Below are positions 1-64,000 of a stretch of DNA of 64,000 nt, one piece after another. Source of the stretch: Amphiscolops sp. MND2022. Its lineage: Eukaryota. Each line of letters starts with the position of its first letter. Within the stretch, counting starts at the first letter, position 1. The notes beneath the pieces were generated by a model that was not told the origin of the DNA, searched no databases, and worked only from the letters and a program-made list of their open reading frames with translations. Location: assembly GCA_964187785.1 (NCBI GenBank), contig OZ076409.1, positions 13,580,001-13,644,000 on the forward strand, written 5' to 3'. The translations under genes were made by a program, and so were the position numbers.

Positions 1-517
1 ATCCTATCAGGTAGCTCAAGAAAAACAATGGTCGAGGTTCATCAATCTTTTTATTCTATTCATTTCTCATCTCTCCCTTCTTGTTTCCTTTTCCTTCATC
101 TTTTCTTTTTGTCTTTTTCGACAATGGCAACAGTGTAAACAATAACTAGCAACTAAAAGGGTGTAATAGCACCGAAAATTTAGAGCACGGAGTGCGCACA
201 GCGCATCCACATGTAGCATAAGGTAGCATGAAAAAGCACTAACTGCGAACACAAATTGCAAATTGAATATTGCATCTAACTAAGGCAAGGCAAAAACACA
301 GTTTCATGGTTGGGTTGCCGGTCCCAAAACGGAATAACAAGGAGGATGAAGCCCGGGGGCTTCATCTCCATTTGGAGATTTTTACCCATGACCAATTGGC
401 ATTTCCATAATCGAAGTTTAGCAACAACAGAGATTGAAACCATGAGATTTCGCAAAAGTTCATCTAGCATAAGACTATTGAAGTTGGAAATCGAATGACG
501 ACAAAGTTAGGTTTGTT

Positions 518-3500
518 TTACTGGGTGGCGGAGGAGTGACGCGCTCTGGGGGAAACGTCTGCCTTTGGTTGCAGTTCGGACAGAGATCCTCTTCGCGTAT
601 TTCCTCCTCGCAGGACTGGCTTTGGTTCGGTGCTGGCAGTTTCATGGGTCCTGGGAGCCGTGTTTGAGCCACTGGGGCCATTCTCTGCGGCTACAGGAGT
701 TGAGGCGTCTGGCGAATGTTCTTGCGCTGCATTGGCTGAGCCGCTAACATTGGCAGAACTTGTGATTGACGTGGAGATTGGGATCTGCACATCCAATCTA
801 CTGGCATTAAACAGGTGCGGTAGATCCAGCGGTCTATTGCGGGTGGCAATGGGTCGTTTCTGTTTCGCACTGAGTTTCGGGCGTAGATCAGGTCGGCCCC
901 AGAGCCCGCAGGCTCTGGACCAGTTGTCCCTGTTTGCATGTTCTATGATTTGCCTGGAGGCTTCCCATTCGGGTCCGAGGGGATCACTTAGCAATTCCAT
1001 GACGTGGTAGCAAGTCTCCGCTGGCATGTCGCTTCCCATAGTAACCCTCGCCTCTGGATTCCAAACAGGCATTGTCAGTGGGGGGATGATCAAACCTTTT
1101 AGGCGCCCTTGGCGTTCCTCCAGGGTCCTTGACATCCACACGCCTAGTTTGTAGTGATCGCGATAGGCATACTGCTCATCGAAGCCCTTCTCGACCATAC
1201 TGATTGGCTTAGCCCGGATATAACCGATGGGTCCTCGCCAGTACCTGGCTGGAAGCTTGATCATTTGAAAATTGTACTCCTGATTCGTGTGGCCGCCCAT
1301 GGTTTGCACACATTCGGTCACGTACTTCCTGAGGTGTGCGAAACTCCAATTGAATCGCTGTGGTATTCCAAGGTGATCTAGGGGCGAATTGTACCAATTC
1401 ACCGGGCCGTATTCGCGAGGTAAAGGGCACGCCTTCTTTGTTCGGGCTTTGAGAATACCGGCCAGGTTTTCGTCTTGCTGCGTTTCATTCTTTATGGTGG
1501 TATACATGCGGGGTACTAGCAGAAACAGCCCACGTTCAAGCATCTGTTGATAGTTGTGCGGTTTCACGTTCTTCAGATAAGTCAGGATGGATACCGTTAG
1601 CGTTTCCGAGGCCAGTCGCAGAGGCTTGGTGGGATAGCGGAGTATCCCGGTTGGGCCAAATATCGGAGTTAGCACGGGTGCTAACACCCGTACAAGATCT
1701 TCGACTTCAGCCAAAGTGAAATCTGCCAGCTGGTTAGGTGTCAAAAATCCAGCTACCTCGGTCACTAGCTGACGTCCGTCATATAGTGGTTGGTGCTTAT
1801 CCACCCCCACGAAAAGTCCCGAGGCAAAGACCAGACTGCAATATATCCAATGATATAATGAAGTTGTCATACGCTCCAGGTGAGCGGGATAATCCTGAGC
1901 GTCTTTCCGTTGTAACAGCTTGGCTAACGCGGTGAGGCCTGAGATGTTCCCTCGTGCAATCACTAAGTATGAAAATAGCCATTCCAGATTACACTCGGTA
2001 ACCAGGTCGGTCAATATCATCATTGGGCCAGCTACAAAGCGTTTCTGCCCGAAAGTGAGCATCAGTGCAAAGAGTTCGTTCACTTGCATGGTACCGATAA
2101 TCTCGCTGATTTCGATCAACCAACTCTCGTCTAAATCGAACTCGACTCGAACAACATCGGGACTCCAACCCAATCCCAAACAGATGGCAAACTGGTCGGT
2201 TGACATCCCAAGCTCTTTTGCAATGTCTGCTACAGTGGTAGTTTGTAGCCGCTGGTACCAGGCGTCGTAGGTGCTGCTGAAGGCTTGGATTTCAGCCTGA
2301 GTTTCGCTTGTCAGTTTTGCAGCAATGTACTTCATTCCCACTGATAATTGATCGATTGTGAGGTCCTTGGTAAATTGAACTCGCGGGATGGCTCGTTCTA
2401 CTTCTCGGTCGCTGGGGACTTTGCTCATTGTGGCAGTGACTTCTGCAAGATCGGTTTTGATACAAGTCTTTCCACCGGAGGAGCGCGCGCGCTCTATCCA
2501 GTTATTCAGGCGGATTGCCTCGCATTCAGCCGTACTGGGCTCTGGGACTCGCCTTTCTCCGTCCTTGTTGAATACTAACAAGCCCATGCGAGTGCCGTGA
2601 TCAAAGTAGATGGCATCGTCGATGGTCAGCTGCGCGTTCCCTGTCTTTTCCACTGACTGTAGCACTTTAGACACTGAGGCAATATACCCCATGTAGGACA
2701 GCCAGGAGGGACGAAAGTCGTTGGAGCTAATCCGCATATTGGGCGCGCAGATCGCAAAGTCTATTTCTCTACACTTGCAAACTTCTGTCACCATGTAGAT
2801 AAATCTCTGCAAGGCGGGGGGCCATTGGCAAAAACCTGGGGGTGTCACGAACAGGGCTGGCACCTTGAGTTTATCCTTCAAGATGTTTTGGGCTTTTTCC
2901 ATCGCTCGGGCCATGTTCAATGCTGCATTGCGTACCGTTGTTCGCTGAGCTGGACTTGGATTCATAATCTCAACGTTCGCGATCTGGGCCATTAGTCCTT
3001 CACAGGCCATGTGATCGAAAACGTTGCTGATAATCACTCTGCGTGGGGGTGGCTCTTTGAAGGTTCCTGTCATCTCAGGGTCAAACATGGTGACCAACAC
3101 TTCGGCCATCTCGGGAATACGTGACAGCGGTAGAGTAAAAACCATCACGTCTGACAGCACGTTGTCAATGGGGACGTTCTTGAGGAATGTTGAGTCAATA
3201 AGTAAGGCGAAGCGCGCACGCTGCAACCTTTCTTTTGGCATTGGTAGCTGGGCTTCGAGGTCACCGGCGTACCGTGGGTTGATCTCAAAGGTCTCTCCAG
3301 CGTTGAGGAAATATCGATCAGCGAATTGCCCACGAAGGTCAATGTTGAGGGCGTCCAGGTAATTGTCTTCCACGTTTGGCAGCATATTCATTGCCTTCCC
3401 TAGCCATGGCGGCTCATTGGTAGGGGTGTGGTCGGGGCGGATTGGACGATTCATGAATACAGGTACATTCGCCTTCTTCAACTTCGCATGCTCTTCGTCA

Positions 3501-4885
3501 TTCGGAGGACACATGTTTTTCTCAAATAGCCATTCGGGCGATACTATAACTGCCGATTCCCAGATACGTCGGGAGTCCTTGGTGACCAATGTGCCCTTTG
3601 TGTTTTGCATGGGACTCAGATACGTCGGCTGTTTCGTAAAGGTCCTCTTAGTTGGGTGTTGAATCGCCTGTTTGCGGAGTGGGGTTCCAGTTGGACCACT
3701 GTTGGTTACCTTCAATCCTGGGTAGTCACCCATTATGTCCTTGACAGTTCGTTGGGATTCAGGGGTGCCTTGATAACCCACAGTTTGCTCCGTTTGTGGC
3801 TGTCTTGATGTGGACGGCTTGGGAGTCGCTCGTTGAGCCAGCGACTCGCGTGTCGTAGACTGCGTGGATGGTGGTTGCGGCAGTCCTTGTTGTTCGCCTG
3901 TTACGTCCGGTTGTGATTGGGGTGAGGGAAGCACGCATGCTTCCGACACTTTTGACTTCGTTTGGTCTGGCGCTTTGGAGGTTGTGGCCTTCTCGTTGGA
4001 AATCTTTTTGTCGGGTGGTGGCTTGCTCGAGGGGCTGTCACGGGCAGTCAATGGTTGTTGAGTCTTCTTTGTTGGAGAAGGGTCGTTGCGCTTTCTTGAG
4101 GCAGGGCGGCTCTCTCCTCCCCCTTTTTGAGAAGAGCGGGAAGGCGAACGACTGCGCTCCACAGTCACGGTGCGAGAGTGTCCTGGTTGCTCAGACTGAG
4201 GATTGATGTGGGGAATAGTGATGACACCTTGATGTGTATCAGTTGGAGTCACATTGTCGTTGCGAATAGTGACAGTGGGCAGAGCAATTCGACGTAGTTC
4301 AGGCCAACACTGCTCCATGGATCGCATGAAATCATCGTAATTGGGGTTGGCAGCCACTGCTTGCAGCGCTGAGATGACTGCTTGCTCCGCCATAGATTGA
4401 TTGGGCGAGCCAGGCACTATAGGAGCAGGAGTGCGCGCACGCACTACTGCTTGTGGTGTTGGTGCAGGAGGTGGCGGTGGAGGTGGAGGCGGGCAAGAAG
4501 GGATCTGTAAAGGTCTAGTCTGATGGACTCCGCCATTCGCAGGACTATATGAGATCGCCGCACGATCATCCGTGAAGTGATGCGTGAGATCATGGCCGTG
4601 CCACACTCCATCTTGGTACGTCATGGATCGTTGGAATCCAGGAAGCCCTGAAGTAATTGATATCGTCAGCATTGGGGCTTGCAATTGTGATTCCATTTGA
4701 GCGGTGATTGCTGCTACCCCGGCAACTGTAGCTGGCGACAGACCTTGGTCGAGTCTGTCTCGAATAAAGGCAATTTGTGGGGTACGTTGGACACGCGCAG
4801 TGTCGTAGACGCGTTGCCCCAAGGCAGGAGAGTTATCTGTAGACCTTGGCGGGACGTTGTTGCTTCTATCATTATCTTGGTTCAT
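518..4885 (-). CDS. Retrotransposon accessory ORF2 (1455 aa) with SGNH/GDSL-esterase-like domain; function unknown
   Basis: Uninterrupted ATG-started ORF downstream of pol; colinear homolog in element B (e.g. GHDLTH/GYDLTH, FVTPPG/FMSPPG, APNMRIS/APNLRIS, LRYPT). Confidence 0.88.
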   Translation of the reverse strand: MNQDNDRSNNVPPRSTDNSPALGQRVYDTARVQRTPQIAFIRDRLDQGLSPATVAGVAAITAQMESQLQAPMLTISITSGLPGFQRSMTYQDGVWHGHDLTHHFTDDRAAISYSPANGGVHQTRPLQIPSCPPPPPPPPPAPTPQAVVRARTPAPIVPGSPNQSMAEQAVISALQAVAANPNYDDFMRSMEQCWPELRRIALPTVTIRNDNVTPTDTHQGVITIPHINPQSEQPGHSRTVTVERSRSPSRSSQKGGGESRPASRKRNDPSPTKKTQQPLTARDSPSSKPPPDKKISNEKATTSKAPDQTKSKVSEACVLPSPQSQPDVTGEQQGLPQPPSTQSTTRESLAQRATPKPSTSRQPQTEQTVGYQGTPESQRTVKDIMGDYPGLKVTNSGPTGTPLRKQAIQHPTKRTFTKQPTYLSPMQNTKGTLVTKDSRRIWESAVIVSPEWLFEKNMCPPNDEEHAKLKKANVPVFMNRPIRPDHTPTNEPPWLGKAMNMLPNVEDNYLDALNIDLRGQFADRYFLNAGETFEINPRYAGDLEAQLPMPKERLQRARFALLIDSTFLKNVPIDNVLSDVMVFTLPLSRIPEMAEVLVTMFDPEMTGTFKEPPPRRVIISNVFDHMACEGLMAQIANVEIMNPSPAQRTTVRNAALNMARAMEKAQNILKDKLKVPALFVTPPGFCQWPPALQRFIYMVTEVCKCREIDFAICAPNMRISSNDFRPSWLSYMGYIASVSKVLQSVEKTGNAQLTIDDAIYFDHGTRMGLLVFNKDGERRVPEPSTAECEAIRLNNWIERARSSGGKTCIKTDLAEVTATMSKVPSDREVERAIPRVQFTKDLTIDQLSVGMKYIAAKLTSETQAEIQAFSSTYDAWYQRLQTTTVADIAKELGMSTDQFAICLGLGWSPDVVRVEFDLDESWLIEISEIIGTMQVNELFALMLTFGQKRFVAGPMMILTDLVTECNLEWLFSYLVIARGNISGLTALAKLLQRKDAQDYPAHLERMTTSLYHWIYCSLVFASGLFVGVDKHQPLYDGRQLVTEVAGFLTPNQLADFTLAEVEDLVRVLAPVLTPIFGPTGILRYPTKPLRLASETLTVSILTYLKNVKPHNYQQMLERGLFLLVPRMYTTIKNETQQDENLAGILKARTKKACPLPREYGPVNWYNSPLDHLGIPQRFNWSFAHLRKYVTECVQTMGGHTNQEYNFQMIKLPARYWRGPIGYIRAKPISMVEKGFDEQYAYRDHYKLGVWMSRTLEERQGRLKGLIIPPLTMPVWNPEARVTMGSDMPAETCYHVMELLSDPLGPEWEASRQIIEHANRDNWSRACGLWGRPDLRPKLSAKQKRPIATRNRPLDLPHLFNASRLDVQIPISTSITSSANVSGSANAAQEHSPDASTPVAAENGPSGSNTAPRTHETASTEPKPVLRGGNTRRGSLSELQPKADVSPRARHSSATQ

Positions 4886-4895
4886 GACGACAATT

Positions 4896-4912
4896 CTGAA
4901 AGAGTGCAGGTC
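4896..4912 (-). promoter_or_regulatory. Putative 3' splice acceptor for ORF2 subgenomic mRNA (element A)
   Basis: Minus strand GACCTGCACTCTTTCAG|AATTGTC, 10 nt before the ORF2 ATG; similar motif at the same position in element B. Confidence 0.5.
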
Positions 4913-5110
4913 GATTGTAGCACACTTGATAGTAGGGCAACACCATAGGTCATTTCAAGGGTAATACCAGGGAAAGTAATAGAATGTCATACACTAACAT
5001 TAAAGAAAAAGGTAACGTAACAGTTTCACATAAACTCCGTGTCGACTCACTAAACTTAATCGAGCGGATAAAAAACAAAAAAAACAAAAAAAAGCGGAAA
5101 AACGAGAGCT

Positions 5111-8100
5111 TTATGGAAAGCTAGCGACGCTTGCAATAGATACGTAAACGCGATCGTGAAGAACGACGGTCAGGGGGGTGTCGGCGAATACGTCCATCAA
5201 ACAGGTATAAAAATCAAAAAGATTACGTATTGGGCGTTCAGGATCAATGATGGCAAAGTGTACTTCTATCGCCTCCAAGCGCTCGAGTAACATTTTTAAG
5301 TGATCAAGACATCCAAAGAGAATATCAGCGAGCATAGGGCAGCGAGGTGTAGCTCGTGTGATCAAAAGGTGGATAGTTTGAGGATGGCCGTCTATCAAAG
5401 ATGTGGGTAGCGTTACAATATTGCCAACCTCTGGTCGAAGTTGAAAAATTGCATCTGCACCATGCTCACGAATGACGTAACGAAGGGCGGCAGAACTAGT
5501 TTCCAGATTTGCGGGACAACATAAAACGATATGATGGGGAGTCTGCAGGAAGTCCGTATTGGCATACTGCACATAGTCAACCAATTGAGGTCTCACGGCT
5601 CCGTGGTACACTAACTCTCGTCCGGGATCTTTGGAGAGAGCATCATCACATGCATTCAGGAGGAGGCCCTTGATTGCGCCCAAATCTTGCCATACGGATC
5701 GCGGCAATGATTGATTATCAATATTAGCCCTGGACCATGTATCCAGTGCGTGTAGGGCCGATTGGAGCGATACAGGACTAGGAAATGAGTGTGTCCATTC
5801 GTCCAGGATTCTGATTCGTGAAAAATTCGATAAAACTGCTATGATAAGTTCCAGCCACCATTCAAACTTAATTTTACCACGATATAGGTCTATGGTGTGG
5901 AAACAAGTGATTCTATCAGGAGAGGCCATCGTCCGCAAGCTCTCCAGACAGGTGTTCAAGTTAGTGGGATGAACCAGGTCGGATGCTTGTTTGGCCGTAA
6001 TTAGTAGCCACCAGTTGCTTGTAGGCTGATAAACGTCTCCTGGTTTTGCGGTGACGTTGTATTTGTCGTACAAGAGGTCAGCAGGAATACAGCGTATCAT
6101 TTGGATAGGCTCTCGCTCATAGTTGAAAGGGCCAAAAGCAATATTTGTAGGCAAAGGGGGAACAGTGATGGGCAAGGTGAACTCCAAACCAACAAGATCA
6201 TAGGTCCACTCCTTGAACCTTGGGCACGGAGCCTTCGCTATCGTAGAATCTTTCATTTTGGATAGGATATAGTCCACGGGATATGGAGTGTCACTGCGTT
6301 GTAGCCCAGTATAGGTTTTCTCTGCTCGAATAACCAAACGGTCAACCATTCCGCTCGGAAGCGATTTCTCCTGTTCACGTGCTAGCAGGATTCCCTGGGA
6401 ATTGATTGGGAAGCCCGCGTGGACCATATAGTTACATTCGCAGTTTCGTAGGCCACATGTTCCGCAACGATATCTGGGAGTACGATTGCGTCGCAGTCCA
6501 TAACGAGCGTTGGTCGATTCTGGCGGTGCTGCTTGATCTGAGGTTACCGCCGCGCTAGGGGCAGAAGAGTCAGTGTCCATGGATGGAGTGTTACGGACAC
6601 GGGTAGGAGTGTTAGGTCTGGCGTGCGTTATACGAGGAGGTCTTCCTCTGGGACGCCCTCTTTTGCGAGCGCCTCTAATAGCACCTCTCCGTTGGTGACC
6701 ACGTGGCAGCGAGGCTCGCGGCCTCGCTCTACCTGGCGGACGTCCCCGGGGTCCACGCCCTCTAGGAGCATTGGGGAGTTTCGTGGTAGTAGCTGCATCG
6801 TTGTTGGTGGGAACTGTTGCAGGGGGAATTGATCCCTTTTCGTTATTGGTTGTTGGTGTTTCAGCACCGTTGTCGTCTAGGGTTGGGTTGAGAACATTGT
6901 CATCGATTAGGGGCCAAATGGGAAAGTTACTCAACATATCCGTAAGAGATGGATTTGTCAATAATGGGGCGGATGTACCGGTCAAAGAGGTGGCGGCACT
7001 TTTGGTGGGTACGTGGATAGTAGGATTCGGGGCGATGTCCAATGCGTCGGGTACTGCTTCATTCTCTGAGAACAGAGCCTCCATTGCAGGTAGTGGTGAT
7101 ATTGGCATTTCGGGAATAGGCGCAGGCTCTTCTACTTGTGATGACAAGATAACACTTTCGTCAGGACTAGCCTGAACACTCGATAGGAGTACATCAGAAC
7201 GTTCATCGTCAGACTCTGTCGAAGAGTAGCCAAATTGTTGATAATGCAGGCGGCTGCCACCCGCGCGCATGTGTGTGCGTAACCGTGTGTCCATCCAATG
7301 TCTTTGTCGAGAAGGCAAAGAGGCATTGCTGGCTTCCGAAATTGGTTCCTCTGCACGGTAAGAAGGTTGTGAAGCATCGTCTCTCACCTCCTCATGGGAT
7401 TGTTCTGGATCAGGGTCCATGATAATAGCAACCTCGCCGTTATGCGCAGGAACAGTTGCCCATTCTGTTGGACCACCATGATGCGGTTTCAATCGTTCGA
7501 AATGCACTTTCTGACCAGTGTCCAGTATGTAGACACGTCCCTCTTGTAGCACTCGTGCTACCTTGTGAGGACCACGCCACGCTCTCATCAATTTAGGGGA
7601 TCCCTTTTGAGGAATGTATCGGCAGAATACCCAAACAGGTTCGCCCACTTCGTAGGCTTTAGCACGAATTGCTCTGTCGTACTTCAATTTTTGTCGTTGC
7701 TGGGCTTGATGCGTGTTGCGACGGACCAAGTCATGAATCTCTTGTTGTCGAGCCAGCACATGTTCCACATAGGCTTCGTGTGATTCGAATGACTGAGTTG
7801 CAAATTCTGGATACAAGAAAGTCAGGGGTATAGCTTTTTCCATGCCTCTGGTCAGCATGTACGGGGAGAATCCAGTAGTGGCATGACGTGTGGAGTTATA
7901 TGCACCCATGACTTCATCTAGGTACTGATCCCAGTCACGCATTCGTCTAGAGCAGAATACACGCAGTAGGGTGAGTAGCGTTCGGTTTTGTCGCTCTACC
8001 AACCCTTGAGTCCTGGGGTGGCCAGCAGTTGAGGTTACTTTGGTCACTTGGGCTGCTTTCATAAACTCAGCAGATACTGCCGCGGTGAAATTGGGAGCAT

Positions 8101-11100
8101 TGTCTGACTGCATCCTCGTCGGTGTTCCATGGCGGGCAAACCACTTCTGCAACAACAACTTTGAAGTGGTCGCTGCATCATACTCATCGTGGTTACACGG
8201 CACAGCTTCTGCGAGCTTAGAGAAATGATCGATAATAACCAATATCCCTGTGTTACCATCATCAGAGGGACAAATTTTCATGTGGTCATATTGGACTAGC
8301 TCGTTGAAATAACCGCTTTGGATATTTTTCAAGTGAAAGCGTACATCACCAGGCTTGTCGCGTACTTGTTGACAGGTGATACATTGGCTGACGTATTGTC
8401 CAATGGTGCGGCGAATGCCTGGCCAAGTGTGGCGCTCTTGAATTCTGGCCAAGACTTTCGCGATGCCTTGATGTCCCATCGCGTCGTGAGCCTTGAATAG
8501 TATCTCATGCTGATACAATTGTGGCATCACAATCATGCAGGGGCGTTCATGCAAAGCTCTTTGAGTTTTGGAGTATTTTACACACAAAATTCCGTTGGCG
8601 TTTATCAGTAGAAGGTTCTTCTTCTGTTTGTAGTAGTTTTTGGCAAAGGTGCGTACATTTTCCGGAAAGACGTCATTATCTATTGATTCTTGCTCTACCA
8701 ATTTCTTGATAGCCAATATATGGACGTCACGGTTTTGTGCTAATAGTAGATCCTTCAGTCCATGGACTGTGTTAGCATGTTCATGCAGTTCCATTGATAT
8801 GCTGTTTACCACAAACGCGGCTTGTTTTACGTGCTCTGGTGCAGTGCTAGTTGCTTGCTTTTCCGTCAGTGGGTAAGTGGTTCTTGATGGTACGTTAGCA
8901 GCATGCGTGGGGAGTAAATAGTCTCGTTGATATTCCTCGGTCAGTTCCAACCAATCCTCAGGATATTCTGGATAAAGTTCGGCAGGCAGTGTCAATTCTG
9001 GTTTTGGCAATGTAGGTAGGGGCGCTCTCATGGCTTTGTCTCGTATGGTCGCATTTCGTTTGCTTCCTCCGCTCTTTCGCGTGGGAGCGGTAATTGTGGT
9101 CTCGGGTGAACTTTGGCTACCCAACCTCTGCAAGTGTGCAGGCAATTCTGGGTGATTTGGTATCACACGTCCGTGGACATCGAACCATGGGGCGAGCGGG
9201 AGTTTGTTATATTCCTCCTGTGACAGGAAATCCCATTTGTCTGCAATTGCGGGTAAACCCTTTAGTTGCTTTTCGTGTTTTTTGTAATCATTTGTTCGTT
9301 TGCTAAGACCGTCGGCATTTCGGTGTTGGGTTCTGGGTCGATGCTCAATGCTGAAGTGATATTTTTCAAGAGCCATAATCCATCGACCGATAATCGCCTG
9401 ATCCATCGAATATGTTTTTAGCCAGGATAGGGCCTGATTATCTACCCTCAGTGTGAACTTTCGTGGACAGAGATAACTGTGGTTTTTCAAGATGAAATAG
9501 TACGCAGCATACATTTCCAATTTTGGGGCTCCATACTTTGCTTGCGTAGCAGTTAATTTTTTGCTTCCGAATACAATTGGTCGCAATTTGCGGCTCTCAG
9601 GTGGTCCTTGCCATTGGTGCAGAATACCCGATATAGCTACACCACTAGCATCTGTGTCGAGAACAAATTCGCCTTCAGTGTCGGGTTGCGCCAGAGCAGT
9701 GGCTTCCATTAGTGCCACTTTGATGCTGTTGAAGGCTCGTTGCTGCTCCTCCCCCCATAAAAATGAAGAGGCTCCTCCTGTTATCGCGTGTAAAGGGGCA
9801 ACTAGTTTTGCATGCCACGGGATAAAATCTCGATAGTAGTTGGCAAAACCCAAGAAACTTTGCAATTCAGTCTTGGTTCGCGGGATATCCCATTCTTTCA
9901 GCTTGGTGACAGCTTTTGGATCTGGCTTGATACCATCTGCGGATACGACCCGGCCCAAATATTTGATCTCCGATTTCATGAAGTCACACTTGGAGACTCT
10001 CATTTTGAACCCGGCCTCACGCAGGCATTGGAATACTTCGCGTAGTCTATCCATGTGATCCTCGATGGTCTCGGTAGCAATCACAATGTCATCGATGTAG
10101 GCCATAACCATACTTCCTTCACGGTTCACTATTCTTTGTAGCGCTCGCGCTATTGCCCGTTGAAATGTTGCTGATGCGTTACACATACCAAAAGGCATAC
10201 GCCGCCACTCGAATAACCCAAGTTCACAAGCGAAGGCAGTCTTTTGACGATCGGCTTTTCGGACAGGAATTTGCCAGAACGCCCACGCCAAGTCAATACT
10301 GGTATAGATTTTGGCTTTGCCCAATCTGGATAGACTTTCATCGATACGTGGCAAGGGATAAGCGTCTTTGATGGTCACTTCATTAAGTGGCCGAAAATCA
10401 CAACAGAATCGCAATTCACCACTCTTCTTTTTGACCATAACAATTCCACTCGCCCAAGGGGATAAGGAAGGTTGTATCATTCCCAAAGCTAGCAAGTCAC
10501 GAACTTCTTGGTTAGCACGTTCTGCCTTGTCAGGCGACATTCGTCTTGCACCTTCGCGGTGGGGTACAGCCCCTGGCTCTAGTTCCACCGGGTGCTTAGC
10601 GATTTTACACTTACCAATGTCGGCCTTGAACTTCATAAACAAATCATCAAATTCGTTCAAAAGTTTACTAAGCGTGTCGCTGGCGGTCGATCCCCACAAA
10701 CCGCGCACTTCGTCGAGTTGTGCTTCCGGGCCCGGTATCGGAGCCATTAACGCCGGATCGGTTCGTTTTTTTACTTCGCGCTCGGACAAGCCTAGTTCTG
10801 ACGGTTCGGTAGAGGACAAAAACTCAAATTCAGATGAAGAACTATATTCAGAAGAAGAATCAAGATTCATCTGTTCGTAAATTTTACAAACATAATTTGC
10901 ATTTGACTGCTGAGTTTCACTTGATTGTCCGGGGACAATTTGGGGAATGGCTTTATGAACCATCGTTACGGGTACCGCGGTTCCTAAAAGGGTGCCCTTT
11001 TTAATCCGCTGCACGTTGCTGGTAAGATTTCCTAAACTGACGTAAAGGAAGCCAGTCTCCCCCACGGTCGCCACGGTGTCCTCTAAAAAGATGGCGTTTT

Positions 11101-14100
11101 TTAACATTCGGTTAGGTGTTTGAAAATTGATTAGCACGGTCCGAAATATGAAAGGTTCTAAGTTGTCTACAAGCAATTTAGCGCGTAGTATTGCGCGTTC
11201 AAAAGGTTGCAACACTACGTCCTGTGCAATCGCTACCGACGAATTGAGTGATTCGTTACTTACTTGTGTGTGGGCATGGTACCACACTGGTTCAGACGGA
11301 GCTCGGACAATGACCTTCATCGCGGTTAAATCCACCAAGACTTGATAAGCTCGTAGGAAGTTTCTGCCCAGGAGGAAGTCTTCCACTCCCATGGCATCAT
11401 CGACTACCACGAAGTTAGTTTCCAATTCGTAGCCTCCCAGTTGGAATTTGACTTTCTCCGCTAGACCAAAAGTCTTGATCGTTTTCCCATTCGCGGCATA
11501 TAGGTCAATACCATAAGGTCGTAGGAGTGTCCCAGTGCGCACAGCGACTCGATTGTAGGCTGAGAAGGTGAGGATGGACACTCCTGATCCAGTGTCTATC
11601 AGACCACGTAACGGCACGGGAGCAGCATCGGGAACCACGAATGATACTACGAGCGACGCACGCTCATCGATTCTCGCTTCACCAGTTGGTTCTTGAGCAT
11701 CAATGTTATAGCAGCGCAGCTCCTGCGGTCCCAAGCAGATTCCAGGAGGAAACGCGTCAGTAATGATAGTGGCACCAAAACGCATGTCAACACCATCTAT
11801 GCAAGCTTTGACTGGAATCGGAGAATAGGCATGATACGTCGAAGTGACACCTTTTACCTGCCATTCTTCCGGTTGGGGCAGGGTCAATTGTCGGCAATTC
11901 TCGTTTGCGGTTATCTCGTCTATCAGGGCGTCTATGGTGAGTTCTGGGCGGGTTTCTCTCTCAATCGCCAATAGCAATCGGACAGACATGATAGTGCGTC
12001 CCGAGGGATCAAAAGTAGTTGGCTCCGGGTTCGTTTGGATTTGGATTTTGCCACATGTGACGGTAAGGGGCGTCGTCATGTGAGCGGCTTCAGCAGGGCG
12101 AAGCATGAGTACCATTTCGCTGTCACTCATTGTTTGAGAAGCAGGTGGCTGTTCAGCCCAGAGGCTGTAGGCCAAATCCTCATGTACCGGAACATTTTGG
12201 CATTGTGATGCAGAGTGTTCAGTCATGCCACAATTTACACAGAATACGGGGCCAGAACATGCAGAGGCCACATTATTCTCGCATAAGTTTACTCGTTCTT
12301 CGGGTGCAGCGCGAGCCGCTGGTTTCCTTGCTAGGTCTCGACTTGGGCATTCCCTTGCAAAGTGACCTGGTAGTCCACAGTTGAAGCATGCTCCTTGGGG
12401 AATCACTCTCGCTGGTTGCTGTTGCGCAGGAGCCTGTTTTACCGATGCAGGGCCTGGTGGAGCCATTTGGGGTTTAGCCTCTCGTTGTCCTTGGTTAGGA
12501 GGTAGTACGTTTTGCGGTATGCCTGGTGCTGGATGAACCAATTTTCCTGGCACGAAAGGGTGAGGCCTCGATCTCATTGCATACCTTGGGTCGTAGGGTT
12601 TTGATGTGTTTGGGCGATGCCGTTGCAATTGTCTCGTGGTGAACCTTAGGGATTCTACAGTTGGTGGTTCGGTCAGATATGCCTCTGCGGCGTACACCAC
12701 GGCTAACTCTTGTCGCAGCGTCGGGTCATTGATGCCATCTATAAAACGTTGCAGGATCTCATAACGACGCGTAGTGATAGGCTCGTCTGGGAAACCTTGG
12801 GTGCGCAGACCTTCCAATGCGTCTAAGAATTGCATCCAATCCTCTTTTTCCTGTTGGACACGAGACATGAAGGTTTGCCTGACGTGCATGCGATTTCCAC
12901 CGGTTCCAAATCTGCTGGCCAAGAGAGAGAATACCTTCTCGGGCTCGTCTCGTTCAGGTTCAGATTTGTTGATTATATAATTTCTTGCCTCTCCTTCCAG
13001 GTGATCGATGATAGCCCAGGCTCTGTCGATCTTTGGGGATTTTGTATGTACCCTTTCTAGAAATCGCTTCATCACTGGGAGCCATCCATCGACAGAACCA
13101 TCTTTTGTACCTTTGTATACCGTAGGGCGCACCCTAGTTTGATCTCGATTAGCAATCAGCGGCGCTAGTTCCTTGGACATGGCTTTGGATATTGCCTCGG
13201 TAAACCTAAGTTGCTCCGGTGATATTGGCGCTTCTTCACTGATAGCTGGTGGCGGGATACTGCTGCCTCGCGTTGAGTTGACAGAGTCATCGGTGTTCTC
13301 GGGGAGAGTCACTTCTCGGCGTCGAGTGCTGCTGGCGCATGGGTTGCCCGGGGGTAATTCGTCGTTCGCGGTTTGGAATTCTGCAGCTGATTCTCCCAAA
13401 GTTGCATTTGCTGTTTGGAAGGTGCTGGTGACTTCAGTTAGCACGTTTGTGCGTGTGGGCTCTCGCAGGTCGCTGATACCCATGCTTGAAGTGTCGATAG
13501 TTATCATCTCGCATGTTGGTTCTTTCTTGTGAGTTTTGGTCGTGGGTGGAATATTTTTTGTTGATACCGCGGATGGGATAAATTTCGTCGACGTTGACGC
13601 AGCTTCTCCATTTGAGACCAGAGTTTGTGGCAAGGGCGCGTACCTGGCCAAGTGTTGTTTAGAGCCAGATGGGTTTGTTGAAATCGTCACACTCTCTTTT
13701 GGCTTGAGGGAAACGCTTTTCATGGGTTTTGGCAATGATATATCAGTGTCTCGCAGCAACTCTTTGATGGTGTTGCTTACTGGTGCGGGTTGAGGTTGGA
13801 TATTCTTCAACATAGTGCCCATTGCTTGTATCTGTGAACATACCTCTTGCAGTTGAGCTTCCATACGTACCTCTCTTTCGGTCACCATATCCTTTATTTC
13901 GGCCATTCGATAACCCATGGCATCCATTCGGGCGGCCTGGATTTCATGTCCTTGCGCTTGTCGCTCAGTCGATGTTCGCAGTTCAGTTTGTACGGCTTCT
14001 ATCTCCTCCATTATTGACTGATGCTCTCTATCGCACCTTGCTTTACGCTCAGACAGTTGTGAAGCAGCTTGCTTCACGCCTATCTGGGCATCTAATAGAG

Positions 14101-14878
14101 CTTTGCGTGCTTTCGCTGCTTCATGTACGGCTCGATATGCTGAAGATCGGGCAGATGCAGCTTTTGATGAAGGTGAGGATGAGCGCGAGTCGCCATGAGG
14201 TCCTGTAGTGCCGGTCTGTGCTAGTAAGGCTGGAGGCCGTACTTGCTTACCCTTCCCAGATGCTCGGGGGGCCGTAGCTTCTTGAAGACGTGCCTTTGCA
14301 TAGTTCATACCCCCGACATAAGACATTTGTTGCAATATCTCTGCCGTGTTCGCAGTGCTCTCGCTGGCCACGCTGGGAGCTTTGAGTTGTCCAGTGGCAT
14401 TCAGGCAACTCATTTCAGCTTCTTCCTCAGCGTTTGTTCTGTTGGAGTTGGGCCAGGTTCCTGCTTCGTCAGTACCGAAAGGTGTGACGGCTACTTTGGT
14501 GAGTTCTTGTAACCATTTGGACGTATGCGCCTGACTTCCTGTTTCGTCTGCTGAACCTCCGATATCATCGGTAGTCTTGGCGATCGGCTTAGTCTGATAC
14601 TCCTCCGATGCGTCGTCTGACATAGGGTCTGAAAAATCGGGTTCCATAACGAAACTGTCATCAGTTGGCCAATCTTCCTCCCTGGGGTCTGAGGTCAGGT
14701 CTGATATCGCACTGAGATTTGTCTCGCACCCCGTTGGGTCTGGTGTCTTTGATGCTTCAGTGCATCGCGAGGTGTCCTTCCTCCCCCCTTTTGAATGATT
14801 AGAGCGTCGCTGGGTGTTCGCGCGGCCTAATGTTCTCGTTATAGAAATCCAAAGGTTACGCAAACTGTTGGGTTTCAT
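5111..14878 (-). CDS. Gag-Pol polyprotein (~3255 aa from first ATG; open frame extends to 15031)
   Basis: CCHC knuckles CFNCGLPGHFAREC and CVNCGMTEHSASQC; protease LIDTGS and DFLLGRNFL; RT LRFCCDFR, MPFG, YIDD; RNase H LDTDAS...NADGLS; integrase HHCC, D-D(35)E, WRGPHKV. Confidence 0.95.
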   Translation of the reverse strand: MKPNSLRNLWISITRTLGRANTQRRSNHSKGGRKDTSRCTEASKTPDPTGCETNLSAISDLTSDPREEDWPTDDSFVMEPDFSDPMSDDASEEYQTKPIAKTTDDIGGSADETGSQAHTSKWLQELTKVAVTPFGTDEAGTWPNSNRTNAEEEAEMSCLNATGQLKAPSVASESTANTAEILQQMSYVGGMNYAKARLQEATAPRASGKGKQVRPPALLAQTGTTGPHGDSRSSSPSSKAASARSSAYRAVHEAAKARKALLDAQIGVKQAASQLSERKARCDREHQSIMEEIEAVQTELRTSTERQAQGHEIQAARMDAMGYRMAEIKDMVTEREVRMEAQLQEVCSQIQAMGTMLKNIQPQPAPVSNTIKELLRDTDISLPKPMKSVSLKPKESVTISTNPSGSKQHLARYAPLPQTLVSNGEAASTSTKFIPSAVSTKNIPPTTKTHKKEPTCEMITIDTSSMGISDLREPTRTNVLTEVTSTFQTANATLGESAAEFQTANDELPPGNPCASSTRRREVTLPENTDDSVNSTRGSSIPPPAISEEAPISPEQLRFTEAISKAMSKELAPLIANRDQTRVRPTVYKGTKDGSVDGWLPVMKRFLERVHTKSPKIDRAWAIIDHLEGEARNYIINKSEPERDEPEKVFSLLASRFGTGGNRMHVRQTFMSRVQQEKEDWMQFLDALEGLRTQGFPDEPITTRRYEILQRFIDGINDPTLRQELAVVYAAEAYLTEPPTVESLRFTTRQLQRHRPNTSKPYDPRYAMRSRPHPFVPGKLVHPAPGIPQNVLPPNQGQREAKPQMAPPGPASVKQAPAQQQPARVIPQGACFNCGLPGHFARECPSRDLARKPAARAAPEERVNLCENNVASACSGPVFCVNCGMTEHSASQCQNVPVHEDLAYSLWAEQPPASQTMSDSEMVLMLRPAEAAHMTTPLTVTCGKIQIQTNPEPTTFDPSGRTIMSVRLLLAIERETRPELTIDALIDEITANENCRQLTLPQPEEWQVKGVTSTYHAYSPIPVKACIDGVDMRFGATIITDAFPPGICLGPQELRCYNIDAQEPTGEARIDERASLVVSFVVPDAAPVPLRGLIDTGSGVSILTFSAYNRVAVRTGTLLRPYGIDLYAANGKTIKTFGLAEKVKFQLGGYELETNFVVVDDAMGVEDFLLGRNFLRAYQVLVDLTAMKVIVRAPSEPVWYHAHTQVSNESLNSSVAIAQDVVLQPFERAILRAKLLVDNLEPFIFRTVLINFQTPNRMLKNAIFLEDTVATVGETGFLYVSLGNLTSNVQRIKKGTLLGTAVPVTMVHKAIPQIVPGQSSETQQSNANYVCKIYEQMNLDSSSEYSSSSEFEFLSSTEPSELGLSEREVKKRTDPALMAPIPGPEAQLDEVRGLWGSTASDTLSKLLNEFDDLFMKFKADIGKCKIAKHPVELEPGAVPHREGARRMSPDKAERANQEVRDLLALGMIQPSLSPWASGIVMVKKKSGELRFCCDFRPLNEVTIKDAYPLPRIDESLSRLGKAKIYTSIDLAWAFWQIPVRKADRQKTAFACELGLFEWRRMPFGMCNASATFQRAIARALQRIVNREGSMVMAYIDDIVIATETIEDHMDRLREVFQCLREAGFKMRVSKCDFMKSEIKYLGRVVSADGIKPDPKAVTKLKEWDIPRTKTELQSFLGFANYYRDFIPWHAKLVAPLHAITGGASSFLWGEEQQRAFNSIKVALMEATALAQPDTEGEFVLDTDASGVAISGILHQWQGPPESRKLRPIVFGSKKLTATQAKYGAPKLEMYAAYYFILKNHSYLCPRKFTLRVDNQALSWLKTYSMDQAIIGRWIMALEKYHFSIEHRPRTQHRNADGLSKRTNDYKKHEKQLKGLPAIADKWDFLSQEEYNKLPLAPWFDVHGRVIPNHPELPAHLQRLGSQSSPETTITAPTRKSGGSKRNATIRDKAMRAPLPTLPKPELTLPAELYPEYPEDWLELTEEYQRDYLLPTHAANVPSRTTYPLTEKQATSTAPEHVKQAAFVVNSISMELHEHANTVHGLKDLLLAQNRDVHILAIKKLVEQESIDNDVFPENVRTFAKNYYKQKKNLLLINANGILCVKYSKTQRALHERPCMIVMPQLYQHEILFKAHDAMGHQGIAKVLARIQERHTWPGIRRTIGQYVSQCITCQQVRDKPGDVRFHLKNIQSGYFNELVQYDHMKICPSDDGNTGILVIIDHFSKLAEAVPCNHDEYDAATTSKLLLQKWFARHGTPTRMQSDNAPNFTAAVSAEFMKAAQVTKVTSTAGHPRTQGLVERQNRTLLTLLRVFCSRRMRDWDQYLDEVMGAYNSTRHATTGFSPYMLTRGMEKAIPLTFLYPEFATQSFESHEAYVEHVLARQQEIHDLVRRNTHQAQQRQKLKYDRAIRAKAYEVGEPVWVFCRYIPQKGSPKLMRAWRGPHKVARVLQEGRVYILDTGQKVHFERLKPHHGGPTEWATVPAHNGEVAIIMDPDPEQSHEEVRDDASQPSYRAEEPISEASNASLPSRQRHWMDTRLRTHMRAGGSRLHYQQFGYSSTESDDERSDVLLSSVQASPDESVILSSQVEEPAPIPEMPISPLPAMEALFSENEAVPDALDIAPNPTIHVPTKSAATSLTGTSAPLLTNPSLTDMLSNFPIWPLIDDNVLNPTLDDNGAETPTTNNEKGSIPPATVPTNNDAATTTKLPNAPRGRGPRGRPPGRARPRASLPRGHQRRGAIRGARKRGRPRGRPPRITHARPNTPTRVRNTPSMDTDSSAPSAAVTSDQAAPPESTNARYGLRRNRTPRYRCGTCGLRNCECNYMVHAGFPINSQGILLAREQEKSLPSGMVDRLVIRAEKTYTGLQRSDTPYPVDYILSKMKDSTIAKAPCPRFKEWTYDLVGLEFTLPITVPPLPTNIAFGPFNYEREPIQMIRCIPADLLYDKYNVTAKPGDVYQPTSNWWLLITAKQASDLVHPTNLNTCLESLRTMASPDRITCFHTIDLYRGKIKFEWWLELIIAVLSNFSRIRILDEWTHSFPSPVSLQSALHALDTWSRANIDNQSLPRSVWQDLGAIKGLLLNACDDALSKDPGRELVYHGAVRPQLVDYVQYANTDFLQTPHHIVLCCPANLETSSAALRYVIREHGADAIFQLRPEVGNIVTLPTSLIDGHPQTIHLLITRATPRCPMLADILFGCLDHLKMLLERLEAIEVHFAIIDPERPIRNLFDFYTCLMDVFADTPLTVVLHDRVYVSIASVASFP

Positions 14879-17232
14879 GACTTCGCACGTCTCGAAAAGG
14901 TCAAAAATCGATCTAGGGGTCGTACCGGCGTGAAACTTACACAGCGCGCTGATACCGTGGTGTGGGGCCGGAAATCGTGCGTTTGGGGCTTGCGGAACGG
15001 CTGATTCGCAAACAATTGAGTTTTTAGACAATTTTTGAGTTTTTCAGATTTCTTTACAAATGACTAAGATGCCTCGAACGCAACGTGTAATCGTCGGAAA
15101 CACTTAAAAATTGTCCACCTGACCTCGTGGTAGGTGTACTACACGCTAGCAGAATTAAATCTAAGCTAAGGTTTTTATTTCAAGATTCAGGCTGATCCGG
15201 ACGTTCGGTACCCTTAGTCATCAAGATACGTCAATTTTCATGCTTATTTCAAGATTATTCTCCATTGAAAAAAGCTAGCGGGCTCAAAATTTGCAAAACA
15301 AGGTATTATCTGGTACAAATGATAGAAATGAATTGCAATTCAACCTCGTTTTTCAATTAAGGTACTCGGATCACTCAGGAAAAATTTGAAAAATTACCCT
15401 CTATGCCCAATTTTTTGAGTGGTACGTTTTTTCCATTTTCTCATCAAGTACCGGTTGGATTGACACGAAACTTTGTGGTTACAGCCGATGAATGTGTACA
15501 ATGCCGGTGAAACCATCAAAAGAAAGCGCGGACGCTAATTTGAGGTTTCGACCTTACTTGGACAACACTCATAAAGAAGAACAATTTTGGACTACTTTCT
15601 TCACAAATTGGCTAAGAGGGTCACCTCAAAAAGCGGTAGGGCTGAAAAAATGGGATCTAGGTGTTGCCCCACTACTCGTAACACTAGGATAAACCCTCGA
15701 TTAGATGTGCCCGTTAAGTATGAGGCACCGACAGTCCTTCAGTTTTGGATTATTTCGGTAGTTTTACAGTCCTCTAAAGTGGAAACGTTAAAGAACTTTT
15801 CTCGATTTCGGTGAAAGTTACGTCCACCAAATTTTTGGCACTAGCGTTATTTTTAGTGGTGGTTATGAAAGTGCAACCACCTTTTGGCTAAGGTTCAAGA
15901 ATCTATGACCCGACCTTAACTCAGAGACAGTCCGGATTTTAGGAAAATGGAGGTTTTTCAGTGCATTCTTCTACTTTTCTCAGCACTGAAAGGAAATTTT
16001 GGGATGCGGTCTTCACTATAGATCGTTAAATTTACTGAATAAACTGAAAATGATAGCCCGGGGGCTATTCCAAGCGTAGAAGTGTTCGTCAATAGTCAAG
16101 TTGGGTTTCTTCTAAGAGTACTATAGAAAAACCTTAAAATCACAGTTTTCGTAACTTTTTTCAGGAAGTAATGGTTATGATTATCAAAATGGGTATTGTT
16201 GGGTACCGGCAGGTGCACCCCAACCTAATTGCAACCATACGGGGGTGTTTAAAAGCTTCCATACAGATTCCCCCACAAGTTCAAAGTGCTAAAATGTTCA
16301 GTTTTTCAAAAACGGGTTTTTTTTCCTCACAAAACTTATACTAAGTGCCTTTTCGGGCAACTTTGAGTACTTCGTCACGTTTTTTGCGAACTCGTTAGAG
16401 TCCTGAGCTACTTTTATTTAATTTCTGCAGGTGTGTGGCTAGCACCAAGAGCGCTCGCGCTCATGTAGGTGTTTCGCCTCAAAATGGCCAAATTTGGCAC
16501 TTTTCGCCGAAAATACATGAGAAAACGCACTTTTTTCGCACAAAATAGGTGCAAAAGCACACACTTAGTTGCAGAAGGCTCGTAAAAACATTGGCAAATG
16601 GTCGTACACAAAATTTTGAGCAACCCAAAAAATTTTTTCAACCTGACTCAAAAATATCATACAACCCGGACTGACGAGTCGTGTCTTCTCGTTCTTTTTG
16701 CTCATCACCCAGAACAGCTAGAGACGAATGGGTTGCACCATTAGACACGTCAGCGTTTGTAGTACGTCTCCACCAAATTTCATTTCTCTAGGTTGCCTGT
16801 ACGGGAAATGGGATCGGTGAGTCGTGTAACTCGTTTCGGCAGATTGTAAGATTCCTCTGAGCAAGGATCATCCTCTTCTCAACACTCACTTCATTGGTCA
16901 TAAAAAGCTGAAAAAGGCTAGAAAACACCTGTTAACACTTCTAGCAGCCTCCCAGCGACTTGCTAGACCAATTTTATGAGTGACCCGTTAAGAGGGTAGG
17001 CTATTTCGATCGTTACCTGTCAACTACAAAAAATATGAAAATCACAACATACAACGCTTCTTTACAAGATTTACCTTTATCCACCGGGGTTGAAGTCTTC
17101 AATGACACACACAGGGTAAAAATATTGAAAAACTCTGCTTCTCTCTTCTTTCCATCAGAGTCGGGTCGTACTTGGCGTCAATCACCAGAGGGTCGGCTGT
17201 TTTAAAACCATTAAGGGAAGCACTTCGAAGCG

Positions 17233-17250
17233 ATCCCTCTGTGGTCGCCA
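17233..17250 (-). promoter_or_regulatory. Primer binding site TGGCGACCACAGAGGGAT (tRNA-Arg-like), element A
   Basis: 18-nt TGG-started sequence identical to 37261-37278 in otherwise diverged leaders; complement resembles the 3' end of metazoan tRNA-Arg (isoacceptor assignment from memory). Confidence 0.8.
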
Positions 17251-17266
17251 AAAAATGATGTCTCTA

Positions 17267-18000
17267 TGTAACGACAAGCTCTCACCATTGTCGCCGTAAC
17301 CATAAGAGTTAGAGGAACACATGATATGGGTATTTTCCCGGGACAGGCGCCCATGACCATGAGCTCATTTTGCCTCTTTCGGGTAAAAACTGTCCCGTCA
17401 GAGGAGGATTCCGCTTCTTGTGAAGTGCTCGCCGGCCTGATCCAGTCTGTAATTGCTATCAGTAGTGCGCATTACGCTTTTTCTTCGAAACCAACACTTA
17501 GACAGCCTTTAAAAAATGCAAGTGGTGGAAAGGAAAAATCAAGTTTTTTCAAAGTTACACAGGAGATCGAGATGAGTAGCTCACGAGCTGTTACAACAAG
17601 AAAATACGAAAATTACTACATAATTAGCACTTTTGAGGCAGCAATTAGCCGGGGACACAAGCACGGATGCTTGGTCAAGCTAATTGACTCATTTTTGGTA
17701 ATCACAGCGTCTTGTAACGCTTCGCTGAAGAAAGCACTGGTTAGAACAAAGTTCAGTCCGTTTTGGCAGAAATTTGAGTCTTTTTCTGACAGTGGCCGTG
17801 TTTCTCTGTAATCTTCTCGTTCGGTTGGGGTCTCTCTCGAGTCTTTTGCTCAAATTCTCTTCAATTCTGTGGGCAGGTACTTGAATAAAGACACGCTGCC
17901 ATCTAGCGGAATATGACTCTTTAGTAGAGGAGATATAGTCCCTTGAACGAAATTTTCATCGAAATTTTCGAAATCGTGCACTCGATAGGTAATCGCTACA
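17267..18000 (-). repeat. Putative 5' LTR of element A (~734 bp)
   Basis: Starts TGTAACGAC 16 nt from the PBS as in element B; ends ATCGCTACA (7/9 inverted match); shares the subterminal motif CTTGAnCGAAnTTTTCATCGAAAnTTT with the element B LTR; partner LTR not in window. Confidence 0.7.
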
Positions 18001-18669
18001 AAGTAGTCGAATGTAAGATAACTTTTGATGTTTTCTGCAGTTTTGTTGCACAATTTTTGATCCATTTCGTGGGTTACCAAAATGTAAATTCTCAACAACG
18101 ACTTTACTTGGTATCCAGTAGCTGGTTTTGAAAATACAACTGCCGTTTCATGTTAGAACTTCTAACATGAAACTGCAGTTGTATTCGACATTTTTGACTC
18201 AACTGTTGTTAGTTTCGAGAATTTTTATCCATTTTTCAATCTGCGGTAGCTTTTTTGAAGAGCCTATTGTTTCAACGTTTTGGTCAAACAAAAATATAAT
18301 TGAGAAAAACTTTCATGAAATGGGCAAAATTCTGGTCAATTTTTCAAAAAGCTAAAATTCCTTGTATTTTTTCTGGTGTTTATTGAGTTTTTCAGGTCTC
18401 TTATAGTATAGCAAAATAACCTAAAGTTGCTCAGAATAACCTAAAGTAATCAAAAATTTGTTGACGTTTTCATGCATTTGCTTGTAACGTTTTCTTGCGA
18501 TTTCATGAGTTAGAATGGTGTAAACTATCAAGAACGACTAAACCCTGTAGCGAGTAGACATTTTGCAAGAAATATTTGCAGTTTTTTCAAAATAACCCCA
18601 AAGTAGTCACTTCTGACATAGTGAATTTTAAAAAATATAAAAACTTGGTTTGTTAGGTACTGGTATCCA

Positions 18670-18862
18670 CGCAGTTCAACGACAAAACAAATAGGTCTCA
18701 AATTATGTTTCTTCAAAAATGGGATAATGTGAATCAAAGAGTGTCAAAAGTTATCTTCAAACTTCTTTGCATTGTCATAGTGTATCGGCTATGCTTGAGC
18801 CTCAAATTTATGTAGAACAATTTTGGACTGAAAATTGCCTGCTGGTCAGCGGGCGTCTTGTC
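18670..18862 (+). repeat. Old interspersed repeat, diverged copy 1
   Basis: Colinear similarity to ~54205-54415 (ACAAAACAAATAGGT...AGTGTCAAAA...CATAGTG...TTGAGCC...TTTTGGAC...CCTGCTGGnCAGCGGG). Confidence 0.55.
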
Positions 18863-18900
18863 TTATAAAATTCGAAACTAAATATGAATATGTTGATTAC

Positions 18901-19610
18901 TGTAACGTCCGGCTAGCGGCGCACATCTAGGAAGAGGGACAATGCCTAGGATGCTTAAACAGGAGACCGTTGTCTTACTACATACCTAGACACTAGTTTT
19001 TGATCCCAAAATGGTCTCCATGGGGGACTTTTCTAACGTCTAAGGAGACTCCTCTAATTAGAGCTCCGAGGCGACGTGCCGGCACTCTCAATGTCCGGAC
19101 ACGCCCCACAAGCCTGTAAAAACCAATCCTAAGGTTTTTAGCGCGTTCCTGCTATCTCCTACATACTTCCGAGGTCCAAAAAGGTGTCTATCCGAAAAAT
19201 GTCATTTCGACTGTTATGGGCATGAAATGCCGACCTAGAAGGTCAGGCATGGGAAAAATGACAAAACGCATTAATATAAATCAACAAAATAAAGGGGGAT
19301 AAGCCCCGAGTGGAAATACAGTTACTGTTTGCAGGTTTTCGGGGATCCAGTCATGTAGTTCTAGAATGGCTCTGCTTTCCCAGGGATGACATAGCACCGG
19401 GTAGCGTTCTTCGATTTCTATCCTGTGGATCTTCATGTCGTCAGTCGTCTACTTCTTTTTCACCTCCTGTCGTTCTTCTCGTTCACGTGTTCTCTCTTTC
19501 ATTTTTGTGGGCTTTAAGGACCTGCCAGGTCGGCCATTTTGATTCGCACCTTTTTTGGTTCTTGATCGAATTTTTCATCGAAAATTTGGTGTTGACTGGT
19601 GGACGTTACA
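18901..19610 (-). repeat. 3' LTR of element B
   Basis: 710-bp match to 37295-38004 (3 substitutions seen); 10-bp terminal inverted repeat; abuts the PPT. Confidence 0.97.
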
Positions 19611-19618
19611 TCCTCCCC
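19611..19618 (-). promoter_or_regulatory. Polypurine tract of element B
   Basis: Minus strand GGGGAGGA immediately before the TG of the 3' LTR. Confidence 0.75.
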
Positions 19619-20197
19619 GGGCCGTAGTTTGTCGTCCTCGGCAAACGAGAGGATGCTCGCACCCAAAGGGTACTCTGAGATTCACAGAAAAGGTCTTATA
19701 TCAAAGCTATGTTGATTTCACATTACTATTCTTTTCGCTTTACTACTGCATGTCTAGCACCCTAAAGCCATCGAATTCAAAAAGCACTGATTTTTAGGTT
19801 AAAAACTATACAGTCGGATTTTTTCTTTAAAAAAAGGTTTTTTCACTAATTACTCAGTTCAAGTTAAAATTTCTTTTTCTAAAATTGGGCCCCTGCGCGG
19901 CCAAGTGAGTAACAACAACTTTTGGGTTTGGTAGAAGTTTCAAATTCAAATCAAAACGGGAGGGCACCGAACCGGGACCCACCCAGAGGATGTAACTATA
20001 TTGCATTGTTGCAATGGTAGCAAAGTAAAATATACATCAAACAAAACTCAGGAATTAAGGTTTATTGCACTGAAAGTTTTCAGCACCAGTAAGATGGTGT
20101 AGCACAACTAAAATCAAGAATTGGCATCAGTACATTGATGATAGGGTCCTTTATGCTCAATTGTGTTCTAACAGCCTTGGGGGTCCAGAGGACTCCT

Positions 20198-23100
20198 TTA
20201 TTCCAACAGTTGGTCCTGTGGGGCTTCTTGGACTGAGGTGTTGCCCATGGCATCCACCGTATTCTGATATTCTTCATCTATGGTCAGCAAATTATTGAGC
20301 TCTGACTCTATGTCCGCTGCCTCCATGTTCGAGATATTGGTCTCCACTTCGTCTCTTACAGGAGTAGTGGCATCAGAGAACGTGAAGTTATTGTCAGTCA
20401 TAGGTTCCTCTGATGGTGGCATGACGCCTGGCACATCATCTTGTGCCCCTTCCACCAATATTTCATTGGAGTCTTGACTGAGGTGGGGTGTGGGAAAGAC
20501 GGTGCGAGAGCTGCCAGAGGCAGCTTCGCTCAAATCGCTAATCCCTGGGATAGCTTCGACTGATTCCAAGTTCGGCAGGCCGTCCGCTAATTCTTGATGG
20601 CCATATTGGGTGAACAGCTGCCTGAACGTTCGTATTCCCCTAGCATATTCTTCGCCCACGGCTCGAGTACGTTCTCGCTGGAGACCATGCAGACGCACGA
20701 ATATCTCTAGTGCCATACGCGGGTTGCTGGGAACGTCAGTGTTCACGGGCAAATCTTTCTTGCTTGGTTCTTTTGCTACTGTCGGAATAGTTGTTGGCAG
20801 CTGTTGGAAGGTCTGGTGTATAGCGAGGTCCACGAGCTCTGGCTGGGCCCAACATGTAATGGTATTCAAGATTCTGGCGGTATGCTCACGGGGTTCTGTT
20901 CTTGTACAATATATTCTGGAAGTGTCACACGCATAGGGATACAATAACCTAGTAGGTTCTTCTCCTTTTCGACGACCACCCAATCTTTGGATAATTGTTC
21001 TCAAGATACGCAGGACAACTGGCACGTCCCACCCTTCAAATGTCGCCACTGCTCCATTATTTGGATCAATGGGGGTATGTAGCCAAACTACCGGATGGAT
21101 TTCCATTGGCAAAGGGAGCGAGCTACGTGCTCTCGCCTTGATCAAGGTGAGATAGTTGTGCTCCACTTGTTGGCGGTCTTTGATTACGGTGTACGCCATG
21201 GGAGGTCGCAAGTTGGCAAAGCTGTGTATCACTGATTGATAGGTGGGACCCTGAAGGGGTCCATCAGAGGTCACGAAGTGTAGAATCGAGAGGGATGGGC
21301 TCACCGCTGCGACTCGCAGGGCCTGCGTTGGATAGCGCAGGGCCATAACTGCGCCAAAGATAGGCCAGACTACCGGAGCAATGAGGGGTATTAGGTCCTC
21401 TGTTTCCACGAGCATCAACGTTGCAACTTGTGTAGGGAACAGGAACCCAGGAAGTTGATTGGGGTCTCGGTTAATAGCTGGGCACTCATCCAGAGGATGC
21501 ATAATGCCTGAAACATTGACCCAGGTGGAATAAATCCACACTAGAAGTGCTTGAATGTTTAAGTCCAGTTGCGCCTTTAACTTCAAGGAACCCGCTGGGT
21601 CCAGAGTTTCAATGAGCGCAGATATCCAACCTCTTTGATTCTGCGAGAAAACTAGGAAGCTGAACAGGGCTGAGCCTCCCTTGTTGAGCACGAACTTTTG
21701 TATGAGGGCCGACGGTCCTCTGTACATCATGGTCAACCCCACGGCCATCAGATACGCTAGTAGTTCACTAACGGTCGCTCTTTCCATGGCCTCCATGTAA
21801 AGTCGCATTCGCTGCTCATCCAGGCCGTACTCGGCTTGTACTAAGGAAGGAAGCCAGAAGGGAGAGATGTTGTGGAGAAATACGGGAAATGTTATGCCCA
21901 GTCGGTCCGCGACTTGGCCCAGAGGTTCTCGTAGTTGATCGTGCCATGTTTGGTACGTGTGTGTCGGCTCTTGAATATTCCTTTGTACAATGTCTTGAGC
22001 CAGTATCAACAGCATGGCCAATGTGGGTGATCTTTGCCCAGGTTCAGCATCCAATGATATTTGTGCTATGGGGAAGATGGAGGAATTCTTTCTATCACCC
22101 TGAATCGTTTCGGTTTCTTTCATTAGATTCGTGAGTTCCTTGTGAAACTTGGGTTCATGTGTTTTCTCGTCTATGGTCGATTCGTCCCGGCGTTCAAACC
22201 AGAGGTTATCCACCAGGTTGTTGCGCTCACTTTCATTTGGATCGTTCACGATTCGGTCTCCACGCTCGTTCAATGATCGACGAGCCATTTCCATCCCGTA
22301 GTCGAATGCTGTTGCTTCATCTACTACCATTTGGGAGTTTCCGCGGTAACCGACGTATGATTGAAGGGCCTTTGAGACTTCAGCAATGAAGGCTGGGTAT
22401 GAGGCTTCACAAGGGCGCCAGCTATTATTGCTGATGCGTAAATTGGGGGCCACAATGTAGAAAGCCAGATCTCTTGCGTACGCTGCCTCCATTACTAGGT
22501 ACAAGAATTGTTGAAGGGTCCGGGGAAGGTGCACGTAGCCTGGAGGTGACATAAATACCGTTCCAGTGATAGCTTTCCTTCTGCGCATAGTTTGGGCAAT
22601 ATTCGCCATTGTCTCCACGTAGTTGGTTACTTCGTCGGTGACGAACCCCTCAGTAAACCTTTCGTGGTCTGGTCGGAAAAATTCCAGGGTCCCTCGCAGA
22701 GCGAGGTGATCTATCACATTTGAATATACCAGCAACGGAGGTAATGGGATGGTCTCTGTTCCCGCTTGGGTGAATACTTTGTCGGTCACCTCTGCCATTT
22801 CGTTCAGTGTTGTACAGGGCATGTTCATTATTCTGACATCCATGAGGGTATTGTGGGAGTTGAATGAAGACTTCATCGTCGAGTCGACGAAGAAGGCTAT
22901 TCTGGTTTTCTGCAAAAGGTCCTTTCCCATGGGTAGGATTGTAATGGGGTCCCTCGCATAGTTTTTAGTTCGCAAGCGATCTTCGTCGAAGCGGCCAGGG
23001 CGCTGTCGGAGGAAGTTGTCAGGAACACGCATGTATGTTGAGTTTACTCTCTCCAATTCTGCTCGCATGCGGTTGAACCATGGGGGGCATCCGTCTCGAG

Positions 23101-24292
23101 TGAACACTGGTTTCTTGACGGGACGATTGTAGAGTACTCCCACTGTGGCTTTTTCTATTTTCTGCCTTGTGGCGAGGTCCCCAGTTCCCGTTGCGGTCTC
23201 GAATTTCTGTCGTAGAGGGTCTTCTGGTGACGTTGTGGTTGGTATTTCCCGCTGCAGACGCAGTGCGTCGCGTGCAGTGATATCCAGCTGCCGTTTTTCC
23301 GAATGTGTTAGGAGTTCGTGTGTTATTCTCGGTCTCCTTGTTTCTGGTTGTGTGGGTGAGGCAGACAAGGGTTGCGGGACACTGGTCGAGCTCGATTGTT
23401 TACCTTGCATGGTCGCCTCTCTGGCTCGCTTTCCAGCTTTTATTTTCTCCCGGAGGTCTACCACAGTGTTGGCTGCCTTACTTTCAGCTTTTTGTTGTTC
23501 TCGCTGACGTTCTCGGAATTGTGGGTCCATTTGGAAGCCTACTAGGCTAGCTGGTTCTGAGGCTTGTGGAGGTTCCGAGACTTGTGATTCGGTTCTGGAG
23601 GACGTCTGAGTTAATTCTTCATATGAGTCTTTGAACGTCACCGTTCTCCTGGGCTGTTCTTCGCTCAGGGTAGCACTTGCTGTATTGTCTACTTGCACCC
23701 CTCCCCCCTGAAAGGTAGATGGAGGCATGAAGGTAGAGAATGGGGTGGTCAGTAGGCGAATGCCTTCCGATGCCAGGGGCATGGGCGGTGTTAGTACTGG
23801 GGGAGGCATGATTGGCAGCGTGCAGCTGAACTGCACCGGGTGCGGTGAGGGCAACGGGGTCGTAGTTTGCGTCTGTAACGTCTGTAGTGCTGATTGTGAA
23901 ATACGGAGTGATCGTTCTTGGTCCATGGGGGGCCTAGTAGGCTCTCCATAGACTACGTGAGAGCGAGGATCTATGAGGCTGTGGGTCAAGTCATACCCTT
24001 GCCAGGTACCGTCGCGGAAAGTGGCGGAGCGTTCTATCGGGCCGACTCGGCTGGTGATAGTGAAGCTAACATCAGGGTACTCTGCTTGAGCTTGGGTTTG
24101 GGCGATGATCATGGCGAAGCCAGTGATCATTGTGGGTGTCGCTCCGTTTAGTAGAGTGTCTTGGACAAGAGCTAGTTGGTCGACTCGACCATCTATTTCG
24201 CTCATCATTGGAGGTGGGTCGTTCCTTGTGGATGGTTGGGCACGCGCAGCGTTCTGGGGTGCAGGCAGGCGGTGTCGCGCAGATGGGTCCAT
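20198..24292 (-). CDS. Retrotransposon accessory ORF2 (~1364 aa from first ATG) with SGNH/GDSL-esterase-like domain
   Basis: Long intact ORF (open to 24340) homologous to 518-4885 in the same position relative to pol. Confidence 0.88.
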   Translation of the reverse strand: MDPSARHRLPAPQNAARAQPSTRNDPPPMMSEIDGRVDQLALVQDTLLNGATPTMITGFAMIIAQTQAQAEYPDVSFTITSRVGPIERSATFRDGTWQGYDLTHSLIDPRSHVVYGEPTRPPMDQERSLRISQSALQTLQTQTTTPLPSPHPVQFSCTLPIMPPPVLTPPMPLASEGIRLLTTPFSTFMPPSTFQGGGVQVDNTASATLSEEQPRRTVTFKDSYEELTQTSSRTESQVSEPPQASEPASLVGFQMDPQFRERQREQQKAESKAANTVVDLREKIKAGKRAREATMQGKQSSSTSVPQPLSASPTQPETRRPRITHELLTHSEKRQLDITARDALRLQREIPTTTSPEDPLRQKFETATGTGDLATRQKIEKATVGVLYNRPVKKPVFTRDGCPPWFNRMRAELERVNSTYMRVPDNFLRQRPGRFDEDRLRTKNYARDPITILPMGKDLLQKTRIAFFVDSTMKSSFNSHNTLMDVRIMNMPCTTLNEMAEVTDKVFTQAGTETIPLPPLLVYSNVIDHLALRGTLEFFRPDHERFTEGFVTDEVTNYVETMANIAQTMRRRKAITGTVFMSPPGYVHLPRTLQQFLYLVMEAAYARDLAFYIVAPNLRISNNSWRPCEASYPAFIAEVSKALQSYVGYRGNSQMVVDEATAFDYGMEMARRSLNERGDRIVNDPNESERNNLVDNLWFERRDESTIDEKTHEPKFHKELTNLMKETETIQGDRKNSSIFPIAQISLDAEPGQRSPTLAMLLILAQDIVQRNIQEPTHTYQTWHDQLREPLGQVADRLGITFPVFLHNISPFWLPSLVQAEYGLDEQRMRLYMEAMERATVSELLAYLMAVGLTMMYRGPSALIQKFVLNKGGSALFSFLVFSQNQRGWISALIETLDPAGSLKLKAQLDLNIQALLVWIYSTWVNVSGIMHPLDECPAINRDPNQLPGFLFPTQVATLMLVETEDLIPLIAPVVWPIFGAVMALRYPTQALRVAAVSPSLSILHFVTSDGPLQGPTYQSVIHSFANLRPPMAYTVIKDRQQVEHNYLTLIKARARSSLPLPMEIHPVVWLHTPIDPNNGAVATFEGWDVPVVLRILRTIIQRLGGRRKGEEPTRLLYPYACDTSRIYCTRTEPREHTARILNTITCWAQPELVDLAIHQTFQQLPTTIPTVAKEPSKKDLPVNTDVPSNPRMALEIFVRLHGLQRERTRAVGEEYARGIRTFRQLFTQYGHQELADGLPNLESVEAIPGISDLSEAASGSSRTVFPTPHLSQDSNEILVEGAQDDVPGVMPPSEEPMTDNNFTFSDATTPVRDEVETNISNMEAADIESELNNLLTIDEEYQNTVDAMGNTSVQEAPQDQLLE

Positions 24293-24397
24293 TGGAAACG
24301 ATGATAAAGGAATGTTTAGCACCGAAGATCGTGATGGCAAGACTGATTTGGCGTGATAAGTAGGGGGGCCGCGCAGAGGCGAGGCAACAGGACAAAA

Positions 24398-24411
24398 CTG
24401 AAAAACAGGTC
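24398..24411 (-). promoter_or_regulatory. Putative 3' splice acceptor for ORF2 subgenomic mRNA (element B)
   Basis: Minus strand GACCTGTTTTTCAG|TTTTGTC between the pol stop and ORF2 ATG. Confidence 0.5.
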
Positions 24412-24623
24412 ACAGTTGGAGATAAGACATCACATAGACGGGTGGGCAGTTAAACTTTTTAGGACGAACACACAAACACAAGGTTAAAAAGTTTCCAGTG
24501 GTTAGTACTAAAATTTGCGCTTGTCGGCGCGGCTTTGTTAAAATTTTAAGGTGCTTCGAATTAACTAAAGGCAATGCAAAAGGCCAGTGGCCTGATATGC
24601 CAATTAGAGAGCGAGACGTGCTC

Positions 24624-27600
24624 TTAACTACCGCCAAAATTGGCAGAGGTAATCGATGCTATCGTGACATAGACGCGATCGTGCAAAATTATTGTAATGT
24701 TGTGGTCTGCAAAGTGGTCGCGTAGTGTGGCGTACCAGGCTGGAAGGAGGTTCATCGATCGCTCAGGATCATAGATGGGCAAGTGGATTCTGGTAATGTG
24801 GTTTCGATGGAGCTGGGTTATCAAATTTGTCAAACACGCATGGAGTACTTCATGTAAGAGTGGATGTTTGTTCGATGCTCTGGTACATAGAAGGAAGATT
24901 TCGTTATTCCAGGGTGCAGTTGGCGAGCGGGTTAAGCGAATTGCGGTGCCAACTGACGGTCTTAGGCGAAATATGTTTTCTTGACCGTATTCGCGTATGA
25001 CGTAACGGATTGTGGCAGAGTAAGAGAGCAAATCCGCAGGGCAGCATAGTATCACAGTGCCAGGTGCCTGCAGGATATCTGTATTGTCATAACTTATCCA
25101 AGGTAAGTAATTCGGTCTGGTTTTGGGCTGGGTTATGAGCCATTTGCCGGTGGTTTTGCTCTGATCATCGGTTGGTCGGGGTGCCAAATGCTGCAAGATT
25201 GCTTTTCGGTCTTCCCAGACAGTTCGGCGTAGAGGTCTATCTCCCAAGTTTGTAGATGACCAATCATGTACTATCGAGAGTGCTTCGCTAACTGTGACGG
25301 GTTTTTCCGGTGTATAAAATTGTCGATCCAAGAAGTGGATCTTCGCCTGTCGGCAGAAGACGACCGCTATTAATTGTAGCCAATGTTGGCTTAGGAACTT
25401 GCCACGATAAATATCGGCCATGTGGAAACAAAGCGTGTTCTCAGGTTCGGTTACTGTACGCAAGCTTTCTAAGCACATCAGTAAAGTTGTGGGAGATACC
25501 AATGTCGTTGCGTCTAGAGAGGTGACAAGTAGGCACCAACCAATGGTGGGCTGATATATGTCTCCCGGTGGGGAGGCAATGTGATATTTCTCCCACAGTT
25601 GGTGTGCAGTGATACAGCGAATCATCTCCGGGCTACTATCCTCTTTCGCTAGCTCGCCGAACGTCATCGAGGGTGGCAAAGGCGGTATGATGGCATGTAG
25701 GGTGAATTCTAGACCGCCTCGATGGGGAGGTGTCCATTCTTTGAATCGGTAAGTCGGGCAGTCGGAGGGAGATGTCGCGTGCATTGCTTTGAGTGTTTCT
25801 TCCAGCGGTGGTATCACTTCTCGTTCCACACTAGTGAAAGTTTTTTCTACCGTGATGATCAAATGGTGTACTAGCGGGGGTGTCTCCACTTTTTCTCGCT
25901 GGGCTTGCACGGTTAAGATCTCATGTTGTGGGTGATAATGTGTTCTGGCCATCAAGAGATCCCTGGCAGGGACTACCGCTCCCCGGGCCAATCGGTTGTC
26001 CGGTGAATCGCGAGTTAGATGCTTGACGCAACTACAGTTGCGGGAACCACAGGTTCCACACTTGTATCGTGGTGCTCTATTAGCTCGCAGTTGATATCGT
26101 GATGTTCGTGATGGTGGTCTCGGTTCTGAGTCCTGGACATCTGGTGGTTGTTGGCTTTCGGGTATTTCTGGCAGAGTCATCGCTCGGTCTAATTTTCGAG
26201 GGGGTGCACGAGTGCTCATTCTTGTCCTAGGGCCTCTTCTGGATCGTGCGGTTTGGGTTCGCGACGATGTCGTGGTTCTACTGGATGGTATAGCGCGGGG
26301 TCGTCCTCGACCTGGTGGTCGGCCTCGAGGCCGTCCTCTGCGATTCGTGGTATCGGGTTGTGTTGAGCAATGGCTTGGACTGCGATAGGTTATCTCTTCT
26401 TCGTTCTCAGTTTCTGACTTTGGTTTAATTTCTATCGGGTCGATTGGGTCCTCCAATTGGGGGCCAAACAAGGGAAAGTTACTCAGGGTGTCCGTTAGGG
26501 ACGGATTGGATAGTAGGGGGGCTGAGGTCCCTGAGGGTGATGGTATCAGACTTGTAGGTACGGCTGGCTGAATTTCCTCCTGGTCGGAGTACAGTGGTTC
26601 TAGGTCGTCCAAGTCGGGGAACACTACTGGCGGTGGTGGGCTCTGGATCGGCGGCTCATTTTCCTCTCTTTCGGAATCTGAGTTAGAGGGGTATCCGAAG
26701 TGGCTGAATCTTCTTCGGGGTATTCCTTGCTCGAGTGCCGTTTGGGTACGAGTCTGAATGGTACGAGGTGGAATCGATCCTGTTGGTTCCATTTCGAAGG
26801 ATGCTTCCGGAAGTTGTTCCGGTAGGAAAGAGTCTTGGGAGATGTCGGACGCTATCTCTTCATTGCTTTCTTCTACGTACGGATCAGCAATGATGGCTAC
26901 GTTTTGATCCGGCCCAAAGGGCTGGTGTGCGGCCCAGTCCCAAGGGGCAGGCACATGCTTTTTTAATCTTTCGTAGTGGACCTTTTGGCCAGTGTCTAAC
27001 ACATATAATCGTCCGTCCTGCAACACGTCGGTCACCTTGTGGGGTCCACGCCATGCGCGAATCAGCTTGCGGGTGCCACCCTTGGGTATGATATGGCAGA
27101 ATACCCACACCGCATCGCCTACAGCGTGCGCTTTGGCCTTCAGGTGGCGGTCAAACTCCAGCTTCTGCCGTAGCTGTGCTTGGTGTGTATTTCTTCTGAC
27201 AAGTTCATGGATTTCTTGCTGTCTGGCTAGAAGATGTTCTACAAATTCTTCTTTGGAATCGAATCCTCGCGCAACAAATTCTGGGTAGATGAATGACAAG
27301 GGAATGGATTTCTCGGCTCCGTGTTGGAGCATATAGGGAGAGAATCCCGTGGTTGCGTGTCTAGTTGAATTGTACGCACCGAGGATTCCATCAATGTGCT
27401 CATCCCAATCCTGCATTCGTCGCGAAGTGTAGACTCTGAGCAGTGTGAGTAACGTTCGATTCTGCCTTTCCACGAGTCCATTCCCTCGAGGATGCGCTGG
27501 AGTGGATGTCACTTTAGTGACTTGCGAGGCTTTCATTAGCTCCTGTGCGATTTCAGCTGTGAAATTCGTGGCATTGTCGGATTGCATGCGTGCTGGAGTG

Positions 27601-30600
27601 CCGTGCCTGGCAAACCATTTATTAAGGATGATCTTAGCGGTGGTTTGAGCATCATATTCGTCGTGGGCACACGGAACAGCCTCGGCGAATTTCGTGAAGT
27701 GGTCTATCATGACTAAGAGACCGGTGTTTCCCGATTCGGTCTTGCATAGTTTGAGGTGGTCGAATTGCACTAGGTCGTTGAAATTGCTGCTGTTGATGTT
27801 CTGCAAGGGGTAGCAAGGGTTCCCGGCGGGGTGTTTTGTTTGTTGGCAGGTTAAGCAGTGCTTAATGTGATTGACTATGTCACGCTTAATGCCCGGCCAG
27901 GTGTGCCGCTCTTGTACTCTCGCTAGCACCTTCCCTACGCCCTGATGTCCCGATTCGTCGTGTGCCCTATACAGAATCTCGTGTTGGTATAGTTGTGGCA
28001 TGACTATCATACACGGTCGCACGTGCAGCGCACGTTGTTGCGGAACGTAGTTGACGCAGAGGATGTCGTCTGGGTTCAGGAAGAGCAGGTCTTTCTTTTG
28101 ATGGAAGTAGCGTCGCGCGAAGTCCTGCACGTCTTCGGGGAACATTGTGTCTTCCAGTGGTTCGCCGTTCATGAGTTTCCTCAGCGCTAGGAGGTGCACG
28201 TCTCTATTTTGTGCTAGGTGCAGGTCCTTGAGGCCACGCCTAGTTAGAAAGTGTTCGTGCAGCTCCGTCCCGACCGTTCTAAGGGCGTGGGCTTGTCTTT
28301 GGCACTCGGGTGGCATCTCTTCAAGCACAGGATCAGGTTCTCCAGTGTCTAGGCGTGCCGGTGGCACTTTGGTCGTGATGCTGAGGATGTGACTCGGTCG
28401 GTGATCCTCGTCCGTGGTGGGTGTCGCTTCCCACTGTATTTGGGGGTACCATGGGGCACCATTCACCGGGGGTTCTTGCAAGCTCGTCTTGGGCCTTTTT
28501 CCCAAGATATACAGCAGTGGGAGTTGGGCTCGAGCTTCCGGCGGGAGCTCTGGATGGTTTGGTATTGGGCGTCCGTGTTTGTCAAAGTATGGCACGGTGG
28601 GGAGTGCTTCATAGTCTTCTTTGGTCATGAAGTTGAATCCTTCACTCACTTCCGGTAACTTCTCGAGGATTTTCTCCCGGTGCACATAGTCGTTGGTCCG
28701 TTTGCTGAGGACGTTTCGATGCTGTGTGCGAGGTCGGTGGATCGTCTTGAAGTTGTATTGATCCAGACGGGCTATCCAGCGACCTATCATGGCTTGGTCA
28801 ATGGAGTACGTTTTAAGCCATGACAGGTCCTGATTGTCCACACGGAGCGTGAACTCTCGGCCTGCGAGATATGAGTGGAATTTCTCTATGAAGTAAAATA
28901 CTGCGTACATTTCCAACTTGGGTGCTCCATAGTTCAGCTGCGTCTTCGTTAGGGATTTGCTCCCGAAGACTATTGGCCGTAAAATAGTTTTCCCATTGTG
29001 TTCTTGTTCCTGGTGCAGGATTCCAGCTATCGCTACCGCACTAGCATCTGTATCGAGCACGAATCGTCCGTCTTCATTTGGGGCTGCCAAGGCGGTCGCG
29101 TTTGCTAGTGCTTCCTTTACTGCATCGAAGGCTTCTTGGTGTTTTATTTCCCAGTGGAAATGCTGACTTTTCTTGAGCAACTCTTGCAGGGGTTGCACTT
29201 TGGCTGCATGAAACGGTACAAAGTCTCGGTAATAGTTTGCAAACCCTAGGAAGCTCTGAAGCTCCTCTTTGTTTCTCGGGGGCATCCATTCTTGGATTTT
29301 GACTATTGCTTCGGGGTCTGGTCTGATGCCTTCCGAGGACACCACTCGCCCCAGGTACTTTGTCTCCGTGCGCATGAAATCACATTTCTCGGCACGCATC
29401 TTGAATCCAGCCTCTCGGAGACACTCGAATACTTCCTTGATTCGTACGATGTGGTCTTCTATGGTTTCCGTGGCGATAACTATGTCGTCAATGTAAGCCA
29501 TGACGACACTCCCGTGTCGCTGCTGGATCCGTTGCAGGGCTCGTGTAATGGAGCGCTGAAATGTGGCCGATGCATTGCATAGCCCAAAGGGCATGCGCCG
29601 CCATTCGAACAATCCCAGTTCGCAGGCAAATGCTGTTTTCCTTCTATCGCGCTTCTTTAGCGGTATTTGCCAGAAGGCCCACGCTAGGTCAATACTTGTG
29701 AAAATTTTCGCATTGCCTATCCGGGATAGACTTTCATCAATCCTGGGCAATGGAAACCCGTCCTTGACCGTTACGTCGTTGAGCGGTCGGAAGTCACAGC
29801 AGAAGCGAAGTTCGCCAGTTTTCTTTTTGACCATGACTATTCCGCTTGCCCACGGTGAATAGGAGGGTTGAATTAGGCCAAGGGCCAGTAGATTCCGCAC
29901 CTCTTGATTAGCCTTTGCTGCCTTATCTGGGGACATGCGCCGAGCGCCTTCTCTATGCGGGATAGCTTCCGGCTCTAGTTCTATACGATGTTTCGCTATT
30001 TTGCACCTCCCTATGTCAGCTTTATGTTTCATAAAAAGGTCATCGTACTCGCTCAGGACGCTTGCTAGTTGATCTCTCGCTCCCTCCCCCCATGAAGAAA
30101 GGACGGAAGAAAGGTCTGGACCTGGTATAGGTTTTAGTAATTGTGGGTCAGTCTGAGCACGCTTCTCGCTTTCCGATAATCCTTCTTCAGATATCTCAGT
30201 AGAGGACAAGAAGTTTTGAGCAAAAGAACTATATTCTGAACTCGTTTCGTTTAACCACTCTTCGGTATAAACTCTATTAACTTGTTCAAACAAAGGTTTA
30301 TCAATTTCGGTTGCCGTGTCGGCAGCCACAGGTTGTAACACAAAGTTTGTAGGTTCTGCCTTACCGAGGACAGTTTTGGTTTGAATGGTTACGTTTTCAG
30401 AGGGGGTAGTGTTTCGTAGGGCTATGAAGACAATGCCTTCATCTCCAACAGACGTCAATGTATCTTCTGAAACAAAGGGGGATCGTTTATATACCCCCTG
30501 GGGGCGAATCATTACGTTTCGGAAAAGGTACTCGTTGTGCTTTTGAGAAATAACTTGGGCTCGTACTAGCTTACGCTCGTAAGGGCCTAGAACTACTTTT

Positions 30601-33600
30601 TCGGTGGATATCACTAGGGATGGCTCATGATCACTTACCTCATGGACGGGTTTGAAGTGGCGTGGCGCTTTGGGGTCTCGTATGGTGACCCTCATGGCCG
30701 TCAAGTCCACGAGAACGTTGTAAGTGCGCAAGAAGTTTCTGCCAAGTAGGAAGTCTTCCGCGCCTAGGTGATCGGCAATGACTATGAAATTGGTTCGGAG
30801 GGTATATCCGCCCAACTGGAAGCTAACATTTTCGGCAATTCCGATGGTGTTGATGGTTTTACCATTGGCGGCATACAGTTGGATGTCATATGGTAGGAGG
30901 CTCAAGGCGTGGGGTGATGCAATTTTTTGATAGGCTTTGAGGGAGAGAATGGAGACACCGGAACCGGTGTCTATCATCCCGTACAAGGGTATTGGTTCCT
31001 GGATAGTGTTGCCAAAGGCAACCACCAGGGATGCCCGTTCGTCAATACGAGCCTCCCCCTGGGCATCTTGCACTCCGATGTTATAACATCGTAACTCCTG
31101 GCGGCCCAAGTACAATCCCTGAGGGAAGTGACCTTCTAAGACTACAATAGCGTCAAATTTCATGTCTACACCGTCCACGTTAATGGCTACCGGCACCGGA
31201 GAAACGGTCTTAACTTTCTGTATTGGGGCCAGTTTCGTTTCGTCTTCTCTCGCGAAATGTGGGAGCGGTCGCGCTGCGATAGTATATTTCACGTTTCTGC
31301 ATAATTCCTCCTTTAGTTGCGATAGCGTCAGCGTGGGTCGCGTTTTTTGTTCGGCCGAGAGAAGCAAGTGTATCGAGATAAGTGTCTCTGTGCAATCTGG
31401 GGCGGGTGCCTCTAGTGTGGTGAGTACTTGTTTCTCGCCACAAGTGACTACTACAGGTCGGGAGGGACCCCCATCTTCCGCTACTGATATTACCCGGACT
31501 TGGTCGTCTTGGCTCAGGCCATCGAATTGACTTGGTGAAGGAGCATACCAAGCTGCACGGATTTGTTCTTCGTGACTCATTTGCTCCGAGGCCATGCATT
31601 CTGACGCCGAGTGCTCAGTACGGCCGCAATTAATGCAGAAGGCAACTGTGCCTTGGGTTGGTAGGGATGCTGGGAAAACATCATAGTTCAAGCCATGTGG
31701 CTGGGAGGGGCACACCCAACTACCTGTCGGGTTCGTGTGACAGGAGTTCACTTGCTGTTGTACCGGCTTCCGTGCACGGTCTTTCAGGGGGCAGTCCACC
31801 ACAAAATGCGATGGGTCTCCGCAGTTGAAGCACGCTCTTTGGGGTTGCTGTCGATAGGCTGCCGGTGGCCTGGGTTGTTGTTGGTATGCTGCTGGTTGGG
31901 GAGGCTGTTGTTGTTGCATTTTTTGGGCAGGCGCGGGTGCTACTGGAGACTGATTTGGTTGTTGGATATTGGCTTGTTGTTGTGGAGGGGGCATCATTGG
32001 GTAGTTGTCCGAACGAGTTGAGCCTCGCATGCGTAAGTATTGTTGTACTGTGAAGCGGAGGGCTTCCACTGTTGGCGGGGTTTCTACGTATTGTTCCGGT
32101 GCATACATTAGCGCGAGGTTCCTTTTTAGTTCGAAGTTGCGTACTCCCTCAATGAATCTTTGCATGATTTCGTATCGACGAACTGTCACCTCTTCATTGG
32201 GGTAACCTTGACTACGCAGGCCTTCGAGGGCGTCAAGGTATTGCATGTAGTCCTCCTCGCTATTCTGGTTGCGGGTTCTAAATTGCTGTTGGATATGGAT
32301 TTTGCTGGAACCTGTCCCAAAGCGACGCGCCAGCAACGCGAATACTTTTTCGTCAGTGTCCCTCTCGGCTTCGGACTTATTCGTGATGTAATCTCTGGCT
32401 TCATGCTCTAGATACTCAATTATTGTCCACGCTTTATCGAGGGGGGTCGCCTTAGGGTGTGCTTTTTCCAAATGGCGTTTCATTAACATCATCCATCCAT
32501 CTGCGTTTCCGTCTCGGGTTCCTCTATATTTCGTAGGCTTGTTTTTAGATTCCTTGGCGGCGAGCAATGGCTCCAAGCCTTTAGACATGGCCGTAGATAT
32601 TGCTTCCGCTAGTGCTTGTCGTTGGGTAGTTCTCGGCGTGTCTGGGGTCTCTTCTGCCATTGAGGGCATTTCTTCAATGTCGCTGTGTTCGCCTTTGCCT
32701 TGCTCTAAATTCCGCTTGTTTGTCATCTTACGCTGTGTACTGGTGGCCACTGGCCGCGGAACGAAGTCTCTGAACGTCTGCGTTCGCGCAGGTGGGCGGA
32801 ATGCTGCACTGGAATCGGCCGTGTAGTAGCTGGTCCTGCGGGTGTTCGTTTCGTCGGCGGCGGAATGAAAATCGCCGGAGGTTGATGTTCCGCGAGCGTA
32901 CTGGTCAAACGACGGCGGGTCAGTCATTGGGTCCGTACCTGCGTCTCGTGATTCCGTGTGGGTTACTTTAGCCATCTTGCTAGCTTTAGACAGGTCACGC
33001 CTGTACGTTGCGGGCGGCACTAGTTTTGGAGGCCTAGGAGGCTCTACTGTGTGTTGTGCCACCGTCCTATAATGAGGTTGGGGAGCTTCGCTTGTAGATG
33101 GCATTTCGGTCTGTTGATATTTTTGGGGAATCCGCGGCGCCGTTTGTGCTTGCTGCGCGGGGGTTTGCGACACGATTGCTTTCACTCCCAATGTCAAATC
33201 TTGCATTGCCATCATCAAGTCCGTCATGCGGACATTGGAGTCTATGTCGCGACGCTGCATCGTGTTTGTCATTGCTTTCATGCGTTCATCTGCTTGGCGG
33301 TCTCTTTCTCTCATTATTGCAGACATCTCGGCCATGCGAGCGTCCGCTGTAGTTTCTCTCTGTTTAATCAGATCATTGAGAGATGCCATTGACGCTTCCA
33401 GTCGACCTTGATTTTGTCGCCCCTCCGCTTGCATTTCCAACAGACCTTTTCGTAGCTCGTCCATGTCCCTCATTATCATGTCGGCGCGCATCTCATGTTC
33501 GTTGTTTTCCCTCGCCAGCCTCGTCTGGACTTGAGCTAGCTGAGCCAGACTACTCTGAAAGTCTTCTCGAACCGTTTGCATTTCCTTCCTTGCTTTGGTT

Positions 33601-34286
33601 ATTGTTGAGTCAAGATTGGTGTCGGCGCTAGCTTGAGAGTCTGGTGTGTGAGACGTTCGACTCGCATTCGCATAGTTAATCTTTGGTGTTACCGAGGGTG
33701 GCGTTCGAAAAACATATCTTAACGGATTCTCTGTTATGTTCGTCTTCGAGTTTTCCACTGGCCCGTTCGACGTTTTCGCCGGTGCTTCCGGTAGCGCATA
33801 TCCGCTTCGGAAGGGATTCCCGCCTACGCTATTGATCATCTCCTGGGAACCCAGGGGGTTCTTTTCGACTTCCGCCGTCCGTGGGTCCGCCCGTGGAGTC
33901 ATTGGAGTGTCTTTTCGTTCGTTGGGAGCATCAACAATGCTGGGCTCACTGGTGGGCCCTTGGTTAGAGTTCGGCCAGTTTTCCAAGCTGTAGTCAGTGA
34001 CTTCCAGCGGAGGCCATGTGTTTCTTTGCGTGTTGTTCTCAGTATTATCCGGTAGATTGGTGCTATCGGGGGAGGCTCGCGAGGAGTTAGGCTGGCTAGT
34101 GGCAACGGCTATCTCCGCGTTTTGTTCCTGGCTCGGTACGAAGTCAGACATAGCTTCTGAAATTACGGCTGCTATGGCTGAATCTAATCTACATTCGTTT
34201 TGTTCGGTTGTGGTTTCCGTTCTTCTTCCGAAAGGGTTGGTGGCATGGAAGTCGCTCATGATGGCGTTAGTCTCGCGTCGTTCCAT
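24624..34286 (-). CDS. Gag-Pol polyprotein (~3220 aa from first ATG, context GCCATGG; open frame extends to 34334)
   Basis: CCHC x2, MIDTGS protease, RT YIDD, RNase H LDTDAS, integrase HHCC/DDE/WRGPHKV; homologous to 5111-14878. Confidence 0.95.
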   Translation of the reverse strand: MERRETNAIMSDFHATNPFGRRTETTTEQNECRLDSAIAAVISEAMSDFVPSQEQNAEIAVATSQPNSSRASPDSTNLPDNTENNTQRNTWPPLEVTDYSLENWPNSNQGPTSEPSIVDAPNERKDTPMTPRADPRTAEVEKNPLGSQEMINSVGGNPFRSGYALPEAPAKTSNGPVENSKTNITENPLRYVFRTPPSVTPKINYANASRTSHTPDSQASADTNLDSTITKARKEMQTVREDFQSSLAQLAQVQTRLARENNEHEMRADMIMRDMDELRKGLLEMQAEGRQNQGRLEASMASLNDLIKQRETTADARMAEMSAIMRERDRQADERMKAMTNTMQRRDIDSNVRMTDLMMAMQDLTLGVKAIVSQTPAQQAQTAPRIPQKYQQTEMPSTSEAPQPHYRTVAQHTVEPPRPPKLVPPATYRRDLSKASKMAKVTHTESRDAGTDPMTDPPSFDQYARGTSTSGDFHSAADETNTRRTSYYTADSSAAFRPPARTQTFRDFVPRPVATSTQRKMTNKRNLEQGKGEHSDIEEMPSMAEETPDTPRTTQRQALAEAISTAMSKGLEPLLAAKESKNKPTKYRGTRDGNADGWMMLMKRHLEKAHPKATPLDKAWTIIEYLEHEARDYITNKSEAERDTDEKVFALLARRFGTGSSKIHIQQQFRTRNQNSEEDYMQYLDALEGLRSQGYPNEEVTVRRYEIMQRFIEGVRNFELKRNLALMYAPEQYVETPPTVEALRFTVQQYLRMRGSTRSDNYPMMPPPQQQANIQQPNQSPVAPAPAQKMQQQQPPQPAAYQQQPRPPAAYRQQPQRACFNCGDPSHFVVDCPLKDRARKPVQQQVNSCHTNPTGSWVCPSQPHGLNYDVFPASLPTQGTVAFCINCGRTEHSASECMASEQMSHEEQIRAAWYAPSPSQFDGLSQDDQVRVISVAEDGGPSRPVVVTCGEKQVLTTLEAPAPDCTETLISIHLLLSAEQKTRPTLTLSQLKEELCRNVKYTIAARPLPHFAREDETKLAPIQKVKTVSPVPVAINVDGVDMKFDAIVVLEGHFPQGLYLGRQELRCYNIGVQDAQGEARIDERASLVVAFGNTIQEPIPLYGMIDTGSGVSILSLKAYQKIASPHALSLLPYDIQLYAANGKTINTIGIAENVSFQLGGYTLRTNFIVIADHLGAEDFLLGRNFLRTYNVLVDLTAMRVTIRDPKAPRHFKPVHEVSDHEPSLVISTEKVVLGPYERKLVRAQVISQKHNEYLFRNVMIRPQGVYKRSPFVSEDTLTSVGDEGIVFIALRNTTPSENVTIQTKTVLGKAEPTNFVLQPVAADTATEIDKPLFEQVNRVYTEEWLNETSSEYSSFAQNFLSSTEISEEGLSESEKRAQTDPQLLKPIPGPDLSSVLSSWGEGARDQLASVLSEYDDLFMKHKADIGRCKIAKHRIELEPEAIPHREGARRMSPDKAAKANQEVRNLLALGLIQPSYSPWASGIVMVKKKTGELRFCCDFRPLNDVTVKDGFPLPRIDESLSRIGNAKIFTSIDLAWAFWQIPLKKRDRRKTAFACELGLFEWRRMPFGLCNASATFQRSITRALQRIQQRHGSVVMAYIDDIVIATETIEDHIVRIKEVFECLREAGFKMRAEKCDFMRTETKYLGRVVSSEGIRPDPEAIVKIQEWMPPRNKEELQSFLGFANYYRDFVPFHAAKVQPLQELLKKSQHFHWEIKHQEAFDAVKEALANATALAAPNEDGRFVLDTDASAVAIAGILHQEQEHNGKTILRPIVFGSKSLTKTQLNYGAPKLEMYAVFYFIEKFHSYLAGREFTLRVDNQDLSWLKTYSIDQAMIGRWIARLDQYNFKTIHRPRTQHRNVLSKRTNDYVHREKILEKLPEVSEGFNFMTKEDYEALPTVPYFDKHGRPIPNHPELPPEARAQLPLLYILGKRPKTSLQEPPVNGAPWYPQIQWEATPTTDEDHRPSHILSITTKVPPARLDTGEPDPVLEEMPPECQRQAHALRTVGTELHEHFLTRRGLKDLHLAQNRDVHLLALRKLMNGEPLEDTMFPEDVQDFARRYFHQKKDLLFLNPDDILCVNYVPQQRALHVRPCMIVMPQLYQHEILYRAHDESGHQGVGKVLARVQERHTWPGIKRDIVNHIKHCLTCQQTKHPAGNPCYPLQNINSSNFNDLVQFDHLKLCKTESGNTGLLVMIDHFTKFAEAVPCAHDEYDAQTTAKIILNKWFARHGTPARMQSDNATNFTAEIAQELMKASQVTKVTSTPAHPRGNGLVERQNRTLLTLLRVYTSRRMQDWDEHIDGILGAYNSTRHATTGFSPYMLQHGAEKSIPLSFIYPEFVARGFDSKEEFVEHLLARQQEIHELVRRNTHQAQLRQKLEFDRHLKAKAHAVGDAVWVFCHIIPKGGTRKLIRAWRGPHKVTDVLQDGRLYVLDTGQKVHYERLKKHVPAPWDWAAHQPFGPDQNVAIIADPYVEESNEEIASDISQDSFLPEQLPEASFEMEPTGSIPPRTIQTRTQTALEQGIPRRRFSHFGYPSNSDSEREENEPPIQSPPPPVVFPDLDDLEPLYSDQEEIQPAVPTSLIPSPSGTSAPLLSNPSLTDTLSNFPLFGPQLEDPIDPIEIKPKSETENEEEITYRSPSHCSTQPDTTNRRGRPRGRPPGRGRPRAIPSSRTTTSSRTQTARSRRGPRTRMSTRAPPRKLDRAMTLPEIPESQQPPDVQDSEPRPPSRTSRYQLRANRAPRYKCGTCGSRNCSCVKHLTRDSPDNRLARGAVVPARDLLMARTHYHPQHEILTVQAQREKVETPPLVHHLIITVEKTFTSVEREVIPPLEETLKAMHATSPSDCPTYRFKEWTPPHRGGLEFTLHAIIPPLPPSMTFGELAKEDSSPEMIRCITAHQLWEKYHIASPPGDIYQPTIGWCLLVTSLDATTLVSPTTLLMCLESLRTVTEPENTLCFHMADIYRGKFLSQHWLQLIAVVFCRQAKIHFLDRQFYTPEKPVTVSEALSIVHDWSSTNLGDRPLRRTVWEDRKAILQHLAPRPTDDQSKTTGKWLITQPKTRPNYLPWISYDNTDILQAPGTVILCCPADLLSYSATIRYVIREYGQENIFRLRPSVGTAIRLTRSPTAPWNNEIFLLCTRASNKHPLLHEVLHACLTNLITQLHRNHITRIHLPIYDPERSMNLLPAWYATLRDHFADHNITIILHDRVYVTIASITSANFGGS

Positions 34287-37260
34287 GGCCACGAAATGTA
34301 ATATTTTAGCTTCCACTGCGTGTGAAGCTTCCACTATATATCGACAAAATTAAAGGTAACAAAAAAATTTTTAGATTTTTTTTTTGGCTTTTCTCTACTT
34401 CCTTCCCCCCACAAAACAAATGGCAGATGATGGAATGAGGAGGGTTTGCTTTGACTAAGTAACTCAAAAGGCTATTATCTAAACTGCACTGAATAGCTGA
34501 CTGACTAGGCCATTTAGCGCGCCTTGTCACTCGTCTTTCTTGTATTGGGGTAAAGATTTGCTAAATGGGCGTGAATTGCTTCCTACATTTGTGGAGTGCA
34601 CTAGGCACACTATCGCAGGTTTGGCTAACTAAAATTTCCTCCGCTTTCTCCTCACCTAGAAGGTTCGACTTTCTTCAACGAAAATTTTTCTTCCTTTTTT
34701 TTTTTGTGAGTTTGGGAACAATGGGTGGGCTGATTCGGGGACAATGGGTGGACAATGGATTGGAAATAATTTGGGGCTTGATTGGGAGTGTGTGGTCTAA
34801 GTATCGAGTGATGGCCTGGTCTATGGCTTTATGGCTCGTGGGTGAAGGGGTTACAACGATATGGATGATTTTCCCTGTCCTTGTTCTAGTTTCTCTACGC
34901 GTTCCGCAAACCTGGTCTGTAATTGTTTTGATATTCTCAGGCGCACTCTCGCACCCTCAGGGTATGCGAGGCGTAGAGTCGGGGTGGTTATGGCGAGTAG
35001 ATTGCACCTAGGCGACCTTAGCGGCGGGAAAGAAGTGAATTTCAATTTTTGGAGTTACCGTCTTTTGGTCTCGTAGAGCGTTTAGTGGAAGATCGTTGAT
35101 CTTGGGGCTAACTTTATATGGATTTTATAGGTTCGGTAAGGCGTGTGGGACTTGCTCAATGCGTTAAACAGATGGTTTCAGCCCTGGATGGGGTGTATCA
35201 GGATTGGGAATGCTTGGGTTTTCTATTAATTTTTACTCAAAATCTCGTTTTTCTCATCAAGCAGTACCTCCGGGGAAGGTGAAAATCACTTCTAGTGGTG
35301 CTAGCGACCTGAAAATTTCACACCGCCTAGTACACTAGCTGAATCGTGGGGAACGAGCTCCCGATTGCGTTAAAATTGATTCTGCGTGTGTCACGGCCAC
35401 TTAACAATGTTCACTGAGAAATTGGCTATGTCGCGAATTTCGCAAAAAGTGGTCAAACTCGCCTTCTAGGCGTCCTAGCTATCTGAAATTTTGTATGCGA
35501 GCGTGAATTATGCCCACGTAACAGAAAAATAAGTTAGCAGGGTGCCCAGGTCAATATTTCGCAATCCGAGTCGACAAAACTATGATGTACCCTGTATGTC
35601 ACTTTCAGGGGCTAAAATTCACAAAATTGTCAATTTCTTTAAGTTGGGTAGTAGCCGGCTGCTCAAATTGCACAAATCGTCGTGATCTAATGCCGTGGGC
35701 ACGAAAATGCAAGAATTTTAGTACTGGGGTACCCTCGAGGTATTGTACTATGCTCAACTAAAATTCAACTTTTCCGACATTTTCGGATCATTTTTGAGCA
35801 AAACTGCGGCTAAGATTTCTCGATCACTAATAATGGTAGCGCTACGAAAATTACACCACTAACGTAACTTTTTGCGGTCTACACGATGGTGTAATCCGTT
35901 TTGGGCTACTCCTGCTAGGCGAGATTTCGACCTGTACTGGAAGCACTACTCTGGTGTTCCGAAAATGTCACAAAAATAACACGTTTTTGGTTATTTCTCG
36001 GCAACCACTGGTTGGAATCACTCGCGGTTTTCTGCGTTTGTAACGTTACACTCTATAATAACAGAAAATAGGCAAGCGAAACCTGGCAGGTTCCAGATAG
36101 GGTCTCTCGAAATTGGTTTTAGGTTACACCTTGGACACTCTGGGAACACCTATGAAAAACACGTATTTTCCCTAGGAACTTTTTATTCTTCGGTTCCCAG
36201 AGGCTCGAGATGGTTTCAACAGTACAGTAGGAAGGTGTGACTGCTTTGTTTAGGGGAGTGGGGTTCTTTCAATTATTATTTTTGATGTTATAGCTCTCAG
36301 GTCTATGGGGTCCTCTACTCAGGTCTATTTTAATGAAAGAAAATTGGTGTTAAAACTTCAATTTATATTGGGGGTGTTCAAAAACCGTCTTGGTAGTAGT
36401 ATTGCGTACTACCAAGCACAACAACAAAAATTTTTTTTTGGGCCTTTCAAGAGGCTTGGGAGCGAACGCCCAAGGCTTCGCCCTTGTCAAAATTGGTCAA
36501 AATGGCCAATTTTGCCTATTTTTGAACAAAAATCGCTGAAATTTTCATGTTTTCTTGAAAAATAGCCCAACAAAAACTTTTGTTCTCGACCTGGTAGGTC
36601 CGACAGAACGTTTTTCAGGTATTCCCACAGGCCGTAAACAATTCTATAAGATTTTGGCTTTCAAAACGGGAAATTTCGATATTTGAGCAGTTATTAGTGT
36701 CATTTTTGGCGTTTTCGAGCTCAAGTCCTTAAAATAACTGATGTAAATACCCTGTGGGTATTATTCACAGTTAATTTATGCAAAAACAGGCCTGGGAATA
36801 CTAATTTGGGGCTAGAAAACGTAAAGGGAACGAAATAACCCAGCTATTTTCGGTGAATCGGCACCAGGTGGGGAGGAAGAGGTTATGACGTGAAGCACCT
36901 GCAGTCCTGCACTCAGCTAGTTCGGGTCTTCACAAACCGTCCTCGCAGTCCCTGTACATTGCTAATTAGCTGAAAAGAAGCTGGAAAACCCGTTAAAACA
37001 CGTTCCGGATAAGCCGGAATAGCTCTTTTAATGAGTACAGATAAGGTACAAGGGGGTACACGGTTTCAAACTGTCTTTTTCAGGCTAGGGACCTCGGAAA
37101 CATGCAGGAAACGCAGGAAAAACACTAATATAAGGCCCAAAGGGCTAGAATAAAGCAATAAAAACAATCTAGGACTCTCCCAAAAGCTTCTCCTAGATCC
37201 GGACCTTTCAGGGCCGGAAAGCAGAAGTTGCTCCTAGCAGGACGCGGTAAGGAAAAAAAG

Positions 37261-37278
37261 ATCCCTCTGTGGTCGCCA
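37261..37278 (-). promoter_or_regulatory. Primer binding site TGGCGACCACAGAGGGAT (tRNA-Arg-like), element B
   Basis: Identical to the element A PBS; 16 nt inside the 5' LTR. Confidence 0.85.
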
Positions 37279-37294
37279 TAAAAACTATTCCAGA

Positions 37295-38004
37295 TGTAAC
37301 GTCCGGCTAGCGGCGCACATCTAGGAAGAGGGACAATGCCTAGGATGCTTAAACAGGAGACCGTTGTCTTACTACATACCTAGACACTAGTTTTTGATCC
37401 CAAAATGGTCTCCATGGGGGACTTTTCTAACGTCTAAGGAGACTCCTCTAATTAGAGCTCCGAGGCGACGTGCCGGCACTCTCAAAGTCCGGACACGCCC
37501 CACGAGCCTGTAAAAACAAATCCTAAGGTTTTTAGCGCGTTCCTGCTATCTCCTACATACTTCCGAGGTCCAAAAAGGTGTCTATCCGAAAAATGTCATT
37601 TCGACTGTTATGGGCATGAAATGCCGACCTAGAAGGTCAGGCATGGGAAAAATGACAAAACGCATTAATATAAATCAACAAAATAAAGGGGGATAAGCCC
37701 CGAGTGGAAATACAGTTACTGTTTGCAGGTTTTCGGGGATCCAGTCATGTAGTTCTAGAATGGCTCTGCTTTCCCAGGGATGACATAGCACCGGGTAGCG
37801 TTCTTCGATTTCTATCCTGTGGATCTTCATGTCGTCAGTCGTCTACTTCTTTTTCACCTCCTGTCGTTCTTCTCGTTCACGTGTTCTCTCTTTCATTTTT
37901 GTGGGCTTTAAGGACCTGCCAGGTCGGCCATTTTGATTCGCACCTTTTTTGGTTCTTGATCGAATTTTTCATCGAAAATTTGGTGTTGACTGGTGGACGT
38001 TACA
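37295..38004 (-). repeat. 5' LTR of element B
   Basis: 710-bp match to 18901-19610. Confidence 0.97.
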
Positions 38005-39901
38005 TACCTTTAAAACTTTGCGACATTTCTCAATTAAGATAAGACATTCACCGAAAGTTAAAGGCCCCCCTTTATAAGACGTAATTTGACACGTCGGGCA
38101 AAATATATGATAAGGCCTTCAATGGGAGCAACATGCCTTTCGCAATGGCAATCTCTGGTAACAGACGTTCAAGCAGAAAGTTAGACATTTCTGCAGAGTT
38201 TGTCGAACTCGTGAAAAACATGTGCATTGAAAAATTAAAAGCGGGACATCATTTTTAGCCTTAGTTGGAGCTGAGTCTTTTTGCCGTTCATAAATAGCTG
38301 GTTTTGGGTATAATTGTTTGTACAAAAACCAACGCTGCTATCTTTTCCATCGACCAACAAGTCCCCAAAAGAATTCTTCACCCAAAACACTAGTTCCAAC
38401 AACGACAAAACCGCTGGTATTGTACCATAAGAACTCCCGAAGTGTGGCGACGCCACGATATTCTTGAAAAATGAATGCAACGAAGCTAGAAAGCCAATTC
38501 CGGCAAATAATGGTGAAAACTGTTGAGGAGACCTCACATCCTATCACCGTTCTTGGAACTGAAAAAAAAACATTTTCCGACGAAATACATGTGCAAGAAG
38601 TCCCCCGGAACTTCACTGGCAAAAAATTGAAAAAATTGAACTTCACTGGCGGTTTAATCAAACTCAAAAACAAGAATCAATCCTAAAGCAACAAACGTCC
38701 TGATCGAGAAGTATCGATTTTCAGAAGGAAGAGTCCTGAGGAGAGTCAAAAGGGACGCACCAACAGGGATTATCAAAAATTAGCCCAATGGAACAAAGGT
38801 GCAATAAAAATTAGCAGAAAGTCAAGCTAACAATCGTCACCGAGGTTTTTCAGCAGGTCTCTAATGGCAGGTGGAATGATTATGAAGTTATGCTATGATA
38901 CAATGAAGAAATTATCCAAGTTAAAAGCGACATCAGGCAGGAAACCAAAAAGAAATGAAACTGAAAAGACCAAAGAAAAAATTTTAAATCAGCAAATCAG
39001 CACGGCTTGAAAACACCTTTGTTTATGGAGATGTTTGAATCAACAACTTGAAGCTCAAGCAATGAATCCACACAATAATCCACTGAAACAAAAAGGTTAC
39101 AAGAGATGTACTTCCCACACCCAAACAAAATAGCTATGTCATGTTCTTTATACTCGAGCGTCAAAAGTTCATACACCTTTTATTCACTTCACATCTTGCT
39201 TTGAAAACACTGAAAAATATATGTCCAACCAAAGTATGTTTAGTAGCCGAACCTCTCGTTATTGAACTCCATGATTACACAAACTACATAAAGAAGCGCA
39301 GATTATGAAAAAGCATGATCGTTCAAAAATAGATATTTTTGGCTCTCGTATAGCTGTTTTGTGTAAATCAGAAACTATCGTCAAATTTTTCTTCTTGAGA
39401 AAGTGCTGAAAAGGCAATTAATTTCATACCCACTTAACACGGCGAAAAACGTACAGACATTGAATCACAAGTGTGATATTTGAGAAAAGTTCCATTTTGT
39501 GGACTTTCCGGGGTCTTTTCTGAAGAAACCTTCAACCTTTTTGTTTGAAAACGTATTGGCTAGCTGTTTTGTTAGTCGTTCAATTCGAGGGGCAATGTAA
39601 ACTACGAAATTGCTTGAAAACGATTCAAAAATTGCCACCAACTTTGTCAAAAGTAAAAATTATGATTTTTTGCAATTTTAGTGGTCAAAAGTTGACTTTT
39701 CAGATAACGTTTTTGAGTTAACGTTTCTCCAAGTGAGAGGTACATAGATACGCAATTCTTTTTTGAACACTGTGATACCCATCAAAGAAGTCCAAAGGGC
39801 GGACAAAAGTTGAATTTTTAAACCAAGTGCTGATTGGTCTTTTGAAAAGTTGCTTTGTGAATGTATGTTTCTTTAAAAATGTAGGTTTTTATACTCTTGA
39901 A

Positions 39902-40136
39902 TGTTCTATTCTAATAAACTCAGATAGTAAGAAAAGAAAGAATACTAGAAGAGATTCTCAATTTATTCTATGTCAGTACTTTAGATACGTATCTGTAATA
40001 ATGATGTATCAAATTTAGTATTTGTATTGAAACTATTTGTCAACACTAGCAAGTACTTTAGACATAAAATTGAAAGTTTGTAGTTTGTGAAGCGAATCTC
40101 GGCAAGGTCAGGAACCGGATTAAGCCGAATATAACA
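39902..40136 (-). repeat. 3' LTR of element C
   Basis: Matches 47323-47557; followed on plus strand by pyrimidine run TTTCCCCCTCTTTCTTTTCTCC (PPT on minus). Confidence 0.92.
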
Positions 40137-40326
40137 TTTCCCCCTCTTTCTTTTCTCCTTCTCAATTTGAGTTTGAAGGCCCCTGGGGGCGTTCCTTCTT
40201 CCGGTAGGAAGTCTGCAGGCTTCTGGACTCTCTCCGGCTGTGGTGTTCCTTTTGTTGAGTTCCACAGGTTTTCCGTAACATACAATGATTTTTAGTCAGT
40301 CTATTTTAACCCCAAAAGTTTCCAGT

Positions 40327-43300
40327 CTATGGTTTAGCACTGTATCTATTCGGTTTTTTGCTATCTCGGCTTGACCGTCTTATGTTTGTTTTTAAGTTCT
40401 CACCCGATATCTCACCGTCGGTGTGCAGCTGTAGTGTCTCCTCTTCCGGGTTTGTCCGAATTGGCGCATATCGTCCGTCTCGTTCAGAGTTGTCGTATAT
40501 TTTTGGTGTCCCGGTCTCTTCCGGCATCTCTTCATCGTCATCATCTTCGTCTTCTTCTTCCTTGTCGCTTCCCGTTGGCTTTCGGTTTTGAACGATTTTC
40601 AATTTTCCGTTCAAGATGTCACGGAGTATTTCGTCCCATCTGCCATATTCATATTTTCCGTCAAGACCTCGGATGCAATGCCTGTTCTTGGGATTTATTT
40701 CGGCGTTGGAATTGATGGCCGGTTTTTTTCGTGTCTTTCTTTCGATCTGAAAAAGTGGTCTAGAAAAAGATTTTCGGTTAATGATTTTTGCGGTATCCGT
40801 TTTTACGGTACTTTCGGTCCCGCTTATCGCAGTTTCTTTTTTATTTTGGAACTTCCCTTCTAGGGCCTTTTATTATAATTCTTTTCAACAAATGAAAAGG
40901 GATATCTAACCGAATTTTTCTTCTTCGGCGATTTTATGTTTTCACTCATCTGCTTCTCTTCGTTCTTTGTTTTTGCCATTACGATGTGATTGGTTATCTC
41001 GCCTTCCGCATTGCGGCCCACATAAATAGGAATTTTCGGTCTGCTCGGTGCTGAAACAGTCATTTCCGACCAATTAGACAAACATGTTTTACCGTCTTCA
41101 ACGATATTGGTTAATTCGGTTCTTGGCTTTCTTCTAAGATGTAATTCGAACGGTGTTATTTTCAATCCCGTATGTATTGTAAAACGCATTACCCGTAGCG
41201 CCCGATTTACGCTTTCGGTTAGGCAAATTGCGTCCTCCAAATTTGCTATTATTAGGTTTCTATTTTTAGGTTTTTGATACTTTGGATTGCTCTCTCTACT
41301 ACCCGGTTGCCGGTATGCATTCGGGATGTACAATATTCTATTTCTATCTTTCGGCGTTTGCAAAATTGTCGGTACTCTTTGGGAATAAATGCTCCCCCTT
41401 TGTCGGATTCAATCTTTTCTGGTATTCCGAATAAGTTAAAGTTAGTAGATAGAAAAGTTATTACTTCTTTTGTCTCCGAACGTTTGCATGTTTTCGCGGT
41501 TGGCCATTTGCTAAATCTATATACCGCGATGAGTATTTGGGTTTCGCCGTTCAATTTTTTGTTGTGTAATTTTCCGGTAAAATCAGTTTGTATTTCTTGT
41601 CCGGGTTCGGATAATTTTTCTATTTTTCCGTAAAGTTTTTTCGGTATATGTTATTTCAGATTTTTACCTGATGCTAGGCATGCTGTGAAGTCTTTCACTT
41701 TTGGTTCGATATCCTGTTCCATGTCTGGTCACCAAAATATGTTTGCTTCGGACGTCATTTTTGTGATGCCGGGGTGAACGAAATGTAGAATGTCCAGTAG
41801 TCGCCGTCTGAGATCAATAGGTATGACGGTTTAGTCGTCGTCGAATACCAAGGCCCATCTGATTGACAGCTTGTCCAAGACTATGCGGAGCCGTCCGGGA
41901 TGGTTTTGCTGTCTTCTCGTCGCATACTGTTTCTCACTCGGGTTAACTCCGGATCAATTGCTGTTTTTGATATCAGTATCTTCAGGTCCATCATCAATTC
42001 AAATTCTTCCGTTTTGATGAGTTCTTTCGTGGCCTTCTCGTTTGAGGTGTTTACTGACGATGTGGTTTATTTGAATGTAATTTGCTTCTTTACGGTCTGT
42101 ATTGTACTTTGTCTAGTCCACGATTGGTATATTGTCGCCCCGCATGATTATACTGTCTTCTTCTGTCTTGTTGTTTTCTTGTTCTAGGTCTTTTTCGTTT
42201 GACCGGGATGGGGCAAAAAGCGTACGTTGTGTCTGATGGTCGTACCGGCGTCTCAGCGTTCCTGGCCGGGATAGTGCGTATCGCTGTTCCACCAGTCGTC
42301 TTGTTTCCCGGCTGTTATTTCTTCTCCTGATAATATCCATTGTTTCTCAGATAGCTCCCCAGTGGTAAAAGTTTTCGGGTCCACCTTTCATCACATGTTT
42401 CAGCTTTCGACGGTTGACTGTCCTTCAAAGTGCTAATATCAGACTGCCCGGATGTTGTTATTTCGTTTTGTTTAGTTTCGTTCACGTGGTTTTTGTTCTC
42501 GTACATTCCATTTGATTGTGATTGGTCCGCGTTATTCTCGGTTTTGTGTTCGGAATCGTCCTTTATTCTTTCGGTGATGCTTTTGTTGCATTTTGGTTGG
42601 GTCCCCGAATAATTGTCCGTATTTCAGGTTTCTTCCGGATTGTTCGAGTATGTTAATTACGTATTCTTCATCGTAATTTTCTTCCGGCATGGCTCCCCCT
42701 ACCGGATTTCTGCTGAGATAATCGGTGAATTTCAAATTACTACTGGTGATATGCTGTATTGATATATCAAAATGCGTTAGGCGATTCATCTATCTTGTTA
42801 ATCTTGCGCTCTATTGTTTGTTGCTTCGATTTTTTTAATCAATGTTTCTAAAGCATGGTGGTCCGTGTATAGGTGGTGACCGTAAAGTTAAAATCGGAGT
42901 TTCTCCAGTTCCCTTACTACAGATAGTATTTCTAATTCATCGATTGAATATTTTTTCGGTATCATTCAAACATCTGCTACCGTACGCTATCGGTTTTGTA
43001 GTCCCGTCGTCTTGTTCCTGCCATAGTGTAATTCCCAATCCGGCTGTGCTAGCATCGATTGTCACTATATTATCTTTGTCTTTCGCGAAGTGTGCCAAGC
43101 ATGGGCCTTCGGTTAGCATCCGTTTTATTTTTCCGAAATCTTCTCGTTCGATTCCCCAATTCCATGTTTCATTTTTCTTAATAAATTTCCGGTCCCGATC
43201 CGTTCTTTCCGAAAGTTTCGATATAACTTTTGCCATATATTGTATTGCTCCAAGAAATGATTTTAATTCTTTTGTATTCTCCGGTGGATTCGTTTTAAAA

Positions 43301-43577
43301 ATGGCTTCTACTTTTTCTCCGTTCGGTTTTATTCCGTTTTCATCAGTTTCATGGCCCAACCATTTTGTTAGTTTCATGAAGATTTCCGATTTCTTTTTGC
43401 TATCTCGGTAATCGTTTTTTCTAGTTTATTCAAGACATCAATTAATTTCTTTTCCTGTTCTTTTTTATTTCCACGCGTTACTTTTATTATATCATCTAAC
43501 GAAGCTGGGAGGCAATATCGAGTGTTCGGTCAATTTTTCATGGCGTATTGTGGGTTTGTCGGCAAGTCCGTAAAAGC
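40327..43577 (-). pseudogene. Element C pol remnant (RT C-terminus, RNase H, integrase) with stops/frameshifts
   Basis: Fragments LDDII, ELKSFLGAIQY, TIDASTAGLG...PIAYGSR, FGIPEKIESDKGGAF, VVERAIQ, HTGLKITPFEL in different frames. Confidence 0.88.
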
Positions 43578-45774
43578 TTTTTAGTCGGCGCCTTTTCCCT
43601 TAAGGAAAAAAGCCCGACTCTTACAGTGAGTAGTTTTTTTAGTCGGCGCCTTTTCCCTTAAGGAAAAAAGCCCGACTCTTACAGTGAGTAGTTTTTTTTT
43701 TTTTTTTTTGTTTTTTTCAGTTGACAATCTCACTCTGAGTGGTCCACTTTTCTTACAATTCTGCAATTCTGCGCAGAAGGCAAACTTTACTCCAACCCTT
43801 TCAGTTTTTACTTTTTCAAGGAAACATACACAACCGGACGTGCCCAAAGGGTCCCCCCTTTGGATTTTTTTCGGCATTTTGCGACTTAAAAAATACTTTT
43901 TTTCGAAAAAAAATTTCAAAAATAATTTTTTTGAAAAATTTTTTTTCCAAATTTTTACAATAGTTGTTCCTTGAATATTTTTGAGCCTAAGATATGGCGC
44001 CGACTTGGGACGTTCCCGTCTTGTTTTTTTTTCAGTTGACAATCTCACTCTGAGTGGTCCACTTTTCTTACAATTTTTGTTCATCTTTCATATTTGTTCA
44101 TCTTCCATCTTCGACCCAGCCGGAGAGCGTGGGTTCGATTCTCGCACTAAACCATAAATTTTTTAATGCTTCCAAAAGTACATGTGAGACCAAAGGGTCC
44201 CCCCTTTGGGTTTTTTTTCGGCACTATGCGACTTTTTTCGAAAATTTTCGAAATTTATCAAAGGGTACCCCCTTGAATTTTTTTGAAGTTTTCAGTTTGT
44301 AGAAAACGTTGAATGAGCCTGAATGGCCTCTTTTTGAGTTTTTCGGCATTGTGCGACCTAAAAAATAATTTTTTTCGAAAAAAAATCAAAAAATTTTTTT
44401 TTGAAAAAATTTTTTTTTCCAAATTTTTCCAATAGTTGTTCCTTGAATATTTTTGAGCCTAAGATATGGCGCCGACTTGGGACGTTCCCGTCTTGTTGAC
44501 TTTTCATTTGACGTCATAGAAATTGTCTGAATAAATTGACTTGCATTTTGATGACATTCCAACTGCGTGCGTCATAGTGACAATTTTGTAGATTATCTCG
44601 AAGATGCCTTTAGCCTAATCTCAATCCATGTTCACACCTTGTTAAAGATAAACAAGATTTTTTAACGTCAGACCGAAGAACATCAGCAATGCTTGAAAAT
44701 TTCACTCTCGTTTCACTTTAAAAAAGTACTGATTAAAAAATCAAAACGGAGACTCAGTAATAATATAATGGATTATCAATCCGCGCTACTTGGCAGATGA
44801 CTTTTCATCGCGGCTTATTATGGATGACAGTACTGTTCTAGGGGCCTATTTTTAGTCAGTCGGCGCTTTTCTTGAGAAAAGAGTCGACTATAGTCATGGC
44901 TTTTCGTTAGTAGTGTTTTTAGTCGGCGTTTTCGAAGAAAATCCCGACTCTTACAGTGGCTAGTTTTTTTTCGTCAGTTCAACGCGAAACGTCCACTTGT
45001 TGTGCATTAATGCACATTTACCAACTTTTACCGTATGTACTTAGTACTTCATTTTCAACGCATCCAAAGACTCTAACATGAGATAAAAAGCCATTCCAAA
45101 GCAGAAGGGTCCATTTTTTTCGACACTGAGACTTTCCTCCTTTTTTTCGGCACTGTGAGACTGATTTTTTCCGATTTTTTTTTATTGTTCCGCCCATCAG
45201 TTTTTAATATTTTGCAACAGAATGGATGTTCAAAAAATCCAAAAGCGTCTCCCCTTTTACATTTTTCGGCACTATGCGACTTACCGGAAACTTCAAAAAA
45301 ATTCGAAACAAAGTCGGAATTTTTTTCTCAATTTTTAGTTTTTTGAGAGCTTTTGTTGTCTCCAGTTGTAGAAAAAGTGGTTTTCGCTTTCGAGTCTTTT
45401 TGAGCCTTAGATATGGCGCCGACTTGGGCCGTTCCCGGCTTGTTTTTTTTGTTTTTTTCAGTTGACAATCTCACTCTGAGTGGTCCACTTTTCTTACAAT
45501 TCTGCAATTCTGCGCAGAAGGCAAACTTTACTCCAAAGGGTCCCCCTTTCAGTTTTTACTTTTTCAAGGAAACATACACAACCGGACGTGCCCAAAGGGT
45601 CCCCCCTTTGGATTTTTTTCGGCATTTTGCGACTTAAAAAATACTTTTTTTTCGAAAAAAATTTCAAAAATAATTTTTTTGAAAATTTTTTTTCCAAATT
45701 TTTACAATAGTTGTTCCTTGAATATTTTTGAGCCTAAGATATGGCGCCGACTTGGGACGTTCCCGTCTTGTTTT
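43578..45774 (+). mobile_element. Composite insertion of Helentron-type non-autonomous repeats (HINE/DINE-1-like)
   Basis: 5' T-run + AGTCGGCGCC subTIR with inverted partner GCCCGACT; four 3' ends GGCGCCGACTT-GGGACGTTCCC/GGGCCGTTCCC-G(T/G)CTTGTT at ~44023, 44495, 45442, 45770; inserted in a T-run with no TSD, removal rejoins the RT motif GYYRFKK-FYGLAD. Confidence 0.8.
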
Positions 45775-47266
45775 GAATCTGTAATAGCCGCTGAATTTTC
45801 AAACGGTTAACGCGAATACGCATTGTCGGCCAAGGTTTTTAGATAGTTTCATTTAGCCATATGCGTAATCTAAATCGATTTTTGCAATGAATAGTTGCAT
45901 TGTTCGGTCGCAACTTATTTCTACCGAAATCTGATTCAGTAATTCCTCCACGATCAGCATGTGCGGTCTTATTTTAACGCAACTATCATTCAACTTTCGG
46001 GCTTCCAATGCTATTTTCACCAATTTGTCACTTTTCACTGTGAAAACTACCTGAGATACGGAGCATGCTCCATCAACATCCTTTATCATCTATAGGTGTC
46101 CGGATTTTATTAGTTTCTCTAATTCTCCTCCTACGTCTTCTTGTAGTTGTAGGGGTTTTTATTCACGTCTTGATATCTGTTCGTTATTTTCTGTATTTCG
46201 ATGGATTTCAGTATTCTCTCGTCCGGAGGCATTATTGTTTTTGGTGATCCGATGTCTATGATAAACTCTTTCTTCTCTCCGTTTATTTTGATTGTTGCCG
46301 TGTAGTGTTTGTTCTCATCTTCAATTGTTCTCACTTCTTTGATGTGGTGTATACTCTCTTCTGATTCGCTGGCTGATTTATTCGGTTGTTGAGTTTAGTG
46401 TTGGGTTAGTCTTTTCAGTTTTCGGTTGTTGTATGTTCTTTGTCTGCATGCTTTCGCGAAGTGGCCTTTCTTTCCGCATTTATTGCAGTTTGCTTCTATT
46501 GCGGGACATTCATGTATCGGTGACCAATTTGGTGCGTTGCAGAATCTACATGGTCGGTTTCTGAATGTTCTATTTTTCAGTTTTGTTCCGAATCTTCCCA
46601 TTCTTTGTATTGGTTCTTCCTTTATCATTCTTTCTTGGTTTTTCTTTCGATGCGATTAATGCTTCCGGGATCGTATTCTTCTTATTTTTCTTTTTGTATG
46701 TGTTCGGTTTAATTAGTTCGAATATTTTCTTCAGTTCCAGTGATTTCTCTTTCATTGTTTTGTCCCGTAGTTTTTTGTCGGTCATTGCCGTCATATATTT
46801 AGAGATTAGTAACTCTTCGGCTGAAATGGTGTTAAAGTTACATTCTTTGTCGATTTCGATCAGTCGTCTCCAAAATTCTTCTGGCGTTTCTTCTTCTGAT
46901 TGTTTCGCCCAGAAGAAGTCTCCTATGTTGTGGTAAGTGTTTCGTTTCGGTAAATAATATTCGGTATATATCCGGATTAGGTCTTTGATTTTTATAGTGT
47001 CCGGATCCGTCTTGTTTTCTGCTAGGGTTATTTGGAAAAGTGCTTCCGGCCCCACTCCCCAGTTGAAATCTTCTTGTATTGCTTGTTCTTTTCCGGCCCA
47101 ATTGGAATCGGTAATGTCTTCTCCCTTAAGTATGGGTGTGATGTCGAATTTTTGTTCCCGCTTTTGTGAATTGTTTGAATCTTTCTAGCTATTGTCTCGG
47201 TGTAAAATGCGGGTTTCCTTCTGTGGCTTTAGTTTCGACGTTCGGTACTATGTTCTTTTCTGCCAT
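45775..47266 (-). pseudogene. Element C gag-protease-RT N-terminal remnant
   Basis: CRFC...HECPA...CNKCGKKGHFAKAC (Mag/SURL-type Gag knuckles), FIIDIGS protease, KIDLDYAYG RT; multiple frameshifts. Confidence 0.88.
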
Positions 47267-47309
47267 AGTTTCGGTTTGTTAAGAAGTTCTTAATTTGTTT
47301 CAAAAATTG

Positions 47310-47322
47310 GCTGACTGTGCCA
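47310..47322 (-). promoter_or_regulatory. PBS of element C (TGGCACAGTCAGC, tRNA-Ser-like)
   Basis: TGG directly adjacent to the 5' LTR; complement resembles tRNA-Ser 3' end GCTGACTGCGCCA with one transition. Confidence 0.6.
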
Positions 47323-47557
47323 TGTTCTATTCTAATAGACTCAGATAGTAAGAAAAGAAAGATAACTAAAAGAGATTCTCAGTTTATTCTATGTCCGTAC
47401 TTTAGATACGTATCTGTAATAATGATGTATCTAATTTAGTATTTGTATTGAAACTATTTGTCGACACTAGCAATTACTCTAGACATATAAATGAAAGTTT
47501 GTAGTTTGTGAACCGAATCTCGGCAAGGTCAGGAACCGGATTGAACCGAATATAACA
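47323..47557 (-). repeat. 5' LTR of element C
   Basis: Matches 39902-40136. Confidence 0.92.
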
Positions 47558-50310
47558 TCGAACACATTGGAGTTTTGTGAAGAGATTGGTTGACATTGTC
47601 GATATTTGAAAAAAGTTGTTTTCGGATGACTTTTTGCATTTTTTAAATAATTGACATCAAATTTCTGTTATCAGAAAACCGATTTTGGATCGTTTTTACT
47701 GTAGACGTTGATTTCTTCTGGATCATGTAACGCTACGAAACTTTTAAAAAATTAAAAGAAAACTACTTCAAGTTCTTCAATTGAAAAACTTTTTTCACTG
47801 TATTTTCTTACCCATAACATAAGCTTTGTCGTCATAAAAGCGTACCAGTTGACAGTTTGGTTTTATTCAGAAATTTTCAATGTTTGAATTTCCGAGAAAA
47901 CGTTTAAAATTGCTACAGAATTTTTGAAAAGTACTCGTAAAACAGACTTTCTAGCTTTCTCGAGGTACATTTGGGGCATTGTTTGAACAAATTCATCGCA
48001 GTTTTCTTCGCAAGAGTACGGGATAGCTATTTGGTCGTTTCTTAACTTTTTTTATGATCTTTCTAGTCGAGAACAAAAGAGAACTCTACAAATAAATTTT
48101 GCACAAAACTAAATTTTTTCAGTTGAATTCTAAGTGTGAACCCCTTCAATTTGTGCGGAACATTTTAACATGAATAGTTTTTTTAAAACGCGGCTGGTAC
48201 TAATTTACGGGCGGAAAATAACAATTTGATGGCTGAAAAAAATGGTATTGAAAGCCTTTTGGTCTCGGAATTTTTCTCCAATTGAAAATGTAAAACACCG
48301 CTGTTTCGGGAGCCAACTCTCTAAGGACTAGACCAACTGCCAACTTCATTGGCTACCATGTCCCTTTCCGTGTTTTCACGCCTGTTTTTATGTTTTTCCG
48401 ATAGTCGGGCAGTTTTAGTTGACGAAAGCGCCGACTAGAAACAAAATGCCCACGTTTATGTTTGTGATTGTTTGTGATGTGGTTACGGCTGAGATACTTT
48501 TTGTCACGCCTCCGGTGAAGCTTTTAGGTCTACAGAAAAAAGTTGGGGATAACATGCTGCTGATCCATGACCAAAAAAAGAGAAAGAGATAGTTTATTAT
48601 TTTCCGTTATTTGTTATATTTTGTGAAAAGGGTTCGTTGGATTTACATCTTTAGCGGAAATTATGTCACGCTTCATGAAAAAAGTGTGACAAAACCAAAG
48701 ACTCAAAAATTAAGGAGGCGTGGCTTATCGTGATTTTCATCGCTTGAAGGATGTGCGGCTGAACAAAGTTTCTCACGGTTTGAAATCTCCATTTCATGAA
48801 AAAATACTTAATTGATCAAATTGAAGAAAGAAATTTAATGATCGAAATAGTAAAAACATCATCACTTAAGTGTTTTCCGTAAGGCTTGCAAAAAAGCTGA
48901 ATAGTTTTGACATGAACTTTCAGTAAGAGGTGATAGCCAAGCTTTCAGGTGAAAGCATTCTTTTCAGGTACTGTAAGTGTTTTAGACACAAACGTGTGAG
49001 ATCTCTCATTTCACAAAAAACTAGCACCGGTCTTACTAAAAGCGTCGACTATAATATTGGACTTTCTTGGATCAAATCGATGTTGGTTGAAACTTAATCA
49101 GTAGTAGTTATGTCATTGAAAAAAGTTGTTTCATATTTTTCTTAAGAATTCAGAATTATTTTCCCACCCCAACTTTTGTTCAGAGGATTTTATTCAAATC
49201 AAACTTTTTTCTCTGTTCACAACGAAGATTTCATGGTTATTTCCAAATGTACAATAGGTTATCAAAAAAAGACTCATTTCGACGACATTTTTAAGAGCGG
49301 TTTTTCATTAGACAAGCATTTGACAAAAACACTCTAAAACGAAATAATCGCTTTTGCAGAAGTTTTTGAAAATTGAACGAAGATACAGAAAAGTTTATCC
49401 TTTAGTTGAGAATTTTGGCACTTTTCAAACAAAGCCCATTTATGTGGAAACCCAATGGTTGTAAGAAAAAAATTCTAAAGAAGTTTCGTAGTCTCGACAC
49501 TGTTTTTCATTTTTGACCTTGTTTTCCTACCGAAATTTTCTACTCCAAAACATGAACAGGCAAAAACATTTGTGATTAAATATTCATCTTATTTGACATT
49601 TTTAATTAATGAGTTATTTCTCAAAAAAGCGCGTTTTCAGAAAAATTACAGGGAACTTAACAAGGAAAACGCAAGGCTGAAAAACTAGAGAGAGACAACC
49701 TTGAAAACTACAATTTGAGTTGAGTTCCACTAAGCATTTCAGTTCTTAATCACATCACAGGAATTTTGGAATGAAGCAGTTATTGACAGTTTTCGTAACT
49801 TCCTCACAACATAACACTCATTCACTTTATATGTTTTTTAATCTTTTCAAAATCCTTCATCTTTTCTGCAAATCTATCTATGACTATAGTTGACTGGAGT
49901 TGTAATAAAAAAATGAAGAAAAGATGAAAGCTGGTTCGATTGATAAGCGATCGTTTGAAGATGAAAATGAAACATGACATATTTCAACTGAAAATAATTG
50001 ACATCACCTGCAGTGGTTGTTTGATATTTTCTGAGAGCCTAGAAATTTTGTGACGTATCACCAACTGAAGGTGACAGCCATATTTATGACGACAGCGTGC
50101 ATGATACCAAAACATGCAGCAAACGAAATTTCAAAAATGATTCCAAATTGATCGAAATTACACCCAATTTCTTGTCAAAAAAACTTCACGCAGTTTCCTA
50201 ATTCAAAAACTAGTTTTTTTTGTCAGTGATACTTTTCATCGTATGGAAAAATTCTCCGAAAAGTTCAGTCAGACATTCGAAAGCGAAAAATTATTTCACT
50301 GTCCTGAAAA

Positions 50311-50767
50311 ACAAGCCGGGACCGGCCCAAGTCGGCGCGCCATATCCAAGGCTCAAAAATAGCAAAAGGACTTCCAAGTGTCAATTTACAGTACTCGAAA
50401 ATCGAAAAACCAAAAAAAATGGATCGAGTGGCGCGCCGGGGCCCGATACCGCGAGCCCCTGGCGCGCTAAAAGGGGGGACACTTCCGAAATTGTCAACAT
50501 TTTTGTCGCAGTTGAAGGGGGGACCCTTTGGGGAAAAAATTTTCCGAAAAAAAGTCTCGCAGTGCCGAAAAAAATTGAAAGTATGGTATGTTACGCGGGA
50601 AAACAGGAAAAACCTTTTTGGTTCAGTTCGCTAGGGTAAATGGTGCAATTTGGTGCAATAATAATTTGTAGAACTTTTAAGAACTATTTTGGTCAGTTCG
50701 TGTGGATTGAAAAAACAGAGTCACTATAATAGTCGCGTTTCACTTCATGAGAAGCGCCGACTAAAAA
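50311..50767 (-). mobile_element. HINE/DINE-1-like non-autonomous element copy
   Basis: ACAAGCCGGGACCGGCCCAAGTCGGCGC ... GAAGCGCCGACTAAAAA termini. Confidence 0.8.
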
Positions 50768-53700
50768 CAAAAACAGAACGGTTACTTCGGACAAATTTTA
50801 TTTAAGGTATATTATCACAATTTATTCAGCCATCATTGGCGGAGTTTGTTTGAACAAAGGAAGCGAAGAAACTCTTCAGGCATTATTGAAGTGTTTTGGA
50901 AAGAAATAGATCAATTCATTTGCCATCAATTAGAAAAACTAAAAATCTCTTTTGTTTGCTGAAGTTTGGATCATAGGATATTTCGAAGATGAAATATTTA
51001 CATGGAAATGATCTGAGGAATTGTAATCGATTTAAATTTTGATGAGAAGCCATTGATAAATTGAATATAATTAATTCTGGTAGTAAGATGGTACGAAACT
51101 GAGTTGTTTCATCTAGTTGAAAAAGCGCTCTTAAATTTTTGAATACCTTCTCAACAATGAAACTCGGAACTTGCAGCTTTTTTTTACTTTATTAAAGAGA
51201 ACAAAGGGAACACCTGGTATCACTCAAATTTCCAGGCTTTCCTCTGGTTGCAAACTTCACTTCAAATATCTTCGTTAAGGTTCGATTTTTTGTTGCAGTT
51301 TTGCCATCATTAGTTTTTCTCGAGAAAAAAATGCGAGGTAAAGATTTACCAACTTACACACTTTCTTAAAAACATTTTAACGTTTTGTTGTGTGTAAAAT
51401 AAAACCATGTACACTTTCCTTTGCTCAAAAACTTATCTAAGTTCTTGAATGTTTTTCCTGCAAGTAACTTCTATCAAAACCACTCACAAAGTGCTCGCAA
51501 AGCAAGGCCACTCAAAACAGCAAATGTTTAATACTAGAAAAGATCGAAGACAACATCATTCATCAATTTTAGAGAAGTTTTGTTGAATCGAAATTGTTTC
51601 TCAAGGTCGACTAGTTCAATATCGAAAAGTTTGCAAAATTATCTATGATCTAATTGCAACGCAATTTTATCTCAATTTTTTCTACGATTGAAAGACGTTA
51701 CCACTTCATTAAAAGGACGCCAACATGTAGTGCCCTGAATGCATGTGCGAAGCGACGTGCCACTTTCTGACCAGCTGCAAATAAGTTCTATATTTATATC
51801 AAAGATCATTGTCGATCGTGAAATGGATCGAATCAGAGCATATTTGATTGCACGTTTTGATTGTTATTTTTCGTCCATATTCCATATGGGAAAGAAAAAT
51901 ATTTGAATCAGCCGCGTTCTCTTTTTTAAAAAATTTGCCATGCATGGCAAATTTTGTAGAAAAGACGCGTTGATTCAAATATTTTCCTTTCCCATATGGA
52001 ATATGGATGTACATATTCATGTACAAAACTTGATACATGTACAAAACTTACATCCAAGTTAGCGGGTTTCACCCATTGAATTCAATGACTTAAATTTAGT
52101 ACCATGTGACATTTATTTGTAGAGATTTTTGGACTTTTTTGGTTGAACTCGAAGACTCCAGAATGACCCAAAAAAGGCAAAAGTTCCAAAAAAAATAGAT
52201 TCCAAACGTTTTTGTGCAATTTTTGTCACGTTTTCGAAAAAAAAAATTTGCTGTCCAAGAGGCTTCTTTGTAGAAATAAATGCAATTTTTTAAATGAAAA
52301 AGCCTCAAATTGAGACCTAAATTGACAAAAAATCCGAAGAATTTCGATGTTTAAAGTCTTTTTGCAATTTTTGTCTAATTTGCGATGGCCTTAATGATGT
52401 AGAATGATAAAAACGTTCAACTAGGAATATTTCGTTGTCAAAAGGGTTTTTGTGAAAATTTAAACGTAGTTTTCTAGTGAAAAAATACCTTAATTTGCGA
52501 TGAAAAACGACCAGAAGGTCCAAAAGTTACAGATTTTTTGGGTCTTTATGCTTTTGACAAATTTTGAAGAGAATTCGTGTGTCAAACGTTTGGAAACGTT
52601 CAGCAACGAATAAATTCGTTGTCAAAAAGGGTTGTTCAAGGAGGAAAAAAACAGTTTTGCAGGAGTAATTGCCGCAAAGTGTCCCCAAAATTGTCAAAAT
52701 TTCTAAACGTTCAAAAATTTTTTGACCTTTCAACTCTATTTTCGTGAAAACTTTTGAGTTTCCACGGGTCGAAAATCTGAAACGGTTCAACAAGAACTGA
52801 ATCCGTTGTCCAGTAGGTTTCTTGAAGAGATAATTGCAGTTTTGTGATAAAAGTGTGAAATAATTTGACACCAAAGTAGTCCAAAGGTTCAAATTTCTCC
52901 AGTTTATAAACTTTCACAATATTTGATTGTGAATTTCAAGAGTTTTTGTTGGTTACAAAAATCGGAACTAGATATGTTGCATTCTTGTTCATGAGAAAGT
53001 AGCAGAGTTTTACATCAGTAAGACTTCAACAGCGGAAAATGAACAAAATTGAAAAATGAAACGCTTTTGTTCAAATTCTAATGATTTTTTCAAACGTTTC
53101 GAGAGTCAAAGTGTTGGAATGCTTCAACAGCGATTGCAGTTGATTTCCAAATGGCTTCAGTGGAGGTATTTGCTGATTTATGTTTGGAAAAAGTCTCAGT
53201 TTGACCCGAAAAAAGCCGAAAATATCGAATACATCCAACTTTTGACCATTTTAGTGATTGATTGTGAAACTTAGGCCGACCTAACGCTCCAGACTTTTGC
53301 TGAGCTATGCTGTACGCCTTTTGAAGGAAAGCATCATAGTTTTTTAGATAGAATATCATCTCAGAAAGACCCAAAGAAGTCGAAAATCGAAAACTTTTCG
53401 AAATTCGATTTCTGTTGGAAATTTTGTAAACTTTTGTTTGTTAGAAGAACGAATATTTCAAAAGGAACCAAACGCTGTATAGAGTAGGCTTTTTGAAAGT
53501 CAATTGCTGTTTCTTGTGGGAAGAAAGCCTCAAACGTACCCAAAATTGCCCAAAAACCCATATATTTTCATCCACTTTGCGTACAATTTTTTAAAGTGTT
53601 TGTGGCCATGAGGATTCAAAACACTCGAAAACGAGCATCCTGACTGTGGGGTGTTCTTTTCTGAAGCGAGTTGCAGAGTTTGCTTCCAAAACACTTCAAA

Positions 53701-54204
53701 ATGACGCCGATGTGTCGGAAATGCGTAATCAAGTAAATTTTTTCAAGATCAACTACACTTTCACGTTAGAAAAAACTTACACCAAAACAGTCAAATTAAA
53801 TCAAATTTTGGCGATTTTTGTACAATTTAGTGAATTTTATATAAAATATTCCAATTTTTCGTAATTGAGACATTTCAAAAAGCTCTAAATGTTCTGATGA
53901 AGCATGCAGAACGTTTGAAAAAAAGTCAACAGAGAAGTTCAAAAAAACTCTATGGAAAATTAGAAAAGTCCAATTTCTTTTTCAAATTTTTATTAACTTT
54001 TTTTGTAAACCTTTCGAGCAATTCTTTATCTCATTAACGATGGAACCCGGCGTCCAGTTAGAGTTTTTGAAATGACATCTGCAGTTTCTTAGAAAAGTGC
54101 TTCAAATAACCGCAAAGTTGTCGAAGAATCCAAACTTTCCAATATTTGACGTTTATGTACGAATTGTCGTACGAAGTTTCAAAAAAAATGTAGATTGGTA
54201 ATTT

Positions 54205-54415
54205 TGGCATGCTGACCACAAAACAAATAGGTGTTAGTTTTTTCCTGAAGTGTTCCCTTTTAAATAAAATGACAGTAACCAAAAAGTGTCAAAACTGTTT
54301 TTCATCGAACTTCTATGTGTTTTCATAGTGCATTAGCTACTTTTGAGCCCCAAAATTATGACGTTTCTAAAACTTTTTGGACGGAAATTATCCTGCTGGG
54401 CAGCGGGGGCGTATT
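54205..54415 (+). repeat. Old interspersed repeat, diverged copy 2
   Basis: Colinear similarity to ~18670-18862, ending in the same CCTGCTG-nn-CAGCGGG hairpin. Confidence 0.55.
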
Positions 54416-55277
54416 AGTGATAAATCAACACTAATAGGGCAACCTCTAGAATCGTATGACCAACTAGTGAATAAAGAGTTACGAACCCAATTGGACTCAA
54501 ATTATATTGTTTAACAACACAAACTGTCGATTTTTTTTTACTTTTTTGAGCAAAGTTAAGATATAATTCTAGTTTGAAAATTTGTTTGATAACTTCACGA
54601 AACATTGATTGAATTATCCAATGGTTATGATTGTTATAATTCTAACGTGTGGCCAAATTCTAAGTTTTGCATTAATTTGTTTGTATGTTGAAGTTTTTGT
54701 CCAGCTAATTTGAAAAAAAAATTTTTAAACGTCTTTTGCTTCGAGATATAGACAACTCGTCTCGATACAAGTCCGATTCAAATCTAACATGAGAAAAAAA
54801 GTATTTCAAAACAGAATGTTCAATTCATTGAAACAACTTACGGAATATAAATTTTATAGTTTTATTTGAAGTTTTTACGCTGATGGTTAGAGACCAAATG
54901 GGCTCGATCTCTGAAATTGAGTTGAACTTGCACTTAAAATTGAGAATTCTAGATTTCAGCTGAACTTCAAAATCGAACACAGTTGATAAGTCATTATGAA
55001 AGCTCAAAGGGGAAAACTACCGGTGGACCAGAAAAATCTTGGAACAAGCATAGTGAAAAGTCCTTCTTTTCTTAAACCACGGAGGTATCAGCTGAAAGAT
55101 TTTCCCATCCGGCAAAACCTGTGGCAGCAGGCATCGTAAAAACCTTGAACTCTGAACTCTTTTTATCCAGGATAACTATTTCGGAAAAAGGGTTACGATG
55201 AAAATATAGCATCGCCGTAGCAAAGACTTTTCCATGCTTGCCCAAGGCTTTCAACCGCAATGCTCGTCAGAATTTAA

Positions 55278-55748
55278 ACAAGCCGGGGCCGGCCCAAGTC
55301 GGCGCCATATCTAAGGCTCAAAAATAGCAAAAGGACTTCAAAATGTCAAAGTATTGGTGAATTAGTGACCCTATCTGAAAAAAAAATTGAAAAAAAGTCT
55401 CACAATGCCTAAAAAATGAAAGAGACCCTTTGGGATTTTTCGACATCCATTCTGTCGCAAATCTCCAAAATAAATGAAGGGGGACCCTTTGGGGATACAT
55501 TTGTTTCGGAAAAAAATGTCCCACAATGCCGAAAAAAACTCAAAGGTGGGACCATTTAGTCTCGCTCGGACTTGCATGTTACGCGGAAAAAAAGGAAAAA
55601 CTTTTTTGATTCTGTTCGCTCGGCCAAATGGTTCAATTTGACACCATAAAATTTTGTAGAACTTGTAGAACCATTTTGGTCACTTCAGGTGTATCGAAAA
55701 AAATTGAAAACACTGACGAAAAGCCTTGACTGTAGTCGGCTCTTTTCA
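55278..55748 (-). mobile_element. HINE/DINE-1-like copy, 5' end eroded
   Basis: ACAAGCCGGGGCCGGCCCAAGTCGGCGCCATATCTAAGGCTCAAAAA start and shared internal blocks. Confidence 0.75.
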
Positions 55749-56832
55749 AATGGGGGTAATACAAGAAAGTATTTCAGTTTCCAGTACTTGTCATCATCTT
55801 TTTTCGAAAGATCTAGTATTTTCCTTCAAATACGTGAAACGTTTCGGTAGTTTTTATTTGTACGAAGTGAGTTTCATTGTTTGAATGTAAATCTGATGAC
55901 TTTAACTTATATCAAAACTTGAAATGCAACAAAAAACGAAAAAAAACGACTCACTAGAACGGATGTTTTAACCCTTAATGCTTTTTGTCTCTTTTTAAAA
56001 TCCTTTGCTAAACTGTTTCAATCTTTATATTTATAAATATATTTTTGATATTTCTAGGCATCTAAATAAATCAATTCTCCTTTCCTTTCCTTTGAGCCTT
56101 TCCTTTTCCATGAGAGACTGCCCAACGCCAAGACAACATCAAGATATCGAGGTCAATACATTGACCTATTCAAGAACTTCCATTCTGGATTTCCGCGCAA
56201 TTCATCATAAGTTTTCTTACCAGACTAATTTTTTTATCGATTAGACTAGAAGTTGACAATAATACAAAAATTGCTCCAGCGAATAAAAATTTTTCTGGGC
56301 TGCAAATATTCGACACAATTATTCAATACCCACAGAACGATGCAGTTGCAGATGAAAGGATGAATCATTTGCAACATTATTATTGATATAAATATTTATT
56401 TTTAAATTTTTGGTTATTTTTTTCTGTTTTCTGATTCGACATAGTTATGGTCGTTCATGCTGACATTTAGTGCCATTTTGTTTCCGTAAATTACAGCGGA
56501 AACGAACAATAAGCAGATTTTTTTCCAGTTATTTGGCAGTCTTCATGAGAAATGGATAGCTTCAGCTGGCTACAATTGTATTTGGTGACATAGCAATCAA
56601 TCAAATTTGCATACTTTTATTTTAGTTCCGAGCAGTAATTTTCAATGAATAACTTATTTTCAACACCGGCGATGCTGTTGAATGTTGGCATTTGTTTTTA
56701 GTGAGCGTCTCGAACTCACGCCATGTCTGAATCAAAAGAAAACGAAGACGTCATAGTTGGTTTTTCCAAACCAAACGACATCGACAATGACAATGAAGAT
56801 AACACAGGTGAGAAAATTTGAAACACTTTTTA

Positions 56833-56861
56833 CCGCGCAGGTTCGAACCCTGCTCGCAGCA
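56833..56861 (+). pseudogene. tRNA-Ser-like 3' fragment (T-arm/B box only)
   Basis: CCGCGCAGGTTCGAACCCTGCTCGCAGCA forms a T-arm GCAGG-TTCGAAC-CCTGC; no 5' half upstream. Confidence 0.4.
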
Positions 56862-56997
56862 CCTTTTTGAATTTTTGTTTATTATGAAAACGATGATTCT
56901 TGAATATTTTTTTGTGATGTAGTATTCACGGCAACAGCAAGGATTCGAATAAATGTATCTTGGTACAATTCTTTTGATAGGTGTTACTAATGTGTTT

Positions 56998-57135
56998 ACA
57001 AACAAGTCTACCTTCATATGAACTTTTTATCACTCTCTGACAAAGTCTTAAATCTAACACAAACATCGATGTATGTGTTGGATTTAAGATTTCGTCAGAG
57101 AGTGATAAAGTTCATATGAAGGTAGACTTGTTTGT
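56998..57135. repeat. ~138-bp near-perfect palindrome (foldback/MITE-like)
   Basis: ACAAACAAGTCTACCTTCATATGAAC...ACATC|GATGT...GTTCATATGAAGGTAGACTTGTTTGT, centre 57067/57068. Confidence 0.9.
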
Positions 57136-57186
57136 GTCGATCGTGTCTATTTGTACTTCCACAAAGCAGTAGAAGTCTGAATGAGC

Positions 57187-57320
57187 TCTAGGACATTACG
57201 GTGAAGGACAATACGCCCAATAAGTTCAAATTTTGTTGTAAGTATAATTATTGGGCTCAATGTCAGCTTTGGGCGTAATGTCCTTGGCGTAATGTCTTTC
57301 GGTGTAATGTCTAGATACCG
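57187..57320. repeat. Small MITE-like element with repetitive inverted termini
   Basis: Left GACATTACG/GACAATACGCC versus right tandem GGCGTAATGTC/GGTGTAATGTCTAGA. Confidence 0.5.
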
Positions 57321-57484
57321 TCTAAATGATACAGTGTGGTTTGGATTGAAACATCTGATGCATAGCTGTTAGGTCTTTACATGAATCAAGTTACGTATGA
57401 AAAAATCCTGGAAAAACATCTTATAAAGTATAATTTTTCTTTCAATTCAGTTCATGTTCAATCTACAGTTTTTATGACGTAGAA

Positions 57485-58817
57485 GTGCATGACGTCATAG
57501 TTGTTACAGGAGAAGGAGAAGTTTTCACGAAAGTTCCGAAAAACGAGCAGTTCAAGGAATCGATTCTGAGACTCCAAGATGCAACAGCGCCTCAAACGGG
57601 TCTCGCAACTGAGAACTTGATCATGCGATTCATGTGGGTTCTAGCTTACATTGGACTGTTCTTAGTTTTCTGCTTCCAAACGAACCAACTGCGCGCTAAG
57701 TACTTCGACTATCCAACCAAAATAGAAATACAGATCATCACCAAAAGCAATTTGCCTTTTCCGGCTGTCACGGTTTGCAATAACAACCCAGTTCGCAAGT
57801 CTCTGCTAGGTCGAATCCGAGATCAAGAGGACTTGATTCTTCTAGATGATTACGTAATGAAATCTGTTCGTAAGCTAGCCGAGTCTTCGTTCTCGGAAAC
57901 CGACTTTGGAGAAAAAACGTGCAGCGGCTCTGACTTTTTGTGCTCAGATGGCGAGCACTGTATACCATCGCCATGGATTTGCAATGGCATCGACAACTGC
58001 AAAGACAGAAGTGATGAAATGCTGGAAAATTGCGCGGAACTCAAAAGAGAGCGGAAACTTGCAAACGAAGCTGCTAAGAACTCTTCGCAAGGAATTTGCC
58101 AGGATGGCTATATTCAGTGCCCAGGTTTGAACTTCTGCGCCGTTCCGTGTGACAACAATCATGAGTGTAGTTCTTGGAACGCCTATGATGAATCTGTTCA
58201 GGCCGGTTGCAACGTGACGTCATGTGAGACAAATTTAACAGCTTCGTCCACCGAACAACTTTTCACGTCTCCGGGTTTTGACTCATCATATCCGAAAGAC
58301 TTGAACTGCACGTGGAAAATTACAGCTCCAGATGATCAAATTGTACAAGTGACTTTCAAAGAAGTTTCAATCGAAGGTGAAATGGGAGACTGTAGTTATG
58401 ATTTTTTGCAACTCAGAAACGGACCCGGACCAGAAATTGTAAGTGGCGTCATAAAAGTGGACGAAAAGACTCGGGTTTGTGGCATACACGTTCCGAAACA
58501 AAGTACTTATAACTCAACAGGGACCATCATGACAGTCAATTTTAGATCCGATGATTCTAGGAGCTTGAAAGGGTTCCAAATAGCATACAAAGCGGTCACC
58601 GGGTCATCGCGATCAAGACGTCAAACTGATGTTACTTTCGACGACGTTGTTTCATTCGAGCGGTTGTCTTCAATCAGTGAAAGGAGTGAGAAAGAAGTCA
58701 AAGAAATAATGGGACGGAGAAAGCGCAGTACTGATGAAGACTACGATAGTTCGAAAAACGAAAGCACCGGAGATTATGAGGGCAGTTCCTCCGGGGATTA
58801 TGCAGAAACCGATGGTG
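57485..58817 (+). CDS. DEG/ENaC (amiloride-sensitive) channel subunit, exon with TM1, LDLa x2 and CUB; true 5' end uncertain
   Basis: TM1 FMWVLAYIGLFLVFCFQ; YPT and FPAVTVCNNNP motifs; LDLa CIPSPWICNGIDNCKDRSDE; CUB FTSPGFDSSYPKDLNCTWKI...CSYDFL...FRSD; phase-1 donor G|GTAAGT at 58817/58818. Confidence 0.9.
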
Positions 58818-58949
58818 GTAAGTCTATGATATGATTAAAAGCATCCAAGTAAGGAGAGTTTTCAAAATGTAGTAAGTCAAAAGACATGTAAATCTTGATC
58901 AAAAAGACTTGTGTTCTTTTTTGAATTTATTCATCTACTACTAAAAACA

Positions 58950-59378
58950 ACAAGCCGGGACCGGCCCAAGTCGGCGCCATAATGAAAAAAAAATTTGAAA
59001 AAAAGTCTCACAATGCCGTAAAAACTGAAGGGGGGCCCTTTGGGATTTTTCAAGATCCATTTTGTCACAAAAATCCAAAAAAATTGAAGGGGAACCCTTT
59101 GAGAAAAAAAATTCCCGAAAAAAGTCTCGCAATGCCGGAAAAAACTGAAAGGGGGGACCCTTTGGTTTCCTCCGGTATTGTATGTTACGCGGGAAACCAT
59201 TTTGGTTCAGTTCCTTGGGCCAACAGGTACAATTTGGCGTCTTTTTAAAATTTTGTAGAACTTTTGGGGTAGAACTATTTTAATCACTTCAGGTGTATCG
59301 AAAGCGCCGACTAAAAAAACTGACGAAAAGTCATGACTATAGTCGACTCTTTTCTCTAGAAAAGCGCCGACTGAAAAA
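58950..59378 (-). mobile_element. HINE/DINE-1-like copy inside the DEG/ENaC intron
   Basis: ACAAGCCGGGACCGGCCCAAGTCGGCGCC ... AAAAGCGCCGACTGAAAAA. Confidence 0.8.
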
Positions 59379-59574
59379 CGAAAAATGAAATAAAGATCGA
59401 CCGAAGATCCAAGCAGTTATCTCCAAAAAACTGCATTTTTTGAGATTCCTCCCTAAATTCTTCGATTCCTTGATAATCAATTTACTCCAAAATAGTCTTT
59501 CTAGATGATCCAATAACCGTTGGCGTTCTAAATTTAATGAAGAAACAAAAAATAATAATTGATGTTTTTTCAAG

Positions 59575-60860
59575 GAAACCCTGAAGCTGAAAACTCAGAC
59601 TATTCATCTGACTACGATTCTGATTATGACGATTACGACTATTATGGCGTGGATGGCTACGATTCGGGAGACATGAGACCGTTTAGTGAGTACAACATGC
59701 CTGCAACCAATCAATTTTATGGAATCGACGACTACTATTCTCTGTACAAAGCTGCTAAATTGCCGGACTTTGCTGATTTTAGACTGGCTGTCGTTTTTCA
59801 CAGAAGCTTCATCAAACTAAACGGCCACCAACGGAAAGATTTCATCATTCAATGCACTTTCGACGGTAGAGAATGCTCCGAAAACATGTTCAAGACATAC
59901 CAGGATCCTTACTACGGAAACTGTTTTTCGTTCAACTCGATCAGAGACAGGGATCTTTCGCAACCCGAGTTTATCAAGAAAACTACCAAAACTGGGCAAA
60001 ATTATGGGTTGAAGATCTCCCTTTTCTTAGATGTAGACGAATACATTGGTCTCTTTGCCCCCTACGCGGGCGCTAAAGCTTTGATCCATGACGCATATTC
60101 CAACGGCAGGGTAAGAGCCGAGGGTCTGTCGGTGCCCGCTGGTGAAGCAACGTTTCTGTCCGTGACTCAGAATACGGTGAAAAGAGTTGGGGGTAAATAC
60201 AGCGACTGTGCCCATTCTTGGCCACGGTTCCTCAAACTGAATGCACAGTTCAAAAAACAATGGCCGAACTACTCGAGAGAAATGTGCCTTGAGTTGTGTT
60301 TGCAAAATAACCTGGCCGAAAAATGCGGATGTACTGATGCTTTCGACAAAGATTTCAGCGTCAGTGACAAAATCAACTCGGCTGCACTGGAATATTGCGA
60401 CATGACAAAGAAGAAGGAAAGTCAATGTAAGAAGGACATATACCAAAAGTACATTCAAGGCAACATAACTTGCGTTTGTCCTCAAGCGTGTGATACCACC
60501 AAGTATTCATACGAAGGTTCCAATTCTCCATGGCCAACCGCAGCTTTTTCGCCGTATCTGGCCTCAAAACTGGCCAAATCTTCTTCCAAACGAGTTCAAG
60601 AATACATGAATACGGCTTTCAATGACTCAGACCTCTCGGCTCAGAAGTTGGAAAGCGAGTTCAGGAAGAATTTCGCGCGTCTTGAAGTGTTTTTTGAGGC
60701 ACTCAATTTTCACCAGATTACAGAATCACCGTCCTACACGGGGACTGATTTCCTTAGCGACTTTGGGGGTAACATCGGGCTGTGGCTAGGATGGAGTGTT
60801 TTGGCGCTTTTCGAAGTGGTTCAGTTTTTCTACGAATGTTTCCGAATAATGGTCAACTAA
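59575..60860 (+). CDS. DEG/ENaC channel subunit, last exon (palm/thumb domains, TM2)
   Basis: Acceptor TTTTTTCAAG| is phase-compatible with the 58817 donor; CTFDG, YGNCFSFN, GLKISL, Cys-rich thumb, TM2 FLSDFGGNIGLWLGWSVLALFE; stop at 60860. Confidence 0.92.
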
Positions 60861-61059
60861 AACCTGCAAACTTCAAAACAACTGAACCGTTCAAGCGTTC
60901 ATTCAGCATGTTTCGTGAAAACTTCAGACTCGCTTGACATGTGATGCAATAATGAACTGATAATCGGAGTGGGTCATTTGAATGTGTGACTGTTTCTTAA
61001 TTACTTCATATTTTGAAATATCACTTTCAAACCTCAAATAGCTCAAACATTTATCATAC

Positions 61060-62240
61060 ACAAGGTGTCCCAAACGAAAAAAAACGGAACGCGTAAAAAT
61101 GAACGCTCAATTTCACGATAATTGTCAACAAATTATGCAAAACAGAAACTGGTATTCGGCTGATCAATCATTCACAATGACAACTTTTGTTAGAACCAAA
61201 TTATTTTTTCACATCCAAAATGCTAATGAAATGGCAAATATTTTTGACACAGAAGAGATCCTGAGAACCTTCGAAACATCAGTTTTAACGATATTGATGA
61301 CGTAAAAGATCCATTTCAGCAGATTGACAGTGAAATATTGAGAAATCTTTAATTGGTTGTTGACAAACAATGAATTTTCAAGACCAAAAAAATTCAAAAT
61401 ATGAAAGCCACTTCTTTTACAGTACACGTGAAGGTTTCAGATTTTCTCAACGTAAACATTTGTCAACAAGGTGTCAAAAGTTTTCCGAAATGCGTTTTGC
61501 CGCTTGTCAATCATTCAGAAGAACATCAATTTCAAGTACAGCATCAGAAAAATTGTGATTAATAAATTAAAACAAGAAATCGCCATACAAAATTCATTTT
61601 CTTTTCTAGGTGAACCAAAAAACGGAACGTACAAAAATTTTCGATCTCTCAAAGTTTCAAATATTTGACAACAAAAGTTCCACAACATCTTTGAACGATG
61701 CTGTCAATCATTCAATTTAGCAACTTTACTTCGAAGTGAAGAACTTTCATGCATTGAAAGTGAGAGCAAAACGACTGCTCAAGACTTTTTATGGTTCGTA
61801 CTATCCTTAATTGAAGATGCGATTACGTAATAGGAGCTTCATTCGAAATGACCTACAGAAAAATTGAAAGATTCTCAGTCTCGTTTACAAATAATACGAC
61901 TTTGAACGCACAAGTTTTTGTGCGTTACGTTTTTTTTGGTTCACCTAGTAGCGCAAGCAGTTCAGTTTTTTTAACTGACAGTTCAGATTCCCGTTTGGTT
62001 TCGAGACACATTATGATGATATGTTTACTCATATTTGATCGTGTTGTTTGAGCAAAAAATACAACTTATAGGGTCTTTCGCAGGTCACCTACCAGGGAAC
62101 GCATAAAAATTTTCGGACTCTCAAAGTTTCAAATAATTGTCAACAAGTGTTTCAAAAACAACTCTGAACATTGCAATCCAACTTGTCAGTAATTTAATAG
62201 GACAATTTTTCTTCGAAGCCAAGAAACTTTCACAAGAAGA
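61060..62240 (+). repeat. Degenerate locally repeated units (~4 copies)
   Basis: Recurring AGGT...GGAACG...AAAAAT...CTCAAAGTTTCA...TTGTCAACAA...TGTCAATCATTCA blocks near 61062, 61430, 61608, 62082. Confidence 0.5.
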
Positions 62241-62369
62241 TATGATATGAGTGCAGTGTTTCGAAAACTGAAATTTTATAGCCAATCTGTCAGCCCGGCG
62301 CGCCAATTCGGTCCAACTTTCGTACTTTAAAAGAATACTTGACACTTGCAGGTACTGCAAAAGAATACT

Positions 62370-62442
62370 TAACACTTTGACGTCCTTTTGCTATTTTTGA
62401 GCCTTAGATATGGCACCGACTTATGCCGATCCCGGCTTGTTT
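62370..62442 (+). mobile_element. HINE/DINE-1-like 3' fragment
   Basis: TTTTGCTATTTTTGAGCCTTAGATATGGCACCGACTT...CCCGGCTTGTT. Confidence 0.65.
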
Positions 62443-63197
62443 AATATCATGATATGAATAATAGTCATTTCTCACTTATTTCAAATTTCACTAAAGTTTC
62501 AAGCGAAAAACACATAAGACAATCAAAGTTGACTTGTTCGTAGTTAAAATGTACTTTTTCAAAAACACTGCTGTCTAATAATGAATAATGATATCAAAAA
62601 CTCATGAATCTTTCATATTTGTTTTTACAATTGGTCATTTTATAAACAGTGAATTGAACGAATAATCGATGAAAAAGTTTCTTTGCTTCATCCAGTGTTT
62701 GATCTTTTAAAGAAGGGAGAGAGAATCGTTTTCGACTTCATGTCTGATCCTAAAAATGGGATGGAAGACTAGTTCAAGGCCTAACAAGGGTGAGTTGAGA
62801 GAGTTTCGAACTTGATACCGCCCCAAAACAGGCCAAATGCTCTAACCTCTACCTCTTGTTTATGAGTTCCTAAGGCAACAATTATTCTGAATGTAGAATT
62901 TTTGTTCACTGATTCAAGAGGTTATGTGAATTTTTTGATAAATTTGTTATCACAACAATCAAAAGGGCATTGCACGGCGAATTAGTCTCAAATGTAATAA
63001 GAAACATTTCTCAACAGATGAAAGTGAAATCAGCTAAAGTTCTGCATTTCTTTGGAAAGACTTCAAAAAATCGAGTTTGCCAGAATTAATTTGGACTATG
63101 ATAGCGGCTATGGCGTTCTGTCACATCGAATTCGAATTCACCCCTTTTACATGTGGTCCAAACACTGTCTTTTTCCACATTTTCAGAGTGTTGAAGA

Positions 63198-63552
63198 ACA
63201 AGCCGGGACCGGCCCAAGTCCGCGGCGTATCTAAGGCTCAAAAATAGCAAAAAGACTTCAAAGTGTCACAGTATTCGCTTCTGCAGCACCCGATTTTTTT
63301 TGGAAAAAAATCTCACAATGCCGAAAAAACAAAGTGGGGATCCTTTGGTCTCGTCCGGTATTGTATGCTAGGCGAGAAAACATTTTTGGTTTTTGGTTCA
63401 GTGCCTTGGGCCAACGGGTAAAATTTGGCTTCTTAAAATTTTGTAGAACTTTTCGTAAAACTATTTTGATCACCAAGTGTATCGAAAAAAAACACTGACG
63501 AAAAGCCATGACTATAGTCGATTCTTTTCTTAGGAAAAGCACCGACTAAAAA
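63198..63552 (-). mobile_element. HINE/DINE-1-like copy
   Basis: ACAAGCCGGGACCGGCCCAAGTC ... GGAAAAGCACCGACTAAAAA. Confidence 0.8.
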
Positions 63553-64000
63553 CACCAATTAATCAGACTTGACAAGGTCTTTGTTTTAACGAATGTTTGA
63601 TCATTCGCTTCATTTTACTTGTGTTGAATGTTTTAATGATTCTTATTTCTGATTCATCCGACACCAACTCCCTAATTACGGAAAAAATTGATTATGGAAA
63701 ATTTCCATGGATCCTTTTCTAGGACCGATAAGGATTTTTGAGAACACTTATAAATGGAATAAAATCTAAAACGGAACTCTGGAAACAACGTTGTCTTTTC
63801 AGTGAAAATGTTTTTTTTTCACAAGAATGGGAGAGTTCAAGTGCAGTTAAATATTATCTAAAGCTATATAAATTGTTTTGCGAAATTAGTTGCATATCGT
63901 CACGATACATATGCCGCAAAAGTGGAATTTATCAAGTGTAAAGTGTATTTTCCGTAAATCGAGAACGAACCGTATTCTAGTCAAACAGTGGCAATGTGTT

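Follow-up and report, generated by a model that had tools for sequence, protein, structure and literature searches.

Giant Ty3/Gypsy elements in an animal genome with a macrodomain-like fold behind integrase and an SGNH-like domain in ORF2

Two Ty3/Gypsy elements, A and B, lie side by side on the minus strand of the 64,000-nucleotide stretch of Amphiscolops sp. DNA that was analyzed in this study (the window). Both elements are very likely recently inserted and apparently autonomous members of a giant (~19 kb) Ty3/Gypsy lineage that is diversified, present in high copy number, and equipped with selected cargo in an animal genome. LTR retrotransposons of animals are usually lean, and lineages that have doubled in size with selected cargo, such as Burro and Ogre, are rare.

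Organization of the two elements

The following features define the two elements, where B is contained entirely within the window.

18901..38004, minus strand: element B, complete; 19,104 bp with an LTR pair, TG..CA ends, and the 3-bp target site duplication (TSD) GTA/GTA
37295..38004, minus strand: B 5′ LTR; 710 bp, TGTAACG...CGTTACA
37260..37278, minus strand: B primer-binding site (PBS) TGGCGACCACAGAGGGATC; 19 nt, located 16 nt past the end of the 5′ LTR
34287..37259, minus strand: B leader; ~2.97 kb, measured to the first ATG
24624..34286, minus strand: B ORF1, a fused Gag-Pol; 3220 aa from its first ATG, with the stop codon included in the coordinates
20198..24292, minus strand: B ORF2; 1364 aa from its first ATG, coordinates likewise including the stop codon
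18901..19610, minus strand: B 3′ LTR; 710 bp, three mismatches relative to the B 5′ LTR
1..18000, minus strand: element A, which extends beyond the window to 1,226 bp before base 1; 19,227 bp in total
17267..18000, minus strand: A 5′ LTR; 734 bp
17232..17250, minus strand: A PBS, the same 19-nt TGGCGACCACAGAGGGATC as in B; 16-nt spacer from the 5′ LTR
5111..15043, minus strand: A ORF1, the Gag-Pol frame; 3310 aa between stops, with domain order and tail as in B
518..4954, minus strand: A ORF2; 1455 aa when read from its first ATG and 1478 aa between stops
493-1226 bp before window base 1, minus strand: A 3′ LTR; 734 bp

The original prediction placed two elements within positions 1 to 38004. 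Both are present, but A runs past the start of the window, and the spacer at positions 18001-18900 is part of neither. Their assignment to Ty3/Gypsy is based on the PR-RT-RNase H-IN domain order, direct LTRs with TG...CA ends, a polypurine tract that precedes the 3′ LTR, a PBS, and a TSD. The two LTRs of each element are nearly identical (99.6% for B and 99.86% for A).

Two features deviate from the Ty3/Gypsy pattern. As had been proposed, the PBS is offset; in A and B alike, the identical 19-nt sequence lies 16 nt past the 5′ LTR. In addition, the TSD is only 3 bp, whereas Gypsy TSDs are usually 4-6 bp long. Element A is flanked by CTT/CTT. When nine B-type copies were examined (including the copy in the window), seven had both ends at the expected spacing with matching 3-bp TSDs, and the TSD length was 3 bp in 7/7 copies with both ends located. 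The PBS offset and the 3-bp duplications together imply unusual end-processing by the integrase. A search for a tRNA cognate to the PBS using a guessed T-arm pattern yielded no match. A shorter PBS-tRNA pattern matched PBS variants of related elements and an array with a 174-bp period, and no tRNA genes, and ARAGORN reported zero tRNA genes at four loci.

The four long minus-strand frames that were predicted to lack stops do so, and their lengths are as claimed. Measured from stop to stop, the minus-strand frames of B span 24624-34349 for Gag-Pol (3241 aa) and 20198-24409 for ORF2 (1403 aa). The long leader attributed to both elements was likewise confirmed (~2.35 kb in A, again measured to the first ATG), and it is noncoding, with no sense ORF of at least 60 aa in either copy. 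Rfam matched no family over positions 1-38100, B leader included, and TRF found no tandem repeats over the same interval.

The canonical domains of the B Gag-Pol, together with a protease-half-like segment, are located as follows.

31596..31832, minus strand: two CCHC zinc knuckles (residues 840-853 and 905-918; Pfam zf-CCHC and motif scan)
31071..31190, minus strand: protease-half-like segment without DTG (residues 1054-1093; hhalign)
30732..30980, minus strand: aspartic protease (DTG at residue 1127; Pfam and motif scan)
28755..29831, minus strand: reverse transcriptase and RNase H (RVT_1 E = 7.8e-36; RT_RNaseH_2 E = 5.9e-26)
27360..27998, minus strand: integrase, comprising an H2C2 zinc finger and the rve core (GPH motif downstream at residue 2435)

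Pfam domains occur in the same order in A and B (PR at ~1124-1206, RVT_1 at 1507-1667, RNase H at 1733-1865, and IN at 2118-2330). A single fused Gag-Pol frame therefore encodes the full canonical set of Gag, protease, RT, RNase H, and integrase. A proposed pseudo-protease is retained only as a 40-residue match, as the segment without DTG aligns with the element's own protease over the C-terminal half of the latter (hhalign probability 49.5%, E = 1.7e-4, 40 columns). For the Gag N terminus, the region upstream of PR, the PR-RT spacer, and the RH-IN spacer, Pfam searches at E values up to 10 returned only noise. A suspected dUTPase-like character of the PR-RT spacer is accordingly unsupported.

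Elements A and B have diverged extensively. Their DNA is alignable only in three coding stretches (66-68% identity), and the LTRs and leaders are unalignable. The Gag-Pol proteins are 46% identical (1436/3126), and the ORF2 proteins are 32% identical (238/755) with another 36 of 106 positions identical in an N-terminal module. Nonetheless, the modules appear in the same order, in agreement with the proposal that the diverged elements keep one plan.

Predicted folds of the post-integrase tail and ORF2

Three features are distinguished in the tail of the B Gag-Pol.

26028..26345, minus strand: basic GRP repeats and a C..C....C.C cluster in the post-integrase linker (motif scan; cluster conserved)
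25326..25637, minus strand: probable first, degenerate macro-like subdomain (residues ~2905-3008; hhalign and structure alignment)
24672..25100, minus strand: predicted C-terminal macrodomain, TARG1/DarG-like (residues ~3084-3226; Foldseek, VIA, and wide search)

There are three GRP repeats in B and three in A, which we take to resemble AT-hooks. The AF2 model of the tail has a mean pLDDT of 53 and is confident only at model residues 118-218 and 301-435. Based on this model, the last ~140 aa of Gag-Pol are predicted to form a macrodomain fold whose nearest relatives are TARG1 and DarG, an assignment that is strongly supported by fold and weakly by sequence. Foldseek matched the tail model to TARG1 (E = 2.2e-7, TM 0.80), and VIA aligned model residues 301-436 with TARG1 (Z 16.9, rmsd 2.1, 130/141 aligned) and DarG (Z 15.1). 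A search of 48,161 chains that did not depend on Foldseek also placed TARG1 (Z 16.0) and DarG (Z 15.1) at the top, and nearly all of the 33 chains with Z of at least 8 were macrodomains or LAP N-domains. Reader macrodomains ranked below TARG1 and DarG (ALC1 at Z 11.2 and macroH2A1.2 at Z 10.1). At the sequence level, a 15-sequence profile matched five TARG1 sequences in the PDB and nothing else (E = 0.11-0.15). PDB searches with five-sequence profiles of the tail gave zero matches for the C half and only noise for the N half, and Pfam detected no Macro family in the tail halves at E values up to 10.

The best structural matches of this domain, TARG1 (OARD1) and DarG, align over 130-135 residues with an rmsd of 2.1-2.7, but they share only 13-18% identity with it. 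They also differ from the element macrodomain in that the latter is fused to a retroelement integrase, with the probable degenerate copy upstream. In the weak alignment to TARG1 (E = 0.11), D-P-E lies opposite the glycine-rich loop IGCG, and an invariant Arg lies opposite the Lys of ITK, a residue with a role in TARG1. Canonical ADP-ribose binding or hydrolysis by the element domain is therefore only putative. The many charged residues that are invariant in the domain (D..Q, R, TR, D.ER, and HDR) suggest an active site.

Tandem macrodomains had been predicted for this region, and the C-terminal copy agrees with that prediction, while the first copy is tentative. A degenerate macro-like copy is probably present upstream of the terminal macrodomain, given that hhalign related the N half of the tail to the C half with an E value of 4.2e-4 over 109 columns, compared to 0.033-0.034 for reversed controls. 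An earlier alignment of the halves with five sequences was not significant (probability 1.4%, E = 0.037). PARP14 macro1-2 aligned with model residues 116..441 (Z 10.1, 228 aligned). The N part of the tail alone reached a best Z of ~7, to LAP-type N-domains, and a search of the ESM Atlas with the first macro-like half gave no usable match.

Two domains are distinguished in ORF2 of element B.

22337..22978, minus strand: predicted SGNH-hydrolase-like alpha/beta domain (residues ~478-691, DST at 509; VIA and motifs)
20981..22027, minus strand: helical C-terminal domain with no assigned fold (residues ~795-1143)

The AF2 model of ORF2 is of low confidence (mean pLDDT 41.8), and large parts of both the tail and ORF2 are predicted to be disordered. 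The presence of an SGNH-esterase-like fold in ORF2 is supported at the fold level. VIA aligned 158-183 residues of the model with PAF-AH and TesA (Z 10-11, rmsd 3.2-4.1), and 41 of the 50 rows in the VIA list are named esterases, lipases, or acylhydrolases. Foldseek E values for the domain were only 0.03-0.1. A nucleophile-type Ser motif, (V/I)DS(T/S), follows strand 1 in 8/8 covering sequences (five of which come from the protein database), and most sequences have an Asn after strand 3. The DxxH block expected after strand 5 is absent, and a nearby His is replaced by D or Y in distant relatives. Therefore, the SGNH-like label originally given to ORF2 holds for the fold but not for the catalytic set, which is incomplete, and the domain may be non-enzymatic. 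Pfam searches of the ORF2 halves at E values up to 10 gave noise and no SGNH family, the usable ESM Atlas output for the ORF2 core was limited to rows of helical repeats that scored below 0.9, and Foldseek found nothing among viral structures at E values up to 0.001. The viral-structure rows from Foldseek are a mixture of GDSL-like phage or giant-virus proteins and poor long alignments.

Related domains occur in other retroelements. According to one report (PMC5408684), the Vesta and Juno LTR retrotransposons of bdelloid rotifers carry a GDSL esterase ORF3 that keeps its invariant catalytic residues and is detectable by HHpred. As in our elements, this SGNH/GDSL-type ORF is downstream of pol, lacks the transmembrane and coiled-coil features of env proteins, and has been proposed to be auxiliary. 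In contrast, the domain described here lacks the Asp/His block, is recognized only at the fold level, and resides in a protein of 1,400 aa that also contains a large helical domain. The rotifer report further notes that LINEs carry an esterase ORF1 (PMC5408684). The esterase ORF1 of CR1/L2/RTEX LINEs is likewise a retroelement-borne SGNH-fold domain, as represented by the ZfL2-1 esterase (PDB 4c1b), and 4c1b_B ranks 13th among the Foldseek rows for ORF2 (E = 0.075).

Copies, selection, and other giant elements

A search of the same genome with B ORF2 gave 4,108 candidate matches, 51 of which were scored. All 51 are 97-100% identical to the query, and 42 have an open frame of at least 1,400 aa with a stop-free match. 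The LTR and leader of A match at 36 further genomic places with 93-95% identity, and additional subfamilies of the lineage are present in this genome. The genome-wide collection of copies suggested in the original prediction thus yielded thousands of candidates and several subfamilies, and the lineage is abundant and looks active. Relatives with the same modules occur in other assemblies at 27-48% identity. Because these are only 27-30% (ORF2) and 46-48% (tail) identical to anything scored in this genome, they come from other genomes. Scans of IMG/VR and JGI metagenomes with the ORF2 alignment revealed no relative.

The accessory regions are under purifying selection. Between subfamilies with dS values of 0.2-0.6, the post-integrase domain has dN/dS values of 0.08-0.15 and ORF2 has values of 0.10-0.18, compared to 0.02-0.13 for core windows. 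For example, the tail and ORF2 values are 0.116 and 0.107 for B versus L019, and 0.081 and 0.167 for L022 versus L023. Selection on the extra modules was part of the original prediction, and values of ~0.1 are far from the value of 1 that would have spoken against it.

Other giant elements differ from this lineage in their cargo or in the origin of their length. In a published account (PMC6431247), the planarian Burro/GYPSM1 elements are described as Gypsy-like, >30 kb, and present in thousands of copies, with BIR, MATH/TRAF, ankyrin, BCL2-like, SUMO-like, and dUTPase-like cargo and an in-frame env-like region. These elements resemble ours as oversized animal Gypsy-like LTR elements with thousands of copies, a huge polyprotein that has non-canonical domains, and accessory ORFs. 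Here, the cargo instead consists of an SGNH-like ORF2 and a macro module located behind integrase, and Pfam detected no Burro-type cargo families in either Gag-Pol. The same account also covers Ogre (PMC6431247), a giant Ty3/Gypsy lineage of dicot plants that similarly has extra ORFs of unknown function. Its length derives mostly from LTRs of 1.9-6.5 kb, whereas the LTRs here are just 0.7 kb and the extra length is internal.

Alternative readings and implications

The extra length might be no more than passively captured host fragments or nested insertions that have no function for the element. Pfam is blank in the tail and ORF2, and large parts of both are predicted to be disordered, as this reading would have it. 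However, we regard it as highly improbable given the dN/dS values of ~0.1 in both regions, the conserved module order at only 32-46% identity, the same modules in relatives from other assemblies, and the uninterrupted frames of elements whose ends and TSDs are intact in seven of nine copies. It is also very unlikely, if marginally less so, that ORF2 is an envelope-type gene and that the elements are endogenous retrovirus-like agents passing between cells. Like env genes, ORF2 is downstream of pol, and its large reading frame is subject to purifying selection. A hydropathy scan found a single hydrophobic stretch in B ORF2 (residues 1006-1024, reaching KD 2.18), but this stretch is proline-rich and falls below the threshold in A. 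The scan revealed no signal-like N terminus or membrane-anchor segment. Furthermore, the listed PDB and viral matches, which barely cover the helical half of ORF2, include no fusion-protein fold, and the only assignable ORF2 fold is SGNH-like. We therefore favor a non-envelope accessory protein, which would probably be produced from a subgenomic message and, by analogy to proposals for the esterase ORFs of other retroelements, may aid particle or RNP handling.

We envision that the macrodomain remains attached to the integrase and acts on ADP-ribose. It would most likely strip host-placed ADP-ribose from element proteins or nucleic acid as a counter-defense, comparable to viral macrodomains and DarG. 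Alternatively, it could read ADP-ribose marks and thereby tether the integration complex. A specific form of this alternative, which we hold to be possible, is that the module reads chromatin and has no enzymatic activity. Together with the GRP repeats, it would then tether the integration complex either to AT-rich DNA or to chromatin that carries ADP-ribosylation or PARylation, much as the chromodomain does for chromoviruses. The module is at the C terminus of integrase, where other Gypsy lineages carry targeting modules, and two sources give examples with a chromodomain (10.1101/2021.11.30.470311, PMC12477816). A predicted macrodomain fold takes its place in our elements, and Pfam scans at E values up to 0.01 for the complete Gag-Pol and up to 10 for tail pieces identified no Chromo family. 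The GRP repeats and Cys cluster immediately upstream, the replaced glycine loop, the Arg opposite the TARG1 Lys, and the degenerate first copy are also consistent with a reader. On the other hand, the best structural matches are hydrolases (Z 15-17) rather than readers such as macroH2A1.2 and ALC1, and the many invariant charged residues hint at catalysis.

The corresponding eraser proposal is broader. It holds that a DarG/TARG1-type macrodomain was fused to integrase to remove ADP-ribose from the element's own replication intermediates or proteins, that retroelements are restricted in this host through ADP-ribosylation, with nucleic acid as a possible target, and that erasers were gained more than once, in the form of the macrodomain here and of NADAR in oyster LINEs and the Gypsy elements of brown algae. 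We consider this complete scenario rather unlikely. Searches of full-text papers revealed no Ty3/Gypsy element for which a macrodomain has been reported. ADP-ribose-metabolism domains are known from other retroelements, specifically NADAR in an Ectocarpus Gypsy lineage and in oyster Tx1 LINEs (PMC12477816) and macro-domain ORFs in fish epsilon-like ERVs (PMC4977317, in a passage citing Basta 2009). NADAR has another fold and is at the Pol N terminus (PMC12477816), whereas a putative macrodomain pair is fused behind integrase here. The fish elements are Retroviridae with separate ORFs (PMC4977317), and those described here are animal Ty3/Gypsy elements.

Regardless of which role applies, this is an abundant and seemingly active lineage with cargo for which folds can be assigned. 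The macrodomain on its integrase could represent a new mode of integration-site choice. Alternatively, it could be evidence that an animal host and its retroelements are engaged in an arms race over ADP-ribosylation. Viral macrodomains act against PARPs, and bacteria offer a parallel in DarT/DarG; such an arms race would parallel both. If the eraser proposal is true, the host restricts retroelements by ADP-ribosylation. The finding thus points to an unexplored tie between retroelements and ADP-ribose biology.

Two giant elements and their ends

The original prediction of two diverged Gypsy elements sharing one plan was borne out by four long minus-strand frames and by LTR pairs, with the correction that one element (A) extends past the start of the window. 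The main features are listed here.

518-4954, minus strand: ORF2 frame of element A, 1478 aa stop to stop
5111-15043, minus strand: Gag-Pol frame of element A, 3310 aa stop to stop
18901-19610 and 37295-38004, minus strand: LTRs of element B, 710 bp, TGTAACG...CGTTACA, 3 mismatches (repeat ends read)
20198-24409, minus strand: ORF2 frame of element B, 1403 aa stop to stop
24624-34349, minus strand: Gag-Pol frame of element B, 3241 aa stop to stop

Self-comparison of the window returned the LTRs of B as a 711-bp direct repeat (18901-19611 and 37295-38005), and the whole element measures 19,104 bp. Upstream of A, other genome copies match only from window position 18001 downwards (36 places, 93-95%), and a 734-bp 3' LTR with 99.86% identity to 17267-18000 lies just ahead of the window start. 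These two observations give A a length of 19,227 bp, and the boundaries of both elements therefore leave 18001-18900 as a spacer. The DNA of A and B can be aligned only in three coding stretches (66-68%), and their proteins share 46% identity over 3126 aligned residues in Gag-Pol and 32% over 755 residues in ORF2.

The LTRs and leaders of A and B are unalignable apart from a putative 19-nt PBS, TGGCGACCACAGAGGGATC, which is identical in both elements and lies 16 nt past the 5' LTR, as had been proposed for an offset PBS. Variants of this site (TGACGACC... and TAACGACC...) occur in related elements of the same genome (L040-L045) at ~16 nt from the GTTACA LTR end, and thus the offset is a lineage trait. 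Such spacing would imply extra bases beyond the LTR end in unintegrated DNA, for integrase to remove. No tRNA matching the PBS was found by pattern searches, which instead hit PBS variants in related elements along with an array of short period, or by ARAGORN (0 tRNAs at 4 loci). The array, on contig C9 at ~57.54-57.56 Mb and outside the window, is a long tandem repeat with a period of ~174 bp. Each unit carries a 14-nt complement of the element PBS followed by A, and these units make up most of the 303 forward pattern matches. The array may be satellite DNA; alternatively, it may be a primer-related repeat of tRNA origin.

At the other end of B, the polypurine run GGGGAGGA adjoins the 3' LTR. 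TSDs are 3 bp long (GTA/GTA for B, CTT/CTT for A). Among nine B-type copies surveyed, two had no 5' end at the expected place, and a matching 3-bp TSD was present in all seven with both ends found (B itself and six more). In the leaders, ~2.97 kb in B and ~2.35 kb in A, there is no sense ORF of at least 60 aa, tandem repeats are absent and Rfam gives no match.

The flanking DNA is AT-rich (GC ~0.35 vs ~0.50 within the elements) and holds dispersed and local repeats with 74-96% identity, at 39901-40137/47322-47558, 43699-44512/45440-45787 and 55376-55747/58983-59354/63293-63552. Two long open exons on the plus strand (57434-58834 and 59559-60860) belong to an amiloride-sensitive (DEG/ENaC) channel gene, a family typical of animals, which agrees with an animal host. 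The first exon also carries LDL-receptor class A (LDLa) and CUB domains, an N-terminal addition that is unusual for the family.

Gag-Pol and its macrodomain-like tail

Both Gag-Pols show the same Pfam order of zinc knuckle, aspartic protease, RVT_1 (E 7e-36), RNase H, integrase zinc finger and integrase core. In each, the CCHC knuckle occurs twice, the protease carries DTG, and a GPH motif lies past the integrase core. By domain order and ends, the elements are Ty3/Gypsy with a complete replication set, and both are very recent insertions. They were not assigned to the chromoviruses, as Pfam found no chromodomain, or to Burro-like elements, whose cargo differs. The predicted pseudo-protease corresponds to a 40-residue segment directly upstream of the protease that lacks DTG and resembles the C-terminal half of the element's own protease (probability 49.5%, E 1.7e-4), a likeness that weakly favors the claim. 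Ahead of the conserved Gag core, residues ~22-560 (window 32661-34286, minus strand) form a poorly conserved 540-aa extension that is partly coiled-coil-like, yields only weak FAM184/Golgin-type noise in Pfam and is unusual for a Gypsy Gag.

The conserved C-terminal part of integrase ends near residue 2477. A poorly conserved linker follows, in which a short motif is conserved and a C..C....C.C cluster accompanies a basic run with three GRP repeats; the next ~390 aa form a conserved block. An AlphaFold model of this tail, built from a 10-sequence alignment, was mediocre overall (mean pLDDT 53), with confident parts at model residues 118-218 and 301-435. For the second part, the top Foldseek match in the PDB was TARG1/C6orf130 (E 2.2e-7, TM 0.80, rmsd 2.2), and DarG, PARP14 macro1-2, MacroD2 and alphavirus macrodomains were among the other best matches. 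VIA-align gave Z scores of 16.9 for TARG1 (rmsd 2.1, 130/141 residues), 15.1 and 14.5 for DarG and 10.7-11.5 for viral macrodomains. Likewise, when 48,161 chains were searched independently of Foldseek, TARG1 (16.0) and DarG (15.1) came out on top, with the next row at 12.5.

Pfam did not see the Macro family in the tail, even at E <=10. When a 15-sequence tail profile that included outside relatives was compared with the PDB, exactly five matches were returned, all of them TARG1 (E 0.11-0.15). In this weak alignment, an invariant Arg of the family (LLxTR) faces the catalytic Lys of TARG1 ITK, and D-P-E faces the TARG1 IGCG loop. The invariant residues of the tail include D/Q, TR, D.ER and HDR. 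Because the structural matches are strong and the residue-level alignment is weak, we consider the macrodomain fold modeled for the terminal part well supported, whereas canonical ligand chemistry is not.

The original prediction of tandem macrodomains thus stands for the C-terminal copy by its fold, and the first copy remains probable but unproven. Strands and helices follow one another in the first confident part as they do in the second, and this first part matches the C-terminal domain by hhalign (E 4.2e-4, 109 columns; reversed controls 0.033-0.034). PARP14 macro1-2 spans both parts together (Z 10.1, 228 aligned), whereas the first part alone reaches only Z ~7, to leucine-aminopeptidase-type N-domains.

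ORF2, selection and copy number

Counted from its first ATG, ORF2 encodes 1364 aa in B and 1455 aa in A. It opens with a conserved N-terminal module (~80 aa), which a disordered stretch separates from the conserved 740-aa core; an acidic tail completes the protein. The AlphaFold model of the core was poor (pLDDT 41.8) and gave no Foldseek match at E <=0.001; its best rows, all above this threshold, were GDSL/SGNH esterases, lipases or acylhydrolases. These same classes filled 41 of 50 rows in a second look with VIA, aligned over model residues ~59-272, including PAF acetylhydrolase (Z 11.1, 178/212 aligned) and TesA (Z 10.8, 158/180 aligned, rmsd 3.2). A (V/I)DS(T/S) motif lies directly past the first strand in every covering sequence, protein-database relatives included, and most of these sequences also have an Asn after the third strand. 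The proposed SGNH-like character is thus upheld by fold and Ser motif, but a DxxH block is absent and the nearby His is variable. The remaining core is helical, with no assigned fold. ORF2 has no signal-like or anchor-like segment, its sole hydrophobic stretch being proline-rich and below threshold in A, and an env carrier was rejected by these signal/anchor and fold tests. We take ORF2 to be an accessory rather than an envelope protein, carrying a predicted divergent, possibly non-catalytic, SGNH-like domain.

Purifying selection on the accessory regions, also part of the original prediction, was confirmed by dN/dS values of 0.081-0.167, where a value near 1 would have meant otherwise. These were computed by the Nei-Gojobori method for pairs of subfamilies with unsaturated synonymous divergence.

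dN/dS in accessory regions (L019, L022 and L023 stand for further subfamilies)
B vs L019, post-integrase domain: 388 codons, dS 0.51, dN/dS 0.116
B vs L019, ORF2: 1394 codons, dS 0.60, dN/dS 0.107
L022 vs L023, post-integrase domain: 397 codons, dS 0.24, dN/dS 0.081
L022 vs L023, ORF2: 1432 codons, dS 0.20, dN/dS 0.167

Within ORF2, windows in both pairs gave 0.02-0.21 for the core and 0.2-0.5 for the N- and C-terminal parts.

Searches of the 1.07-Gb assembly found many open copies. For B ORF2, there were 4,108 candidates at first look; the 51 that were scored are all 97-100% identical, and 42 of them keep an open frame of at least 1,400 aa without a stop in the match. Further subfamilies are also multi-copy, and all members of the lineage together may account for a considerable part of the genome. 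One more subfamily has Gag-Pol frames of ~2,770 and ~3,050 aa (4,433 candidates, 98 of them scored), and its tail is only 46-48% identical to an outside relative.

A profile run against 1.84 billion representatives returned 579 proteins at E <=0.001 (120 at E <=1e-30); nearly all of the 150 matches listed are short fragments. Two public homologues, P0006 and P0009, are 100% identical to loci of this genome and thus come from the same species. The family exists elsewhere too, since other homologues diverge from anything scored in this genome: P0171 (27-28% identity), the ORF2 relative P0220 (27-30%) and the tail relative P0302 (380 residues, 46-48%).

Possible roles of the cargo

The macro module would stay on the integrase and act on ADP-ribose. 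We tentatively favor, at a little under an even chance, the reading that it strips the element's proteins or nucleic acid of ADP-ribose added by the host, since its nearest folds are erasers and two precedents exist: an Ectocarpus Gypsy lineage and oyster LINEs carry NADAR, a domain related to ADP-ribose (PMC12477816), and fish ERVs have macro-domain ORFs (PMC4977317). The position of the module behind integrase, the adjoining basic repeats and loops that are altered relative to TARG1 would instead suit a module that reads ADP-ribose marks to tether the integration complex, and we regard this as possible, at roughly one chance in three. That the module does something else altogether is unlikely. 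ORF2 is probably made from a subgenomic message and, by analogy with the esterases encoded by LINEs and by rotifer LTR elements (PMC5408684), would help RNP or membrane-linked steps.

A full-text literature search found no report of a macrodomain in Ty3/Gypsy elements. The elements represent a real, well-defined giant Gypsy lineage, and the most valuable lead that it offers is the integrase-fused TARG1/DarG-like macrodomain.

Follow-up and report, generated by a model that had tools for sequence, protein, structure and literature searches.

What kind of protein is encoded by the second open reading frame that occupies the place of env in two retroelements of this locus, and what might be the role of the domain within it that resembles an SGNH hydrolase? 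The window, by which we mean the whole 64-kb stretch of DNA analyzed here, contains two diverged Ty3/Gypsy LTR elements, A and B, both on the minus strand. Each element carries an ORF1 encoding a gag-pol of ~3,300 aa and an ORF2 of ~1,400 aa, and in both of them ORF2 is located downstream of pol, where env lies. The main features of the two elements are the following:

5111..15043, minus strand: element A ORF1, encoding gag (zf-CCHC), protease, RT, RNase H and integrase, with a C-terminal extension of ~900 aa
518..4954, minus strand: element A ORF2, 1478 aa from stop to stop, first ATG at 4883-4885
18901..38009, minus strand: element B, complete (19.1 kb) and flanked by a pair of LTRs
24624..34349, minus strand: element B ORF1, gag-pol of 3241 aa
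20198..24409, minus strand: element B ORF2, 1403 aa

The order of the Pfam domains is the same in both ORF1s (CCHC gag, aspartic protease, RT, RNase H and integrase) and corresponds to Ty3/Gypsy (Metaviridae-type) elements. Element B additionally presents two LTRs (18901-19614 and 37295-38009) that are 99.4% identical over a 715-column alignment; the 64-kb window does not contain both LTRs of element A. The ~900-aa extension of the ORF1 of element A matched no Pfam family. The ORF2 of B shares 32% identity with the ORF2 of A across the conserved core. In the genome, the ORF2 of element A has at least 116 copies that are 98-100% identical, and almost all of them retain long open frames. We conclude that this lineage is composed of young and high-copy Ty3/Gypsy elements of ~19 kb, with hundreds to thousands of young copies in this 1.07-Gb animal genome.

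We modeled residues 491-840 of the ORF2 of A with AlphaFold2 using an alignment of 43 sequences (pLDDT 83.7; pTM 0.85). The predicted structure resembles those of solved SGNH hydrolases, in which three alpha/beta/alpha layers are built around a parallel sheet of five strands. The model was compared to 48,161 representative PDB chains with VIA, a structural search independent of Foldseek. The best match was a PAF acetylhydrolase (1bwp_A; Z 10.8, rmsd 3.9, 185 residues aligned), and a second VIA comparison placed PAF-AH entries at Z 11.0 (rmsd 3.8, 184 residues aligned), with alignments covering model residues 38/39 to 279. Of the 48,161 chains, 23 reached Z>=8, the background quoted by the tool being Z 7-8. 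Among the best 50 rows, the titles of 42 name an esterase, a lipase, an acyl-hydrolase, an acyltransferase, GDSL, SGNH or OSK, and those of the other eight are uninformative; none indicates a different fold. Foldseek searches against PDB and BFVD also returned GDSL/SGNH proteins in the top rows, but these matches were weak (best E 3.7e-3 and 2.4e-3): none reached E<=1e-3, either for this model or for a second model covering aa 826-1240.

The closest structural neighbors of the model are therefore the catalytic alpha subunits of PAF acetylhydrolase Ib (1wab, 1bwp and 3dt8; Z 10.8-11.0, rmsd 3.8-3.9 A), with a sequence identity of only 11-12%. Bacterial GDSL lipases and TesA fall within ~1 Z unit of these matches, and no specific kinship with PAF-AH can thus be claimed. 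PAF-AH possesses a canonical Ser-Asp-His triad. In the ORF2 domain, in contrast, the His is replaced by Arg and the acid is not conserved.

Sequence-based searches did not recover this relationship. The ORF2s of A and B and of seven homologues were searched against Pfam (E<=1), which yielded no SGNH family and no other credible family; the sole row, for one homologue, was the unrelated ZNF380_CC (E 0.56). From its sequence, the ORF2 of A would thus be an accessory protein without family assignment. No relevant family was found in NCBIfam at E<=10, the best phmmer match of ORF2 in PDB (E 0.2) involved a stretch rich in proline, and a search of all PDB sequences with the family profile returned no match at E<=10. 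Likewise, no significant match was observed with curated SGNH profiles (PF00657, PF13472, PF14606, PF17182 and others). Alignments with hhalign were non-significant, both against five canonical SGNH esterases of the same genome (probability 0.8%; P 0.067) and against 19 SGNH sequences (local P 0.063; global P 0.021; probability ~1%), and served solely to guide the mapping of motifs. As a positive control, Pfam does detect the canonical retroelement esterases of the same genome. Because sequence methods place the domain in no SGNH family, its homology rests on the predicted structure and on co-linear motifs. The first-pass annotation of this DNA, which had proposed an esterase-like domain of the SGNH/GDSL type, would have been contradicted only if both an SGNH fold and a profile match to SGNH families were lacking: the predicted fold is indeed SGNH, and the proposal stands for this reason, but the profile match was not found.

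It could be argued that the resemblance does not reflect homology, and that another three-layer alpha/beta fold (VWA-like, for example) was rendered SGNH-like by AlphaFold, the match of the motifs being coincidental. The non-significance of all the sequence and profile tests against SGNH families, together with Foldseek E-values that never fall below 1e-3, would be expected under this scenario, and the ESM Atlas offered, for aa 555-800, nothing better than leads at the 0.80 level, to VWA-type clusters. We rejected these leads because no VWA appears in the structural search and because the sequence, which reads D-S-T, lacks a DxSxS MIDAS motif; moreover, according to the tool's own note, scores of 0.80 are reached by a third of shuffled proteins. 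Neither VWA nor any other alpha/beta family appears among the best 50 VIA rows, and the Z-scores of the best matches exceed the quoted background. In addition, the invariant columns of the family fall on SGNH blocks I and III, and an Arg-Pro pair falls on block V, with the right order and spacing. We consider a coincidental resemblance quite improbable. The motifs by themselves constitute weak evidence. Their resemblance to SGNH blocks nonetheless goes beyond chance, because a structure prediction based on a multiple alignment and blind to the motifs yields an SGNH fold, and because the most conserved columns coincide with these blocks. Overall, these results indicate that the ORF2 of A carries a genuine but very diverged SGNH-hydrolase-fold domain, on the strength of a predicted rather than an experimental structure.

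This domain represents about one sixth of the ORF2 protein. All the motif strings reported by the first-pass annotation were recovered on the minus strand of both ORF2s, bracketed by the intervals that it had given (2657-3220 and 22361-22906); its residue range (aa ~555-745) is numbered with the first Met as position 1, and this Met corresponds to aa 24 when the frame 518-4954 is read from stop to stop. The domain and its motifs are located as follows:

2585..3370, minus strand: SGNH-hydrolase-fold domain of the ORF2 of A (aa ~529-790), counting in the PAF-AH-aligned helix at its N-terminus
3211 to 2660, minus strand: motif span of element A, from the start of FALLIDS to the end of IASVSKVL
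3188..3196, minus strand: block I equivalent, Asp587-Ser588-Thr589 (DST), with Ser588 at the nucleophile position just after beta1
3119..3133, minus strand: block II region, Leu-Pro-Leu-Ser-Arg after beta2, with Leu610 in place of the canonical Gly
3011..3025, minus strand: block III equivalent, Asn644-x-x-Asp647-His648 (NVFDH) after beta3, with Asn644 at the oxyanion-hole position
2834..2842, minus strand: Pro705-Pro706-Gly707 after beta4, an invariant signature of the family
2708..2713, minus strand: block V equivalent, Arg748-Pro749, immediately preceding the long model helix 261-278
22364..22900, minus strand: domain core of element B, from the start of IAFFVDS (22900) to the end of IAEVSKAL (22364)
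22877-22888, 22706-22723, 22538-22549 and 22412-22423, minus strand: motifs VDST, SNVIDH, SPPG and SWRP of element B, respectively

The spacing of these motifs is similar in the two elements: Ser to Asn and Asn to Arg are separated by 56 and 104 residues in A and by 54 and 101 residues in B. We inferred residue-to-residue equivalences with canonical SGNH proteins from the order of secondary structures and from the non-significant hhalign alignment. The putative nucleophile of block I is present, Asp587-Ser588 being located directly after model strand 92-96, and the Gly of the canonical GDS is replaced by Ile or Val. The block III Asn is also present: Asn644 follows model strand 149-153 and is followed by helix 155-161. 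The Gly and the Asp of the GxND motif are both absent, the sequence being N-x-x-D-H instead, and the invariant Asp647-His648 pair lies outside the canonical block III motif. The block II Gly, which contributes to the oxyanion hole, was not found; Leu610 occupies the position mapped by hhalign and by strand order. Finally, neither the catalytic His of block V nor the triad Asp three residues upstream was found, and Arg748-Pro749 stands at this position, where the global (non-significant) hhalign alignment superimposes it on the His-Pro of canonical esterases. The pattern for S, G, N, D and H in the ORF2 domain is thus [+-+--]. Of the SGNH order proposed initially, blocks I, III and V are supported by the fold and by the conserved columns; the Gly of block II is not, as it is a Leu.

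These residues are strongly conserved across the family, whose 19 long homologues all derive from a single source type. Ser588 was found in 20 of 20 long members (42 of 49 homologues of all lengths), flanked by Asp587 (19 of 20) and Thr589 (20 of 20). Asn644 is present in all 23 long members (60 of 62 homologues of all lengths), as is Asp647, while His648 is found in 22 of them; Pro705, Pro706 and Gly707 are each present in 25 of 25. In the block II region, 52 of 59 homologues possess Leu610 and 53 of 58 possess Pro609. Of the 59 homologues of all lengths, 46 carry Arg748. The site is covered by 21 members of at least 800 aa, and 19 of these carry the Arg, among them the most distant member (29% identity); the Arg-Pro pair is found in ~90% of long members. 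A His at the block V position was detected in only three of 59 homologues, all of them short fragments. The position of the triad acid, three residues before Arg748, is variable (G17, E9, N8, D7 and others). The replacement of the block V His by Arg with retention of the Ser, initially noticed in the two copies of the window, is therefore correct and extends across the family.

Across the 26 members of at least 400 aa, identity reaches 94% or more in 35 of the 276 columns, and these include D587, S588, T589, P609, N644, D647, H648, P705, P706, G707 and A737-P738-N739. Within the domain, conservation is highest in the five loops that make up the canonical active-site face. We further compared subfamilies A and A' and obtained pN = 0.081 and pS = 0.776 (saturated) for the domain, whose pN is the second lowest among eight segments of ORF2. 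The SGNH-fold domain is under strong purifying selection. The term "degenerate" used in the first-pass annotation is thus inadequate: the pocket is remodeled but invariant, and selection against amino acid changes is strong (pN 0.081 against pS 0.78).

SGNH domains are known from several other retroelements, with which the ORF2 domain can be compared. The presence of an esterase domain in the ORF1p of CR1/L2 elements, mentioned in the first-pass annotation, is confirmed by the literature (PMC3905857). Like the ORF2 domain, the ORF1p esterase of ZfL2-1 is an SGNH-fold domain carried by a retroelement, and this CR1/L2-type esterase is described to bind anionic phospholipids and liposomes (PMC3905857). 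ORF1p esterases are reported to keep all active-site residues and to be catalytically active (PMC3905857), whereas the ORF2 domain lacks the His and the block II Gly. They are also encoded ahead of pol, with a coiled coil beside them, whereas the ORF2 domain is found inside a 1,400-aa protein encoded downstream of pol. Canonical relatives of the LINE ORF1p type are present in the same genome (L009, L010, L017 and L023), and the Pfam GDSL models recognize the canonical esterases of this genome but not the ORF2 domain.

The occurrence of GDSL domains at the ORF3 position of bdelloid LTR elements is likewise documented (PMC5408684). The Vesta ORF3 and the GDSL derivatives of Athena-L resemble ORF2 in being additional ORFs downstream of pol with a GDSL/SGNH domain; these bdelloid ORFs are described as lacking CC or TM domains, and their authors conclude that they have auxiliary rather than Env roles (PMC5408684). 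Derivatives of Athena-L without catalytic residues provide a precedent for non-canonical versions (PMC5408684). The Vesta ORF3 is reported to have intact invariant residues and a homology detectable from sequence (PMC5408684), in contrast to the ORF2 domain, which is invisible to sequence profiles, presents a specific Ser/Asn/Arg and Asp-His signature and belongs to a far larger protein. The first-pass annotation also mentioned GDSL ORFs in Ngaro elements; among the articles listed by a literature search, none was about a Ngaro esterase as far as titles and abstracts show, and in one article (PMC6673714) the two words are mentioned separately.

A further comparison is offered by another LTR family of the same genome, in which a canonical GDSL esterase is fused in frame to the C-terminus of the integrase (L004, L007 and L011). 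This esterase presents GDS, GTND and DGIHP motifs and is detected by Pfam (Lipase_GDSL_2, 7.1e-12; Lipase_GDSL, 1e-11; OSK, 2e-7), next to an Integrase_p58_C domain (5.3e-12). LTR retroelements of this host do therefore carry SGNH domains, and this family could be a source lineage of the ORF2 domain, although the hhalign comparison with a set including it was non-significant.

Outside the SGNH-fold domain, the ORF2 protein contains an upstream region (aa 151-490) that is basic (net charge +12; pI 9.7), rich in Pro, Ser, Thr and Gln, and probably disordered. Two further features were identified downstream of the domain:

1820..2362, minus strand: all-helical domain of the ORF2 of A (aa 865-1045), with a model pLDDT of ~90 over this stretch
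1640..1696, minus strand: conserved hydrophobic segment containing Pro and Gly (aa 1087-1105)

The model of the helical region (aa 826-1240) had no fold match (Foldseek best E 0.3; VIA best Z 3.1), and the ESM Atlas gave no usable match for aa 860-1115. Confidence is low over the last third of this 415-residue model, so that a new fold is not proven for this region.

We consider that the best reading of these results is a remodeled and selected SGNH-fold pocket that would act as a ligand binder or as a non-canonical enzyme within a probably non-Env accessory protein. The pocket retains Ser588 and Asn644, and presents Leu instead of Gly, Arg748 instead of His, a non-conserved acid and a new Asp647-His648 pair. 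The domain is probably no longer a classical Ser-His-Asp esterase; since the catalytic His is replaced by Arg, it probably binds or processes its ligand in an unusual manner. By analogy with the LINE ORF1p esterase that binds anionic phospholipids, the Ser/Asn/Arg pocket would most likely accommodate a ligand of the anionic or ester type, probably a phospholipid or acyl head group. Such binding would bring the ORF2 protein to membranes and, through its other domains, might also bring the particles or the RNA of the element there. Taken jointly (an SGNH fold with a remodeled pocket, ligand binding rather than catalysis, and a membrane-localizing role), this explanation is the one we tentatively favor, at slightly less than an even chance. 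The idea of binding only is weakened because an invariant nucleophile Ser and an invariant oxyanion Asn would be expected of an enzyme that is still active.

Indeed, the domain may still function as an esterase, lipase or acyltransferase whose catalytic apparatus has been rewired: Ser588 would be the nucleophile, Asn644 would form the oxyanion hole and the general base would be either His648 (with Asp647), relocated to where the helix following block III begins, or, unusually, Arg748. The invariance or near-invariance of Ser588, Asn644, Asp647 and His648 down to 29% identity is more usual in a catalytic domain than in a scaffold, and the strong purifying selection on the domain points in the same direction. 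The superfamily tolerates relocated acids and bases, as illustrated by the DHSGN class and by chimeric two-chain triads; in the same survey, the strict SGNH pattern is found in only 16 of 30 representative structures, and bona fide members without the block II Gly exist (PMC10792757). However, in all members that this survey describes as enzymes, a His base persists either at block V or at an equivalent position, the only member without it being OSK, a non-enzyme (PMC10792757), and the bulky Leu that replaces the block II Gly in most homologues also argues against catalysis. We regard an active enzyme as somewhat unlikely. A more specific version, clearly less likely, would be a working enzyme with an undescribed catalytic arrangement (Arg748 and/or Asp647-His648 in place of the block V His-Asp) acting on host membrane lipids or surface glycans; with the helical domain and the hydrophobic segment, it might mediate an Env-independent release of particles or entry from cell to cell (germ line), which would define a new class of accessory proteins.

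The other two functions that we considered are less probable still. The domain could be a pseudo-enzyme similar to the OSK domain of insect Oskar (5a4a; PF17182) that binds RNA by its surface and packages or localizes genomic RNA, for instance to the germ line. OSK is, like the ORF2 domain, an SGNH fold without the canonical triad, and it was found among the structural matches (5a4a_A; VIA rank 33, Z 7.7, rmsd 5.3, 161 residues aligned); the basic upstream region and the precedent of accessory proteins of Gypsy-type elements that can act on genomic RNA, such as CERV of Cer1 (PMC10309623), are also consistent with this role. At this Z-score, the likeness amounts only to the fold similarity common to the whole superfamily. 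OSK is described as having lost the entire triad, including the Ser (pattern [-+---]; PMC10792757), whereas the ORF2 domain keeps its Ser and Asn invariantly. The Pfam OSK model misses ORF2 yet matches the integrase-fused esterase of the same genome, and the related LINE esterase is reported not to bind oligo(A) (PMC3905857). In 23 members, the net charge of the domain ranges from -8 to +7 (pI 5.4-9.2), which indicates that there is no conserved basic surface. Thus, neither a PF17182 match, nor the loss of the entire triad, nor a conserved basic surface was observed, and the OSK-like model, which fits the domain poorly, appears decidedly unlikely. The least probable reading is that ORF2 is a membrane-active or fusogenic substitute for Env, whose SGNH-fold domain would act on membranes or receptors of the host as the element passes from cell to cell, in the manner of viral receptor-destroying esterases. 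ORF2 does lie at the place of env, the hydrophobic segment is conserved (Kyte-Doolittle 19-residue means of 1.57 in A, 2.18 in B, 2.28 in P0155 and 1.85 in P0171, the four members tested), and retroelement GDSL esterases have been proposed to aid membrane penetration (PMC5408684, PMC6431247). Yet this segment is the only membrane-like stretch of ORF2, the same four members have hydrophilic N-termini devoid of any signal-like segment, the 415 aa that follow the domain gave no match to a known fold, fusion glycoproteins included, and the canonical esterase His is missing. An Env role for ORF2 therefore receives little support.

Retroelements have captured SGNH/GDSL esterases repeatedly, as described for CR1/L2/RTEX ORF1p, Penelope-like elements and the ORF3 of bdelloid LTR elements, and an involvement with lipids or membranes is the leading idea for the role of these esterases in retrotransposition (PMC3905857, PMC5408684). 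The ORF2 family represents an extreme case: its domain is invisible to profiles and is embedded in a very large ORF2 of a highly successful lineage, and its pocket is conserved yet cannot form a classical triad. The retention of Ser and Asn with the loss of Gly, Asp and His is absent among those patterns of the survey of 30 structures that we compared (PMC10792757). The canonical esterases found in this genome, of which one is fused to an integrase while others belong to LINE ORF1, constitute a natural comparison set. Should the ORF2 domain prove active, the range of catalytic solutions known for this fold would broaden; should it prove to be a binder, it would represent a second and independent exaptation of the OSK type, showing which residues of the pocket are relevant to ligand binding.

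The DNA of the window is animal, and its minus strand carries two diverged Ty3/Gypsy-type LTR retroelements, A and B, each with a gag-pol frame (ORF1) and an accessory frame downstream (ORF2). The features are listed below; residue numbers of element A refer to its stop-to-stop ORF2 frame.

Features of the window
5111-15043, minus: element A ORF1, 3310 aa
518-4954, minus: element A ORF2, 1478 aa stop-to-stop, first Met at aa 24
24624-34349, minus: element B ORF1, 3241 aa
20198-24409, minus: element B ORF2, 1403 aa
18901-19614 and 37295-38009, minus: element B LTRs, 715 bp, 99.4% identical
5114-7846 (A) and 24627-27299 (B), minus: ORF1 C-terminal extension, ~900 aa past the integrase core in both polyproteins
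1820-2362, minus: helical domain of A ORF2 (aa 865-1045), confidently predicted (block pLDDT ~89-98), acidic (net -9)
1640-1696, minus: hydrophobic Pro/Gly-containing segment of A ORF2 (aa 1087-1105; B aa ~1006-1024), mean hydropathy 1.57-2.28
57434-60860, plus: host gene, two long open exons; DEG/ENaC (ASC) channel (E 1.8e-60), CUB (6.4e-18), LDL-receptor class A (9.5e-10)
43699-45787 and 55274-63553: short repeats in clusters, dispersed or tandem, units of 174-387 nt, 74-97% identical

Both ORF1s present the same order of Pfam domains: zf-CCHC, aspartic protease, RVT_1, RNase H, Integrase_H2C2 and rve. Element B is complete and its LTRs have hardly diverged, indicating that it is 19.1 kb long and young. 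No other sense ORFs of at least 120 aa were found between the 5' LTR region and ORF1. The ORF1 extension matched no Pfam family at E<=1, barring a chance-level ADSL_C row; it contains a Cys-rich patch and a conserved, globular-looking C-terminal region. In element A, ORF1 and ORF2 share a reading frame, with two stop codons 51 codons apart between them (4955-5113, minus), which is probably coincidental because the two ORFs of B are in different frames. The ORF2s of A and B align over ~755 positions (A aa 491-1226) with 32% identity (E 2e-96); they also have a second conserved patch in common near the N-terminus. Downstream of the elements, the CUB and LDL-receptor class A domains are inserted in the first part of the channel gene; some of the repeat clusters lie between element B and this gene and others inside it.

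We modeled A aa 491-840 with AlphaFold2 from a 43-sequence alignment (mean pLDDT 83.7; pTM 0.85). The model has a beta-alpha-beta topology, with strands at model residues 92-96, 113-117, 149-153, 210-213 and 241-242 and helices between them. Foldseek returned no match at E<=1e-3; its top PDB rows were GDSL-like lipases (best 1z8h_C; E 3.7e-3; probability 0.99), and those of its viral library were phage SGNH/GDSL domains (best E 2.4e-3). An independent VIA-align search of 48,161 PDB representatives yielded 23 chains with Z>=8, led by brain PAF acetylhydrolase (1bwp_A; Z 10.8; rmsd 3.9 A; 185 aligned). Models without a true match typically top out at Z 7-8 in this search, and the value obtained here is higher. 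Among the best 50 rows, 42 are titled esterase, lipase, acyl-hydrolase, acyltransferase, GDSL, SGNH or OSK, the other eight titles are uninformative and none names a different fold; the OSK domain 5a4a_A ranked 33rd (Z 7.7; rmsd 5.3; 161 aligned). When the Foldseek candidates were re-aligned, 69/998 chains reached Z>=8; PAF-AH entries scored 11.0 over model residues 39-279 (184 aligned at rmsd 3.8), and TesA scored 9.2-9.7. The uniformity of the VIA-align list is a stronger argument for an SGNH fold than the Z value alone. Based on the model, the ORF2 domain very probably adopts the SGNH-hydrolase fold. The SGNH/GDSL esterase-like domain proposed by the first-pass annotation thus agrees with the predicted fold (PAF-AH Z 10.8-11.0), but no profile match to SGNH families accompanies it.

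Indeed, neither ORF2 matched a Pfam family at E<=1, and the sole Pfam row among seven homologues was the unrelated ZNF380_CC (E 0.56). No relevant NCBIfam match was found, nor any match among all PDB sequences using phmmer and a family profile. As a positive control, PF13472 gave 39 matches in the same 1.07-Gb genome, and one open frame from a different LTR element matched Integrase_p58_C (5.3e-12), Lipase_GDSL_2 (7.1e-12), Lipase_GDSL (1e-11) and OSK (2e-7). Because canonical retroelement esterases are detected in this genome, the silence of ORF2 in Pfam is not due to models missing them. Profile-profile comparison (hhalign) of the domain alignment was non-significant against five bona fide SGNH sequences (probability ~1%; P 0.067) and against 19 (probability ~1%; P 0.063 and 0.021). 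Though non-significant, the global alignment was co-linear: it paired I-D-S with G-D-S, the T-M-P-L loop with the G-x-x-G loop of block II, F-V-S-P-P with the "PP" segment of strand 4, and R-P with H-P.

The motif strings quoted by the first-pass annotation were recovered in A (from nt 3211 to 2660) and in B (from nt 22900 to 22364), and the key-motif codons were verified in both. We mapped the active-site residues by strand order, guided by the non-significant hhalign alignment rather than by model coordinates.

Putative active-site positions in element A ORF2
Block I (GDS): Asp587-Ser588-Thr589, immediately following beta1; among long members D 19/20, S 20/20, T 20/20
Block II (Gly): Leu610, after beta2; L in 52/59 homologues, adjoining Pro609 in 22/22 long members
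Block III (GxND): Asn644 followed by Asp647-His648, after beta3; among long members N 23/23, D 23/23, H 22/23
Block V (DxxHP): Arg748-Pro749, immediately preceding the long helix; R in 46/59 overall and 19/21 members of at least 800 aa

Across 26 family members of at least 400 aa, 35/276 columns are at least 94% identical, including every residue listed for blocks I and III, Pro705-Pro706-Gly707 (25/25 each) and Ala737-Pro738-Asn739. Arg748 is retained in the most distant member (29% identity). The exceptions at this position (Cys 4, His 3, Gln 2) are mostly short fragments, and Cys, His and Gln codons are single-base neighbours of Arg codons. The triad-Asp position, three residues before Arg748, is variable (G17, E9, N8, D7 and others). 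Ser and Asn are kept and the Gly, acid and His are absent, so that the S/G/N/D/H pattern reads +-+--. Ser and Asn are 56 residues apart in A and 54 in B, within the ~52-70 that we computed from block positions of three SGNH structures in the available text of PMC10792757; Asn and Arg are 104 and 101 apart, slightly over the ~84-95 computed in the same way. Among the 30 SGNH-fold structures surveyed in that text, only the non-enzymatic OSK lacks the His base, and it lacks the Ser too.

Relatives were sought by running HMMER exhaustively with A aa 491-1230 against 1.84 billion representative proteins. This yielded 400 proteins at E<=1e-3 (251 at <=1e-10 and 62 at <=1e-30), the majority fragments. 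A length-restricted search retrieved 19 long relatives (29-95% identity), all without a name or Pfam domain. First-look candidates for the domain in its own genome numbered 3341 and 6259; among the 3341, at least 116 scored copies are 98-100% identical, nearly all within open frames of ~1,000-1,550 aa. A second subfamily, A' (83% identical to A), also has many copies with long open frames, and at least three such multi-copy subfamilies (A, A' and a ~79-80% group) exist side by side, an indication that the 19-kb elements recently underwent a burst. In the comparison of A with A', synonymous sites have reached saturation throughout ORF2 (pS 0.66-0.84). The SGNH-fold segment has the second-lowest pN of eight ORF2 segments (0.081, relative to 0.121 for the whole ORF), and therefore purifying selection maintains the domain, which had been described as degenerate and is not.

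In the remainder of ORF2, A aa 151-490 are basic (net +12), with a high content of Pro, Ser, Thr and Gln. No structure matched the helical domain: E was 0.3 at best in Foldseek and Z 3.1 at best in VIA, and Atlas gave nothing. The segment at aa 1087-1105, the sole strongly hydrophobic stretch of ORF2, is conserved family-wide with a P-I-F-G motif; it could insert into membranes or form a buried helix.

Because Arg is conserved and the acid is missing, the classical Ser-His-Asp mechanism is excluded. The analysis shows the predicted fold, the conserved pocket, purifying selection and the abundance of the elements; the function is inferred. We favour a ligand-holding role: the Ser/Asn/Arg pocket would hold a head group of anionic or ester type, most plausibly that of a membrane lipid, as the analogy to the LINE ORF1p esterase suggests, and this binding would localise the ORF2 protein. 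According to the available text of PMC3905857, the LINE esterase binds anionic phospholipids and not oligo(A). An enzyme that is still active, using the invariant His648 or Arg748 as base, is the main rival and not much less likely than such a ligand-holding role, since the nucleophile Ser and oxyanion Asn are both invariant; relocation of acid and base along the sequence is known in the SGNH fold (part of PMC10792757).

The sequences fit poorly with an OSK-like RNA binder: Ser and Asn are retained, PF17182 finds no match and no basic charge is conserved, the net charge of the domain ranging from -8 to +7 across 23 members. Nor does ORF2 fit well as an Env substitute, as had been suggested, because the N-termini of the four members tested are hydrophilic with no signal-like segment and no fusion-protein fold was found for aa 826-1240. 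The available text of PMC5408684 and PMC10309623 offers precedents for non-Env accessory genes downstream of pol: bdelloid Vesta ORF3, with GDSL catalytic residues intact, and Athena-L derivatives, where these are missing (PMC5408684), and CERV of Cer1, needed for genomic-RNA export (PMC10309623).

Other SGNH esterases occur on other chromosomes and loci of the same genome:

L004:124-2406, L007:1054-2607 and L011:1-1047, other chromosomes: integrase-fused canonical esterase with GDS, GTND and DGIHP motifs
L009:527-1468, L024:364-1305, L023:587-1501, L010:603-1460 and L017:637-1245: canonical SGNH esterase frames of several families, ~200-315 aa

The former belong to another LTR-retroelement family, the one that served as positive control, in which several near-identical copies carry the esterase in frame at the integrase C-terminus; the literature examined on retroelement esterases describes no pol-esterase fusion. 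Most of the latter have an N-terminal extension of ~90-110 aa and resemble CR1/L2-type LINE ORF1p by architecture, which brings the retroelement-borne SGNH domains of this genome to at least three kinds.

SGNH domains in retroelements are already known. A full-text literature search, with most subscription journals and Repbase reports outside its reach, found no description of the ORF2 family. What is new is an SGNH-fold family that is invisible to profiles and has a conserved Ser/Asn/Arg and Asp-His signature, together with its place in ORF2, a very large two-domain protein of giant Gypsy elements that are currently abundant.
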